Below are positions 1 through 59,911 of a stretch of 59,911 nt of DNA, piece after piece. The notes below the pieces were generated by a model. It saw only the letters and a program-made list of their open reading frames with translations. It had not been told where the DNA came from and ran no database searches. Source of the DNA: Patescibacteria group bacterium (GTDB lineage: Bacteria; Patescibacteriota; Minisyncoccia; Minisyncoccales; CAZWNE01); NCBI GenBank assembly GCA_038078735.1, contig JBBTTI010000029.1, positions 1 through 59,911 of the forward strand. The letters are read 5' to 3'. The position numbers were made by a program, and so were the translations under genes. How positions within the stretch are numbered: position 1 is the first letter of the stretch; every line of letters starts with the position of its first letter.

Positions 1-633
1 GGCCTTAAGACGGGCAATGGCCATAGTAATTTTCTTTGTGACAAAAGTCGGGCCTCTTCGCGGGCTTTCGTGATTGAATAATATTCCGTTACAGGCAAAA
101 ATTCCATAAGCCTCCCGATAAAACCTTGTTATGTCATAGGAAAAAACCTTAGCGCAGGCGTAAGGACTTCTTGGATGAAAAACCGTATTTTCGTTTTGCG
201 GGGGAAGAGACGATCCGAACATTTCCGATGAAGCCGCCATATAAAATTTTATCGGCAAACCGGAATTTTTAATCGCTTCTAAAATCCGCAAAGTTCCCAG
301 GGCATCGGTGTTAACGGTATATTCCGGCATATCAAAAGAAACCTTGACGTGGGACATAGCGGCTAAGTGGTACACTTCATCCGGCTTGATCTGATTAATT
401 AATTTTTCAATATTGCCCGAATCGGTCATATCGCCGTAATGTCTGAACAGCCTGACGCCGCTAAGATGAGGATCTTGGTAAATATGCTCTATCCTTTGAG
501 TGGTAAAAACGCTATCCCACCTGATCATCCCGTGAACTTCATAACCCTTGCTCAATAAAAATTCCGACAAATATGATCCGTCTTGGCCGGCTATTCCCGT
601 GATAAGCGCTTTTTTAATTTTTGTTTCTTCCAT
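1..633 (-). CDS. gmd: GDP-mannose 4,6-dehydratase; C-terminus cut by the window edge
   Basis: Hand translation from ATG at 633: [35 protein letters not shown]...[13 protein letters not shown]...[10 protein letters not shown]...[12 protein letters not shown]...FVTKKIT. Shows the Rossmann GxxGxxG and the YxxxK and NHESP signatures of Gmd. Open to position 1, so absent from the ORF track. Confidence 0.85.
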
Positions 634-1360
634 AATTTAAAATTAAATTTATAGCTGAACTCTTGAAATATTTATTTAAAATTTTGGCATTCGGGATAAT
701 ACAATGGCCGGTTATCTCATCTTTCGGCGGGTAAAGGACCGGCCTGATAACATTTTTCTTGCCCAATTTTGCATACCCTTCGTTATATGTCCGGTTAAAA
801 TCAGTAACCGCTTCTTCAAAATTAATTCCGAATTTATCGCATATTTTTTTCATCTCTCCGTGCCAAGCGATTACTACGCCGTAATAACTTGTGTCTAATA
901 TTTTTCCGATTTCAGTGGTTGTTGAAGGATAAAATACTTTTGTTTTAATCCCTAATCCTTCCAAATGTTTTTTTGCCATCTCCCCGGCTTTCTTGTTATC
1001 GGCGCCGATGTATTTTACAAAAGTCTTAACTCCTTCGAAAAGATTGGGATGGACTCCCCTAACCGGACTATGGACTACTGAGAAACTCAGTTTCTCGGCT
1101 AGGAAACTGAGTTTCCTGGTAGTCCCCGGCGGCACGGTGGAATGAATTATGGCCAATTTGGGCTTTATTCTTTTAATCTCTTTTTTAACTATTCCAATAA
1201 ATTTATCGCTCCAAGGAAGGCAAACATGCAAAATTTCCACGCCCTCTAATCCGTCATCTCTTTTCATGTCCTTAATCAAAGGATTCTTATAAAATTTAGC
1301 GACTGCCTGCCCGACCTCTCCATATCCCAATATGCCTATTTTGTTTTTATGCTTGAGCAT
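614..1360 (-). CDS. compact NAD-binding nucleotide-sugar dehydrogenase-like protein
   Basis: N-terminal [13 protein letters not shown] Rossmann motif. TGHCIIPN resembles the catalytic-Cys GGxCxxKD motif of UDP-glucose/GDP-mannose dehydrogenases. Sits in a sugar-nucleotide cluster. Confidence 0.45.
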
Positions 1361-1832
1361 TTTTATTTTTTATAAATTTTTCTAATAACCAAGAACTTGA
1401 TTGAATTTTACCGCCCTCGCCGATATTAAAAACCATTTTGCAGTTTATCGCCTGGCAAACTGGCACTTCGGGAATATTGCTCCTAACCCTATCACCGCCG
1501 TTGGCAAAAATGTTCGGCTTTAATTTTTTAAGTTCGGCGCAGACGCTCATATCTTTTGGATTAGGACAATGCCCCGTAAAAACAACCTTGTCAACCCATT
1601 TCAATGATTCAATAATTTCCTTGCGTTCACTCTGCGGAATAAATACAAAGCCCTTTTTTTGCTTTAACCAATTATCATTATTCAAAATAACAACCAACTT
1701 GTCGCCAAGTCCCTTGGCTTTTTCAAACAATCGGACATGACCAATATGAATCGGATCAAATCCGCCGCTTACCGCCACGACAATTCTACCACCTCTCAAT
1801 GGTTTTTCTGGCTTTTTGCCGGACTTTATCAT
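1347..1832 (-). CDS. cytidylyl/adenylyltransferase-fold protein (RfaE domain II-like)
   Basis: VAVSGGFDPIHIGHVRLF matches the (H/T)xGH nucleotidyltransferase motif. Size is about 160 aa. Confidence 0.6.
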   Translation of the reverse strand: MIKSGKKPEKPLRGGRIVVAVSGGFDPIHIGHVRLFEKAKGLGDKLVVILNNDNWLKQKKGFVFIPQSERKEIIESLKWVDKVVFTGHCPNPKDMSVCAELKKLKPNIFANGGDRVRSNIPEVPVCQAINCKMVFNIGEGGKIQSSSWLLEKFIKNKNAQA

Positions 1833-2031
1833 ATATTTTATAAACTTTTGATTCTACTTCCGGAGATACCAATCTTAAAATCTCACTACCCCAAATCCGG
1901 TAAGTGCCGCCGACCTTATAGGCCTTGATGATTCCTCCTTTCAAAAATCGCTTAACCGTACTTTCGGAGACCTTTAAAAAATCCCGAGCTTCCTCGGTGG
2001 TATAAACTTCTTTAGGATTAATTTCTGTCAT
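1786..2031 (-). CDS. excisionase/MerR-type helix-turn-helix DNA-binding protein
   Basis: TTEEARDFLKVSESTVKRFLKGGIIKAYKVGGTYRI is a typical excisionase-family HTH. The ORF track starts at GTG 2049. ATG 2031 is preferred because a TTGACA-17-TATGAT promoter ends 6 nt upstream. Confidence 0.6.
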   Translation of the reverse strand: MTEINPKEVYTTEEARDFLKVSESTVKRFLKGGIIKAYKVGGTYRIWGSEILRLVSPEVESKVYKIYDKVRQKARKTIERW

Positions 2032-2037
2032 ACTTCC

Positions 2038-2066
2038 ATCATAAGACACCCGAGAGCGGGTGTCAA
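2038..2066 (-). promoter_or_regulatory. sigma70-like promoter with a dyad in the spacer
   Basis: Minus strand reads TTGACA (2066-2061), a 17-nt spacer, then TATGAT (2043-2038). The 8-bp dyad gacacccg-agag-cgggtgtc (2045-2064) overlaps the -35 and spacer. Confidence 0.45.
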
Positions 2067-2089
2067 GAGGTGTCAGGATGGGTTATTAT

Positions 2090-2488
2090 TTATTTTCCTA
2101 AAAGCTTATTAAGCTTAGCTCGAGTGCTGGATCCGACAATGCCCGTTCCTTCAGTCAATCCCGATGGAACCAAAATTTCAGATCTATATTTTTCCTGGAA
2201 TCTGACTACTGCTCCTTTAGTCATAAAGCCGAATTTTGTCGTTTCTTTGCCAATAGAACCGGGACCGGAATCAGCTACTTTAGTGACAGAATTAGAATTT
2301 AAAACAATTTGCAGATATTTTACTTCATTAGAAGTCATCTCAGACTTTAAGAGAGTTTTGAAGGTAAAGTTAGCTGGTATGCCGGTAAATTTTTCTCCTG
2401 AAACCATTTTAGCCAGTTCAGCTTGAAGCTGGGCGATTAAGGCAATGATTCTAACAATTTCGGCCTGCAACTCGGTCGCCGTCATTTT
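2090..2488 (-). repeat. copy A of the duplicated anchor-module DNA (partner 4550-4948)
   Basis: Offset is 2460 bp. 2164-2460 is identical to 4624-4920 (297 bp), with one mismatch up to 2487. Only about 75-80% identity in 2090-2163. Confidence 0.9.
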
Positions 2489-3382
2489 AATAACTGGTTT
2501 AACAATTGGAACTTTTTCTACTACTGGAACTTTTTCTACTGGCGCCTTAACTAAAGTCAAAGTGGCAAAGGTCTTATCAATCAAAGAACTAACATCGCCT
2601 GAGCTATTTTGGGCTTTTATCTGATAGTGATAAGTAGTTGAAGCTGAAAGATTAGTCAGATTTAGAGAATGGGAAGTGGCTGAGGTCGCCGTTTTAATTT
2701 CTGATCCATAAGCAGTGGTTGTTCCATACAAGAGCCATGAAATGGATGATTTATCAGTTTTCCAAGAGATTGTCGTAGAAGTGTTTCCGGCCAAAGTGGT
2801 GATTTGGTTAATTATTGGTGGAGTAGTGTCTCTGGGAGTGTAAGAGTAACTTGGACTAACGGCGGAAGGAGGAATTATTATGGTAAATGTTCTGCTCGAG
2901 AATCCACCAGTGTAATCAAAAGTTACTAAACCTTCGGAGCTAGAATAATAATCCCTTAAATTAACCCCATCCACTTTTATCGTATAATAGGTATTAATTG
3001 CTGAAACCCCAATGCTAAAACTCACAGTAGCGGCGGCAACACTTGAGCTCGCCGTCCACTGGCTGACATAACCGGTAGTAAAATAGCTTGTATCAAAGGC
3101 CAAACTGACAGTGCCGCCAGATGGAGTCAATGCTAAAGCAGTATAACCTGTTGTCTTTAAGGTAAAAGTGTCACCAGAGGGAACATCAGCAAGCAAAGTA
3201 GACCCAGAAGTAATCAAAGAATCAGAAACTGAACCAGACTTAATATAAACAGTTGAAGGTACGCTTGTAAAATCTAATTGAACATCGGAGGTAAATGTAA
3301 TATTGGCGGCCTGGGCTTGACTAAAGACAATGAAACTCAAAATCAAAACCCAAAAACTAATTTTAGAGAATCTGGTTTTCAT
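2090..3382 (-). CDS. secreted Fn3-domain protein with C-terminal coiled-coil plus peptidoglycan-binding (PG_binding_1-like) anchor
   Basis: Signal peptide MKTRFSKISFWVLILSFIVFSQAQA. Fn3-like segment TTISWKTDKSS...TTYHYQIKAQNSSG. C-terminal EVKYLQIVLN...TKFGFMTKGAVVRFQEKY is PG-binding-like. Confidence 0.7.
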   Translation of the reverse strand: MKTRFSKISFWVLILSFIVFSQAQAANITFTSDVQLDFTSVPSTVYIKSGSVSDSLITSGSTLLADVPSGDTFTLKTTGYTALALTPSGGTVSLAFDTSYFTTGYVSQWTASSSVAAATVSFSIGVSAINTYYTIKVDGVNLRDYYSSSEGLVTFDYTGGFSSRTFTIIIPPSAVSPSYSYTPRDTTPPIINQITTLAGNTSTTISWKTDKSSISWLLYGTTTAYGSEIKTATSATSHSLNLTNLSASTTYHYQIKAQNSSGDVSSLIDKTFATLTLVKAPVEKVPVVEKVPIVKPVIKMTATELQAEIVRIIALIAQLQAELAKMVSGEKFTGIPANFTFKTLLKSEMTSNEVKYLQIVLNSNSVTKVADSGPGSIGKETTKFGFMTKGAVVRFQEKYRSEILVPSGLTEGTGIVGSSTRAKLNKLLGK

Positions 3383-3400
3383 AAATTTTAACTAATCAGT

Positions 3401-4504
3401 TTAATGTTTCCAGATATCAATTCGCCAATCTTGGGCAGCCGGATCCTTAGCGCTAACATAGTCCGCATTACAAACTCGAATTGCTACCACATCAGTTGTA
3501 GAAGCATAACCGCTCCATGTAAGAGCCAAAGTCTCAATACCACTGGCAACTGGTTTCGGAGTAGCTATTACCGTGTCTCCTGTCGCAACTCCCGTAATTG
3601 TGGTAGTGGAGTAACTAAGACAAGCGGCAGTGGAAGTTCCAACAGAGGGTATATCAACACCAACAAGAGTTTGGGAAATGTGTTTTGAAATAGCATTTCC
3701 CCCACCAAATATCACATTACCAGTGAAGGCAGTTGTTGTAGCAAAGGTAGTGCTGGCATTAACAGTCAGATTGTCAGAAGCAGCGTCGCCTAGAGTAAGG
3801 TTGGTGCCGGTAAAATTGATCGTCCCATCAGCAGTAATATTGCCAATAGCAGTCATATTGCCAGTGACACCGATGCCCCAATCAGAGGAATTAATAATTA
3901 CTGTGTCGCCGGCATCGCCTATGGTAACAATTCCATTGAAGGTGGTCGTGCTGGCAAAGGTGGTGGTGGCATTAACCGTCAGGGTATCAGAACTGGCATC
4001 GCCCAGGGTAATATTATTGTTAGCGTTTAAAATGCCACTAAAGGCAGTTGTTGTAGCAAAGGTAGTGCTGGCATTAACAGTCAGATTGTCAGAAGCAGCG
4101 TCGCCTAGAGTAAGGTTGGTGCCGGTAAAATTGATCGTCCCATCAGCAGTAATATTGCCAATAGCAGTCATATTGCCAGTGACACCGATGCCCCAATCAG
4201 AGGAATTAATAATTACTGTGTCGCCGGCATCGCCTATGGTAACAATTCCATTGAAGGTGGTCGTGCTGGCAAAGGTGGTGGTGGCATTAACCGTCAGGGT
4301 ATCAGAACTGGCATCGCCCAGGGTAATACTGCCATTAGCATATAAAGTCCCGGTGGTGCTGGCGTTTCCGGAAACAGTCAAATCAGCTGTACTGACATTT
4401 GTTCCTATGGTAGTACCATAAACAAAATAAACCCAGCCGAGGACAAGAATTAAAGAAATAAAAATAGCAGTCAGGCCTGGATATAAATATTTTTTATCTT
4501 TCAT
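3401..4504 (-). CDS. membrane-anchored Thr/Gly/Asn-rich repeat surface protein
   Basis: N-terminal TM segment LTAIFISLILVLGWVYFVY. A 105-aa unit (TLGDASSDTLTVNATTTF...NLTVNASTTFATTTAF) occurs twice in tandem. Confidence 0.6.
   Translation of the reverse strand: MKDKKYLYPGLTAIFISLILVLGWVYFVYGTTIGTNVSTADLTVSGNASTTGTLYANGSITLGDASSDTLTVNATTTFASTTTFNGIVTIGDAGDTVIINSSDWGIGVTGNMTAIGNITADGTINFTGTNLTLGDAASDNLTVNASTTFATTTAFSGILNANNNITLGDASSDTLTVNATTTFASTTTFNGIVTIGDAGDTVIINSSDWGIGVTGNMTAIGNITADGTINFTGTNLTLGDAASDNLTVNASTTFATTTAFTGNVIFGGGNAISKHISQTLVGVDIPSVGTSTAACLSYSTTTITGVATGDTVIATPKPVASGIETLALTWSGYASTTDVVAIRVCNADYVSAKDPAAQDWRIDIWKH
3726..4328. repeat. 315-bp tandem duplication inside the CDS
   Basis: aaggcagttgttgtagcaaagg starts at both 3726 and 4041 (period 315 = 105 codons). 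About 288 bp look identical between 3726-4013 and 4041-4328. Confidence 0.9.
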
Positions 4505-4549
4505 ATTGCGAATATTTACGGATGTTATTTAATTCGACTTTTCTAATCA

Positions 4550-4948
4550 CTATTTTCCTAATAATTTATTAAGTTTAGCCCGAGTAGCCGAGCCGACAAT
4601 TCCTGTTCCTTCGGTTAGTTTTGAAGGAGTTAAGATTTCAGACCTATATTTTTCCTGGAATCTGACTACTGCTCCTTTAGTCATAAAGCCGAATTTTGTC
4701 GTTTCTTTGCCAATAGAACCGGGACCGGAATCAGCTACTTTAGTGACAGAATTAGAATTTAAAACAATTTGCAGATATTTTACTTCATTAGAAGTCATCT
4801 CAGACTTTAAGAGAGTTTTGAAGGTAAAGTTAGCTGGTATGCCGGTAAATTTTTCTCCTGAAACCATTTTAGCCAGTTCAGCTTGAAGCTGGGCGATTAA
4901 GGCAATGATTCTAACAATTTCTGCCTGCAACTCGGTCGCCGTCATTTG
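4550..4948 (-). repeat. copy B of the duplicated anchor-module DNA (partner 2090-2488)
   Basis: See copy A. Sequence diverges completely upstream of 4948/2488. Confidence 0.9.
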
Positions 4949-7900
4949 ACTAATTGGCTTTACTACAGCTGGCGTAGTAGTAGCAATCGCTGGCGTAGTG
5001 GGCGCTATAATCCCCGTCTCGCCCATAATGGCGAAATAAGTAAAGTGGGTAGTATTTGCGGTTAAAGTATTGCTGGCCGTGTTAACAGTGGTTGTTAAAG
5101 CTGTCCATTGAGAAGTAGTAGTATTCCAGTAATAAACTTTCAAAGTTGATTCGTTAAGACCGGTAATTTGGCTGTCGGCATAAATAAAGGTTAGGGTAAC
5201 AGCTGTACTGAAAGTGCTTACCGTAGCTCCTGCGGCTGTTTGGGCAGTATAATTATAGACATTGCTGCCGACAATAGTTTTCCCAGTCGGAGCTGAAGCG
5301 ACAGCCGCGGAAACCGCTGTGGCTGTTTTGGCCACAGGAGTGATAGCGACGGTCGTATTAGCTGAAACGGCATTTATTGGCAATTCAACAGCGGCCTTAA
5401 TATTTTCAGCAGTGGTAATTGTTGTTTTACCGCCGGAGCCAGCCGTGGCTGTTACCTGGCCGGTAACAGTAATTGGCATTGCCGGAGTTGTTGGCGGAAC
5501 ATAAGTATAACTGCTACCAGCTGACGGTCCGGCTGACTCGGCAGCCGAATTTGAAACTGCGTCGGTGGAAGTTGATTCGTCGTTATCAGCGTTAAGAGCG
5601 GAAATCTTATAATAATAAATCGTGCCGTTAGTCAAACCGGTGTTGGTGTAAGTAATGGCTGTTGTCTGGCTAATATAAGGATAATCGCTACCGCTCTTTC
5701 TATAGATGTAGTATTTGGTCGCTCCAGAAGAAGCGCTCCAACTCAAAGCAATCTGGCCGTTGCCGGCTGTAGCCGTCAATCCGGTGGGAGTATTTGGCGG
5801 AGTAGCGCCAGAAGACACCAAGGGCGCATAATCAGACAAGTGGTTGGTTGTGCCTGTATAAGTTACCCCGCCATCAGAAGTAGTGGCGGCATTAGTGGAA
5901 ATAGTTGTCCAGGTATTGGCCGTGGAATCCCAATAACCCAAACTCAATAATGATGATGAAGCCTGAGAAATACCGGCGGTTGCCAGTTCGGCGGCAGTGT
6001 AAGTCAGGGTAATAGTGATAGAGTCGTTTAACACTGTGATGGCTGTTCCTGAAGAATTAGCCACTGTAATACTGTAAGCAGCGCCGCCTAAGGGCTTGAC
6101 TCCGTTGGTTTGAGGAACGCTGGTGGTTTTTTGAACGCTCATTCTTCCGGTCTCGGAGTCCTGCGAAGACAGAGCGCCGGCTGGAGCGTCAATACTAAAT
6201 CCGCTTCCCTTAACTACGCCTCCTGTCTTAGGAACGATTGATTCCACTGTCGGCGTGGCCACGGTATAACCAGACATTGCCGAAAGGGAGAGATTAAGAG
6301 TAGTTGTGCCGCTGCTGATGGTAACGCTTTGGGGAGACGACTCATAACCTTCAGAAACAGCTTTTACCTGCCAAGTCCCGGCTGTCACATTAAGAGTATA
6401 ACTGCCATTACCATCGCTTTCACCGCCGGTCCAGCCGCCAGCGCCGTTAGTCCCCCAAACCCAGGCGCCTGATTCAGCCACGCTGCTGATAGAAACCGTG
6501 CCGCTAATAGCCAATCCGGCCGAAGAAAGAGTTAAACCGGTGATTGAAGCGTCAGCGGTAATTGATTGGTTAGATAAGATATTGCCGGTATAGCCTTTTT
6601 TATCAACGCCGAAGTCATAGGTGCCTTGTTTTAAGGTAAAAGAGAAAGTGCCCGAAGCATTTACCTGACCTCCGCCATGGCCGGCCGAACCGGCTGCCCA
6701 AACAAAAGCGCTTTCAGCGTTAGAAATTGTTCCTGAAATCTGATAAACGCTACCTAATACAATATTAATGGTCGTTGATGCCGTTGTAGAAGCAATGGCA
6801 GTGGTGGTGGCAGTTAAAGGACCAAACCCGGGAATTCCGCCCTGAATTGTATAAGTCCAAATTTCATTATTAGTTGGTTTGGGCACCTCAATTGAATACT
6901 GGCGATAACTGCTGGTGGCGCCGGTGTCTTTATCGGTAAATCCTCTTTCTTTAGTGCTAGTGGTGTTAAGAATTTCAACAAAGGCCTGAGAAAAAGCGCT
7001 TACCGGAGAAATCCGGACATTAACAGTGGCGGTATTAATAGTAATATTATTTGTGCTAGTAGACTGGCTGCTGCTAAAAGTTGACAAGCTAATACGATAA
7101 ATTTCTCCTTTACCCGGCTGAGCGGCGTGAAGCCAATAACCGGCGGCATAAGGAACTTTTAGAGAATAGGTGCCATCGCTGCCGGTTCTCGTCCCGTTAA
7201 TTCCATTGCCATTTTCGCCGACTGTTACCCAAACATCAATGTCAGCCGTGGCAGCGCTGTTTTTAGTTACTGTTCCGGAAATAGTCGCTAAATCCGAAGA
7301 AACGCTGAAATCCACCGAAGGACAGGAGACGGGGGTAGTGGCATGGCAATCGTCAGCCACAGAGACTCCGGTTCTAGCGGTCAACTTGCCAAATTGCGGC
7401 GCAAATCCTTCAACCGTATAAGTGCCGGGCGCAACATATAACTTATAAACGCCTGAACTATTGGTAATGGCTTGCCCTCCGCCCGGACTTCCGGATTTCC
7501 AAGCAAAAACCGAAGTCCCGGAAATGGCGCTGCCGTTGTTGTCGGTAACCGTGCCGGAAATATATTCTTCCGGCGCCTTAATAATCAAAGTGATGTCAGT
7601 AGTGGCGTTAGTCAAAGCAAAGTTGGCATTTCCCGATACAACTTCAATTTGTTTTTCTACCGGAGAAGGCAGGTCAGGCCCGCCCACACCGACAATATAA
7701 GTTCCCGGATTGACATAAATATCAAATTCGCCATTGGCGTTTGGCATAGCCGAAGCGCTAAAACCGTTAGCTACCGGCTGATAGGCCCAAATATGGAAGG
7801 CATCCATTCCCGGTCCGACATTAAAACTCGTACCCCCGCCCTTTTCAATCTTTCCATGAATTCTAGCCGTGGCTGTTTGAAAAGCAAAATTAACCGTGGT

Positions 7901-10231
7901 AGTGGCAGTGGTTGAGGCGTTAACTATCACCGAAGAAGGCCCGATTATCGGACTGGAAGAAGCAGTGTTGCCAAAGCCCGGATCTTGCACGCCAATCATA
8001 TATGTGCCGGTAGCTGATAGTCCAACAGCGTAACTTGTCGTGCCGTTGGCATTAGTTACAACAAAAATCGGCTGCTTCCATTCGGTTGTTCCTTCCAAAG
8101 GATTAAACCAAACAACAATCGTTCGATTAGCCGAAGCGCCGCTGATTGTTCCAATAATCCTGGCAACGGAAGTGGCTAAAGTAAAAACGGTAGTGGTGGC
8201 GGTATTCAATTCCGCGCCTCGGGAGGAAACATGAATGCCTGAACTGTCAAAAGCCCAAACAAAACCAGATGAAGAAATATTAGGAATGCTTGTCGTGCCA
8301 TTGCTGTAAGTTGTGGTGTTATTGTCTCCAACATAATAAAGTTGCGGCCCGCCCATTGAACCGACAACTATTCTGGCTGTGCCAGTGCTGATGACAGTAT
8401 TAGTATTGGCTTCCAGAACCTTAAAGTTAGCGTTAGCTAAAGTGTTAAAGAAAGCGTTTTGAGAAAACTCGCTTTCAGTCCCGTCATTAGTGATGACAAA
8501 AATGGGTCCGGTTTTAGCTCCGGAAGGAATAGTTACTCGGATTGAGGTTGCGGCCCAGGAATTAATTGTTGCCAGGACTGGCGCCGGCGGCGGTCCAGCA
8601 ATCGGCGGTCCGGAAGAAAAATAAACCGTACCGGTAGCCGTGCCAAAACCGGTGCCGGTAATTGTCGTTGTCACGCCAGCTATTCCGTTGTTTGGACTAA
8701 CTAAAGTAATGGTTGGTCCGCTAACCACTGTGCCTGACCAGCTATTTGAGGCGGTATCAATTGCAGTGCCGACAACGCTTTTAATATTAGAACCTGCGGC
8801 AATCGTAAAAGTATTACCGCTGGTTAAAGATACCCCCTTAATATATGCTTTGTTGCCTCTAAATTCAGTCCAGGCAGTAGTCAAAGAAATGGCTGTGCCA
8901 ATCGGCGACTGGAGGGTGTAATTAGTAGAAACCATGGCTGACCCATCCAAAAAACTGTCAAAATTGATAATGACTGATTTACTGGTGGCAACGGCTGAAG
9001 TAATTGTCGGCTTAATAGTTAGAGAAGTAGTGGCAAGGGGCGCCCAAGTTCCGATTTGCACACTTAAGACACCTGTCATAACGCCGGGCGGAGTGGTGGA
9101 AGTAGCAATGCGGACGGAAATAGAAGTGGAAGACCAGGATTGAATATTATTACCGGCATTAATATTGCTATTGGGAAGAAAAACATTACCTTGGGCTGTG
9201 GTCGTGCCATTACCAATACCAAAATAAGAGCCGGCGATGGTGATGGTCGCTCCAATATTGGTTGAAGCCGGGGTAACGCTGGTAATAACCGGATTAACCG
9301 TTAGAGTAAAATTGATATTTGAAAAACCGCTGCTGGCTAAATTATAGCCGGGACCGCTATTATTTAAGGTCTGATAGGGTTCTGTGCCAACATTATATTG
9401 AGTAGTGGTACCATTAGAATCCCTAAAAGCAAAAAGGGAATAATTATACCCGGCATCGCTTGTGCCAAGAAGATGAATTTGATAACTCCCTGTTGCGTTC
9501 TGTGAATATTGGGCAATAGTGGCTGGGGTAGTGCTGCTAACAATTAAATAAACTGTTCCCGAAGCATTAGCGTTTAACTGAGAAAAAGTGCCTGAAATAG
9601 AATAACCATTATAAACGCCTGGCGTGCCTTTTTCCGGAGCTCCCGCATCCCAATTAGTGGCGAAAACGGCGCTGTGCCAATCAGTCGTGCTGGTGCCTGT
9701 TCCCACTGTCCAGTCCCTGGCCATTGAACTGGTAGCTACCCCTATTGCTCCTGCTGGCCAGGCAGTGGTTGAAGAAGCCGGGGTTTCGTCAATAATAATT
9801 CCCAAATTATCTTTTAAAACAATGGCTCCGTTCAGCAGATAACTATCAAGTAAATTAATAGTATCTGTGGCCATCTGAACAGTAACCGAATTTAAAATAC
9901 TTGAAAAACCGCTGGTTGCATTGCTAATTAAAAAATAACCGCTGGCCGGAATAGTGGTAGTGGAAGCACCCGTGCTTGTGGAAATTGTCAAGCTGCTGGT
10001 TGCCCCGGGGATAGTATTGTTCACATCTTGAATTGTCCAACCATTCAAATCAATCGGAGAAGTGGAAGCGTTTCTTAATTCAATCCACTCATCGGTATTA
10101 GAAGCGGTTGAGCCGCCCCACATTACTTCATTAATAAGAATATCTCTAAGAGCCGCAGCTTGAGTTTTTTGAGCCAGCAATAAAAAAATAAAAATTAAAC
10201 CAAAACACAAAAAAACTTTTTTGAAAGACAT
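4550..10231 (-). CDS. giant (1893 aa) secreted adhesin-like protein: lamin-tail domain, IPT/TIG-like, CarboxypepD_reg-like and Fn3 modules, C-terminal PG-binding anchor
   Basis: Signal peptide ending AQKTQA. LTD: ILINEVMWGGSTASNTDEWIELRNASTSPIDLNGWTI. TIG-like: ITSVTPASTNIGATITIAGSYFG. Reg-like: ISGTVTDNNGSAISGTSVFAW. Fn3: LTATAGNGQIALSWSASSGATKYYIYR. The last 130 aa or so match the ORF at 2090. Confidence 0.8.
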   Translation of the reverse strand: MSFKKVFLCFGLIFIFLLLAQKTQAAALRDILINEVMWGGSTASNTDEWIELRNASTSPIDLNGWTIQDVNNTIPGATSSLTISTSTGASTTTIPASGYFLISNATSGFSSILNSVTVQMATDTINLLDSYLLNGAIVLKDNLGIIIDETPASSTTAWPAGAIGVATSSMARDWTVGTGTSTTDWHSAVFATNWDAGAPEKGTPGVYNGYSISGTFSQLNANASGTVYLIVSSTTPATIAQYSQNATGSYQIHLLGTSDAGYNYSLFAFRDSNGTTTQYNVGTEPYQTLNNSGPGYNLASSGFSNINFTLTVNPVITSVTPASTNIGATITIAGSYFGIGNGTTTAQGNVFLPNSNINAGNNIQSWSSTSISVRIATSTTPPGVMTGVLSVQIGTWAPLATTSLTIKPTITSAVATSKSVIINFDSFLDGSAMVSTNYTLQSPIGTAISLTTAWTEFRGNKAYIKGVSLTSGNTFTIAAGSNIKSVVGTAIDTASNSWSGTVVSGPTITLVSPNNGIAGVTTTITGTGFGTATGTVYFSSGPPIAGPPPAPVLATINSWAATSIRVTIPSGAKTGPIFVITNDGTESEFSQNAFFNTLANANFKVLEANTNTVISTGTARIVVGSMGGPQLYYVGDNNTTTYSNGTTSIPNISSSGFVWAFDSSGIHVSSRGAELNTATTTVFTLATSVARIIGTISGASANRTIVVWFNPLEGTTEWKQPIFVVTNANGTTSYAVGLSATGTYMIGVQDPGFGNTASSSPIIGPSSVIVNASTTATTTVNFAFQTATARIHGKIEKGGGTSFNVGPGMDAFHIWAYQPVANGFSASAMPNANGEFDIYVNPGTYIVGVGGPDLPSPVEKQIEVVSGNANFALTNATTDITLIIKAPEEYISGTVTDNNGSAISGTSVFAWKSGSPGGGQAITNSSGVYKLYVAPGTYTVEGFAPQFGKLTARTGVSVADDCHATTPVSCPSVDFSVSSDLATISGTVTKNSAATADIDVWVTVGENGNGINGTRTGSDGTYSLKVPYAAGYWLHAAQPGKGEIYRISLSTFSSSQSTSTNNITINTATVNVRISPVSAFSQAFVEILNTTSTKERGFTDKDTGATSSYRQYSIEVPKPTNNEIWTYTIQGGIPGFGPLTATTTAIASTTASTTINIVLGSVYQISGTISNAESAFVWAAGSAGHGGGQVNASGTFSFTLKQGTYDFGVDKKGYTGNILSNQSITADASITGLTLSSAGLAISGTVSISSVAESGAWVWGTNGAGGWTGGESDGNGSYTLNVTAGTWQVKAVSEGYESSPQSVTISSGTTTLNLSLSAMSGYTVATPTVESIVPKTGGVVKGSGFSIDAPAGALSSQDSETGRMSVQKTTSVPQTNGVKPLGGAAYSITVANSSGTAITVLNDSITITLTYTAAELATAGISQASSSLLSLGYWDSTANTWTTISTNAATTSDGGVTYTGTTNHLSDYAPLVSSGATPPNTPTGLTATAGNGQIALSWSASSGATKYYIYRKSGSDYPYISQTTAITYTNTGLTNGTIYYYKISALNADNDESTSTDAVSNSAAESAGPSAGSSYTYVPPTTPAMPITVTGQVTATAGSGGKTTITTAENIKAAVELPINAVSANTTVAITPVAKTATAVSAAVASAPTGKTIVGSNVYNYTAQTAAGATVSTFSTAVTLTFIYADSQITGLNESTLKVYYWNTTTSQWTALTTTVNTASNTLTANTTHFTYFAIMGETGIIAPTTPAIATTTPAVVKPISQMTATELQAEIVRIIALIAQLQAELAKMVSGEKFTGIPANFTFKTLLKSEMTSNEVKYLQIVLNSNSVTKVADSGPGSIGKETTKFGFMTKGAVVRFQEKYRSEILTPSKLTEGTGIVGSATRAKLNKLLGK

Positions 10232-10240
10232 ATTATTATT

Positions 10241-10286
10241 ATTTTATTTCTTTCGTCAAAGCGTGTCAAGAAAAAAGTTATCCACA
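10241..10286 (-). promoter_or_regulatory. promoter of the giant adhesin gene with an adjacent DnaA-box-like 9-mer
   Basis: Minus strand: TTGACA (10269-10264), 17 nt, TAAAAT (10246-10241), 9 nt, ATG 10231. ttatccaca lies at 10278-10286, 8 nt beyond the -35. Confidence 0.55.
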
Positions 10287-10287
10287 A

Positions 10288-10362
10288 CTAACGAATTTCT
10301 TGGTTGAGAGCTGCCCTGGTCAAGGGACCGAAATAACCAGTTTGGATTATACCCCTTGTCAT
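10288..10362 (-). pseudogene. orphan fragment of a PG-binding-domain C-terminus
   Basis: Minus-strand translation RGIIQTGYFGPLTRAALNQEIR* parallels the end of the 11212 gene (KGIIQTGYFGPLTRAAVNQKIK*). Shares a 29-nt identical core gctgccctggtcaagggaccgaaataacc. No upstream ORF body. Confidence 0.55.
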
Positions 10363-10367
10363 ACTAT

Positions 10368-10384
10368 TCACCTCCCGAAGGTGA
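10368..10384. repeat. REP-like hairpin downstream of RAYT #1
   Basis: tcacc-tcccgaa-ggtga. The loop is the reverse complement of the loop at 11137-11161. Confidence 0.6.
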
Positions 10385-10394
10385 TTAATCGTGA

Positions 10395-11120
10395 TTATTC
10401 AAGAAAGATAGATTGTGACGATGTTAATTTTTCTTTTAAAAATTCTTTAACGAAAGTTTTATATTCGTTATCATTCCCCCAAAAAGGAGCGTACTGTTCC
10501 AAAATTTCTTTAGAAGCCAGAATTAAAGAATTTCTTTTGCCCAATTTATCCGGAAAACTTGAGAATTCATAATTCTCTAAAAAATTGAATGCTTCTTTTG
10601 GATTTTTTAATCCATTTTCTCTCCATCCTGGTTGAAAAATGTCCAAGGGATTGATCACACTTACATAACGACTCACAGCATGCGATTGAAATTCAGTTTT
10701 AACTGCTATTCCCTTATATCTACTACCGAAAAGAGCGTCTCTTCGTTTGTGAGTTAAATTAAAATATTGCGCATAGCCATTGTTTAATTTTTGGATAAAA
10801 ACAGGTATAGCATTATCAATATTTGGCACTAAATAAAAATGATCGTGGTTTATTACTAATGAAAAGTCTAATAAGGAAACTAATGGGGGATGTTCCTGGA
10901 TTATAAAATTAGTAGGGATTTTCTCTCCGTATAACAACGCTTGCCCTGCTTTTATTGCGTCTTTAGTTTTTACATTAAAACCCTTTTTTCCTAAATTAGC
11001 AATGTAAAATTGAAAAATAAATCTATAACAATCTTCTTTTTGTTTAAAAATTTCTGTTAATGCCCGGGAGATAATATGAACTGGCTGATTTTTTTCAAAA
11101 TTAATTTTTCTATAAGGCAT
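10395..11120 (-). CDS. REP-associated tyrosine transposase-like protein (IS200/IS605 Y1 HUH family), copy #1
   Basis: HUH-type motif VINHDHFYLV. Catalytic-Tyr motif AVSRYVSVINP. About 240 aa. Flanked by hairpins. Confidence 0.75.
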   Translation of the reverse strand: MPYRKINFEKNQPVHIISRALTEIFKQKEDCYRFIFQFYIANLGKKGFNVKTKDAIKAGQALLYGEKIPTNFIIQEHPPLVSLLDFSLVINHDHFYLVPNIDNAIPVFIQKLNNGYAQYFNLTHKRRDALFGSRYKGIAVKTEFQSHAVSRYVSVINPLDIFQPGWRENGLKNPKEAFNFLENYEFSSFPDKLGKRNSLILASKEILEQYAPFWGNDNEYKTFVKEFLKEKLTSSQSIFLE

Positions 11121-11136
11121 AATTATTCAATCACTT

Positions 11137-11161
11137 TTAATTACCTTCGGGAGGTAATTAA
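11137..11161. repeat. REP-like hairpin upstream of RAYT #1
   Basis: ttaattacc-ttcggga-ggtaattaa: perfect 9-bp stem, 7-nt loop. Confidence 0.7.
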
Positions 11162-11211
11162 TTATTGTAGCATATTATTAAGAATCCCTGTCAAATTAAA
11201 TCTATGGATAA

Positions 11212-12801
11212 CTATTTAATCTTTTGATTGACAGCTGCCCTGGTCAAGGGACCGAAATAACCTGTTTGAATTATGCCCTTTGAGGCCTGATATTTTTTAA
11301 CAGCGGCTATCGTTAAAGAGAAATAATTGCCGGTAACTTGAACTTTTAAAAACTGCTGGAGACAGCGGACTTCAGTATTGTTTTTCATTCCGAAATAAAG
11401 ATTGTTCTTCAATAAACAGCTCCCCTGTTGCTGAGCTAAAAGCTGGACGATTTTATTTTGCAATACGGCTATCTGGGCTAAAAGATTTTTTATTAATTCT
11501 TCTTCCGGATTAATTGGCTGGTTGTCGCTGATAATAGAAGCGGTAAAAATAAATTTGGAATAGTTTTCTATACCGTTAAAACCGGCGATTTTTGTTTGAA
11601 GAGAAGGAATAATAACTAAAGACCGATACTTTTTGCCGAAATCAGGAAAGAATTGAGTAGCTCTTTGGCTGCTGTCTAATTTTAAATAATCCAAGGTAAG
11701 GTTGCCCGAATTATCTTCAAGCAAATAAGGAACTTTGAAATTGGTTCTTTCATCGCCGATAAATTCTAATTTAAAAGTTCCTTGGCCGCCGATAAATTTA
11801 TACCAATTTCCAGCCCAATTCTTAACGTAATTGACGACCGATAAGCTGCTGTCGCCGACTGACGGCAAAAAATTAAGCTGGGGAAAAATCCGGAGATTTT
11901 TCAAATTGGGATTCAAATAGCATAATTTGGGGCCCAAATTACAATCATTAACCAAAACAGCGATTGTCCAATCGGTAAAAATTTGACTGAAATCATTTAT
12001 TGAGGCGATCCCTATTGCCGAAGACTTTAATGAATCAGAAAGAATCTTCACTCCATAATAATCAACCATATACTGCATAAAAAGATTTAAAACCCCGTAA
12101 TCGGATGCCTCATTTTTCCATTCAGTCAAAGAATCTTGCGGTTTTTGCAAAAAACTTTTCAACCTCCTTTTCAAATTAGAATTTTCGTAATCGTCATCGT
12201 AACCCAAAATCCTGGGAGCTAACTCCGACCTCATTTCGTTCAGCCAGATTTCCTCTGAAATGCCCTGAATTTTATCTTTTTGGTAAAAATTAATTAAGTG
12301 CGTAAATTCGTGGGCTAAAAATCCTTTTACTAAAGGAGAAGTAACATAGCTTGCGTTTAAATAAACCATCTCTTTCTGATTAGAATCGGGCGATTGCAAA
12401 GTTGGATATTCGTCGCCGGAATTAAAATAACCTCCGGCGTCGCCCTTAATTCTGGTGACTAAAACCGTAATTCTTCCGTCATTATCAATCCCCGGCTTCC
12501 ATTCCGAACCGAATACGCTTCTCAATTTAGGATAAATATTTTCATCAAATTCCTGGGATAAATTCTTTAACGCGGCGGCAAATTCTTTTTTTCCATCTAT
12601 GTCTAATGTTTGATAATAACCGTCCTCAACATAAAAAAGAGCGTTTTCTCCTATTTGATGGAGAAAAGCCGTGACGTTTGAACGGCCCAAATAATCGTAA
12701 GACGGATCAACGTTAAACTCTAAAACGGCCGCCTGGATTGCCGAAGGAATTAAAAAAACCGCCAGCGAGATTAAAAACAATTTAAAAATTCTAACCGACA
12801 T
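11212..12801 (-). CDS. secreted HExxH zinc-metallopeptidase-like protein with coiled-coil plus PG-binding C-terminus
   Basis: Signal peptide ...IPSAIQA. FLAHEFTHLINF (HExxH). LIKNLLAQIAVLQNKIVQLLAQQ coiled coil followed by EVRCLQQFL...YQASKGIIQTGYFGPLTRAAV. Confidence 0.6.
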   Translation of the reverse strand: MSVRIFKLFLISLAVFLIPSAIQAAVLEFNVDPSYDYLGRSNVTAFLHQIGENALFYVEDGYYQTLDIDGKKEFAAALKNLSQEFDENIYPKLRSVFGSEWKPGIDNDGRITVLVTRIKGDAGGYFNSGDEYPTLQSPDSNQKEMVYLNASYVTSPLVKGFLAHEFTHLINFYQKDKIQGISEEIWLNEMRSELAPRILGYDDDYENSNLKRRLKSFLQKPQDSLTEWKNEASDYGVLNLFMQYMVDYYGVKILSDSLKSSAIGIASINDFSQIFTDWTIAVLVNDCNLGPKLCYLNPNLKNLRIFPQLNFLPSVGDSSLSVVNYVKNWAGNWYKFIGGQGTFKLEFIGDERTNFKVPYLLEDNSGNLTLDYLKLDSSQRATQFFPDFGKKYRSLVIIPSLQTKIAGFNGIENYSKFIFTASIISDNQPINPEEELIKNLLAQIAVLQNKIVQLLAQQQGSCLLKNNLYFGMKNNTEVRCLQQFLKVQVTGNYFSLTIAAVKKYQASKGIIQTGYFGPLTRAAVNQKIK

Positions 12802-12809
12802 ATTTTTAA

Positions 12810-12818
12810 ATTATATCA
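12810..12818 (-). promoter_or_regulatory. extended -10 (TGaTATAAT) 8 nt upstream of ATG 12801
   Basis: Minus strand reads ggTATGATATAATttaaaaatATG. No Shine-Dalgarno is possible in the 8-nt gap. Confidence 0.5.
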
Positions 12819-12832
12819 TACCGAGAAGCGAA

Positions 12833-12866
12833 ATCCAAAAACAAAAGACGCCGCAAATGCGGCGCC
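12833..12866 (-). terminator. Rho-independent terminator after the S-layer-like gene
   Basis: GC-rich stem gacgccgc/gcggcgcc (12847-12866). On the minus strand it is followed by ttttgtttttgg. Confidence 0.7.
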
Positions 12867-12928
12867 TTTTGCTTCTCGTCTCCTATCCACAAAGAAAAAT
12901 AGAAGAAAGAATGGTCTTTCAAGAAAAA

Positions 12929-15900
12929 TTAGTATTTCAGTTGAGGTCCGGTAACCGGCATAATCAGAACTTTATCTCTGGCATTGGCAGCTAAGCTGTC
13001 ATCCCAGTAGAAATCACCATCTTCAATACTAATGGTTAAGTACTGATTACTAAGGTTATTCGTATCCATAGCTGAAGTATCAGCCTTTAAGATGTATTTA
13101 ACAGTGCTGTTATCGCCTACTTCAAGAGCTGGATCAGGATAAATAGTTACCCAACCCGTGGAGTCCGTAGCAGTAGCATTGGCATAAGAAATTCCTAAAC
13201 CAAGCACAGTGCTATCACCTTCTTTATAAAGCTTATAGGTTCTGTCAAAAACAGATGAACTGGCGTTGGCATAGGTGCTAATAGTGAATCTGATGGCATT
13301 GACGCTTACGTTAAATCCGGAAAGAGGAGCGCTGACATCAAATCTGAAGACTTCGGTATTGCTGCCAAGCGTTGGAGTAATTGCTGTGCTGCTGACAGTG
13401 ACAGTGGGCTTGGTGGCGTAGAGGTACATAGCATTGGAAATCATTTGACCAGTCGTGGCATTGCTTGAAGTCATAATGTCATTAATACCCAAAGCGCCGC
13501 CCGAACTGCTTCCCTTAGCCACTACGTAATTTGTGGTGTATTGGGTAGCTGCTGTGCTGGTGCCCAAGGCAAAGGTCAAAGTGCTTCCTTCAACAGCGTC
13601 AGTATAAGCTGATGTATCAACTTTCAAGGTTAAAATCTTGCTGCCCGGGTAAGGAATATTAATTTCCTCGCCTGAACCAAAGTTGAAAATCGCTTTATTA
13701 GCTGCGTCAGATCCAATACCAGTTTCTTTCAATAAGGTGTCGCCGTAGTAAAGACCGACTTTACCGGCAACTACGTTATCAGCTAATCCTGCGGTTGTTC
13801 CAATCGCTTCTGTGCCGCCGCGTCTGATGCCAATCTTAAGATTGTCAGCAGAGTTGCTGGCAGATGCTGTTGAATCCATAATTTGCAGAGAAGATTTAGT
13901 GGTAGATGCCCAAAGAGTCAATATGCTAGATGACACGGAGGCCTTTAAATTAGGACAACTGGTCGCAATCTGGTTGGCAACATCTGTTGCGGTTCCCCAT
14001 TGTTGAGTAGTCGTGCTGAAACTACAGGTTTGAGTGGCTCCGTTATCTATGGAATAGTTGAACACTGATGCGCTAGCAGTTGCTAAAGAATCAGGGCTGG
14101 ATGTTGACAAGGCCGCATAACCGACGCTCGTTCCGGTAGCCGCATTACTATTGAAAACATCAAATATCAATTTAGACACAAGAATGTTTTCATTGCTAGC
14201 GACAAATTTCCATTTGCCCAAGGTTACTCCTGTTTTACCCTCTAAAATCTGAGCGGAAATTGGTCGGTTGACCTCATTGGTTATGGTTAAGGTTCCAGAA
14301 CCGCCCAATATCATTCCCTTGCCAATTGTCCCGTTATTAGCTCCTACTATAATAGTAGCTGATTGACCGGAAGCTATTCCGGCAGCGGTAATTTGGCTGG
14401 TAGAGGAAGCTATCCCCAAATAGAAATAAACGGAAGTTCCGGTGCTATTCAAGACCTTGGCCTTAACATCAATAATTTTGGTTGTTCCTTTTGGAATGGT
14501 TAAAGAAAGACCGGTAAAATCAACGTAGTCTGTGTTATTGGCGCCATTAGTCAAGGAAGAGATAGTTAAACCAATTTGAGTTGAACCGTCAAAAAGTTTA
14601 ATGTTGCCAAGCAAATCCTGAGTCGCGTCAATATCTAATCCGGTAAAGGCGTCTCTTGGAGTAGTAATTGTAGCGCTCGTGGTAGCTCCAGCTGAAATCT
14701 TAATTTTGGTAATCTTTACATCTTCAGTCGTAGAGGCGGTAAAGGCAATTTGGGCAAACAGAGCATCTGTAGCGTTCTTGATATAGGTTTGAGAAACAGG
14801 CGTAGAAGCTGCCCTAACTACCAAACCTGGAACCCCTTTGGTCATTAGATTACCGTGAGCAGACCAACTGGCAGCAGTAGCTGTAATAGTCTGGGCAGAA
14901 GCTGCTCCAGACGCTGTGATATAAGCTCCGCTGTCAATATGAGCTGTTAAGTAAGCGGCGTCAGAACCTACCGGAACATCGCCTACTACCCTTATGGTTT
15001 TAGTGGTGTTTTTTGCGATGGTAAGATTGATTCCGAATTCAGCCTTGCCGGATGAAATAACCGAATCGGTCTTTAGAAGAGTGGTTCCATCGTAAAGTTT
15101 GATGTTGTTAATATCAGCCGCATCAGCCGCAACAGTAGTAGCCGTTACATCAGAACTGGTAGAAAAGAGAATATTCAATTGAGAGATAGTAATATTTTCC
15201 CCAGTGGTTATTAAATCAAATTTGGCAAATTCATATTCAGTCACACCTAAGGCATAAGTAGCTGCCGTCGGACTATTGGCTGCCACTTGGACAGTCAAGG
15301 TTCCCTTGGCAATTATGTCATGCAATAGATTAGTGCTTGGAATAGCAGTGCTGGTCCCGCCGTTAACTTCGGCTGTGCCAAGATCATTTTGAGAGCTTAG
15401 ACCATCAGCTTTAACATCAGTGGTCGGATTGGCAAGTTTAAGACCAAGGAAATTATCGGCAGTAGCGGCTCCAGTAGGAACATCTGCCTTTACTATGATG
15501 ATCTTGTTAGCTGATTTAGCAATGTCAAAGAGTCCGGTGCCATCAAGACCGGTAGTGTAAGAGCCGAAAGTCACATAACCGGAAACCATTCCCGTAGAAG
15601 GAACGGGGTTGCCGGCTGTATCAAGAAGTTGGGCTCCCGTAGCAGCGTCGTAAAGCGTAACATTAGAAAAGTCTGAATCCGCAGTGGAGCTGGCTTCTTG
15701 AAATTTAATTTGGGTTATTCTTACCCCTTCATTGGCTCCGGTGGAAAACTTAAAGGCAATTATAGAATTTTGCGGAGTGCCTTTGGCGTAATCCTGAGCT
15801 GAAGGGCTATTGGCCTCATCTTTGGCAATAGTCAAGGTTCCCAAAGAAATAGTAACAGGTGATGAATTTTGAGGCCAGACATCAGTGCCATAAGTTGCTC

Positions 15901-17302
15901 CATATGTTACAACAGAACCTCCGCTATTGGATCCGTAGGCTGTAACATAGGTGTTGTCAGTGATCTCAAAAGCCACTGTCCTATTTTTAATTCCGGATGA
16001 ACTTCCAATATCAGCAGCCACCTTTAATGCTTTGGTGCCGCCGGCTAAAATCTCTAAGGGACTTGAAGATAGGTCAAAGGTTGCTTTGCCATCTGTTAAA
16101 GCGGCAACAGTTGAACCAATCTGGACAGAACCATAGAACAGTTTGATGTTGGAAATATCAGAACCGGTAATTGATCCTACTTGAGTTATTTTAACGGACT
16201 GAATAGTTAAAGCTTCTGTCGCTGAAGCGGTGAGATTGAACCCGGCTATATCCTGTTCGATAGCTCCAGCTATTACTGAACCTCCGGAAGGAGTAGTGGT
16301 AGCAATCTCTAATAATCCCGTGGAAATACCGGCAATAGTCCTTCCGGTGCTTGAGATTGGGAAAACTCCGTCTAAAGCAACTGTGGAAGTAATGTCAGAA
16401 GCAGAAGTAATATCAAACTTCACGGTATCTCCTGCGGTAGCGGCAGTAGCAATGCTGGCTTTAACTGTCAAAACCTTGCAAGAATTAGCTGCAATGGTCC
16501 AGTTTAAAGAAGCAAAGCTGGCTTTATGCGTGGTAGAATTTATAGCTTGAGTTGAACCAACCCGAGTTGTTCCCTCATAAAGCTTGACATAAGATATATC
16601 GGTGTCAGCGGCAATTCCGCCACGAGTTAGAATAATTTTGGAAACAGTATTAGCTGCAGAAGCTGTGCAGAAGTTAATCTTGGAAAAGATTACATCCTGG
16701 GCTCCTTTAGCTACAGTTGAAGCGGCTGGAGTATCAGCTGCTAATTGAACTTTATTTTCACCAACTGGTCCTGGTGTAACAACCGGCGTGGTCGGTGTAG
16801 TTGGTGTAGTTGGAGTTGTCGGAGTGGTTGGAGTGGCAGCTAACAGCGAATTTAATTTCGCCCTTGAGCTAGCGCCAACAAAACCAGTTCCTTTTGTCAA
16901 GCCGGATGGTGTCAAAATATCCGCGGCATATTTTTCCTGGGCTTTAATAACAGCTATTTTGGTTTTTGCGCCAAATAAAGTTGTTTCGTTCCCGGGAGAA
17001 CCGGCGCCAGTTGACGCAATTTGCGTATCAGCTGACATGTTCAATGTTGCCTGCAAACATTTGACATCACTGCCTGACATTCCTTGTTTTAAGTTTCTGG
17101 TGAAAGTAATTCCCGAACACGCAGCCGGAGCGCTCCCAGTTGTTTGCTGTGAAGCAGCTTGCAACTGAACTAATTGCGCCTGCAGTGCTACGATTTGGGC
17201 CATCAAATCATCTATGGTGGTGGCCCCAACCGGACCTGCCAACATAACAGAAACAGTCAAGGTCGTTACAATCGCAAAAATCTTTTTACTTATAGTAGAC
17301 AT
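12929..17302 (-). CDS. 1457-aa S-layer/cell-envelope-like protein with N-terminal coiled-coil plus PG-binding module and repeated beta-sandwich-like units
   Basis: Signal peptide ...MLAGPVGA. DDLMAQIVALQAQLVQLQAA, then GMSGSDVKCLQATLN...KIAVIKAQEKY. (TTP)n linker. At least seven units carrying the motif (I/V)xxIKLYDGxTxxG. Confidence 0.7.
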   Translation of the reverse strand: MSTISKKIFAIVTTLTVSVMLAGPVGATTIDDLMAQIVALQAQLVQLQAASQQTTGSAPAACSGITFTRNLKQGMSGSDVKCLQATLNMSADTQIASTGAGSPGNETTLFGAKTKIAVIKAQEKYAADILTPSGLTKGTGFVGASSRAKLNSLLAATPTTPTTPTTPTTPTTPVVTPGPVGENKVQLAADTPAASTVAKGAQDVIFSKINFCTASAANTVSKIILTRGGIAADTDISYVKLYEGTTRVGSTQAINSTTHKASFASLNWTIAANSCKVLTVKASIATAATAGDTVKFDITSASDITSTVALDGVFPISSTGRTIAGISTGLLEIATTTPSGGSVIAGAIEQDIAGFNLTASATEALTIQSVKITQVGSITGSDISNIKLFYGSVQIGSTVAALTDGKATFDLSSSPLEILAGGTKALKVAADIGSSSGIKNRTVAFEITDNTYVTAYGSNSGGSVVTYGATYGTDVWPQNSSPVTISLGTLTIAKDEANSPSAQDYAKGTPQNSIIAFKFSTGANEGVRITQIKFQEASSTADSDFSNVTLYDAATGAQLLDTAGNPVPSTGMVSGYVTFGSYTTGLDGTGLFDIAKSANKIIIVKADVPTGAATADNFLGLKLANPTTDVKADGLSSQNDLGTAEVNGGTSTAIPSTNLLHDIIAKGTLTVQVAANSPTAATYALGVTEYEFAKFDLITTGENITISQLNILFSTSSDVTATTVAADAADINNIKLYDGTTLLKTDSVISSGKAEFGINLTIAKNTTKTIRVVGDVPVGSDAAYLTAHIDSGAYITASGAASAQTITATAASWSAHGNLMTKGVPGLVVRAASTPVSQTYIKNATDALFAQIAFTASTTEDVKITKIKISAGATTSATITTPRDAFTGLDIDATQDLLGNIKLFDGSTQIGLTISSLTNGANNTDYVDFTGLSLTIPKGTTKIIDVKAKVLNSTGTSVYFYLGIASSTSQITAAGIASGQSATIIVGANNGTIGKGMILGGSGTLTITNEVNRPISAQILEGKTGVTLGKWKFVASNENILVSKLIFDVFNSNAATGTSVGYAALSTSSPDSLATASASVFNYSIDNGATQTCSFSTTTQQWGTATDVANQIATSCPNLKASVSSSILTLWASTTKSSLQIMDSTASASNSADNLKIGIRRGGTEAIGTTAGLADNVVAGKVGLYYGDTLLKETGIGSDAANKAIFNFGSGEEINIPYPGSKILTLKVDTSAYTDAVEGSTLTFALGTSTAATQYTTNYVVAKGSSSGGALGINDIMTSSNATTGQMISNAMYLYATKPTVTVSSTAITPTLGSNTEVFRFDVSAPLSGFNVSVNAIRFTISTYANASSSVFDRTYKLYKEGDSTVLGLGISYANATATDSTGWVTIYPDPALEVGDNSTVKYILKADTSAMDTNNLSNQYLTISIEDGDFYWDDSLAANARDKVLIMPVTGPQLKY

Positions 17303-17391
17303 TTGTATTTTTTTATTTTAAATTATATTATTCGAAATTTCCACTTTTGGCCGTATCGACCATAGAAAAACAGCCATCAAAATTTAAATAA

Positions 17392-18126
17392 TTATCGACT
17401 ATCGCTTAATTTAAATATTTTTTCCAATGCCGAATTATAATTTCCAGCAGCGTAGTCCTTTTTTGCTTCTTCAAAAAGCAATTCCTGCTCATCGGTTAAT
17501 GTCCTTTTCCCCAAATCTTTGATCAGCCACTCCGCCACCAGTTGAACCGGATTTTCTCCCTGCTTAGCGTCTAATCCGGCGATACCGTATATTCTCTCTA
17601 ATTGAGCCCTATTTTCTTCCAATTTCTGAGTTTCTAAAACAATATTTTTAATCGTCATTGAATCGGAAGTCGTTGCCGCCGCTTTGATCAAATTCTTCGC
17701 CGCTTCCGCTAAACTGGCCTGATATTCTTGCAGGGCCGGAGCTATCTTTTTAACCTGATTTGATTGGGCAATTTTAGTTAATTCTCCCAATCTTTTATTG
17801 GCTGTTTCTAAATTGATCTGGGCCAGATTATTTTGGGAAGCAAAAAGCGCCTGGCCTCTTTCGGCCGTTCTTTTCAAAGTATAAAGATAATCGCCGGGCA
17901 ATGAATCTTGACTTAAAACTAATATTCCAAAAAGTATGGCTAAAGTGGAAACCCCGGCTAAAGCTACCTTTGGCTGGAATAATAATTTAGCTAAGATATT
18001 AAACATTGATTGCCTTGCGCTCTGTTCTCCCAATATTTGTTCCTTAACGGAAAAAACCCAATTTGCGTTAGGTTTAATTTGCCTCAATCCCTTAATTTCG
18101 GCAATGAGTTCTTTTTCAGTCATCAT
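17392..18126 (-). CDS. single-pass membrane protein, DUF5667-like; positional anti-sigma candidate
   Basis: TM segment VALAGVSTLAILFGILVL. LPGDYLYTLKRTAERGQALF resembles DUF5667. Lies immediately downstream of the ECF sigma gene. Confidence 0.5.
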   Translation of the reverse strand: MMTEKELIAEIKGLRQIKPNANWVFSVKEQILGEQSARQSMFNILAKLLFQPKVALAGVSTLAILFGILVLSQDSLPGDYLYTLKRTAERGQALFASQNNLAQINLETANKRLGELTKIAQSNQVKKIAPALQEYQASLAEAAKNLIKAAATTSDSMTIKNIVLETQKLEENRAQLERIYGIAGLDAKQGENPVQLVAEWLIKDLGKRTLTDEQELLFEEAKKDYAAGNYNSALEKIFKLSDSR

Positions 18127-18154
18127 TGATAATTAAGCGTTAGCTAATTATGAA

Positions 18155-18175
18155 GAAGAGATTTATCTCTTCGCC
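18155..18175 (-). repeat. GCGAWGAG-type hairpin (a)
   Basis: Minus strand reads ggc-GAAGAGAT-aa-ATCTCTTC. Lies between the sigma and anti-sigma genes. Confidence 0.6.
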
Positions 18176-18195
18176 TACACTAATTATGACGGATT

Positions 18196-18696
18196 TTAGG
18201 CTTGTTTGTTACACTTCTTCCTCAACGATTCCAACGCCCTATGCAATAGGACGCGAGTATTATCCTCTGTCCTATCCATCATCTTAGCTACTTCTTGGAT
18301 AGAAAAATCATCCAAATAGTGCCAAATAATTACGTTTTGATAATCGTCTTTCAACCCGGCCAAGACCAGCTTAACCGTGTTGATGTCTGACTTCAACATC
18401 GCTTCTGAAAAATCATCGCTTGGATCAGCAATCGTCGTATTTTCAACAGACACTATCTGATTTTTACCCTTTTCTCTGTAATAATCAGTCACTAAATTAC
18501 GGGCAATCTGATATAAAAAAGCTGAAGGATTATCAATCGTATCGCCATTTTTAAAGCATTCCCAGCACCGGGTAAACGCCTCCGAAGTAATATCTTGGGC
18601 TGTGGCTTCCGAATTAACCTTTAAAAAGACAAAGCGATAGATTTTACCTATCAACTGATCGTATATTTGGCTGAATGTTTCTTTTAAATCTGCCAT
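18196..18696 (-). CDS. ECF-type RNA polymerase sigma-70 family factor
   Basis: Region 2-like DITSEAFTRCWE and LYQIARNLVTDYYR. Region 4 HTH: FSIQEVAKMMDRTEDNTRVLLHRALESLRK. Confidence 0.8.
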   Translation of the reverse strand: MADLKETFSQIYDQLIGKIYRFVFLKVNSEATAQDITSEAFTRCWECFKNGDTIDNPSAFLYQIARNLVTDYYREKGKNQIVSVENTTIADPSDDFSEAMLKSDINTVKLVLAGLKDDYQNVIIWHYLDDFSIQEVAKMMDRTEDNTRVLLHRALESLRKKCNKQA

Positions 18697-18705
18697 TTGT
18701 ATTTA

Positions 18706-18727
18706 GGCGATGAAGCGTTGCTTCATC
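18706..18727 (+). repeat. GCGATGAG-type hairpin (b)
   Basis: ggc-GATGAAGC-gtt-GCTTCATC. Confidence 0.6.
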
Positions 18728-18732
18728 TTCAA

Positions 18733-18764
18733 AGCTAGATAGGACACGCGTGTCCTATCTAGCT
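18733..18764. repeat. 32-bp perfect palindrome
   Basis: agctagataggacacg|cgtgtcctatctagct. Overlaps the stop codon of the 18759 ORF and lies upstream of the sigma gene. Confidence 0.85.
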
Positions 18765-19259
18765 TTCCCTTATTTTTAGTTGATAGAATGTCTCGTTTCT
18801 CTCCCCCATCCTTTCAATCACTCCCTGATTTAATAGCTGATCAAAATCCCGCCTTAAAGTTCTTTTAGTAACTTCCGGTAAAATCTGCTTTACTTGCCAA
18901 ACCTGAGCCCGGCCGTTTTCTCTTAAAAAAGCCATTATCTTACCCTGCCTATCCGGCAGTTTTTCTTCCTCTTTAAACAAAGATAAGGAAGATTGGGGTT
19001 TTATTTCTCCATCCAGCTTACTATATTCTGCCTGAAGGTTCAAGACATCCTGAACAGCCACCCAGTTTTGGACTTTAACCACCTCAAAAAAGCTATCCAG
19101 CACCGCCAACTTATCCAAAGTTTCCGGAGAACCGTTCTCCGCTAAAATATCATCGGCTAACTCCCGCATTTTGTATCTCAAAGGTTCTTTTTTTGGGAAA
19201 AGCAAAGTCATCCGGTAAATGCCTTGAGTAAGCTGGATTAGATAATTTTTCTCCATCAT
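18759..19259 (-). CDS. winged-helix (DeoR-N-like) DNA-binding protein
   Basis: C-terminal VWQVKQILPEVTKRTLRRDFDQLLNQGVIERMGERNETFY. Start moved to the MMEKNY ATG at 19259, which removes the overlap with the upstream gene. Confidence 0.5.
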   Translation of the reverse strand: MMEKNYLIQLTQGIYRMTLLFPKKEPLRYKMRELADDILAENGSPETLDKLAVLDSFFEVVKVQNWVAVQDVLNLQAEYSKLDGEIKPQSSLSLFKEEEKLPDRQGKIMAFLRENGRAQVWQVKQILPEVTKRTLRRDFDQLLNQGVIERMGERNETFYQLKIRES

Positions 19260-19276
19260 CCATAATTTAGCAGAAA

Positions 19277-22200
19277 TTACGGCGGAGAGCAAACCGCGGG
19301 AAGAATCGTAGAGGAATATAATTCAAAAGTTAAACCGCTTAACTGGGGACACCCTCCGATAATCTTAATTGCCGTTGGTACATTTTTAAAATGAGAATTG
19401 GCGATAATTGTTTCTGGAGAATTTTCAATAAAAAGTCCGTAAGTTGAAGAATTTTTCATAAGCAAATTTTCGAATTCAACTTTTGTTCCCGAAACAACAA
19501 TCTCTCCTAGAACATCTACCCACCCAGGCGTTACTCCCCCATTAGCAATGATAACATTTTTCAAAGAAGAATTATGACCGAGGGGACTAAAATAAATTCT
19601 ATCCCAATATCCGCTAGAATAGGGAGAGGTGCTGGTTCCATCATTGTTGGTATCCCCGCCATATTCATCATCGTAAAAAGAAGTAAAGACAATTTTTTCT
19701 AACGAGCTTGAAGCATTTAAGGTACCGTAAATCTCTAGTCTCCCATAGATTGAGAATTTAATTATTACCCCCGGCTCAACGGTTAAAATAACATTTTCGG
19801 CCACTTTTAAATTATTAATTAAATAAGGTAAATCTTTGGTCATTGTCCAGTTTTGACTGATTGTGCCAAGAAGATAAATCCCATTCAAAGCATTGTTAAT
19901 AGCAATATTATTTTTAAAGATGGGGTAACTATCTAAGACAGAAATTGGGCTTTGAAGATAATTTATTCCTTCAAAAGTATTGCTCTCAATAAGGGCGGTA
20001 GTTCCTCCCCTTAAGAACATTCCGGCATAGGTGTTTTTGAAAAATGAATTTTTAATCGTTGGACTCCCGCCAGTAATATTAATTGCCTCATTTGAAGCAA
20101 TATTTTGAATTGTCAAATTTTCTATTGTGCTTGACGAGTTAATCAATTTTATTCCTGCGCCATTGACATTGTCTAAAATAGAATTTTTAAGAACAATTCG
20201 GGTTGAGTCAACAATAATTAAATAAGAATCACTTTGTTTTATTCCGCCATATCTCATTTGAACATAATCTAAAATAGAACCCTGACTTGAGGGAGCGAAA
20301 TATATCCTGTTCCACCCCTCTGAAATTAAAAAAGAAGTAAAAATAATTTCTTTGCCAACTTCACCTCTGGCTATCAAAGTTCCTCTGACTATTAAATTGT
20401 CGAGACCGACCCAATAATCTTGCCTTTTAAATTTTATTTCAACCCGGGGTTCAATTCTCAAAGTTTTTGCTTCAGGAATTGTCAAACTATTAACAATATA
20501 AGGACTGCCAAGATAGGTCAAAGTAATTTCGGGAAATTCGGCAAAAGGCAAGCTGGAAATATTCGTTGAAGTAGCTGAAACTGAATTTTGGGCTTTTGGC
20601 GTGCCGTTAATTTTATTGCCGCTGGCATCCAATCCGTTTCTAGTTAATAAATTATTATTCGCCCAGTTAGTAGAAGTGGCGCTGGACGTTGCGCTGATTC
20701 TCTCCATTGAAATATAATTAGGCGAACTCGTTCCTGCCGGCCAGCCAGTAGAAAAATCAACCAAATCAATTAAAGTATTACTGGCGTCTCTTAATTCTAA
20801 TTTCTCGCCGTTATTGCTTAAAGCGCCCGTGTAAATCCGATCTTCAACTAAATCAGTAGTGTTAGAAGCTGTTCTCTCTAATAAATAATAACTATTAGCT
20901 AAAATACTAGAAGTTGAAAAAGTGATATTCGGACTTCCATCGCTAGAAATTAATCGCCAGCCCGTAATGTCAATAGTTGAAGTGGCATTATTGTAAAGCT
21001 CAATCCACTCGTCGCTGGAATTAGTGGCACTAGTCCCCATCCAGGCGATTTCATTAATAACTACGGTTAAAGAAGGGATTTCCGGAGCAGTTATATTAAT
21101 GGTTGTTGTGGCGCTACTAGTCGCGCTGTTATTATCAACCACAGTTAAACTAACCAGAAAATTGCTGGAAAAAGAATAATTATGAGTGGTTGTGGCATAA
21201 ACGGCGGTTGAGGTAGAATTATCTCCAAAATCCCAAATATAACTTGTAATCGTCCCATCAGAATCGCTTGAGGATGCGGCGTCAAAAATAATCTCTTGGC
21301 CAATTAAGGGGCTTTGTGGAGTAAAAGAAAAACTGGCAACGGGTATTTGATTTATGGGCAACGGCGACGGCGAAGACGGCGTTTGATTTTTGGCTCCCGG
21401 CGTCGGTGTCTGAATTTCGAAATCTGTTTGGTTATTATCCGTATCAATATAATTTTCGGTACTAGTTGACCACTTTCTCCCTAAACTTTGATTTTCTATT
21501 GGATTTTGAGAAAAAGCCGTGCCTTCCAAAAAAGGATTGGTACTCGTACCCCACGCCACAGCGTCAATTAAATTATCTTTTTTATCAAACAAAATTACGC
21601 TATTGTTTTTTGCTAATGTCTGGGTGCTAATAATGTTGGCTGAAATTTGAAGAGAATTAGAAGCAAAATCCGAATTCAGCCACAAAAAATAACTTTGAGC
21701 TAAAATTACGCTGCCTGTCGGAAATAAACGAACTGAAGATTCGCTACCCGTAGAACTCCTTTTCTTTAACTGAAAGCCGGAAAGATTTACGCTATTGGTC
21801 GCTGGGTTATATAATTCTATGAAATCATAGTCAGTGGAGCTGGCGGTTTCAATTTGGACTTCAGAAATTAAAATTTTGGGTGGGATATACGGCGGCTCTG
21901 ACGCCGGTGGTGGTGGCGCTGTGCCATAATTAAAAACAACTACCGGCTCTGATTGAGATTTGACCTCAATCAATTTCTCGGCAGCTGTTACGACTTCGTC
22001 TTTAGCTTGTTGTAGATGTTTGACATCCACAGTATTTAGCGGAGTTCCGATCTCCGTAGAAACTTCTTTGATTTCTCCCGTTTCTCCCTTTTCACCCTTT
22101 TTACCCTTTTCACCCGTCAATTCATCAGTTTGTTGAGATAAAACATCAATTTTTTCCGCAATATCATCTAACAGCTCTTGAATTTCGCTTGCTGTTAACT

Positions 22201-23227
22201 TCGCTTCCGGCTCAACTGCTTTATCTGCTCCTATTTCCTCCTTTTCTCCATTTTCATCCCCGTTAATTGTTGATTGGCTTACTTGCGCTCCGCCAAGGCC
22301 TGCCAATTCCTGAATTTTTACCATTGCCTTTTCCGCTTCTTTCATTAAACTGACTAAAGTTAATTTCATTTTTTCTAAAAAAGAAATTTCATCTTTTTTG
22401 TCTTTTTCCGCTAGCTCTTGATCTTTCGCCGCCAAAGCCACTGCCTGTTGAAGCTCCTGCTTCACCTGCTCTTTAAATTGTTTTTTTACTCCTTTATTCA
22501 TCTCCACATACGGCCCCCATTTGTTGTAAAGCGTAGCGAATTGAGCCTCGAGTTCTAGATTAATTTCTTCTCGTATCTCTGTTTTTCGAAATAATCTTTT
22601 ATTTGTTGGTTTTACTACCCCGCCCATTATTTCTTTAGCATCTTCCCATGCTGTTTCATGATTTTCATTTCCCTTTCTATCATCAAAATAGACAAACAAG
22701 CCATCGTAGAGCATCTCTTTTTTAAGCACTTCGATTGCGGTAAGTATCGCAATAGTCTTTTCCGTAATATCAAAACTATTTAAAGTTAAAGCCGCCATCG
22801 GACTGGTAATTCTGCCGGCCAGCACCCTCGGCAGATCGTAACCAATTCCTTTATAATAATTTCTTAAATTTAATCTTTCATTTAAAACGCTGTTAAAATA
22901 GGCGTCCGCTTCTTTTTTGTATTTTTGAGAAACCACTGAATCTATAAAATCCATTTCATTCAAAGAAGTTAAAACAACCAATCCATAAGTAACATCAGCT
23001 CCTGTCTGGCCGCCGCTAATAGCCATATTCAAAACCGTTTTTAATTTATCATCGCTTACAGCAACGCTTGAAACTAATTTTGTTAAATCCAAAACAAGCT
23101 TTATTCTTTCTATGTCTGTTTGGTTGATTTTTATCTTTTCAGCCGAAACACTATTCCCCAACAACAAATTAGCGGTTACCGCCAGGGCAACCGCTAAAAA
23201 TATGACTCTTTTTTTACCATTTTCCAT
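19277..23227 (-). CDS. giant surface protein: helical/coiled-coil N-region, two lamin-tail domains, PKD domain, C-terminal parallel beta-helix
   Basis: LTDs ILISEVQIETASSTDYDFIELYNPATNSVNLSGFQL and VVINEIAWMGTSATNSSDEWIELYNNATSTIDITGWRL. PKD: FSFTPQSPLIGQEIIFDAASSSDSDGTITSYIWDFGD. Repeated NSxxxN beta-helix turns. Start placed at MENGKKRVIFLAV (23227), before the signal/TM segment. Confidence 0.75.
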   Translation of the reverse strand: MENGKKRVIFLAVALAVTANLLLGNSVSAEKIKINQTDIERIKLVLDLTKLVSSVAVSDDKLKTVLNMAISGGQTGADVTYGLVVLTSLNEMDFIDSVVSQKYKKEADAYFNSVLNERLNLRNYYKGIGYDLPRVLAGRITSPMAALTLNSFDITEKTIAILTAIEVLKKEMLYDGLFVYFDDRKGNENHETAWEDAKEIMGGVVKPTNKRLFRKTEIREEINLELEAQFATLYNKWGPYVEMNKGVKKQFKEQVKQELQQAVALAAKDQELAEKDKKDEISFLEKMKLTLVSLMKEAEKAMVKIQELAGLGGAQVSQSTINGDENGEKEEIGADKAVEPEAKLTASEIQELLDDIAEKIDVLSQQTDELTGEKGKKGEKGETGEIKEVSTEIGTPLNTVDVKHLQQAKDEVVTAAEKLIEVKSQSEPVVVFNYGTAPPPPASEPPYIPPKILISEVQIETASSTDYDFIELYNPATNSVNLSGFQLKKRSSTGSESSVRLFPTGSVILAQSYFLWLNSDFASNSLQISANIISTQTLAKNNSVILFDKKDNLIDAVAWGTSTNPFLEGTAFSQNPIENQSLGRKWSTSTENYIDTDNNQTDFEIQTPTPGAKNQTPSSPSPLPINQIPVASFSFTPQSPLIGQEIIFDAASSSDSDGTITSYIWDFGDNSTSTAVYATTTHNYSFSSNFLVSLTVVDNNSATSSATTTINITAPEIPSLTVVINEIAWMGTSATNSSDEWIELYNNATSTIDITGWRLISSDGSPNITFSTSSILANSYYLLERTASNTTDLVEDRIYTGALSNNGEKLELRDASNTLIDLVDFSTGWPAGTSSPNYISMERISATSSATSTNWANNNLLTRNGLDASGNKINGTPKAQNSVSATSTNISSLPFAEFPEITLTYLGSPYIVNSLTIPEAKTLRIEPRVEIKFKRQDYWVGLDNLIVRGTLIARGEVGKEIIFTSFLISEGWNRIYFAPSSQGSILDYVQMRYGGIKQSDSYLIIVDSTRIVLKNSILDNVNGAGIKLINSSSTIENLTIQNIASNEAINITGGSPTIKNSFFKNTYAGMFLRGGTTALIESNTFEGINYLQSPISVLDSYPIFKNNIAINNALNGIYLLGTISQNWTMTKDLPYLINNLKVAENVILTVEPGVIIKFSIYGRLEIYGTLNASSSLEKIVFTSFYDDEYGGDTNNDGTSTSPYSSGYWDRIYFSPLGHNSSLKNVIIANGGVTPGWVDVLGEIVVSGTKVEFENLLMKNSSTYGLFIENSPETIIANSHFKNVPTAIKIIGGCPQLSGLTFELYSSTILPAVCSPP

Positions 23228-23861
23228 CGGCGATAAATTTTCGAACAAAATCATCATTAAAGTGGCTAAATATATATATTTTATAATCCTTCCCAAAAAA
23301 ATAATATTCATCGGTAATCAATTCGTTACCAGTTTTTGACTTAAACACCGTGTATAATTTAAAACCCCTTGAATCACCGATAATAAAATCTTTTATTTTT
23401 GGTGATGATTCCGACCTCTCCGTTTTGGCATAAGGAGAATATATTTTTTGAAATTCTTCTACAAATTTATTTAAATCAATAATATTATTTAATCTTAAAA
23501 TCCTCGTAAGCATATAATCTAGTGATCCAAATCCCCCCACATATAAATTGGTTTCGGATACTATCTTTTTAGAGAAGTCTTCTTTTGTTTGTTTTTTTAT
23601 ACTTAAATCCGTGTCTATCACATCTTCGTATTCAATCTTTTCAATTCCCTTCCAGGCAGAGGGGACTTTAAACTCATAGCCGTCTATTTTATTTATTACT
23701 TTATATTCGTTGCCAAAGCCGAATAAATTTTTTGCCACTTTCACTCCGGCTGGCAAAATTTTATTTAATGCCTGGATATCTTTTTGGTTATTCTGCCAAT
23801 AAAAAAAGCCGCTTCCGGCTAAAATCAAAACAAAAACTAAAATCCCAATTTTTTTTACCAT
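23214..23861 (-). CDS. N-terminally anchored hypothetical protein
   Basis: TM segment IGILVFVLILAGSGFFYW. No recognisable domain. Confidence 0.45.
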   Translation of the reverse strand: MVKKIGILVFVLILAGSGFFYWQNNQKDIQALNKILPAGVKVAKNLFGFGNEYKVINKIDGYEFKVPSAWKGIEKIEYEDVIDTDLSIKKQTKEDFSKKIVSETNLYVGGFGSLDYMLTRILRLNNIIDLNKFVEEFQKIYSPYAKTERSESSPKIKDFIIGDSRGFKLYTVFKSKTGNELITDEYYFFGKDYKIYIFSHFNDDFVRKFIADGKW

Positions 23862-23878
23862 ACTTTATTTTACAACAA

Positions 23879-23922
23879 ATTAAAAATCACCGCCATAACC
23901 CCGTCAATGTCCCTGTGGATAA
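23879..23922 (-). promoter_or_regulatory. promoter with an adjacent DnaA-box-like 10-mer
   Basis: Minus strand: GTTATCCACA (23923-23914), 6 nt, TTGACG (23907-23902), 17 nt, TTTAAT (23884-23879), 17 nt, ATG 23861. Confidence 0.5.
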
Positions 23923-23932
23923 CTTCTTCTAT

Positions 23933-23959
23933 ATTTATCGAAGTCGGACTTCAATAAAT
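23933..23959. repeat. RAYT #2 hairpin e1
   Basis: atttat-c-gaagtc-g-gacttc-a-ataaat. It encodes the last codons (IEVRLR*) of RAYT #2. Confidence 0.75.
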
Positions 23960-24672
23960 ATGTCTTGGAATAGTTTAAGATTTTTCTTATATTGCTTTAT
24001 CCAGTCAATAAAAAATTTCTGATAACCTTCTGGACCGCCGAAAAAATTGGACAAAAAATCAGTATTAATTAGGGAAGGAAAATTTTTAATCCCCCAGTAA
24101 TCTTGATGACTTGACCAGCGGTTCTCTTTGTCTGATAAAAATTTTAAGGCGTCTTGAATTTCTGAATCATTAAGTCCTGTTTTCTTCCAGCCGGGTTTCC
24201 ATAATTCTAAAGGATTGGAATGAATATAACAAACCAATTGCCCGACCTGAGTATCATTTATTACTTGAACTTTCTTATATTTCCCCTGGAATAAAACTCC
24301 GCTTCTCTTATTTTTCAAATTAAAATAATTAGTGTATCCTGTTCCAAATTTTTGATGAAACTTCGCTAAATTATCTTTTTCTCTAGGCGAAGAAAATAAA
24401 TGGTAATGATTATCCATTAAACACCAAGCAAATAAATCTACCAGCGATTCCCTTGTTTTATTTTTAATAATAATTTCGCTACTTGCTATGGCGCTATTTA
24501 TCGAAGTCGGACTTCCATAAATATTCTTAAAACGGTGATTAAGATTGGTAACAGCGTTTTTATCGTTAAATTCGTAGATATCGTGAATCCCACGGAAATA
24601 ATCTACTTTATTTAAAAAAATATTCCTTTTTTCGACTCCTCTATTAAAAGTGTGCCAAACTCCGTATTCCAT
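23935..24672 (-). CDS. REP-associated tyrosine transposase-like protein, copy #2
   Basis: N-terminal HTFNRGVEKRNIF. HUH motif MDNHYHLF. Tyr motif LVCYIHSNP. Confidence 0.75.
   Translation of the reverse strand: MEYGVWHTFNRGVEKRNIFLNKVDYFRGIHDIYEFNDKNAVTNLNHRFKNIYGSPTSINSAIASSEIIIKNKTRESLVDLFAWCLMDNHYHLFSSPREKDNLAKFHQKFGTGYTNYFNLKNKRSGVLFQGKYKKVQVINDTQVGQLVCYIHSNPLELWKPGWKKTGLNDSEIQDALKFLSDKENRWSSHQDYWGIKNFPSLINTDFLSNFFGGPEGYQKFFIDWIKQYKKNLKLFQDIFIEVRLR
24496..24522. repeat. RAYT #2 hairpin e2, inside the RAYT #2 coding sequence
   Basis: atttat-c-gaagtc-g-gacttc-c-ataaat. Read in frame as YGSPTSINS (aa 52-60 of the ORF). Confidence 0.8.
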
Positions 24673-24698
24673 ATAATCAATTATATCAATCTAATAGA

Positions 24699-24725
24699 TT
24701 TTATGGAAGTCCGACTTCGATAAAT
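24699..24725. repeat. RAYT #2 hairpin e3
   Basis: ttttat-g-gaagtc-c-gacttc-g-ataaat. This is the reverse complement of e2 at 26 of 27 positions. Confidence 0.8.
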
Positions 24726-24735
24726 TTGCCTTATT

Positions 24736-27407
<2,672 letters not shown>

Positions 27408-27435
27408 AGTTTTATATTAACATAATGCTTAATAA

Positions 27436-27475
27436 GTGGACATCGTATGTCCACTTTCAGTATGTCCACTTTCAT
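27436..27475. repeat. RAYT #3 hairpin f3 plus a duplicated 3' arm
   Basis: gtggaca-tcgta-tgtccac, followed by a second atgtccactttca copy. Confidence 0.75.
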
Positions 27476-27501
27476 GTTGCTGTTCATGGGTGTATTGAAA
27501 T

Positions 27502-27813
27502 TTAACGGCTGATGTAGATGGCGCGACTGGTTGTTTTATACGTGCCGACGGATTTAACCCCCGGGGCTAAAATCGTTACAGAATAAGCGGCATTATTTCC
27601 CAAACTGCCCGGTCCCTGGCTGCCATCGTATAAATTTTTTTCAATCCCGGTTTCGGCGGCATAAAAAGCTAAAACCGAATCCCCGATGTCTTTGATCATT
27701 TTTGCCTGGCTTGAAAGAATTAAATTTATTCCCAAAGCCGAAGAAAACAAAATACCCATTATGGCTAATGATAAATATAAAATAACGCCTTTGTCTGAAT
27801 TTTTAATTTTCAT
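27502..27813 (-). CDS. PilX-N-like minor pilus protein
   Basis: N-terminal hydrophobic KGVILYLSLAIMGILFSSALG, then an amphipathic segment. Last gene of the minor-pilin operon. Confidence 0.45.
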   Translation of the reverse strand: MKIKNSDKGVILYLSLAIMGILFSSALGINLILSSQAKMIKDIGDSVLAFYAAETGIEKNLYDGSQGPGSLGNNAAYSVTILAPGVKSVGTYKTTSRAIYISR

Positions 27814-27853
27814 TTTTCATCAAATTTTTTATTTTATAAAAAATGCAGATAAA

Positions 27854-27873
27854 GATGAGATCTATCTCATCGC
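27854..27873 (-). repeat. GCGATGAG-type hairpin (c)
   Basis: Minus strand reads gc-GATGAGAT-ag-ATCTCATC. Includes the TGA stop of the 27867 gene. Confidence 0.6.
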
Positions 27874-28391
27874 ATTATATCCAAGTTTCTTTGGGTAACT
27901 GCGGTTTGGACTTTAATTTTTGACTGGTTATTGCCTTCAATATTTAAGAATAAAGTGACCTTGGGCTGATTATCGTCTGTTTGAGTCCAACCAAAATCTA
28001 CGATATCAAACGACAAAACATTAAGGTGGCTTGAAGTCAAAGGAGAAACAACTCCTCCTTTGTTCTCTTTCAATTGGCCGCTTTCTAAATAAAATTCCTG
28101 GCAGACACTATTATAATTTAAAAATTTTATTCCAGTGGCGGTTTGTGAGTAATTTAGATTACTAGGAATACAAATACCGCCGGTGTCTTTTTTTGCCATT
28201 CTGATCGCCCGGGACATATATTCTAAAACATAAGAAGTCTGGCCTAAAAGTTCTTGAGTTGATGATATTTTCCTCTGACTTTGCAAGATTTGGGTAAACA
28301 CTGCCGCGAGCGAACCGATGAGCAAAGAAAAAATCCCCATCGTCACTATCATTTCCACTAATGTAAAGCCATTTTTTTTCATTGTAGCCAT
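27867..28391 (-). CDS. type IV minor pilin (PilW-like)
   Basis: Prepilin motif KKNGFTLVEMIVTMGIFSLLIG. Confidence 0.7.
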   Translation of the reverse strand: MATMKKNGFTLVEMIVTMGIFSLLIGSLAAVFTQILQSQRKISSTQELLGQTSYVLEYMSRAIRMAKKDTGGICIPSNLNYSQTATGIKFLNYNSVCQEFYLESGQLKENKGGVVSPLTSSHLNVLSFDIVDFGWTQTDDNQPKVTLFLNIEGNNQSKIKVQTAVTQRNLDIMR

Positions 28392-28798
28392 TTATATAAA
28401 TTTTCTTGAACAATTACTTTATGGGGCCCTCCTCTCTCTTGCCAAGAAACCTCAACCGAAACATTTAAGATATTAATGCCATCAGGCGTAATAATTGTTC
28501 TTCTTTGAAAGTTATTTGGAGTTCCATCTATGAAAACAACCGGCTGCCAGCCGCTGGAAACTATATTCGCATCCCAATTGACGCCGCCGACGCCCTTGTG
28601 AATTTTAAGAAAATTACTGTCTCTGATTTCTCTTATTGATTCAATGCCCTCTTGGGCCAGATAAGTCGCTGTTAGTTTGGGGGAAATAATCTGGGTGCCG
28701 CCTATAGTTTGATTAACTAAAGCAAAAACCGCGCCCACTCCCATGGTGACTATAAATATTGATATGATTGCCTCTAAAAGAGTAAATCCCTTATTCAT
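28379..28798 (-). CDS. type IV minor pilin (PilV-like)
   Basis: MNKGFTLLEAIISIFIVTMGV. Confidence 0.7.
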   Translation of the reverse strand: MNKGFTLLEAIISIFIVTMGVGAVFALVNQTIGGTQIISPKLTATYLAQEGIESIREIRDSNFLKIHKGVGGVNWDANIVSSGWQPVVFIDGTPNNFQRRTIITPDGINILNVSVEVSWQERGGPHKVIVQENLYKWLQ

Positions 28799-29267
28799 TA
28801 TTAATTAACCCCGCTTTATTGATTCTGATATTTTTGCTTTGATTATCATTGGTTAAAGTAATGGTGGTTGTAGAATTGATGTTTACCGTTGGATCCGGAG
28901 GCGTAAAAGTAATTATTAGAGGAGAAACCGGGGAAAGAACGCTGATCTTAACTCCCTTTTCCATAAAAAAAGTCTCGACTGCTTCTCCGGAATCAAGGAC
29001 TTGATCGTTATTTAAATCGGCAAATAAAATATAACTGGAGGAATTTGTTTCAAGTTTTATTCCGTAGGCTCCAGCCGACATCGCCATTTCTCGGGCTTTG
29101 CTTAAATCCTGGACTAATTTAACAGTTGACCTTTCCAAAGCCATATTTTTTTCGCCGGCATTAAAATTAGGGAGGGCAATGGCAGAAAGCAACAAAATAA
29201 TCCCGGTAACAACAATTAATTCCACCAAGGTGAACCCATTCGTCACTTCAAGCCCCTCTTTTTTCAT
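28791..29267 (-). CDS. type IV minor pilin (GspH/FimT-like)
   Basis: TNGFTLVELIVVTGIILLLSAIALPNF. Confidence 0.7.
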   Translation of the reverse strand: MKKEGLEVTNGFTLVELIVVTGIILLLSAIALPNFNAGEKNMALERSTVKLVQDLSKAREMAMSAGAYGIKLETNSSSYILFADLNNDQVLDSGEAVETFFMEKGVKISVLSPVSPLIITFTPPDPTVNINSTTTITLTNDNQSKNIRINKAGLINNE

Positions 29268-30019
29268 AAAAATAAATTAAAATAAAAATTTATTATTTTT
29301 TCACCCCAAAATAAAGCGGAAAATGCGCCGATTGTTAAAAATGGGCCGAAAGGAACTTCCGATTTTAAAGTTTTCTTGCCGGAAATTATCAGTCCTATCC
29401 CCATTATAGCACCTAAAAATATTGCCAAGAATAAGGCTACGATAATGTTCGGCCAGCCCAGAAATAAACCCATCAAAAAAGCCAGCTTTATGTCGCCTAT
29501 TCCCATCCCCTTGCCCCGAGAAATTAAAACAATCGCCAGAAAAAACCCGGCGGCCCCGAAAGCGGACGCTAGGAGGTTCGACCTCCCAAGGAGGTCGAAC
29601 CTCAACAAGTCGTAAGCTAAAGCCACCCCGATAGCCGGGAAAACAACTTTATCGGGAATAATATAATGCTTTAAGTCATAAACAAAAATAATAATAAAAA
29701 AACAACTTACCAGTAATAAATATGCCATGGCATAAATATTACTATTGGTTAATAATATGGAAAGAAAAATTATTCCAGTGAATAATTCGACTAGAGGATA
29801 TTGCCAAGAAATTTTTTGAGAACAATAGCGACATTTACCGCCCAAGATTAAAAAGCTGAAAATAGGGATTAAGTCTTGCCAGGATAATTGATGTTTGCAA
29901 TTGGGACAAAAAGATCTGCCTCTTAAAAAACTCTTTCCCTGTTCCAGGCGATAGATAACGCAATTCAAAAAACTTCCTACCATCAACCCAAAAACAAAAA
30001 TAAAAATCACCATTGTCAA
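29264..30019 (-). CDS. pilD: prepilin peptidase (A24 family)
   Basis: N-terminal Cys box CPNCKHQL...CRYCSQKI. Catalytic-Asp contexts YIIPD and GIGDIKL. Multiple TM segments. Confidence 0.9.
   Translation of the reverse strand: MTMVIFIFVFGLMVGSFLNCVIYRLEQGKSFLRGRSFCPNCKHQLSWQDLIPIFSFLILGGKCRYCSQKISWQYPLVELFTGIIFLSILLTNSNIYAMAYLLLVSCFFIIIFVYDLKHYIIPDKVVFPAIGVALAYDLLRFDLLGRSNLLASAFGAAGFFLAIVLISRGKGMGIGDIKLAFLMGLFLGWPNIIVALFLAIFLGAIMGIGLIISGKKTLKSEVPFGPFLTIGAFSALFWGEKIINFYFNLFL
29573..29603. repeat. 31-bp palindrome embedded in frame in pilD
   Basis: gaggttcgacctcc-caa-ggaggtcgaacctc: perfect 14-bp arms. Encodes RFDLLGRSNL. Confidence 0.9.
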
Positions 30020-30052
30020 ATTATATCATAAATAAACATTCCCGGCTGTAAA

Positions 30053-30077
30053 TTAAGCGACTTCGGGAGTTACTTAA
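30053..30077. repeat. REP-like hairpin downstream of RAYT #4
   Basis: ttaagcgac-ttcggga-gttacttaa: imperfect stem, same loop as 11137. Confidence 0.6.
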
Positions 30078-30088
30078 ATTGGCCGATT

Positions 30089-30811
30089 TTATTCTAAAAA
30101 AACAGATTGAGAAGAAACCGTTTTTTCTTTTAAAAACTCTTCAACAAATTTTTGGTATTCTTCCCCATTCCCCCAAAAAGGAGCATACTGCTCCAAAATT
30201 TCTTTAGAAGCCAGAATCAAAGAATTTCTTTTACCTAATTTATCCGGAAAACTTGAAAATTCATAATTCTCTAAAAAATTAAACGCTTCTTTTGGATTTT
30301 TTAATCCATTTTCTCTCCATCCCGGCTGAAAAATATCCAAAGGATTAATTACGCTCACGTAACGGCTGACCGCAAAAGATTGGGGATCGCTCTCTACTGC
30401 TATGCCTTTATATCTACTCCCAAAAAGAGCGTCTTTTCTATTGTAAAGCAGATTAAATGACCTAGCGAAACTATCATTTAATCTATGCATAAGAATAGGT
30501 ATTGCCGTATCTATGGTCGGCAATAAATAAAAATGATAATGATTCATAATTAAAGAAAAATCTAATAAATGAACTAATGGCGGATGCTTTTTAATCACAA
30601 ATTTCTCGGGAATTTTTTCGCCCTGCAATAAAGCTTGACCAGCTTTTATCATGTCTTTTATTTTAAGATTAGTATCTTTTCTGCCTAAATTTACGGCGTA
30701 ATACTGGAAAACAAAACGATAGCAATCATCTTTTTGTTTAAAAATGTTTGTCAGAGCCCGGGAGGTGATATGGACAGGTTTATCTTTTTCAAAAAATTTT
30801 CTATAAGGCAT
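30089..30811 (-). CDS. REP-associated tyrosine transposase-like protein, copy #4
   Basis: HUH motif IMNHYHFYLL. Tyr motif AVSRYVSVINP. The C-terminal 75 aa or so are nearly identical to copy #1. Confidence 0.75.
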   Translation of the reverse strand: MPYRKFFEKDKPVHITSRALTNIFKQKDDCYRFVFQYYAVNLGRKDTNLKIKDMIKAGQALLQGEKIPEKFVIKKHPPLVHLLDFSLIMNHYHFYLLPTIDTAIPILMHRLNDSFARSFNLLYNRKDALFGSRYKGIAVESDPQSFAVSRYVSVINPLDIFQPGWRENGLKNPKEAFNFLENYEFSSFPDKLGKRNSLILASKEILEQYAPFWGNGEEYQKFVEEFLKEKTVSSQSVFLE

Positions 30812-30823
30812 AAATTTAGATTA

Positions 30824-30848
30824 TTAAGCGACTTCGGGAGTCACTTAA
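30824..30848. repeat. REP-like hairpin upstream of RAYT #4
   Basis: ttaagcgac-ttcggga-gtcacttaa. Direct repeat of 30053-30077. Confidence 0.65.
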
Positions 30849-30861
30849 AGCATTGCCTTAT

Positions 30862-30904
30862 TTTAACATAAAACCCGCCCCGACGCATCGTCGGACCGGG
30901 TTTT
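30862..30904 (-). terminator. Rho-independent terminator after the second pilin gene
   Basis: Minus strand: aaaacccggtccgacg-atgc-gtcggggcgggtttt, followed by atgtt. Confidence 0.65.
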
Positions 30905-30915
30905 AGTAATTATTC

Positions 30916-31374
30916 TTAGAAACCGCAAGAAGTCAAGCTCGTCGGTATGCTCGTGGTAGCAGTTGTCCCGCGATCAGAAGCAGTGAAGTAAGAACCCGCT
31001 GGATTTTCAAGAGCGGCATAAGCGCAGAAATACTGACCGGTAGGAGAATTACTCAGCTGACCATAATGTTTAGTTGGCGCCTGTGGATCGTCAACAGCCT
31101 GAAGATAAACTGTGTTAATGGCATTTTTAATCGCTGGGAGCGCGGTGGCGGTAGAGCCAGTTGATGTAGCATAGTTCTGGTCATCACCCATGACCATTGA
31201 CTGGGCAGTTACTATCTGTCTCATATCTGATTGTCTTTTGGCGTCTCTAGCTTTGCTTCTGGCTCCGCCCATAGATACCATGACGATTCCGGCCAGCATA
31301 CCGATAATGGCGATAACCACCAATAACTCAATCAAAGTGAAACCTTTTGTTTTTTTCTGAAAAAATTGCAACAT
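30916..31374 (-). CDS. type IV major pilin (PilA-like), paralog 2
   Basis: KGFTLIELLVVIAIIGMLAGIVMVSMGGARSKARDAKRQSDMRQI. C-terminal Cys pair. Confidence 0.85.
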   Translation of the reverse strand: MLQFFQKKTKGFTLIELLVVIAIIGMLAGIVMVSMGGARSKARDAKRQSDMRQIVTAQSMVMGDDQNYATSTGSTATALPAIKNAINTVYLQAVDDPQAPTKHYGQLSNSPTGQYFCAYAALENPAGSYFTASDRGTTATTSIPTSLTSCGF

Positions 31375-31450
31375 ATTAAATTTAAATTTATGATTGACAC
31401 TCGACCTTTGAATATTCTTTTTTTATTGTATCACTTTTATGATTCAACCC

Positions 31451-31900
31451 CTAATAGCCGCAAGCGGGCAAGGTCGGAGGAACAGTGGAGGTAAAAGTTC
31501 CCCGGTCAGAAGCCGTAAAATAAGTGACCGGAGAAGACGGATTCTCTAATAAAGCATAAACGCAGAATTTCTGATCTTCGCCAGCACCAGTATTGCCTAC
31601 CCAAGTATAAATTTTAGTGCCGCTATTGGTTGGGTCTTTAACACCGAGTAAATAAACATTTATCGTACTGGCAATATTGGGCATAAGTCCGGTTGCAGCA
31701 ACGTTCGTCTTATACTTTTCGTCATCACCCATAACTAATGCTTGGGCGGTTACTATCTGCCTCATATCTGATTGTCTTTTGACGTCTCTGGCTTTGCTTC
31801 TGGCTCCGCCCATAGAAACCATGACTATACTGGCCAGCATACCGATAATGGCGACAACCACCAAAAGTTCGATCAAGGTGAAACCTTTCTTCGTTTTCAT
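31451..31900 (-). CDS. type IV major pilin (PilA-like), paralog 1
   Basis: KKGFTLIELLVVVAIIGMLASIVMVSMGGARSKARDVKRQSDMRQI. C-terminal Cys pair. Confidence 0.85.
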   Translation of the reverse strand: MKTKKGFTLIELLVVVAIIGMLASIVMVSMGGARSKARDVKRQSDMRQIVTAQALVMGDDEKYKTNVAATGLMPNIASTINVYLLGVKDPTNSGTKIYTWVGNTGAGEDQKFCVYALLENPSSPVTYFTASDRGTFTSTVPPTLPACGY

Positions 31901-31939
31901 ATTTTTTAAGATATTTTATTTTATAGCATCGACCTTTTT

Positions 31940-31975
31940 ATTATACCACTTTTTAGAGTGTCAACCTGTGGATAA
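31940..31975 (-). promoter_or_regulatory. pilin promoter with an adjacent DnaA-box-like 10-mer
   Basis: Minus strand: GTTATCCACA (31976-31967), 2 nt, TTGACA (31964-31959), then an extended -10 TGgTATAAT (31948-31940). Lies in and just after the pilC 3' end. Confidence 0.5.
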
Positions 31976-31977
31976 CC

Positions 31978-33183
31978 CTAAACCCCGCCCATTTTATACA
32001 AAGGCAACAAAACCGCGCCCATCAACCCCCCGACTGCCAGCCCCAGAAAAACAATTAAAAGCGGTTCTATAATGGATAAAAAACTGTCGATTGTCTTTTC
32101 TGTTTCCTTTGTATAAAATGCCACCAAGTTAAGCAAAGTTTTATCTAGGCTGCCGGTTCTTTCCCCGACAATCGTCATCTGGGTGAAAAGCGGCGGGAAA
32201 AATTCAGGAAATTGCGACAGGACGGAAGAAATTTGTTCTCCCTTTTTCACTTCTTCCCGCGCCCTGGCAATAATTTCCTTGTAAATTGAATTCCCCAAAA
32301 TCTGCTCGCAAATTTCCAGCGATTGGGTGACAGGTATCCCTCCGGAAATCAAAGTGGAAAAATTTTCGGCAAATCGGGAAAGATAAATAATCTTTAAAAA
32401 AGAAGAAAATAATGGGACTTTTAAAATTAATCTATCAAAAAAATATTTTCCTTTCTTAGTCCGGTAGTATCTGACCGAAAATACGGCTGAACCGATGATG
32501 GCCAATAAGATTGCCAAACCCCATGTTTTAAGCAAACCGGGCAAGGCCAAAGCGATTCTGGTGACTAATGGTAATTCCTGGCCGGATTCCAATAAAACTT
32601 TAGAAAGATTAGGGATAACAAAAAGAATCATCAAAACAAAAACAGCGATAACCACTAAAAAAATAACCGCCGGGTAGGTCATAGCTCCCTTGACCTTGCC
32701 CATTAAATAATATTCTTTTTCCAGATGTTCAGCCAAATAATCCAATGAATCTGATAATTTTCCGGAAACCTCGCCGGCCCTGGCCATGGCGACATAAAAA
32801 GGAGAAAATAATTTAGGATACTTTGATATAGCCGAAGAAAAAGACGTGCCACCTTCTATCTCCTCGGAAATTTTCATAATTTTTTCCTTAAAGTCAAGAT
32901 TTTTCGTTTGGATAGCTAATGTCCTTAATGACTCCACTAAAGGAACTTTAGCATTAAACATAATTGATAACTGCCGGGAAAACATAACAACATCTTTCGC
33001 CGGAATTCTCTCAAAAAGTTTGATTTTTTTAACGAAAAGCGAAGTTTTATTCGTTTCTTCCAAGAGAGTGACGTATAGTCCGTATTTTTGCAAAAGCGAA
33101 ATAGCCACCTCTTTTCCCGAGGCCTCAATAGTTCCAACTTTAACTTCTCCCTTTTGAGTTCTCGCTTGGTAGTTGAATATCAA
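31978..33183 (-). CDS. pilC: type IV pilus platform protein (GspF/PilC family)
   Basis: Two T2SSF-like halves with three TM segments, about 400 aa. Motifs such as FSRQLSIMFNAKVPL and FENFSTLISGGIPV. Confidence 0.9.
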   Translation of the reverse strand: MIFNYQARTQKGEVKVGTIEASGKEVAISLLQKYGLYVTLLEETNKTSLFVKKIKLFERIPAKDVVMFSRQLSIMFNAKVPLVESLRTLAIQTKNLDFKEKIMKISEEIEGGTSFSSAISKYPKLFSPFYVAMARAGEVSGKLSDSLDYLAEHLEKEYYLMGKVKGAMTYPAVIFLVVIAVFVLMILFVIPNLSKVLLESGQELPLVTRIALALPGLLKTWGLAILLAIIGSAVFSVRYYRTKKGKYFFDRLILKVPLFSSFLKIIYLSRFAENFSTLISGGIPVTQSLEICEQILGNSIYKEIIARAREEVKKGEQISSVLSQFPEFFPPLFTQMTIVGERTGSLDKTLLNLVAFYTKETEKTIDSFLSIIEPLLIVFLGLAVGGLMGAVLLPLYKMGGV

Positions 33184-33193
33184 GTTTTTGATT

Positions 33194-34264
33194 TCATCTA
33201 ATTAGCATTTTGAGTTCTGATGGATTCAAAGAATAATTCAAGGCATTTTCCAAAGTAATTTCTCTTCTCTTGACTAAATCGGCGAGAGACCTGTTTAAAG
33301 AAATCATTCCGACTTCTCCCGATGTCTCAATAACTAGAGGAATCTCGTGAACCTTATTTTCCCTGATTAAATTAGCCACCGCCACGGTATTTAATAAAAC
33401 CTCACCCGCCGGAATCAACCCTCCTTTAATGCGGGGAATAAGCCGCTGGGAAAAAATTCCCAATAAAGACCCTGATAATTGGGCTCTAATTTGGCTTTGC
33501 TGTTCCGGCGGAAAAATATCAACAATCCGATGAACAGTTTGGGCCGCTGAATTAGTATGCAAAGTTGTAAAAACCAAATGGCCTGTTTCCGCCGCCGTAA
33601 TCGCCGTGGAAATAGTTTCAGGGTCCCTCATCTCGCCGACCATGATAACGTCCGGGTCTTGGCGGAAAGTAGATCTTAAGGCCCGAGGAAAATTTAAAGT
33701 ATCCTGAGATACTTCTCTTTGTTCAATAAAAGACCTGTCGTCTTTAAAAAGATACTCAATCGGATCTTCAATAGTGATAATATGATGGGCGCTGGTATGA
33801 TTAATCTCATCTATCAACGCCGCCAGCGTTGTTGATTTACCCTGGGAAGAAGGCCCAGTTATCAAAATAAAACCCTGATTAATTTTAGTCCATTCGCGTA
33901 AAATAGGCGGCAAGTTTAATTCTTCAATAGTTTTTATCTTGATCGGAATTAATCTTAGGGCGCAGGAAATCTCGCCTCTTTGAAAAAAGACGTTGACGCG
34001 AAAACGGCCCTTATCCTTAAAATTATATGAAAGATCAATTTCTTTCTCATTTTGGAACCGTTGGAACTGCTCTTCGGTCAGTAGTGTCTTGGCTATATTT
34101 TCAAGATCTTCCCTGGTTAATATTTTATATTTTAACAGAGAAACTAAACGGCCGGACAAGCGCAAAATTGGCGGACGATTAACCGAAAGATGCAAATCCG
34201 AGGCCTGTTCTTCAATTGTGGTTTCTAAAAGTTTGTCTACTAACGATTCAACTGAATTTGCCAT
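33194..34264 (-). CDS. pilT: twitching-motility retraction ATPase
   Basis: Walker A GPSSQGKSTTLAALI. Asp box and Walker B DVIMVGEMRD. His box TGHLVFTTLHTNSA. About 356 aa without a GspE N-domain. Confidence 0.9.
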   Translation of the reverse strand: MANSVESLVDKLLETTIEEQASDLHLSVNRPPILRLSGRLVSLLKYKILTREDLENIAKTLLTEEQFQRFQNEKEIDLSYNFKDKGRFRVNVFFQRGEISCALRLIPIKIKTIEELNLPPILREWTKINQGFILITGPSSQGKSTTLAALIDEINHTSAHHIITIEDPIEYLFKDDRSFIEQREVSQDTLNFPRALRSTFRQDPDVIMVGEMRDPETISTAITAAETGHLVFTTLHTNSAAQTVHRIVDIFPPEQQSQIRAQLSGSLLGIFSQRLIPRIKGGLIPAGEVLLNTVAVANLIRENKVHEIPLVIETSGEVGMISLNRSLADLVKRREITLENALNYSLNPSELKMLIR

Positions 34265-34302
34265 ATATTTTATTTTACTATTTGTGTATTTTTTTACAAC
34301 TT

Positions 34303-34926
34303 TTAAAATTTGAACGACAAAATACCAATATAAATTTTATCTTCCATTCCTTTCTCAAAAATAATTTCAACTAAGTACTTCTCCCCATTCTTAAATTCTA
34401 ATAAGACAGTAGGAACAGAAAACGGACTGACTTCTTTAGAAAATTTCCAAGCGCTTGTGAATGAAGGGTTTATTATCAAGGGCGACTCAATTTTAGTTCT
34501 TTCAATTACTACAGGGCCTGTTTTGGGAAAGTAGCGATTTTGAGGTTTATCCGAAGTAAATCCCAATAAAATATTATTATCATCGGTTTTGTCGGTTGTC
34601 CCGAGATTTTTTAAAATTAAAAAATATGGCTGATATTCTTTGGGCCAAGAAAGCTCTATTGAATCTTTGGTTTTTTTTAAAAAAATATCTACATCGCCGC
34701 TATTCCCGGTTTGAGGATCGGAAATTTTAACTTTTTCCGGGAAAATTCCTTTTTCAGCTAAAAAAGTCGTGAATCTTTCGAAAGATATCTGCTGATTCAA
34801 ATTAGTGACTGGAATAAGTATCGGCGTAACCTTTTTTTGCCAATTCCAGAAAAAATAGCCGCCAAAAAACAGCAAAATCAGTAAAACTAAATTATTAAGA
34901 GTAATTATTTTTTTAAAATCATTCAT
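34303..34926 (-). CDS. N-terminally anchored hypothetical protein
   Basis: TM segment LVLLILLFFGGYFFW. No recognisable domain. Confidence 0.45.
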   Translation of the reverse strand: MNDFKKIITLNNLVLLILLFFGGYFFWNWQKKVTPILIPVTNLNQQISFERFTTFLAEKGIFPEKVKISDPQTGNSGDVDIFLKKTKDSIELSWPKEYQPYFLILKNLGTTDKTDDNNILLGFTSDKPQNRYFPKTGPVVIERTKIESPLIINPSFTSAWKFSKEVSPFSVPTVLLEFKNGEKYLVEIIFEKGMEDKIYIGILSFKF

Positions 34927-34930
34927 AGAG

Positions 34931-35923
34931 TTATTGGCACCAAAGTTCGCTTAAAACAAGCGCCTGCTGTTGGATCGTCTTCCATGAAGAGCCGTCCCAA
35001 AAATTTAAAAACGGGCAAGCGTTAGGATTCCACGGCCAGCAGTTAGACTGAGGATAATTAAGATTATTATATTTAACCACTCCGCTAAACCCTTTTTCTT
35101 TACAATATTGAGTGGCGTTAGTCACAACCAATGTTGGGTACCCGGATACCCAACCGCTAGTTCCACTACCCGGAATAAGCACGCTTGAAAAATAATTATA
35201 TTTTTGGCAATCAGCAGTGCAATTGCCAATATTATTTAATTGATTCCCGTCATCGCAATTTTCACCAGCCTCCAAAATCCCATTCCCGCAACCGGGAAAA
35301 TTTATGCTGGGCTTTACGCATTGATAGGTTTTAGTCGGACAAGAAAGCGGGGAATAACAACTTTGATTAATGCCCTGAGTGCCGATAAGAGTTAAAGTTT
35401 CTCCGGGATTGCAAACCGGCTGGTAAGTAGTAAAATTTACCGGCGCATTGGGTACACCCCAGCTCTGAGTGGTGCCATCGCATAATCCTTTCCCCTGCAC
35501 ACTGCAGGTAGTATTCTCATAACAAACACAACCATTACACCCCCATCCTCCGCACACACCGCCCCAAAGAGAACCGCCTATAGTTATAGTTCCTGTTACC
35601 TTTCCGCTATTTGAAACATCGCTTGCGCTGTATCCCCCCAACTTCTGGCTGTTTTCAGCTTTCTCGGCATTTAAGCCCGGGCTTACACTGCCATCGCTTT
35701 TTATAGTAACACTGCCAACTATTAAGTCCTTTAGTGTTTTAATAACACCATTAACAATAAAATCGCCCTGCTTAGTCTGAGTTGTCGTGCCGACATTTAT
35801 CGGCGCGTCAACATTGTTATTCGGCGGAGTACCGGTTGGCCCGGTCCAAGCGTAGGCAACAAAACCGGCTAAGAAAAAAGAAGCGATTATTTGCGGGAGA
35901 AAAGATAAAATTTTTTTGAGCAT
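34931..35923 (-). CDS. secreted/anchored Cys-rich protein sharing its N-terminus with the 37797 ORF
   Basis: IIASFFLAGFVAYAWTGPTGTPPNNNVDAPINVG. Cys-rich repeat CGNGILEAGENCDDGN...CTADC. Many further Cys residues. Confidence 0.6.
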   Translation of the reverse strand: MLKKILSFLPQIIASFFLAGFVAYAWTGPTGTPPNNNVDAPINVGTTTQTKQGDFIVNGVIKTLKDLIVGSVTIKSDGSVSPGLNAEKAENSQKLGGYSASDVSNSGKVTGTITIGGSLWGGVCGGWGCNGCVCYENTTCSVQGKGLCDGTTQSWGVPNAPVNFTTYQPVCNPGETLTLIGTQGINQSCYSPLSCPTKTYQCVKPSINFPGCGNGILEAGENCDDGNQLNNIGNCTADCQKYNYFSSVLIPGSGTSGWVSGYPTLVVTNATQYCKEKGFSGVVKYNNLNYPQSNCWPWNPNACPFLNFWDGSSWKTIQQQALVLSELWCQ

Positions 35924-35936
35924 AATGTATTAAAAG

Positions 35937-36353
35937 TTAAACTTTAAAAACTTTCTCTAAGACAAAATCTTTAATTTTAATTGCTCTTTCAATAGCCTCC
36001 TTCGCTTCTTCAAAAGAAAATTGGGGATATTCGCCGGGATAGCGAGTAGCCACATAAAATCCAGTGAGATATTCCGCCTCCCCCATTATTTTAGCAAAAT
36101 CCGCGTCAAGTTTCTCGCATAATTTCACCAATCTGTCTAATTGATGAATTTTAGGAAAACTTTTTTCTTGATAGACTAAATACCCTTTTAAATATTTTTC
36201 GCCCATCTGTTGACTTAAAAAACAAACCGTGCTTGCTGCTCCCTCTCTGTCTTTGAGAATGTCCCGCGCCGAGAGCTCGTCATCACCAGCCTTGGCAAAC
36301 CACTCGCTGGCTAATTTTTTCTTTCCGTTTTTGTTATCTTGCTGATTTTTCAT
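35937..36353 (-). CDS. HEPN-domain protein
   Basis: About 138 aa, helical. YLKGYL...IHQLDRL...ATRYPGE is typical of PF05168-type HEPN. Overlaps the MNT gene by 20 nt. Confidence 0.75.
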   Translation of the reverse strand: MKNQQDNKNGKKKLASEWFAKAGDDELSARDILKDREGAASTVCFLSQQMGEKYLKGYLVYQEKSFPKIHQLDRLVKLCEKLDADFAKIMGEAEYLTGFYVATRYPGEYPQFSFEEAKEAIERAIKIKDFVLEKVFKV

Positions 36354-36672
36354 ATAAATATTTACCTTTTTTTATAATATCTTCAAAGAAGAAGTCGCCT
36401 AAACTCAATCTATTTTTTATCTCGCTGGGAGAATGGACTAAAATATCGGCGGCTATTTCTCCGTTAATGATTTTTCTTATTTTCTGCTGCTCCTCTAAAA
36501 AATTACCCCTGTCCTTCTTGACAATAAATAAATCCACATCACTGTCTTTAGTCGGTTTTCCCCAAGCAAAACTGCCGAAAAGTATGATTTTCTCCGGCTT
36601 GTATTTTTTGACAATCCGATTAGCTATTTTTTTTATCTCTCTTTGATGATATTTTAAAAGTTTTTCCGTCAT
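36334..36672 (-). CDS. minimal nucleotidyltransferase (MNT)
   Basis: ILFGSFAWGKPTKDSDVDLFIV (GSxxxG...DxD). Start set to MTEKLL (36672). Confidence 0.75.
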   Translation of the reverse strand: MTEKLLKYHQREIKKIANRIVKKYKPEKIILFGSFAWGKPTKDSDVDLFIVKKDRGNFLEEQQKIRKIINGEIAADILVHSPSEIKNRLSLGDFFFEDIIKKGKYLYEKSAR

Positions 36673-36709
36673 TGACCGAATTTTTATGTTAATAAAAATG
36701 AAGGTGAAA

Positions 36710-36729
36710 ATGAGGTTCACCTCATCGCC
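36710..36729 (-). repeat. GCGATGAG-type hairpin (d)
   Basis: Minus strand reads ggc-GATGAGGT-ga-ACCTCAT. Confidence 0.55.
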
Positions 36730-36740
36730 CTTTTATTCTA

Positions 36741-36772
36741 CCACAAAAAGAAAAACTCCCCAAAGAGAGTTT
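36741..36772 (-). terminator. candidate terminator after vapC
   Basis: Minus strand: aaactc-tctttggg-gagttt, followed by ttctttttgtgg. Confidence 0.45.
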
Positions 36773-36781
36773 CCCCGGCAA

Positions 36782-36804
36782 TGTTAGACGTCCGACATCT
36801 AACA
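36782..36804. repeat. TGTTAGAC-type hairpin g1
   Basis: tgttaga-cgtccgaca-tctaaca. Confidence 0.55.
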
Positions 36805-36874
36805 ATATTGCTATCTCTTATAGAATTAAAATTCTTCCCTCTGGTATTAATTTGCGGAAAAATCTTTTTGAACA

Positions 36875-37312
36875 TTAGGTTTTATTCTTGATAACTTCTT
36901 TTGGCTCTATGCGCCAATCTCCTAATTTATCAAAATCTCTGTCATAAGAAACAATTTTCACTTTTCCATCGCTGATCCCGGGAATAGATGATATTAAAGC
37001 GTCAATAAATTTGATCTGATAATCTTTATAGAATTTTACCGCTAGAATAGAATCAAAATCGTCAATAAATTTAAGATGGCTTAAGCGCGCAATAGAATCT
37101 AAACTTTTAACTGCATCTTCTTTCGTAAATTTATAAAATTTCAAAAGCGTCCAATTAATTTCGGCTAAAACTAAATTAGAAGTAACGGCTTTAATGTCTC
37201 CATTTTTAATCTTTTTCAAAAATTGGCGGCAATCTTCAAAAGTTCTTTCTTCGTCTTTCAGGAGCACCCTAAGAAAAATATTAGTGTCAACAAAATAATT
37301 ATACTCTTTCAT
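36875..37312 (-). CDS. vapC: PIN-domain toxin
   Basis: YFVDTNIFLRVL. Acidic residues are spaced as in PIN domains. Overlaps the antitoxin gene by 14 nt. Confidence 0.8.
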   Translation of the reverse strand: MKEYNYFVDTNIFLRVLLKDEERTFEDCRQFLKKIKNGDIKAVTSNLVLAEINWTLLKFYKFTKEDAVKSLDSIARLSHLKFIDDFDSILAVKFYKDYQIKFIDALISSIPGISDGKVKIVSYDRDFDKLGDWRIEPKEVIKNKT

Positions 37313-37538
37313 AGTTTTTTTCCATCGCTTCTCTCGCTCTTAAAACATTTATCTTCTTTTTGGGTTTAAACATTCCGGCCAAATCTAAAATATCCGGCGC
37401 AGACTTTATTTTAATTTCGCCTTTTATCCTCTCAAATTCAATTTCTAATTTCCTCCCTTCGTCCAATCGTAAAATATCCCTGATGTCTTTAGGAATAGTA
37501 ATTTGCCCTTTTCTAGTAATTGTCGTTTGGTAAGTCAT
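37299..37538 (-). CDS. vapB: AbrB/SpoVT-type antitoxin
   Basis: TTITRKGQITIPKDIRDILRLDEG. Confidence 0.8.
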   Translation of the reverse strand: MTYQTTITRKGQITIPKDIRDILRLDEGRKLEIEFERIKGEIKIKSAPDILDLAGMFKPKKKINVLRAREAMEKNYERV

Positions 37539-37607
37539 TTTGATTAGGTATTACTTTAATTTATAATCCTACTTTTAGTTTACTCCTTACCAAGGCGATT
37601 GTCAATA

Positions 37608-37766
37608 TCATCGCCCCAGACGAAGCTTGTCTAATTCTTCCAGTTGCCGCTCAATTTCATTGAGCGAGCCTCGCCCATCTTGGGCGGGTTTTTGGATTTG
37701 TTTTTGGGCGAGAGGCAAAACAATAAGAGAAATAATCAATACTTTTTTATTTAAAAATTTCAGCAT
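37608..37766 (-). CDS. possible 52-aa secreted peptide (below the ORF-track cutoff)
   Basis: Hand translation: MLKFLNKKVLIISLIVLPLAQKQIQKPAQDGRGSLNEIERQLEELDKLRLGR*. The N-terminus is signal-like. The same DNA holds two hairpins, so the coding status is uncertain. Confidence 0.25.
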   Translation of the reverse strand: MLKFLNKKVLIISLIVLPLAQKQIQKPAQDGRGSLNEIERQLEELDKLRLGR

Positions 37767-37796
37767 ATTTAAAAAATAAGATTAGAGAAATTTATC

Positions 37797-39080
37797 CTAC
37801 TCCATAGTAAAAATAATATTGTAAAGGGTTATGCTATCATCGCTGTTAAAGGGATTCAATTCAACTTCTACCGCATAATCTTGTCCGTATACAAGACTTG
37901 ATATATTTATACTTGGAGAATTCGGCAGAGGGTACGGAAACGAAGAATTGTAAGATTGTCCTGACTGCCAAGTATTTACAGAAGAGCCGACAAGACTCCC
38001 CGCTTTAAGCCTAAGTATTGGATCTCCAAGATAATTATGTCCACTGAAATTATTAATTCTGATTGTCCCCGTCAAACTAATTTTATTAAGCCCGAGGGTC
38101 TTTTTAAATGGCACTGAAACCACCGAAGTCCAGCCACCTTGATTATTAGCACCTACCACTCCCCGGGCCCCAAAAGAAAATCCTTTTGGCTCAAGCTCTA
38201 CTGCAACGCCACCAACTCTTGCCGTATCTATCAGAAGACCGATAGGAACGCTGTAATAAATTTTAATTCGGATACTGTCTACTTTAGCATTAGACCAGAT
38301 CGTTGGCACCCAAGATGCTATTTGGGCCTGTAGGACTATGCCAAAATCAGATGAGTTTATATCTGCTGGTAACCAAGAAACGCCCCATTTATCAATAGAG
38401 GAGCCGTAGCTCTTTATTTGGTCTGTTTGCGGCCAATATTCAGAAGTAGCTTTATTGCCCCCAGCCAGACTGCCGCCATTAAGAAGCTGCACTATCAAAT
38501 CTTTTGTGTTGCAATAATCTAAATTGGGCGACGAACAGGACGGCACAATGGTATTTGCCCGCTCAATTTCAACTTCAATACCATCTATAACAGCATTTGA
38601 AGGAATTGAAAAACCAAAATTGGCGGCTTTTAAATAATGAGTGGAGGCAAAACCATTTGAATCGGCGATTGTTGATGCCACAGCGCTGGAATCATCGCTT
38701 GTTTTAGCATATAAAGGATTACTCCAGAGAATCCCTGTTGGGGGAGTTTGATCTACTACTGAGTTTGGATTTTTAAAAATATCAAAAGAATCAAAATCTC
38801 CCTCGGTTTTAACCACAAATTTCCCTCCGCCGACATCCAGCTGGCCTTGCGGATTTGTTGTGCCGATTCCCACCTTGCCGTCAAAGATGGCGTCGGAAAA
38901 AGCATGGAAAAGACCGCCCAAGCCGAAAGCGCCGGATTTATATTGAGAAGTATCTCCGACATTGATCGGCGCGTCTACATTGTTATTCGGCGGAGTGCCG
39001 GCTGGCCCTGTCCAGGCATAAACCACAAAACCGGCTAAGAAAAGAGATGCGATAATTTGCGGAATAATTTTTTTGAGCAT
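37797..39080 (-). CDS. secreted/anchored protein, paralog of the 34931 ORF in its N-terminus, with a tail-fibre-like GIGTTNP motif
   Basis: IIASLFLAGFVVYAWTGPAGTPPNNNVDAPINVG, then GKVGIGTTNPQGQLDVGG. The C-terminal 330 aa are unrelated to the 34931 ORF. Confidence 0.6.
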   Translation of the reverse strand: MLKKIIPQIIASLFLAGFVVYAWTGPAGTPPNNNVDAPINVGDTSQYKSGAFGLGGLFHAFSDAIFDGKVGIGTTNPQGQLDVGGGKFVVKTEGDFDSFDIFKNPNSVVDQTPPTGILWSNPLYAKTSDDSSAVASTIADSNGFASTHYLKAANFGFSIPSNAVIDGIEVEIERANTIVPSCSSPNLDYCNTKDLIVQLLNGGSLAGGNKATSEYWPQTDQIKSYGSSIDKWGVSWLPADINSSDFGIVLQAQIASWVPTIWSNAKVDSIRIKIYYSVPIGLLIDTARVGGVAVELEPKGFSFGARGVVGANNQGGWTSVVSVPFKKTLGLNKISLTGTIRINNFSGHNYLGDPILRLKAGSLVGSSVNTWQSGQSYNSSFPYPLPNSPSINISSLVYGQDYAVEVELNPFNSDDSITLYNIIFTME

Positions 39081-39083
39081 AGA

Positions 39084-48068: not shown

Positions 48069-48097
48069 ATTCTACCCGATAAAAACTATCTCGTCAA
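48069..48097 (-). promoter_or_regulatory. promoter of the tRNA-Ser(GCT)-led operon
   Basis: Minus strand: TTGACG (48097-48092), 17 nt, TAGAAT (48074-48069), 9 nt, tRNA 5' end. Confidence 0.6.
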
Positions 48098-48126
48098 TTG
48101 AAAATTAAGCGATTTTGTGATAAATT
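48098..48126 (+). promoter_or_regulatory. promoter of the tRNA-Arg/recG unit
   Basis: TTGAAA (48098-48103), 17 nt ending in tgtga, TAAATT (48121-48126), 10 nt, tRNA 5' end. Its -35 abuts the divergent -35. Confidence 0.6.
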
Positions 48127-48136
48127 TAAACATATT

Positions 48137-48209
48137 GCGCCCGTAGTTTAGTGGATAAAGCGCTGGGTTGCGGACCCAGAGAACGCAGGTTCGAATCCTG
48201 CCGGGCGCA
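48137..48209 (+). tRNA. tRNA-Arg (anticodon GCG), no encoded CCA
   Basis: Acceptor GCGCCCG/CGGGCGC. Anticodon stem CTGGG/CCCAG with loop TTGCGGA. T-loop GCAGG-TTCGAAT-CCTGC. Discriminator A at 48209. Confidence 0.85.
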
Positions 48210-48214
48210 CTTCT

Positions 48215-50305
48215 ATGGATCTCCAAACGCCAATTGAACAAATTTCTCGAGTGGGACCCGCCTATCAAAAAAGATTAAAAAATCTGGGGATACAAACCGT
48301 CGGGGATCTTCTGTTCCATTTTCCTCACCGCTATGAAGATTTTTCAAATTTAATTCCTATTTCTCAAACTGAAGAAGGTGGACCGTTTTCCGTCCAAGGA
48401 AAAATTGCCGACATAAAAATGTTCAGGGCTTTTAGAAGAAAAATGATGCTGACCCAAGCAACCATTGAAGATGAAACCGGCAAAATAAAAGCTCTCTGGT
48501 TTAACCAGCCGTATCTGGTAAACACTTTGAAAAAAGGAACCTTAGTTTGTTTGGCCGGGAAAGTAAAAGGAAAAAAAAGCTCAAAATATTTCTCTTCACC
48601 GGCATACGAGAAGATTGACCAAACTACGAACTATAAACTACCAACTACAAACTTAACCCACACGGGTCGGTTGGTGCCGATTTATCCGGAAACCGAAGGT
48701 CTCTCCTCAAAATGGTTAAGATTTATCGTAAAACCTCTGCTCTCACAACAAAAAAATATCCCCGAATCTTTGCCCGAAAATATAATAAAAAAATATGGCT
48801 TTTTGCCGATTAGAAAAGCTATTCAACAAATACACTTTCCCGATTCTTTTAAAGAGGCTGAATTGGCGAGAAAAAGATTCGCCTTTGAAGAACTGTTCAA
48901 TCTGGCTATTTTTGTTTTGCGGGAAAGATTAAAATTAGCCAAAGAAAAAGCTAAGGCCATACCTATAAACTTAGACTTGATGAAAGAATTTACCGCTAAT
49001 CTTCCGTTTAAATTAACCGATGCCCAGAAAAAATCGGTTTGGCAAATTTTAAAAGATATGGAAAAACCGAGGCCGATGAACCGGCTTTTGGAAGGAGACG
49101 TCGGTTCGGGCAAAACAGTTGTTGCCGCTATGGCTGCCCTGAATGTAGTGAAAAACGGCCAGCAAGTTGCTTTCTTGGCGCCAACAGAGATTCTCGCCAA
49201 TCAGCATTTTCAAAAGCTTTCTGAACTTTTAAAAAACTTTAATCTGAAAATCGGCCTTTTGGCCGGCCGCAAAAAAACCCTTCGACAGGCTCAGGGCGAG
49301 TCTCAATTTGATATTTTAATCGGAACCCATGCTTTGCTTCAAGATAAAGTAAAATTCGAAAAATTGGCGTTAGTGATTATTGACGAGCAGCACAGATTCG
49401 GAACAGAACAAAGAGCTAAGCTTTTCCGCCAAAAAGACTTCATCCCCCATTTGCTTTCAATGACAGCTACTCCCATACCCAGAACATTGTCTTTAACAGT
49501 CTATGGCGATTTGGATTTGTCGGTTATAGACGAATTGCCAAAAGGTAGAAAAAAAATAATTACCAAAATAATCCGACCGAAAGATAAAAAAGCAACTTAT
49601 GAATTTATAAGGCAGCAGGTTAAAGAAGGAAGACAGGCTTTTGCCATCTGCCCTCGTATTGAGCCGCCTAAAGCCACCCCGGAACAATTGCTCGATGCGA
49701 GAAGCTTGTCATGGATGGACGTCAAAGCGGTCAAGCAAGAATATGAAAAACTTTCAAAAGAAATATTCCCCGATTTGAGAATCGGCATGCTCCACGGAAA
49801 AATGAAGTCTCAAGAAAAAGAAAACGCAATGCAAGAATTCAAAGAAAAAATAATAGATGTTCTTGTTTCAACGTCAGTGGTTGAAGTGGGAGTGGATATT
49901 CCCAACGCCTCGGTGATGATGATTGAAGGTTCAGAAAAATTCGGTTTAGCCCAGCTTCACCAGTTCCGCGGCCGGGTGGGCAGGGCCGAACACCAGTCTT
50001 ATTGTTTTTTATTCGTTGATACGCCGGGTGTAATTTATAACAGAAGATTAAAAGCTTTAATCACTTGCGAAAACGGTTTTGAACTGGCGGAAAAAGATTT
50101 GCAAATCAGAGGCCCCGGCGATTTTACCGGCCAGCGGCAATGGGGCATCCCCGATCTGGCTATGGCTTCTTTAAGCGATTCTGTTTTAGTTTCCAAAGCC
50201 CGCAACGAAGCTAAGGAGATCCTGACCGAAGATCCGGAATTAAAAAAATACCCCGAGCTTTTGCAAAGAGCAGAACAATTCAAAACCAAAATCCACTTGG
50301 AATAA
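48215..50305 (+). CDS. recG: ATP-dependent DNA helicase RecG
   Basis: Wedge/OB N-domain. Motif I GDVGSGKT. DEQHRFG. Motif VI QLHQFRGRVGR. TRG-like C-terminus. Confidence 0.95.
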   Translation: MDLQTPIEQISRVGPAYQKRLKNLGIQTVGDLLFHFPHRYEDFSNLIPISQTEEGGPFSVQGKIADIKMFRAFRRKMMLTQATIEDETGKIKALWFNQPYLVNTLKKGTLVCLAGKVKGKKSSKYFSSPAYEKIDQTTNYKLPTTNLTHTGRLVPIYPETEGLSSKWLRFIVKPLLSQQKNIPESLPENIIKKYGFLPIRKAIQQIHFPDSFKEAELARKRFAFEELFNLAIFVLRERLKLAKEKAKAIPINLDLMKEFTANLPFKLTDAQKKSVWQILKDMEKPRPMNRLLEGDVGSGKTVVAAMAALNVVKNGQQVAFLAPTEILANQHFQKLSELLKNFNLKIGLLAGRKKTLRQAQGESQFDILIGTHALLQDKVKFEKLALVIIDEQHRFGTEQRAKLFRQKDFIPHLLSMTATPIPRTLSLTVYGDLDLSVIDELPKGRKKIITKIIRPKDKKATYEFIRQQVKEGRQAFAICPRIEPPKATPEQLLDARSLSWMDVKAVKQEYEKLSKEIFPDLRIGMLHGKMKSQEKENAMQEFKEKIIDVLVSTSVVEVGVDIPNASVMMIEGSEKFGLAQLHQFRGRVGRAEHQSYCFLFVDTPGVIYNRRLKALITCENGFELAEKDLQIRGPGDFTGQRQWGIPDLAMASLSDSVLVSKARNEAKEILTEDPELKKYPELLQRAEQFKTKIHLE
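49278..49300. repeat. 23-nt element shared with comF (44941-44964)
   Basis: cccttcgacaggctcagggcgag. Read here as TLRQAQGE. Confidence 0.5.
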
Positions 50306-50330
50306 GCGATGAGAGGCCTTACCTCTCATC
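50306..50330 (+). repeat. GCGATGAG-type hairpin (e)
   Basis: gc-GATGAGAGG-cctta-CCTCTCATC. Begins directly after the recG stop. A second hairpin gtttttac-ttc-gtaaaaac lies at 50342-50360. Confidence 0.6.
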
Positions 50331-50381
50331 TAGGACCCTGCGTTTTTACTTCGTAAAAACTTGGGTGAATAAATTTAAAAA

Positions 50382-51131
50382 TTATAGGCGAGAAAGAAGC
50401 TGGTTGATATCAATACCGCCCTTTTTTATTTTAGTAAAATCAATTAGGCTTTGTTTTATTAATCCGTCAATCCAACCCTTAATCTTAAAAAAATTCTGGC
50501 GGCCGGGGACGTTCAATTTTAACGTCCCATAAGGAAGCGAATTGAAATGACGCTTTCCTTTACTGGCTCTGCTCGTTTGATAGGTAACGCGAAAGCGCTC
50601 CTTAGAAATATTGCAAGTTTTGGCCCAAAAATCAATGGCTGATTTTGGTTCAATATTGTGATGGACTTGAACAATCGGTCGCAGTTTTTCTTCTGGAATT
50701 TTCATAATTTCTATCAAAAAATTAATAAATAAAACCACCATATCTGGATTTGAATTGCCAAAACTGATAAAAGGACTTGGAAATTTATCTTGCCTGTTAT
50801 ATCCTTCCGCCCAATACAAAGCGGCGCCAACCAACAATAACTCGTATTGCGATAATGGCTTAATTTCGCCTGTAGCAATTTGTCTTACTTTTTTATTTTC
50901 AATTTGGATAGCTTCCGTACGCCGCCGATTATTTTTGAATAAACCGCGCTGTCGGGCAAGTCTAATTTTTCCTTCAAGTAGTTTTTGCGCAGCTGCGGAA
51001 AGTTTTAACCCTTTAAACCAATAGCTCAAAGTCCCCTTTGAGGTTAGATTTAATTTTTTTAGAATCTCGCCGTAGCTTTTTCCCTGCCTTCGCAACGCAA
51101 AAGCTTTTTGGCGTAAAGAATTTTGTACCAT
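50382..51131 (-). CDS. HTH-domain protein of unknown function (possible LAGLIDADG-like fold)
   Basis: N-terminal RRQGKSYGEILKKLNLTSKGTLSYW is HTH-like. LLVGAALYWAEGY is reminiscent of LAGLIDADG-type motifs. Weak call. Confidence 0.35.
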   Translation of the reverse strand: MVQNSLRQKAFALRRQGKSYGEILKKLNLTSKGTLSYWFKGLKLSAAAQKLLEGKIRLARQRGLFKNNRRRTEAIQIENKKVRQIATGEIKPLSQYELLLVGAALYWAEGYNRQDKFPSPFISFGNSNPDMVVLFINFLIEIMKIPEEKLRPIVQVHHNIEPKSAIDFWAKTCNISKERFRVTYQTSRASKGKRHFNSLPYGTLKLNVPGRQNFFKIKGWIDGLIKQSLIDFTKIKKGGIDINQLLSRL

Positions 51132-51172
51132 TGTATATATTCTATATTATACCACGCAATGGTACAGGATAG

Positions 51173-51247
51173 TAGCCCCGACGAGATTTGAACTCGTGTT
51201 ACTTCCTTGAAAAGGAAATGTCCTAGACCAGGCTAGACGACGGGGCC
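51173..51247 (-). tRNA. tRNA-Glu (anticodon TTC)
   Basis: Acceptor GGCCCCG/CGGGGCT. Anticodon loop TTTTCAA. T-loop CGAG-TTCAAAT-CTCG. Discriminator A. Confidence 0.9.
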
Positions 51248-51283
51248 AAAATTCTCTTTAATTCTTTAATTTTAGCGGAAATT

Positions 51284-53368
51284 ATGATAAATGTAAAGAA
51301 TATGAAAGAAATGCCGATAGCCTATGATCCGAAGCAGGTGGAAGATAAAATCTACGCTCTCTGGGAAAAGAGCGGTTTTTTCAAACCCACCGGAAAGGGG
51401 AAGCCTTTTACTATTATAATGCCGCCGACCAATGCCAATGGTTCTTTGCATGCCGGACATGGCTTGGTTTTAACAATTGAAGATATAATGACTCGCTATA
51501 AAAGAATGCGAGGATTTAAAACTTTATGGCTGCCGGGACTGGACCATGCCGGATTTGAAACTCAAGTGGTTTACGAAAAAAAATTGGAAAAAGAAGGCAG
51601 GTCAAGATTCCAAATGAAACCGGAGGAACTATATAAAGAAATTTGGGATTTTACCCAAGAAAACAAAAAAAATATTGAAGGCCAGGCAAAAAAAATGGGA
51701 TCTTCCTGCGATTGGTCTCGCGAAAAATTCACTCTGGATCCTGATATCGTCAAAACGGTATATGATACTTTTCAAAAATTATACGACGATGGTTTAGTTT
51801 ATCGGGGCCGGAGAATTATAAATTGGTGTTCCAAACATCAGACCTCTCTTTCCGATTTGGAAACAACCGACATTGAACAAACCGATAAATTTTATTATTT
51901 AAAATATGGGCCGTTCACTATTGCCACAGCTAGGCCTGAAACAAAATTTGGCGATAAATATGTAGTGGTGCATCCTGACGATAAAAGATACCAAGATTAT
52001 AAACACGGCCAAAAAATAGAGTTGGAATGGATAAACGGGAAAATAACGGCCACGATTATAAAAGATAAAGTTATAGACATGGATTTTGGGACAGGCGCCA
52101 TGACTATCACTCCTTGGCACGACGCGATTGATTTTGAGATTGCCCAATGCCACAATTTAGATAAAGAACAAATCATAGATGAAAGAGGCAAACTTTTACC
52201 TATCGCCGGAGAGTTCGCCGGTTTGAAAATTTTAGAAGCTAGGCCAAAAATTATTGAAAAACTCCAAGCTAAAGGTTTGGTGGTCAAAATTGAAGAAAAC
52301 TATAAGCATATTGTCAAAATCTGCTATAAATGCGGAACCTTGATTGAGCCGCAAATCAAAGACCAATGGTTTATTAAAATGAAAACTTTGGCAGAGCCTG
52401 CCATTAAAGCCATTAAAGCCAATAAAATTAAATTTATTCCGGAGCATTATAAAAAGATATCTCTGCATTGGCTAAAGAATATTCTTGACTGGAATATCTC
52501 GCGTCAAATTGTTTGGGGAATACCTATCCCTGCGTGGTTTAAAAATGGCGAAGCAAAAATTAGCAATGCGTCACCAGGCGAAGGATGGGAGAAAGACCCT
52601 GACACTTTTGACACTTGGTTTTCTTCCGGCCAATGGCCTTTCGCTGCGCTCAAGGCGTGCCGCCCTAAATATTTTGAAACATTTTACCCGACGGATGTAA
52701 TGGAAACCGCCGGGGAAATTATCTTTTTCTGGGTAGTCAGAATGATTATGCTTGGACTTTATACCGCTAAAAAAATTCCTTTTAAAAACGTCTATCTGCA
52801 CGGATTAGTTTTGGATGCTAAAGGACAAAAAATGTCCAAATCCCGAGGCAATGTTATTAATCCTTTAGACTTGACCGATAAATATGGAACCGATGCTCTA
52901 AGAATCGGATTGATTGTGGGTAATACACCGGGGACCTCTTTGGCTCTAGACGAAAACCGCATTAGGGGCTACCGCAATTTTTCCAATAAAATTTGGAACG
53001 CCACCCGTTTTGTGCTGACGAATGCGAGAAATCCGATTTCCCGAAAATCCGATAATAGGAAATCGGATTTCAAAATATCGAAAGATTTAAATAAATTAGT
53101 AAAAGATATTACTAAATTAATGGATTCTTTCAAATTTTACGCCGCCGCGGAGAAAATATATCATTATTTCTGGCACGATTTTTGCGATAAAATTATTGAA
53201 GATTATAAAAAAGGCAAAATATCGCAATCTACGCTTTTGGAAATTTTGAAAATCAACCTCAAGCTTCTCCATCCTTTTATGCCGTTTATAACCGAGGAAA
53301 TATACACAAACTTGCTGCCTAAATGGCCGGGTAAAAAATTGCTAATAGCCGAATCTTGGCCAGAATAG
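51284..53368 (+). CDS. valS: valine--tRNA ligase, short form (694 aa)
   Basis: HIGH-type motif PPTNANGSLHAGH. Editing-domain motifs TARPETKFGD and GTGAMTITPWHDAIDF. KMSKS motif. Only about 170 aa follow KMSKS. Confidence 0.95.
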   Translation: MINVKNMKEMPIAYDPKQVEDKIYALWEKSGFFKPTGKGKPFTIIMPPTNANGSLHAGHGLVLTIEDIMTRYKRMRGFKTLWLPGLDHAGFETQVVYEKKLEKEGRSRFQMKPEELYKEIWDFTQENKKNIEGQAKKMGSSCDWSREKFTLDPDIVKTVYDTFQKLYDDGLVYRGRRIINWCSKHQTSLSDLETTDIEQTDKFYYLKYGPFTIATARPETKFGDKYVVVHPDDKRYQDYKHGQKIELEWINGKITATIIKDKVIDMDFGTGAMTITPWHDAIDFEIAQCHNLDKEQIIDERGKLLPIAGEFAGLKILEARPKIIEKLQAKGLVVKIEENYKHIVKICYKCGTLIEPQIKDQWFIKMKTLAEPAIKAIKANKIKFIPEHYKKISLHWLKNILDWNISRQIVWGIPIPAWFKNGEAKISNASPGEGWEKDPDTFDTWFSSGQWPFAALKACRPKYFETFYPTDVMETAGEIIFFWVVRMIMLGLYTAKKIPFKNVYLHGLVLDAKGQKMSKSRGNVINPLDLTDKYGTDALRIGLIVGNTPGTSLALDENRIRGYRNFSNKIWNATRFVLTNARNPISRKSDNRKSDFKISKDLNKLVKDITKLMDSFKFYAAAEKIYHYFWHDFCDKIIEDYKKGKISQSTLLEILKINLKLLHPFMPFITEEIYTNLLPKWPGKKLLIAESWPE
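53029..53072. repeat. inverted repeat embedded in frame in valS
   Basis: gaaatccgattt-20 nt-aaatcggatttc. The spacer contains a further aaatccgat copy. Encodes RNPISRKSDNRKSDFK. Confidence 0.6.
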
Positions 53369-53374
53369 AAACTT

Positions 53375-53410
53375 AGAAGCTTAGCTTCTAAGTGAAGAAG
53401 CTAAGCTTCT
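53375..53410. repeat. nested palindrome h2
   Basis: agaagcttagcttct-aagtga-agaagctaagcttct. Same arms as h1, with the loop inverted plus 1 nt. Lies just after the valS stop. Confidence 0.9.
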
Positions 53411-53425
53411 TAAAAAAATTAACCG

Positions 53426-54133
53426 ATGTCTTACCCTCTTTATATAATTTTTGGAGTCATCCCTAGCATTATCTGGCTGCTTTTTTATTTAAAAAAAGAT
53501 GTCCACCCTGAATCCAACCGAATGGTTTTAAAAATTTTCTTTATGGGAATGCTTGTGGCAGTACCGGCGGTATTTCTGGAAATTGGAATTTTTAAGACAT
53601 TTGACGCATTCAATCTGCCGCCGCTTTTACTGGCAATTTTAAATACCTTTGTCGGCGTGGCCTTAGTGGAAGAACTTTTAAAATATCTGGTAGTCCGAAA
53701 TCAGGTATTATCACACAAAGAATACGACGAACCGATTGACGCCATGCTTTATATGATAATTGCGGCTTTGGGATTTGCCGCCTTGGAAAATATCTTGATT
53801 TTATTTCAGCTTGGTCCCGGATTTTTATGGGGAAAAACATTAGAACTTTCAATTTTCAGATTTGTTGGAGCCACTTTTTTACATACTTTAGCCTCGGGCA
53901 CTGTCGGCTATTTTCTTTCTCTTTCTTTTTATAAAAAAATTGACGGGGCAAAATTTGTTGCTTTGGGTCTGTTAATGGCTACCATCTTGCATGGATTTTA
54001 TAATTTCTTTATTATGAAAGGGCAAGGGAATTTAAAAGTCTTCATCCCTTTAATCATTTTAACAAGCCTGGCTATTTTCACTTCTTTGGCTTTCAAGAAC
54101 TTGCAAAAAATATCCAAAGCTAATACAATATAG
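53426..54133 (+). CDS. PrsW-family intramembrane protease
   Basis: Multi-TM protein. VEELLKYLVV (EExxK) and HGFYNF motifs. Confidence 0.7.
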   Translation: MSYPLYIIFGVIPSIIWLLFYLKKDVHPESNRMVLKIFFMGMLVAVPAVFLEIGIFKTFDAFNLPPLLLAILNTFVGVALVEELLKYLVVRNQVLSHKEYDEPIDAMLYMIIAALGFAALENILILFQLGPGFLWGKTLELSIFRFVGATFLHTLASGTVGYFLSLSFYKKIDGAKFVALGLLMATILHGFYNFFIMKGQGNLKVFIPLIILTSLAIFTSLAFKNLQKISKANTI

Positions 54134-54135
54134 GC

Positions 54136-54693
54136 ATGGCATCATTTTTTGAAAAATTAAAAAAGGGAATGGGAGTAGAAGCGGTAGAGCAAAAAGAAGA
54201 AGAATCTATCCAAAAGCCAAAAAGAAAGAGGCAAATAAAAACAGCCTCTCTTGAGATAGAACCGCCTCAAGTGCTAAAAATAGAAACAACTCCGATAAAA
54301 ACAACTCCGATAGAAATTCGCCCTGAAATTCCCGTTGCGGTTAACAAGAAAGACTGGTTTGAAGAACCGGCCGGACAATTGGCTATTGATGTTTTCCAAA
54401 CGGAACGGGATTTAATCATTCAAACCGCTATTGCCGGAATTAAGCCGGAAAACTTAGAAGTGACTGTAGAAAGAGACATTGTGGCCATTAGAGGCATCCG
54501 CCAGAAACCTTCTGAAGAAAATGGCGACTATTTCGCTAAAGAATGTTATTGGGGGCCCTTTACCAGAGAAGTAATTCTGCCGGTGGAAATAGACCCCGAC
54601 CGAGTCAAGGCCATGATGCAAGAAGGCATTTTAACGGTTAAAATGCCTAAAATCTTAAGGGAGAAAAAAAGAATTATCACGGTCAACGTTTAA
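54136..54693 (+). CDS. Hsp20/alpha-crystallin small heat-shock protein with an N-terminal extension
   Basis: LAIDVFQTERDLIIQTAIAGIKPENLEVTVERDIVAIRG...FTREVILPVEIDPDRVKAMMQEGILTVKMPK. Confidence 0.9.
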   Translation: MASFFEKLKKGMGVEAVEQKEEESIQKPKRKRQIKTASLEIEPPQVLKIETTPIKTTPIEIRPEIPVAVNKKDWFEEPAGQLAIDVFQTERDLIIQTAIAGIKPENLEVTVERDIVAIRGIRQKPSEENGDYFAKECYWGPFTREVILPVEIDPDRVKAMMQEGILTVKMPKILREKKRIITVNV

Positions 54694-55200
54694 TATAGAC
54701 AAATAATGTCTCGCGCATAATAACTTTTTGAATTGGCCGCCAGGTTGGAAAATTTGAGGTATTCGTTATGACAATTGCTCCCGGTTTCAACTCATTTTGC
54801 AATTTCTTTTCCAGCGGAGGCATTAAATCATACCAAAGATAAGTATAAACAATATCAGCCGAACTTAAATCAGCATCAAAAATATTTTGCTTTCTAAAAT
54901 TAATTTTTTTGATTTAAGCTTGGCAAAAAAAATTCTGATTGCGCTGTTATCTATGCCGTATATCTCAAGGCCCGGCAGCGCTTTTTTTATAGCCAAGCAA
55001 AGAGCGCCGTGGCCGCACCCTAAATCATAAAAATTTTCAGCGTCCGGCTTGTATTGTTTTATCACTTTAATCAGCGCCCGCGTTGCTCGCTTGCTGCTAG
55101 GCAAATCATGGCGCCGTATCAGAATATCAAGGGCAAAAACCAAAAATAAAATCGCAAAAATAACGAATATAAATAATGCAACGCAAATTAAAACAATCAT
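54683..55200 (-). pseudogene. class I SAM-dependent methyltransferase split by a frameshift in a homopolymer run
   Basis: The 55200-54865 frame gives FYDLGCGHGALCLAI...IYGIDNS (motif I and post-I). After the run of 7 T (plus strand 54904-54910) the sense continues in another frame (INFRKQNIFDADLSSADIVYTYLWYDLMPPLEKKL...VITN...) to a stop at 54683. Confidence 0.6.
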
Positions 55201-56318
55201 AAATAATATTTAAAAAATAAATCAGCTAGCGCTTTGGCCACGTTCTGGGGCGCGCCGGAATATGGGAAATGGTGTAATTCAATGCAAGGAGCGCCGTTCA
55301 GCTCAATAATAGCGCACTCTTGCTCCTTGTAAGAACGTGAAATATCTCGAGCTAAAAAATCTATTCCCACGACTCTGATATTAAAAAATTTAGCCACTTG
55401 GCGGAAAAGATTGCGATTATCAGGGTGGACTTCCGGCGTCATTTCAATTAAATCGCCGCCTAATTTAAGAAACGGATCCTGTTGCAAAAAAACAACCTCG
55501 CCCCTTTTCGGCACATTTAAAAAGTCTGTCGTTTCATTTTCAACTATTTTTTGATGCGGTTCGCCTCGATTGGGATCGCTATTTTTTTTATCAATTAATT
55601 CGCGGATTGTCACCATGCCGTCGCCAACAACATTTGCCGGCACTTGTTTGACGCAAGCAACATAATCAAAGTTAATAACCGTTGCCCGATAAACAAATGC
55701 CCGAGAAATAAATTTTTCAATAATAAACGCCGGCGAATAAATTGTAGCCCATTCAACCGCTTTTTTTAATTTTTCAAGAGTTTGGATATCCGTAGTAACG
55801 TGCCGGCTGACGGAACCATTGCGCGGCTTTACTACCAGAGGAAAACCAATTTTTTCCATTGCGAAGTCGCAAGCTTTTTTCTTTTGCCAAAACCAAAAAG
55901 ACTTGCCTTCGGCGATTGGAAAGTTGCCCTTTCGCAGATATAATTTTGTTTTCTCTTTATCGTCAACGACCCAAGCATTGTCTGCGAATGGCAAATTTTC
56001 AAATCGGATAATTTTGCCGCCCATTTCAACGCGGAAATAATTTGTATAACCGGCCGGACCGCGCAAGGCTTTGACCATTGCTCCCCGTTTTTTAAGCTCT
56101 TCTATAAAACAAGCGCTCCGCATTTGAATATCGGAGCCGGTGAAATCGCTTCTTAACGAAGCCAGCCCGAAAAAAATAAAAATTTTCTCCAATAAAGAAT
56201 CGAAAAATAATTCAAATTTTTTAGGTAAAATTAGGCGCGGTAGAAAACGGCTTGTCAATTCGTCCAGCCATGTTTGGAGATGACAATAAAACGGCCTTCC
56301 GCAATCTTGACAAAACAT
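55197..56318 (-). CDS. stand-alone ATP-grasp enzyme resembling the cyanophycin-synthetase N-terminal / RimK-type domain
   Basis: FPLVVKPRNGSVSRHV...VVGDGMVTIRELIDKKNSDPNRGEPH...VVGIDFLARDIS...AIIELNGAPCIELH. Confidence 0.65.
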   Translation of the reverse strand: MFCQDCGRPFYCHLQTWLDELTSRFLPRLILPKKFELFFDSLLEKIFIFFGLASLRSDFTGSDIQMRSACFIEELKKRGAMVKALRGPAGYTNYFRVEMGGKIIRFENLPFADNAWVVDDKEKTKLYLRKGNFPIAEGKSFWFWQKKKACDFAMEKIGFPLVVKPRNGSVSRHVTTDIQTLEKLKKAVEWATIYSPAFIIEKFISRAFVYRATVINFDYVACVKQVPANVVGDGMVTIRELIDKKNSDPNRGEPHQKIVENETTDFLNVPKRGEVVFLQQDPFLKLGGDLIEMTPEVHPDNRNLFRQVAKFFNIRVVGIDFLARDISRSYKEQECAIIELNGAPCIELHHFPYSGAPQNVAKALADLFFKYYL

Positions 56319-56325
56319 AGTGCTG

Positions 56326-58941
56326 TTATTGTTTAAGAATATCTCCCAGTCGCCTTATTGCCTCGAGCGCTTCTTCATATGCGGCCGCCGCTCTTCGTAT
56401 CCGTTCCTCGTCATATTTGACAGTGTTTCCTTGTGGTTTCTCCGCTACTCCTATGCCAAAAATCTTTGACAACCCCTCTTCTAACGTCTCTTCCATGGCA
56501 ATTTTATTTTCATAGGCCACAACCACTCGTTTTAATTCGGGAATTTTTCCGGTTTCGGCTTTGAGGTAGAGCGGACGCACATACAAGAGCGATTCCTCAA
56601 TTGGAATAACTAAAAGCGGACCTTGAATTACTTGCGACCCGCCTTGGCTCCACAGCGAGATTTGCTGACTAATTTCTGGATGCTGATTAATTCTGCCTAT
56701 AATTTGTTTGGGTCCGAATACAAGCTTGTCTTTAGGGAAACGATAGACCAGCAGCTTGCCGTAGCTTTCTCCATCGTTACGGGCAACCATCCAAGCGGAC
56801 AGGTTGTCTTTTGCGCGGGGAGTAAAGGGCAGCATCAAAACATATTCCTCCTTTTTCATTTCCGGTAACTTCATAATAATATGCCGAGGCGACATCGCTC
56901 CTTCTGACGCAATGGTTGGGATTTCCCACTGGTCTTCTTTATTGTAAAAAATCTGCGGATCATCCATATGGTAGACCGAGTACACAACAGTCTGCAGGGT
57001 AAAGATATCTTCGGGATAGCGCAAATGAGAGACAAGGCTTTCTGGAATCTCTGACATCGGCCGGAATGTTCCGGGGAAAATCGTGGCGTATGTTTTTAAA
57101 ATTGGGTCATCTGCGTCCGCCTGATAGAAAACGACACTGCCATTGTAGGCATCAACCACCACTTTTACCGAGTTTCTCATATAATTGACGTTCTTGCCGT
57201 TCAATCGCAATGGTTGAGAGTAAGGATAGCGGTCGCTTGTGGTATAGGCATCGGCAATCCAGTAAATTTTGCCGTCGGTAATAACGATATAAGGGTCTCG
57301 GTCAAAGGTCAAAAACGGCGCGATTTTGGCGATTCTTTCGGCAATAGCGCGGTAGTACAGAATACGGCTCTCGCTGGTTATGTCGTTGGACAAAAGCAGT
57401 TTAAGCGATTTAAATTTTACTGCGTAAAAGACACGCTTGAGAAACGAGTTCATCTCCACTCCGCCCGTGCCTTCATATGTTGCGTAGACGTTTTCTTCGC
57501 CCTTTGGATAGTTGAACTCAAGAGATTTAGTTTTTGCGATGACATAGTCGTTTGAAAGCTCGCCGAAATAGATTTCTGGGCGCGAAATTTCAAGCTCTTT
57601 CACATCCGATTTGGGCGGCAAATCCTTCACAAACAAGACCGGCAATCCTTCTGGGGTAACTTGATTCACCGGCCCGGCCGCTACGCCATAGCCATGCGTA
57701 AACGTCAGCCGCTCATTAATCCAGTTTCTATTCGGCAGGCTGGCCGATGCCAACTCCTGCGGGGAGAGCATAATCTGGCGAATTTCTCCGTCTATGATGT
57801 AGCGATCATTATCAACTTCGGCAAACTCGTAATAGGTTCGGATTTCTTGTATCTGAGAAAAAGTTGATAAAAGCGGTTTTCTATCCCAAAGCCGGACATT
57901 TTTAACCGTAAGATTATTGTTCGCAATATCAGCCGCGGTGATAGGCTTGTCTCCCAAGATTTCTCGTTCCTCAATTTTATCAAGCGCAAACGCCTGACGG
58001 GTAGCGGCGATATTATGCTTAATAAACGGCGTTTCCTTCACAAGCTCATTCGGAGCAACTACCAGTTTTTGGATAAGAAACGGAACCACCGCTCCGGCGA
58101 ATCCCATGACAACATACAAAGAAACTGCTCCGATGAGCGGCGACAGCTTTCCTTTCCATGCCCAAAAGATGGCTGAAACTGCCGCAAGCAGAGCAGTAAC
58201 TATTGAAATCCAAAGCATGAATATTCTCACGGTTGCGTCTGTGTATGTCGCGCCAAATACTAAACCGCTCTGACTTGTGAGTAATGTAAAACGAGAAAGG
58301 TAAATCCCTGCGGCAATGGTCGCCAGAAATATTGCGAGTAAAATACCGAGATGAATTCTTACTGATCGTTCCACTTGCATTTGTTTTAGTAACCGCAAAC
58401 TTGCCAGATGAAGACTGCCTCGTAAAAAATACAGGACAGCACAGCCGAGGAGCGTCAAGATAATAAGTGTTTTCACAAGACCAAGACCAGCTTGCAAAAC
58501 GGGAAGGGAGAAGATATAAAATCCGATGTCTTTATTGAATATTGGGTCTGTCGCGCCAAAAGCAGCGCCTGAAATAAATTTTAAGACATCTTGCCAATTG
58601 GTCGCTGCCACAAGTCCGAAGAAGAACGCGATTACCAAACTCGCAACAATGGTTAATTTTTTAATCAGGAGATTGTCCACATTTATCGGCCACCCTGAGC
58701 TTGTCGAATGGGTTGAGCGGATCGCTAACGAAAAATTGACGAGCAAAAAAACAGCGGCAAAAATTCCAACGGCTGAAAACAGCGTTATTTTAGCAATCAA
58801 AGACGTAATAAAGATTTGAGTGTAGCCAACTTCGGAAAACCACCACCAATCAGTAACAAAAGCGACAATACTTGAAAAAAGGATAAAAACAACAAAAAAC
58901 CCGATAAAGGAAATCCGTGTAAGATGTTTTGGAATAGTCAT
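56326..58941 (-). CDS. UPF0182-family large membrane protein
   Basis: Seven or so N-terminal TM segments, then a large soluble region with VRLWDRKPLLSTFSQIQEIRTYYEFAEVDNDRY, as remembered for UPF0182. Confidence 0.75.
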   Translation of the reverse strand: MTIPKHLTRISFIGFFVVFILFSSIVAFVTDWWWFSEVGYTQIFITSLIAKITLFSAVGIFAAVFLLVNFSLAIRSTHSTSSGWPINVDNLLIKKLTIVASLVIAFFFGLVAATNWQDVLKFISGAAFGATDPIFNKDIGFYIFSLPVLQAGLGLVKTLIILTLLGCAVLYFLRGSLHLASLRLLKQMQVERSVRIHLGILLAIFLATIAAGIYLSRFTLLTSQSGLVFGATYTDATVRIFMLWISIVTALLAAVSAIFWAWKGKLSPLIGAVSLYVVMGFAGAVVPFLIQKLVVAPNELVKETPFIKHNIAATRQAFALDKIEEREILGDKPITAADIANNNLTVKNVRLWDRKPLLSTFSQIQEIRTYYEFAEVDNDRYIIDGEIRQIMLSPQELASASLPNRNWINERLTFTHGYGVAAGPVNQVTPEGLPVLFVKDLPPKSDVKELEISRPEIYFGELSNDYVIAKTKSLEFNYPKGEENVYATYEGTGGVEMNSFLKRVFYAVKFKSLKLLLSNDITSESRILYYRAIAERIAKIAPFLTFDRDPYIVITDGKIYWIADAYTTSDRYPYSQPLRLNGKNVNYMRNSVKVVVDAYNGSVVFYQADADDPILKTYATIFPGTFRPMSEIPESLVSHLRYPEDIFTLQTVVYSVYHMDDPQIFYNKEDQWEIPTIASEGAMSPRHIIMKLPEMKKEEYVLMLPFTPRAKDNLSAWMVARNDGESYGKLLVYRFPKDKLVFGPKQIIGRINQHPEISQQISLWSQGGSQVIQGPLLVIPIEESLLYVRPLYLKAETGKIPELKRVVVAYENKIAMEETLEEGLSKIFGIGVAEKPQGNTVKYDEERIRRAAAAYEEALEAIRRLGDILKQ

Positions 58942-58994
58942 AATGTTAGCAATTATAGCAAGTATGTCTTTGATATATCAAAAAATAGCCCTCT

Positions 58995-59911
58995 TTATTT
59001 ACAAACAACATAGTGCAAATATTCAACTGTTTTATTCGCGCTGTAATCCCTGTTTTCGTCTCTATCGGCTTTAAACCTGTTGTATTCTTTTGTGAAATAT
59101 CCGTATTTGCCACGCAAACTCATTATTTCTTTAATATCATCCAGCGTCATCAACCCCTCGTTATTGTAGCTCAAGAAGATATATTTCATTTTTGCGTTTA
59201 GAATCAAATCTCTGAATGCCTTTTTTGCTTTTGGTCTGGAACAGTAAAGAGATTTTTGGCTTTCATACTCTCTTAGCCCTGTTTTGCCGTGAATTTTCGG
59301 ATTATCGTATTTAGCGACTGTTTCTAATAAATGATAGTTTGTTGCGTATTGTCGGTGATTATAGGGCGGGTCAAGGTATAAAATATCTCCCTCAAGCTTA
59401 CCCGTAAGTTCATTGATGTCTTGGTTGAAAACTTGGTGCACTTGGTCGTTGATAATCAACTCCGCAGGTTTTAATACGAACGACTTTTGTGCCGTCTTTT
59501 TTAATTGCTTCAAAAACGCGCCATACATCGAAGCGGTGTTTGCATATTTATCAATTGATTCGATAAGTGTGGCTAAAAGAAAATAATACTCGTTGATATT
59601 GATCAACTTTTCATTTTTCCACTCCTCAATTATTGATCTTATTGCGTCGCATTTCTTTCCGTTTTCATCTGAAAAATATTGCCGCTGAAACTCCTGCTTC
59701 TTTGTACCGCCTAAACAATAATTTTTGAATATAAAACCCTTTGCCCCTTTTAGATTTGATAGGTAATCGCAAACAAAATTTTTCCTCTTGTTGATTTCAA
59801 TATTTTTCAGGTTTGGCAAAACTTTTACTAATTTCTGAAACTTCAACTGCTCATGATTTTCAATGTACTGCTTGTTGAGAACGAAACTATAATACTGAAT
59901 ATCATTGGCGA
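58995..59911 (-). CDS. D12-class N6-adenine DNA methyltransferase (Dam-like); N-terminus beyond the window
   Basis: ILYLDPPY catalytic motif. The frame stays open upstream of the TTG at 59846 to the window edge (ANDIQYYSFVLNKQYIENHEQ...), so the gene is truncated by the edge. Confidence 0.8.
   Translation of the reverse strand, partial: ANDIQYYSFVLNKQYIENHEQLKFQKLVKVLPNLKNIEINKRKNFVCDYLSNLKGAKGFIFKNYCLGGTKKQEFQRQYFSDENGKKCDAIRSIIEEWKNEKLININEYYFLLATLIESIDKYANTASMYGAFLKQLKKTAQKSFVLKPAELIINDQVHQVFNQDINELTGKLEGDILYLDPPYNHRQYATNYHLLETVAKYDNPKIHGKTGLREYESQKSLYCSRPKAKKAFRDLILNAKMKYIFLSYNNEGLMTLDDIKEIMSLRGKYGYFTKEYNRFKADRDENRDYSANKTVEYLHYVVCK

Follow-up and report, generated by a model that had tools for sequence, protein, structure and literature searches.

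Four RAYT-like genes with private hairpins in 20 kb of a groundwater ultra-small bacterium

RAYT-like proteins of the locus

Class 2 (TnpA_REP) Y1 enzymes are recognised by a Y-x3-NP signature, and several RAYTs may share a genome, each with a separate REP family; REPs lying in frame inside RAYT genes have also been published (PMC6006769). In TnpA_Y1 subclass 2.4 (Bertels group 4; Cyanobacteria and Bacteroidetes) REPs are inserted in frame in tnpA_REP, and proteins of subclass 2.1 (Bertels group 1, 'TIRYT') have a median length of 238 aa (PMC6006769). Known RAYT groups average 1.3–1.8 copies per replicon (PMC5581495).

The window, the whole 59,911-base stretch of DNA analysed here, belongs to a groundwater ultra-small (CPR) bacterium and contains, within 20 kb, four RAYT-type genes that are old and well conserved. 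All are on the minus strand: R1 (10395–11120, 241 aa) and R4 (30089–30811, 240 aa) belong to subfamily A, R2 (23935–24672, 245 aa) and R3 (26757–27407, 216 aa) to subfamily B. There is no fifth RAYT-like copy in the window. A protein of this type is about 240 aa long and has an HUH/Tyr core with a helical tail at its C-terminal end. The HUH motifs, correctly quoted in the first-pass annotation, are NHDH (in full NHDHFYL) in R1, NHYH (NHYHLF) in R2, NHSH (NHSHNL) in R3 and NHYH (NHYHFYL) in R4. They are intact in all four proteins, together with a Tyr-x3-4-NP motif (RYVSVINP in R1 and R4, CYIHSNP in R2, FYIMANP in R3), and residues H89, H91 and Y149 (R2 numbering) are invariant across a 35-sequence family alignment.

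Homology between the four spans their full length. Their description as four divergent paralogs holds between R1/R4 and R2/R3, at 27–34% identity (tblastn E 1e-19 to 1e-35) as for every pair other than R1/R4, but not between R1 and R4, which are 77% identical: the genes form two subfamilies (R1/R4 and R2/R3), not four equally divergent lineages. Against Pfam Y1_Tnp, which 25 of the 35 family members match, only R2 passes the gathering score of 23 (24.8 bits); R1, R3 and R4 score 16.7, 13.2 and 15.9 bits. With NCBIfam REP_Tyr_transpos, whose cut-off is 80, R2 reaches 37 bits and R3 27 bits, and R1 and R4 have no match. A profile search of PDB sequences gives a best E of only 0.3, and no HTH domain is detected by profile search in any of the four. 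The AlphaFold model of R2 (pLDDT 82, pTM 0.79) has as its top PDB match 4er8, the E. coli RAYT–REP complex (E 4e-6), followed by IS608, ISDra2 and IS200 TnpA. Judged from sequence comparison, R1–R4 appear as remote class-2 Y1 HUH enzymes, with R1, R3 and R4 as unambiguous homologues of R2, in agreement with the Y1 transposase membership first proposed.

We consider it likely that R1–R4 are class-2 Y1 HUH single-strand DNA endonuclease/transposase homologues of the RAYT / TnpA_REP kind, forming a CPR-specific (Patescibacteria) clade and organised in REPtron-like cassettes. Altogether, the first-pass observation is confirmed and its interpretation supported, with the caveats given below.

Hairpins of the four cassettes

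In each cassette the gene's own palindrome precedes the start codon by a few to about 60 nt and recurs at the stop codon or shortly past it; in R2 and R3 a third copy is present. The ten hairpins lie where they had been claimed to be, and a search allowing up to 4 mismatches finds them nowhere else in the 59,911 bases, gene-less copies included. The privacy of each set within the window is thus upheld; its bracketing of each gene is true in part, as the middle copies of sets 2 and 3 are inside the ORFs. The window has 39 perfect palindromes (arm ≥8, loop ≤7), where shuffled sequence has 12.6 ± 4.1.

The upstream hairpin of R1, TTAATTACC-TTCGGGA-GGTAATTAA (11137–11161), is 17 nt before the ATG. 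Its downstream counterpart (10364–10388), 7 nt past the stop codon, is inverted, and the two are of one family with 4 mismatches in 25; the hairpins of the R1 orthologue in L008 are likewise inverted. For R4, the upstream hairpin (30824–30848, TTAAGTGACTCCCGAAGTCGCTTAA on the gene strand) is identical to the copy adjoining the orthologue in L010. The downstream one (30053–30077), 12 nt past the stop codon, is a direct copy with 1 mismatch. Both orientations had been read correctly from the start.

The three elements described for each of sets 2 and 3 were all located. In R2, the downstream hairpin (23932–23961) overlaps the stop codon and the codons just before it (EVRLR), and the internal one (24495–24524), in frame and encoding NIYGSPTSINS, is read in a different frame. 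The upstream copy (24698–24727) is inverted relative to these two, 9 nt past the ligA stop and 26 nt before the R2 ATG. In R3 all three are direct: the upstream hairpin GTGGACAT-CGT-ATGTCCAC (27436–27454), followed by a duplicated half-site ATGTCCACTTTCA at 27462–27474, also delimited as 27462–27469; the internal one (27232–27250), in frame and encoding SGHAMST (DSGHAMSTN); and the downstream one, GTGAACGT-CGC-ATGTTCAC (26730–26748), 9 nt past the stop and directly before the ligA ATG (26718). The compensated A-T to G-C stem pair reported between 26730 and 27232 is real, and a third difference gives a G.T wobble. In relatives, the R3 internal peptide reads GHAMS or GHRMS, corresponding to a flipped 3-nt loop (GCG/CGC).

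Such triples recur. Most of 75 GTDB homologue loci have a locus-specific palindrome on both sides of the gene, and 34 of 67 full-length homologues in other CPR genomes have the complete upstream/internal/downstream set, with 6 more partial. The internal copies of R2 and R3 are in frame at codons ~50–60, in a loop that joins helix A to the HUH strand and is predicted to be disordered (residues 50–71 in the R2 model, pLDDT <50). Among homologues the internal copy moves from codon 46 to codon 75 and occupies all three codon phases, so the encoded peptide is not conserved; nor is the relative orientation of the three copies conserved across the family. The internal copy always stays within 3 of 15 positions of its own flanking copies, while hairpins of different loci differ at 7–9 of 15.

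This match to the flanks, and the occurrence of an internal copy in 34 (6 more partial) of 67 homologues at 27–60% protein identity, could point to a required element: either a self-target through which the enzyme throttles or switches the gene that encodes it, or a protected master copy by which protein and hairpin stay matched. The shifting position and phase, and a loop modelled as disordered, argue in the other direction, as does subfamily A, where R1 and R4 have no internal copy and are conserved at least equally. Similar in-frame hairpins also occur in the unrelated prepilin peptidase gene, and in-frame REPs of RAYT genes have been read as neutral (PMC6006769). We regard a required element as unlikely. 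Its scope would be limited to R2 and R3, and it could hold alongside REPtron-like cassettes. Most probably the internal copy is a hairpin insertion that a permissive loop tolerates; it might also act in autoregulation.

The window contains further repeats. A gene-less inverted doublet, GAGGTTCGACCTC/GAGGTCGAACCTC (29573–29603), sits in frame in the prepilin peptidase gene (RFDLLGRSNL); its hairpin family is distinct from the R1–R4 sets and flanks RAYT-like genes in L026 and L031. An intergenic REPIN-like doublet, AGAAGCTTAGCTTCT/AGAAGCTAAGCTTCT (43308–43346), has no RAYT-like gene beside it, and a second copy of its family is intergenic at 53371–53411.

Inheritance, gain and dispersal

R4 has orthologues in L010 and L009, two other species, at the same site between pilin and prepilin peptidase and with identical or near-identical hairpins: it is vertically inherited. 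The R4 orthologues show a dN/dS of ~0.1 with saturated dS, and the dN of R4 (0.127) is below that of the neighbouring prepilin peptidase (0.239). R1 is 72.6% identical to its counterpart in L008, with a dN/dS of ~0.09. These long-lived genes evolve under purifying selection and are best seen as domesticated or tolerated symbionts, not as active insertion sequences.

Variable presence of cassettes, for which a synteny comparison had been proposed, is seen with R3. Its cassette (26720–27501, minus strand) is a clean 775-bp indel bounded by a 7-nt direct repeat TTGAAAT at 26720–26726 and 27495–27501; at this site in the sister genome, 2 nt separate the stop of the pilin-like gene from the ligA ATG. 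Whole cassettes are occasionally gained or lost.

Such a presence/absence would also be expected of four autonomous IS200/IS605-like insertion sequences, with the hairpins as left and right ends and the cassette moving by single-strand 'peel and paste'. The flanking hairpins of R3 and R4 are indeed direct, like IS ends, but those of R1 and R2 are inverted. The site upstream of a 215-aa gene is occupied by R2 in the window and by an R1-like paralogue in L008, but R4 is kept at one syntenic site across species. The R1 cassette is bracketed by an 85-nt direct repeat: the copy at 10274–10358 is an orphan of the 3' end of the gene at 11212–12801 (family D8, 81% identity, ending in GIIQTGYFGPLTRAALNQEIR and a stop), and the one at 11198–11282 is the true 3' end of this 529-aa gene. 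There are no near-identical paralogues among R1–R4, the closest being R1 and R4 at 77% protein identity and saturated dS. The fold matches IS608 and ISDra2 TnpA too, but where IS200 transposases have Y-x3-Q, the Tyr motif here is the Y-x3-NP of class 2 (PMC6006769). With no tnpB-like ORF adjoining any of R1–R4, and with dispersed copies that are mostly bare 25-nt hairpins and no gene, autonomous elements are quite improbable.

The R4-type 25-mer is found at 27 metagenome loci, 25 of them with no RAYT-like gene nearby and 2 beside an R4-like gene. Eleven R4-type loci, on 9 contigs, come from the one sample holding the L010 genome, which is present there at 100% identity. In the sister genome the hairpin occupies at least 11 gene-less sites, in REP-like fashion, the orphan-bearing contigs of sample Ga0209541 being assigned to L010 only via the shared sample and GC content (0.41–0.45). 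Across 55 GTDB loci, a gene's own hairpin has distant copies at a rate of 0.36 per 10 kb versus 0.013 in a cross-locus control, a 28-fold enrichment. The proposed REP association is shown for the R4-type hairpin in the sister genome. The idea of one hairpin family per protein agrees with the co-divergence of the two: over 59 genes, hairpin distance correlates with protein distance (Spearman rho 0.40, permutation p ≤ 0.0005), and a private hairpin per gene is a family-wide rule.

Very improbable, in our view, is that the palindromes are cis-regulatory sites (operators of a dimeric protein, RNA stability elements or attenuators) instead of transposition substrates, the Y1 protein having another cellular role. 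Identical 25-mers at a dozen unrelated gene-less intergenic sites, two of them 1 nt past tRNA-Ala genes, require a copying mechanism, and other copies lie in frame inside ORFs, in three codon phases. Nine of the ten hairpins have no T-tail and none has a match in Rfam, as anticipated for hairpins that are not ordinary terminators; only the R3 downstream hairpin scores terminator-like. A regulatory site would suit the positions very near start and stop codons and the promoter-like site that comes after the downstream hairpin of R4. Hairpin orientation changes freely from one locus to the next, as a symmetric double-stranded site would allow and as strict strand-specific recognition would not lead one to expect, and G.T wobbles have no strand preference (34 vs 32).

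For REPtron-like cassettes, a mechanism may be drawn from characterised RAYT and IS200/IS605 enzymes. Each protein would recognise its own hairpin in single-stranded DNA, for example on the lagging-strand template, then cut and rejoin beside it by means of an HUH-bound metal and the Tyr. It would be by this analogy the hairpin mover, spreading and homogenising a low-copy family in trans without moving its own gene. Protein and hairpin would diverge together, so that co-resident paralogues share no substrates, and an internal copy, being a substrate for that enzyme as well, would stay matched to its flanks.

Relation to known systems

The REPtrons (E. coli TnpA_REP, 4er8, and the Pseudomonas RAYTs) resemble R1–R4 in their Y1 HUH core and Y-x3-NP, in the palindromic hairpin that flanks the gene and recurs at gene-less intergenic sites, in one hairpin family per co-resident paralogue and in vertical inheritance without near-identical duplicates; 4er8 is also the best structural match of the predicted R2 fold. 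However, sequence similarity is very weak, far under the NCBIfam RAYT cut-off, and R1–R4 are ~75 aa longer, with a helical tail. The CPR hairpins are short near-perfect palindromes with 3–5-nt loops and low copy numbers, tens at most versus hundreds, and those of R1, R2 and R4 have no 5' GT[AG]G guide tetranucleotide of REPs. Paralogue density is much higher: 20 kb hold four RAYT-like genes here, and the sister MAG has at least five, against 1.3–1.8 per replicon (PMC5581495). The unusual density initially claimed is real, only 3 of 75 related loci having even two paralogues within ±10 kb.

Subclass 2.4 also has a cognate palindrome within the transposase ORF, in a peripheral variable region with the frame intact, and the R3 hairpin (GTGG...CCAC) resembles its 'double foot' REP type. 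The insertion is between HUH and Tyr there; in the window and its relatives it precedes HUH, between helix A and the HUH strand. The host clade is another one, the CPR proteins exceed those of subclass 2.4 in length, and an internal copy occurs in about half of subfamily B or more. By motif comparison, subclass 2.1 seems close in its length of ~240 aa, its NH[YF]H and Y[IV]H.NP motifs, an FQ that follows the HUH region (as LFQG in R2 and R3) and an SS conserved in the proximal tail (WSS or FSS). It is reported without REP-like hairpins, having terminal inverted repeats instead, and with an HTH-like distal tail, whereas the CPR genes have clear cognate hairpins.

IS200/IS605 TnpA (IS608, ISDra2) shares the HUH/Tyr fold and hairpins near both gene ends, but R1–R4 differ by an NP-type rather than Q-type Tyr motif, by the lack of identical copies and of tnpB, and by the conserved synteny of R4. 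Rickettsia palindromic elements (RPEs), of 100–150 bp, are palindromic repeats that occur within coding genes with the frame kept; they are not known to have a cognate transposase. Like them, the short palindromes here are tolerated in frame, in two RAYT-like genes and a prepilin peptidase, but they are 13–30 nt long and tied to RAYT-like genes. RPEs and similar palindromic repeats are mentioned in PMC1779305 and PMC10969869.

Multiple RAYTs with their own REP families are already textbook (PMC6006769), so the first-pass annotation, which took RAYTs to be usually single-copy, overstated the novelty. What is new is the CPR clade, the lack of a GTAG tag on the hairpins, where the internal copy sits and how densely the genes lie: R1–R4 add a branch and a layout to a known system and do not make up a system of a new kind.

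Four RAYT-like genes and the placement of their family

The four RAYT-like Y1 HUH genes R1 to R4 all lie inside 10.3-30.9 kb on the minus strand. They share the orientation of the surrounding genes, which Pfam labels as large surface proteins, a sigma factor, an NAD-dependent DNA ligase, minor pilins, a prepilin peptidase and pilins. R1 (10395-11120, 241 aa) carries the HUH motif NHDH and the Tyr motif YVSVINP; R2 (23935-24672, 245 aa), NHYH and YIHSNP; R3 (26757-27407, 216 aa), NHSH and YIMANP; R4 (30089-30811, 240 aa), NHYH and YVSVINP. Their homology spans the full length. R1 and R4 are 77% identical in protein, against 27-34% in the remaining pairs (tblastn, E 1e-19 to 1e-35); the genes therefore form two subfamilies, A (R1 and R4) and B (R2 and R3). 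tblastn across the window finds no fifth paralogue. A 22-nt match at 40510-40531, considered as one, is due to chance or to an ATPase gene, and tblastn is empty there.

The first-pass annotation had assigned all four to the Y1 transposases. In Pfam, Y1_Tnp (PF01797, gathering threshold 23 bits) is their sole match, with R2 above the threshold (24.8) and R1 (16.7), R3 (13.2) and R4 (15.9) below it. The NCBIfam profile NF047646 (REP_Tyr_transpos, cut-off 80 bits) gives 37.2 bits for R2 and 26.9 for R3, both below, and no match for R1 or R4. In a 35-member alignment of the family, both HUH histidines and the tyrosine Y149 (R2 numbering) are invariant, together with N118, R123, F128, N153 and W162; 25 of these members match Y1_Tnp at E ≤ 0.01. 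The assignment is thus upheld by R2, the invariant motifs and the TnpA-type fold predicted for R2, but not by the profile scores of R1, R3 and R4.

The AlphaFold2 model of R2, built on the 35-member alignment, has a mean pLDDT of 82 and a pTM of 0.79, and places Y149 within helix 140-152. Among PDB structures it comes closest to 4er8, a complex of the E. coli RAYT with a REP hairpin (E 4e-6); IS608, ISDra2, IS200 and Sulfolobus TnpA rank next. Foldseek comparison with 4er8, 2a6m, 2vjv, 2xm3, 2f4f and 2ec2 gives a probability of 1.00 and target-normalised TM-scores of 0.52-0.65. A profile search of PDB sequences reaches only E 0.3 at best (ISDra2 TnpA), which marks a remote clade. The family is placed by comparison of a predicted fold, not by sequence alone.

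With a cut-off of E ≤ 0.001, a homologue search returns 1,858 proteins. Patescibacteria/CPR MAGs, especially Nealsonbacteria, supply almost all of them; exact matches to the window proteins come from Hainich groundwater metagenomes. A scan of GTDB species representatives yields 75 loci, again nearly all in CPR genomes. The public names of the homologues are mostly 'hypothetical', with a few 'transposase' or 'RayT'. This matters for annotation, as three of the four genes score under the Pfam and NCBIfam cut-offs and such genes stand as 'hypothetical' in most public records.

Hairpins at and within the genes

Ten hairpins accompany the four genes, all confirmed at the positions of the first-pass annotation. 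Those of R1 (10364-10388 and 11137-11161) belong to one family and are mutually inverted; those of R4 (30053-30077 and 30824-30848) are direct copies with one mismatch. R2 has a 25-30-nt imperfect palindrome at 23932-23961, 24495-24524 and 24698-24727, the third copy inverted. At R3 a 19-nt hairpin stands in three copies, all direct (26730-26748, 27232-27250 and 27436-27454), with a duplicated half-site in addition. Upstream and downstream copies are therefore direct in R3 and R4, and inverted in R1 and R2. The compensated A-T to G-C change reported between the copies at 26730 and 27232 is real. None of the R1, R2 and R4 hairpins has the 5' tag GT[AG]G; the upstream and internal copies of R3 start with GTGG, but as part of the stem. 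The half-site arises from ATGTCCACTTTCA, tandemly duplicated at 27447-27474: its first copy comprises the right arm of the upstream hairpin of R3 and 5 further nt, which leaves a spare half-site behind that hairpin.

Within the window each set proves private to its gene, as first claimed: both strands of the 59,911 bases, searched with up to 4 mismatches, hold no further copy, and the window has no gene-less copy of any of the four hairpins. A reading as ordinary terminators, named in the first-pass annotation as grounds for refutation, would call for T-tails, and only the R3 downstream hairpin has one. Known RNA families do not account for the hairpins either, Rfam giving four tRNAs only across the window. 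A structure acting in mRNA alone would favour sense-strand G.T wobbles over A.C mismatches; the counts, 34 versus 32, are unbiased.

The description of the hairpins as bracketing the genes is right for the flanking copies at all four, but the middle copies of R2 and R3 lie in frame within the ORFs. They fall at about codons 50-60 and encode NIYGSPTSINS in R2 and DSGHAMSTN in R3. The downstream copy of R2 overlaps the stop codon in a frame unlike that of the internal copy; conservation therefore acts at the level of DNA and not of peptide.

This architecture recurs across the family. Most of the 75 GTDB loci have a strong palindrome both upstream and downstream of the gene, with a locus-specific stem. 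As in R2 and R3 of subfamily B, a triple of upstream, internal and downstream copies occurs in 34 of the 67 full-length GTDB genes, and 6 more have the internal copy and one flank. In the triples, the internal copy sits in frame at codons 46-75 and the downstream copy at or just past the stop codon. Internal palindromes differ from their own flanks at no more than 3 of 15 central positions, versus 7-9 of 15 between loci; they use all three codon phases, and the encoded peptides vary. Among R3-like proteins the peptide is GHAMS or GHRMS, the exact result of flipping the 3-nt loop GCG/CGC. In subfamily A (R1, R4 and their relatives L008-L011) only flanking copies exist, every one with the apex CTCCCGAAG. 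Protein and hairpin distances correlate over 59 genes (Spearman 0.40, permutation p ≤ 0.0005), a correlation of which shared ancestry alone could produce part. At two loci, L023 and L064, a double, REPIN-like palindrome replaces the single one, in frame within the ORF at about codons 66-67.

Most probably, the internal copy is an insertion that a permissive loop tolerates. In the R2 model it lies within residues 50-71, the sole long segment with pLDDT below 50. A self-regulatory role for it seems unlikely.

Inheritance of the cassettes and spread of the hairpins

An R4 orthologue, 76-78% identical and with the same hairpin, lies between pilin and prepilin peptidase in both the sister MAG (L010, Nealsonbacteria) and L009 (labelled Buchananbacteria). 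For the pairs R1-R4, R4-L010, R4-L009 and R1-L008, the last a further subfamily A locus, dS is saturated and dN/dS lies near 0.1. The dN of R4 (0.127) is lower than that of the adjacent prepilin peptidase (0.239). By these comparisons R4 is domesticated. R1 and R4 have identical C-termini over 66 residues (SRYVSVINP...APFWGN; within 10395-10694 and 30089-30388), and in the underlying DNA 16 of 193 aligned positions differ, mostly synonymously. Such changes under an unchanged protein indicate that purifying selection has been strong, not that gene conversion was recent.

The suggestion that the cassettes might be variably present holds for R3, absent in L010, and not for R4, constant in L010 and L009. 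R3 is a clean indel: the stop codon of a pilin-like gene and the ligA ATG are 2 nt apart in L010 and 775 bp apart in the window, the insert consisting of a leader, the upstream hairpin, R3 and the downstream hairpin. Relative to the empty site of L010, a 7-nt direct repeat, TTGAAAT, edges the insert at 26720-26726 and 27495-27501; target duplication, microhomology and chance are all possible sources of it. The site upstream of a 215-aa gene is occupied by R2 in the window and by an R1-like gene in L008. The R1 cassette is bracketed by an 85-nt direct repeat of 81% identity (10274-10358 and 11198-11282), of which one copy belongs to a 529-aa gene as its genuine 3' end and the other is an orphan fragment reading ...GYFGPLTRAALNQEIR up to a stop. 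This suggests that a gene's 3' end was duplicated, or carried along, when the cassette arrived. Long flanking repeats are not a general feature of the cassettes: among the 75 relatives only L016 (44 nt) joins R1 (85 nt), and elsewhere the flanking repeat is the hairpin unit itself. From the R3 indel, the exchange of R2 for an R1-like gene and the R1 repeat, we conclude that whole cassettes come and go, rarely.

Within the Logan contigs of four groundwater runs there are no presence/absence or excision variants of the cassettes. One contig covers 22500-30314 without differences in all four runs, and the joints reported for these runs trace to contigs of low similarity from other organisms. Assembly breaks at a single point, 30293-30314, where R1 and R4 share sequence, and the public assemblies break there because of this shared stretch.

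Outside the window, the hairpins also occur apart from the genes. A metagenome scan with the R4-type 25-mer TTAAGTRACTCCCGAAGTYRCTTAA returns 27 loci, of which only L095 and L100 adjoin an R4-like gene; the remaining 25 are single gene-less copies in varied, mostly very short intergenic contexts. Two gene-less copies, both in the sample of the sister genome, start 1 nt past different tRNA-Ala genes (L093, 1295-1319; L106, 1720-1744). This sample, Ga0209541, contributes 11 of the 27 loci, on 9 contigs, and holds the L010 MAG at 100% identity over 12.2 kb; it has 4 copies of the R4-type hairpin at the gene and 11 elsewhere. From the shared sample and a GC content of 0.41-0.45 we infer that the contigs with its gene-less copies belong to the same genome as L010. 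In 55 GTDB loci, the density of own-hairpin copies lying over 250 nt away from the gene is 0.36 per 10 kb; for hairpins of other loci it is 0.013, a 28-fold enrichment of the locus's own. Given this enrichment and the gene-less copies in Ga0209541, the hairpins of the family seem to behave like low-copy REPs. On a Yonathbacteria contig (L057, 3508-9982), nine copies of GTACCAAGGTTAAACCTTGGTA stand in the 6.5 kb upstream of a RAYT-like gene, four of them in the last 215 nt: a local REP cluster, versus 2-3 copies per gene in the window.

The window as a whole has 39 perfect palindromes, versus 12.6 ± 4.1 expected. The prepilin peptidase gene (29264-30019, minus) contains in frame, at 29573-29603, an inverted doublet GAGGTTCGACCTC / GAGGTCGAACCTC that encodes RFDLLGRSNL and matches the hairpins flanking RAYT-like genes in L026 and L031. 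In the corresponding position the gene of L010 carries a different 31-nt palindrome, GAAGTCCGACATCCCAGGGATGTCGGACTTC (about 11090-11130), and that of L009, 6 codons shorter, a single hairpin, GGAAATCGGATTTCC (about 1760-1780). The palindromic structure is kept across the three species with different stems. A REPIN-like inverted doublet, AGAAGCTTAGCTTCT / AGAAGCTAAGCTTCT, is intergenic at 43308-43346 and 53371-53411 with no RAYT-like gene nearby, and probably belongs to a paralogue outside the window. It has no match within one mismatch in the fetched loci; by eye its core resembles the L042 hairpin.

Further strong palindromes and doublets of distinct sequence lie at 1080-1117, 53028-53071, 18731-18766, 19125-19141, 47177-47199 and 50308-50330; GAGAAACTCAGTTTCTC / AGGAAACTGAGTTTCCT and GAAATCCGATTTC / GAAATCGGATTTC are among them. 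CGGAGAACCGTTCTCCG is in frame (ENGSP) within the ORF 18759-19292, and a hairpin with a 15-bp stem separates the sigma-factor gene from the next gene. The window also holds longer repeats: a 98% tandem repeat within a surface-protein gene (3720-4019 / 4035-4334), a 92% common 3' end of two genes (2091-2390 / 4551-4850) and adjacent pilin paralogues 86% identical (31171-31357 / 31712-31898).

Possible activity and relation to known systems

By analogy with characterised enzymes, it is quite likely that each protein acts on single-stranded DNA: it would recognise its own hairpin there, then nick and rejoin the strand beside it through the HUH and Tyr residues. As the putative mover of the hairpins, it would maintain its own and occasionally copy it in trans. 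Selection retains the gene. We propose that the internal copy stays in step with the flanks because it, too, is a substrate of the enzyme. A far broader alternative supposes that CPR bacteria host a vertically inherited RAYT-hairpin 'ecosystem' of many lineages. There the enzyme would keep all copies matched by copy-correction or an activity resembling gene conversion, including those in frame in its own gene and in housekeeping genes, such as the one at the shared prepilin peptidase site, and the internal copy would be a functional self-target or master copy. We consider this improbable; if true, the four cassettes would be a natural 4x4 specificity matrix.

With hairpins that diverge along with their proteins, the window offers a small natural set in which to ask how hairpins are read by a Y1 HUH enzyme. 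It raises the question of why reduced genomes keep RAYT-like genes under stronger purifying selection than a pilus-biogenesis neighbour. The in-frame copies, widespread in the genes themselves and present also in a housekeeping gene, are relevant to the ways in which palindromic repeats invade coding sequence.

To our knowledge, work on RAYT-REP systems has been confined almost wholly to Proteobacteria and Cyanobacteria, where a genome pairs one or two RAYTs with hundreds of REPs. In this window, a remote clade from tiny, streamlined CPR genomes shows the opposite balance, with many old, strongly conserved paralogues and short, low-copy, co-diverging hairpins. RAYT or COG1943 joined with CPR, Patescibacteria or Parcubacteria is absent from the top-ranked literature. 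Of the 75 related loci, just 3 have a pair of paralogues within ±10 kb and none exceeds two; in known RAYT groups the mean is 1.3-1.8 copies per replicon (PMC5581495). By these measures the four genes in 20 kb are unusual, in keeping with the first-pass claim of density, although at least five paralogues occur in the sister MAG, over three contigs. It has already been stated that tnpA_REP genes can be multiple in one genome, with a separate REP family for each (PMC6006769).

The Tyr motif separates the four genes from the IS200/IS605 transposases. Y-x3-NP is the signature of class 2 (TnpA_REP), and Y-x3-Q that of the IS200 type, subclass 1.1 (PMC6006769, Quentin et al. 2018). R2 (YIHSNP) and R3 (YIMANP) have Y-x3-NP, and the YVSVINP of R1 and R4 is one residue longer; all four are of NP type and not Y-x3-Q. 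Nor are there near-identical copies in the window, and the paralogues at L027, L043 and L048 are divergent. Against the same-orientation end hairpins of IS200/IS605, only R3 and R4 have direct copies, those of R1 and R2 being inverted.

The likeness to RAYT/REPtron systems is closer: a cognate palindrome flanks the gene in all four and in most of the 75 loci, and low copy number, a closest pair of 77% with saturated dS and the vertical inheritance of R4 are alike. In contrast, the R1, R2 and R4 hairpins lack the 5' GT[AG]G, which subclasses 2.6 and 3 likewise do without (PMC6006769), and the scores stay under the NCBIfam cut-off. Subclass 2.1 is similar, by motifs only, in its length of about 240 aa, NH[YF]H, FQ, Y[IV]H.NP and the tail SS, but is reported without REPs (PMC6006769), whereas the CPR genes have hairpins. 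Subclass 2.4 genes have in-frame REP insertions between HUH and Tyr, and REPs are also in frame in unrelated genes (PMC6006769); the CPR internal copy instead precedes the HUH motif. The CPR case differs from the known ones in its CPR-specific remote clade, its short GTAG-less palindromes and its low hairpin copy number; it differs also in an internal copy ahead of the HUH motif, widespread in one subfamily, and in a high density of paralogues.
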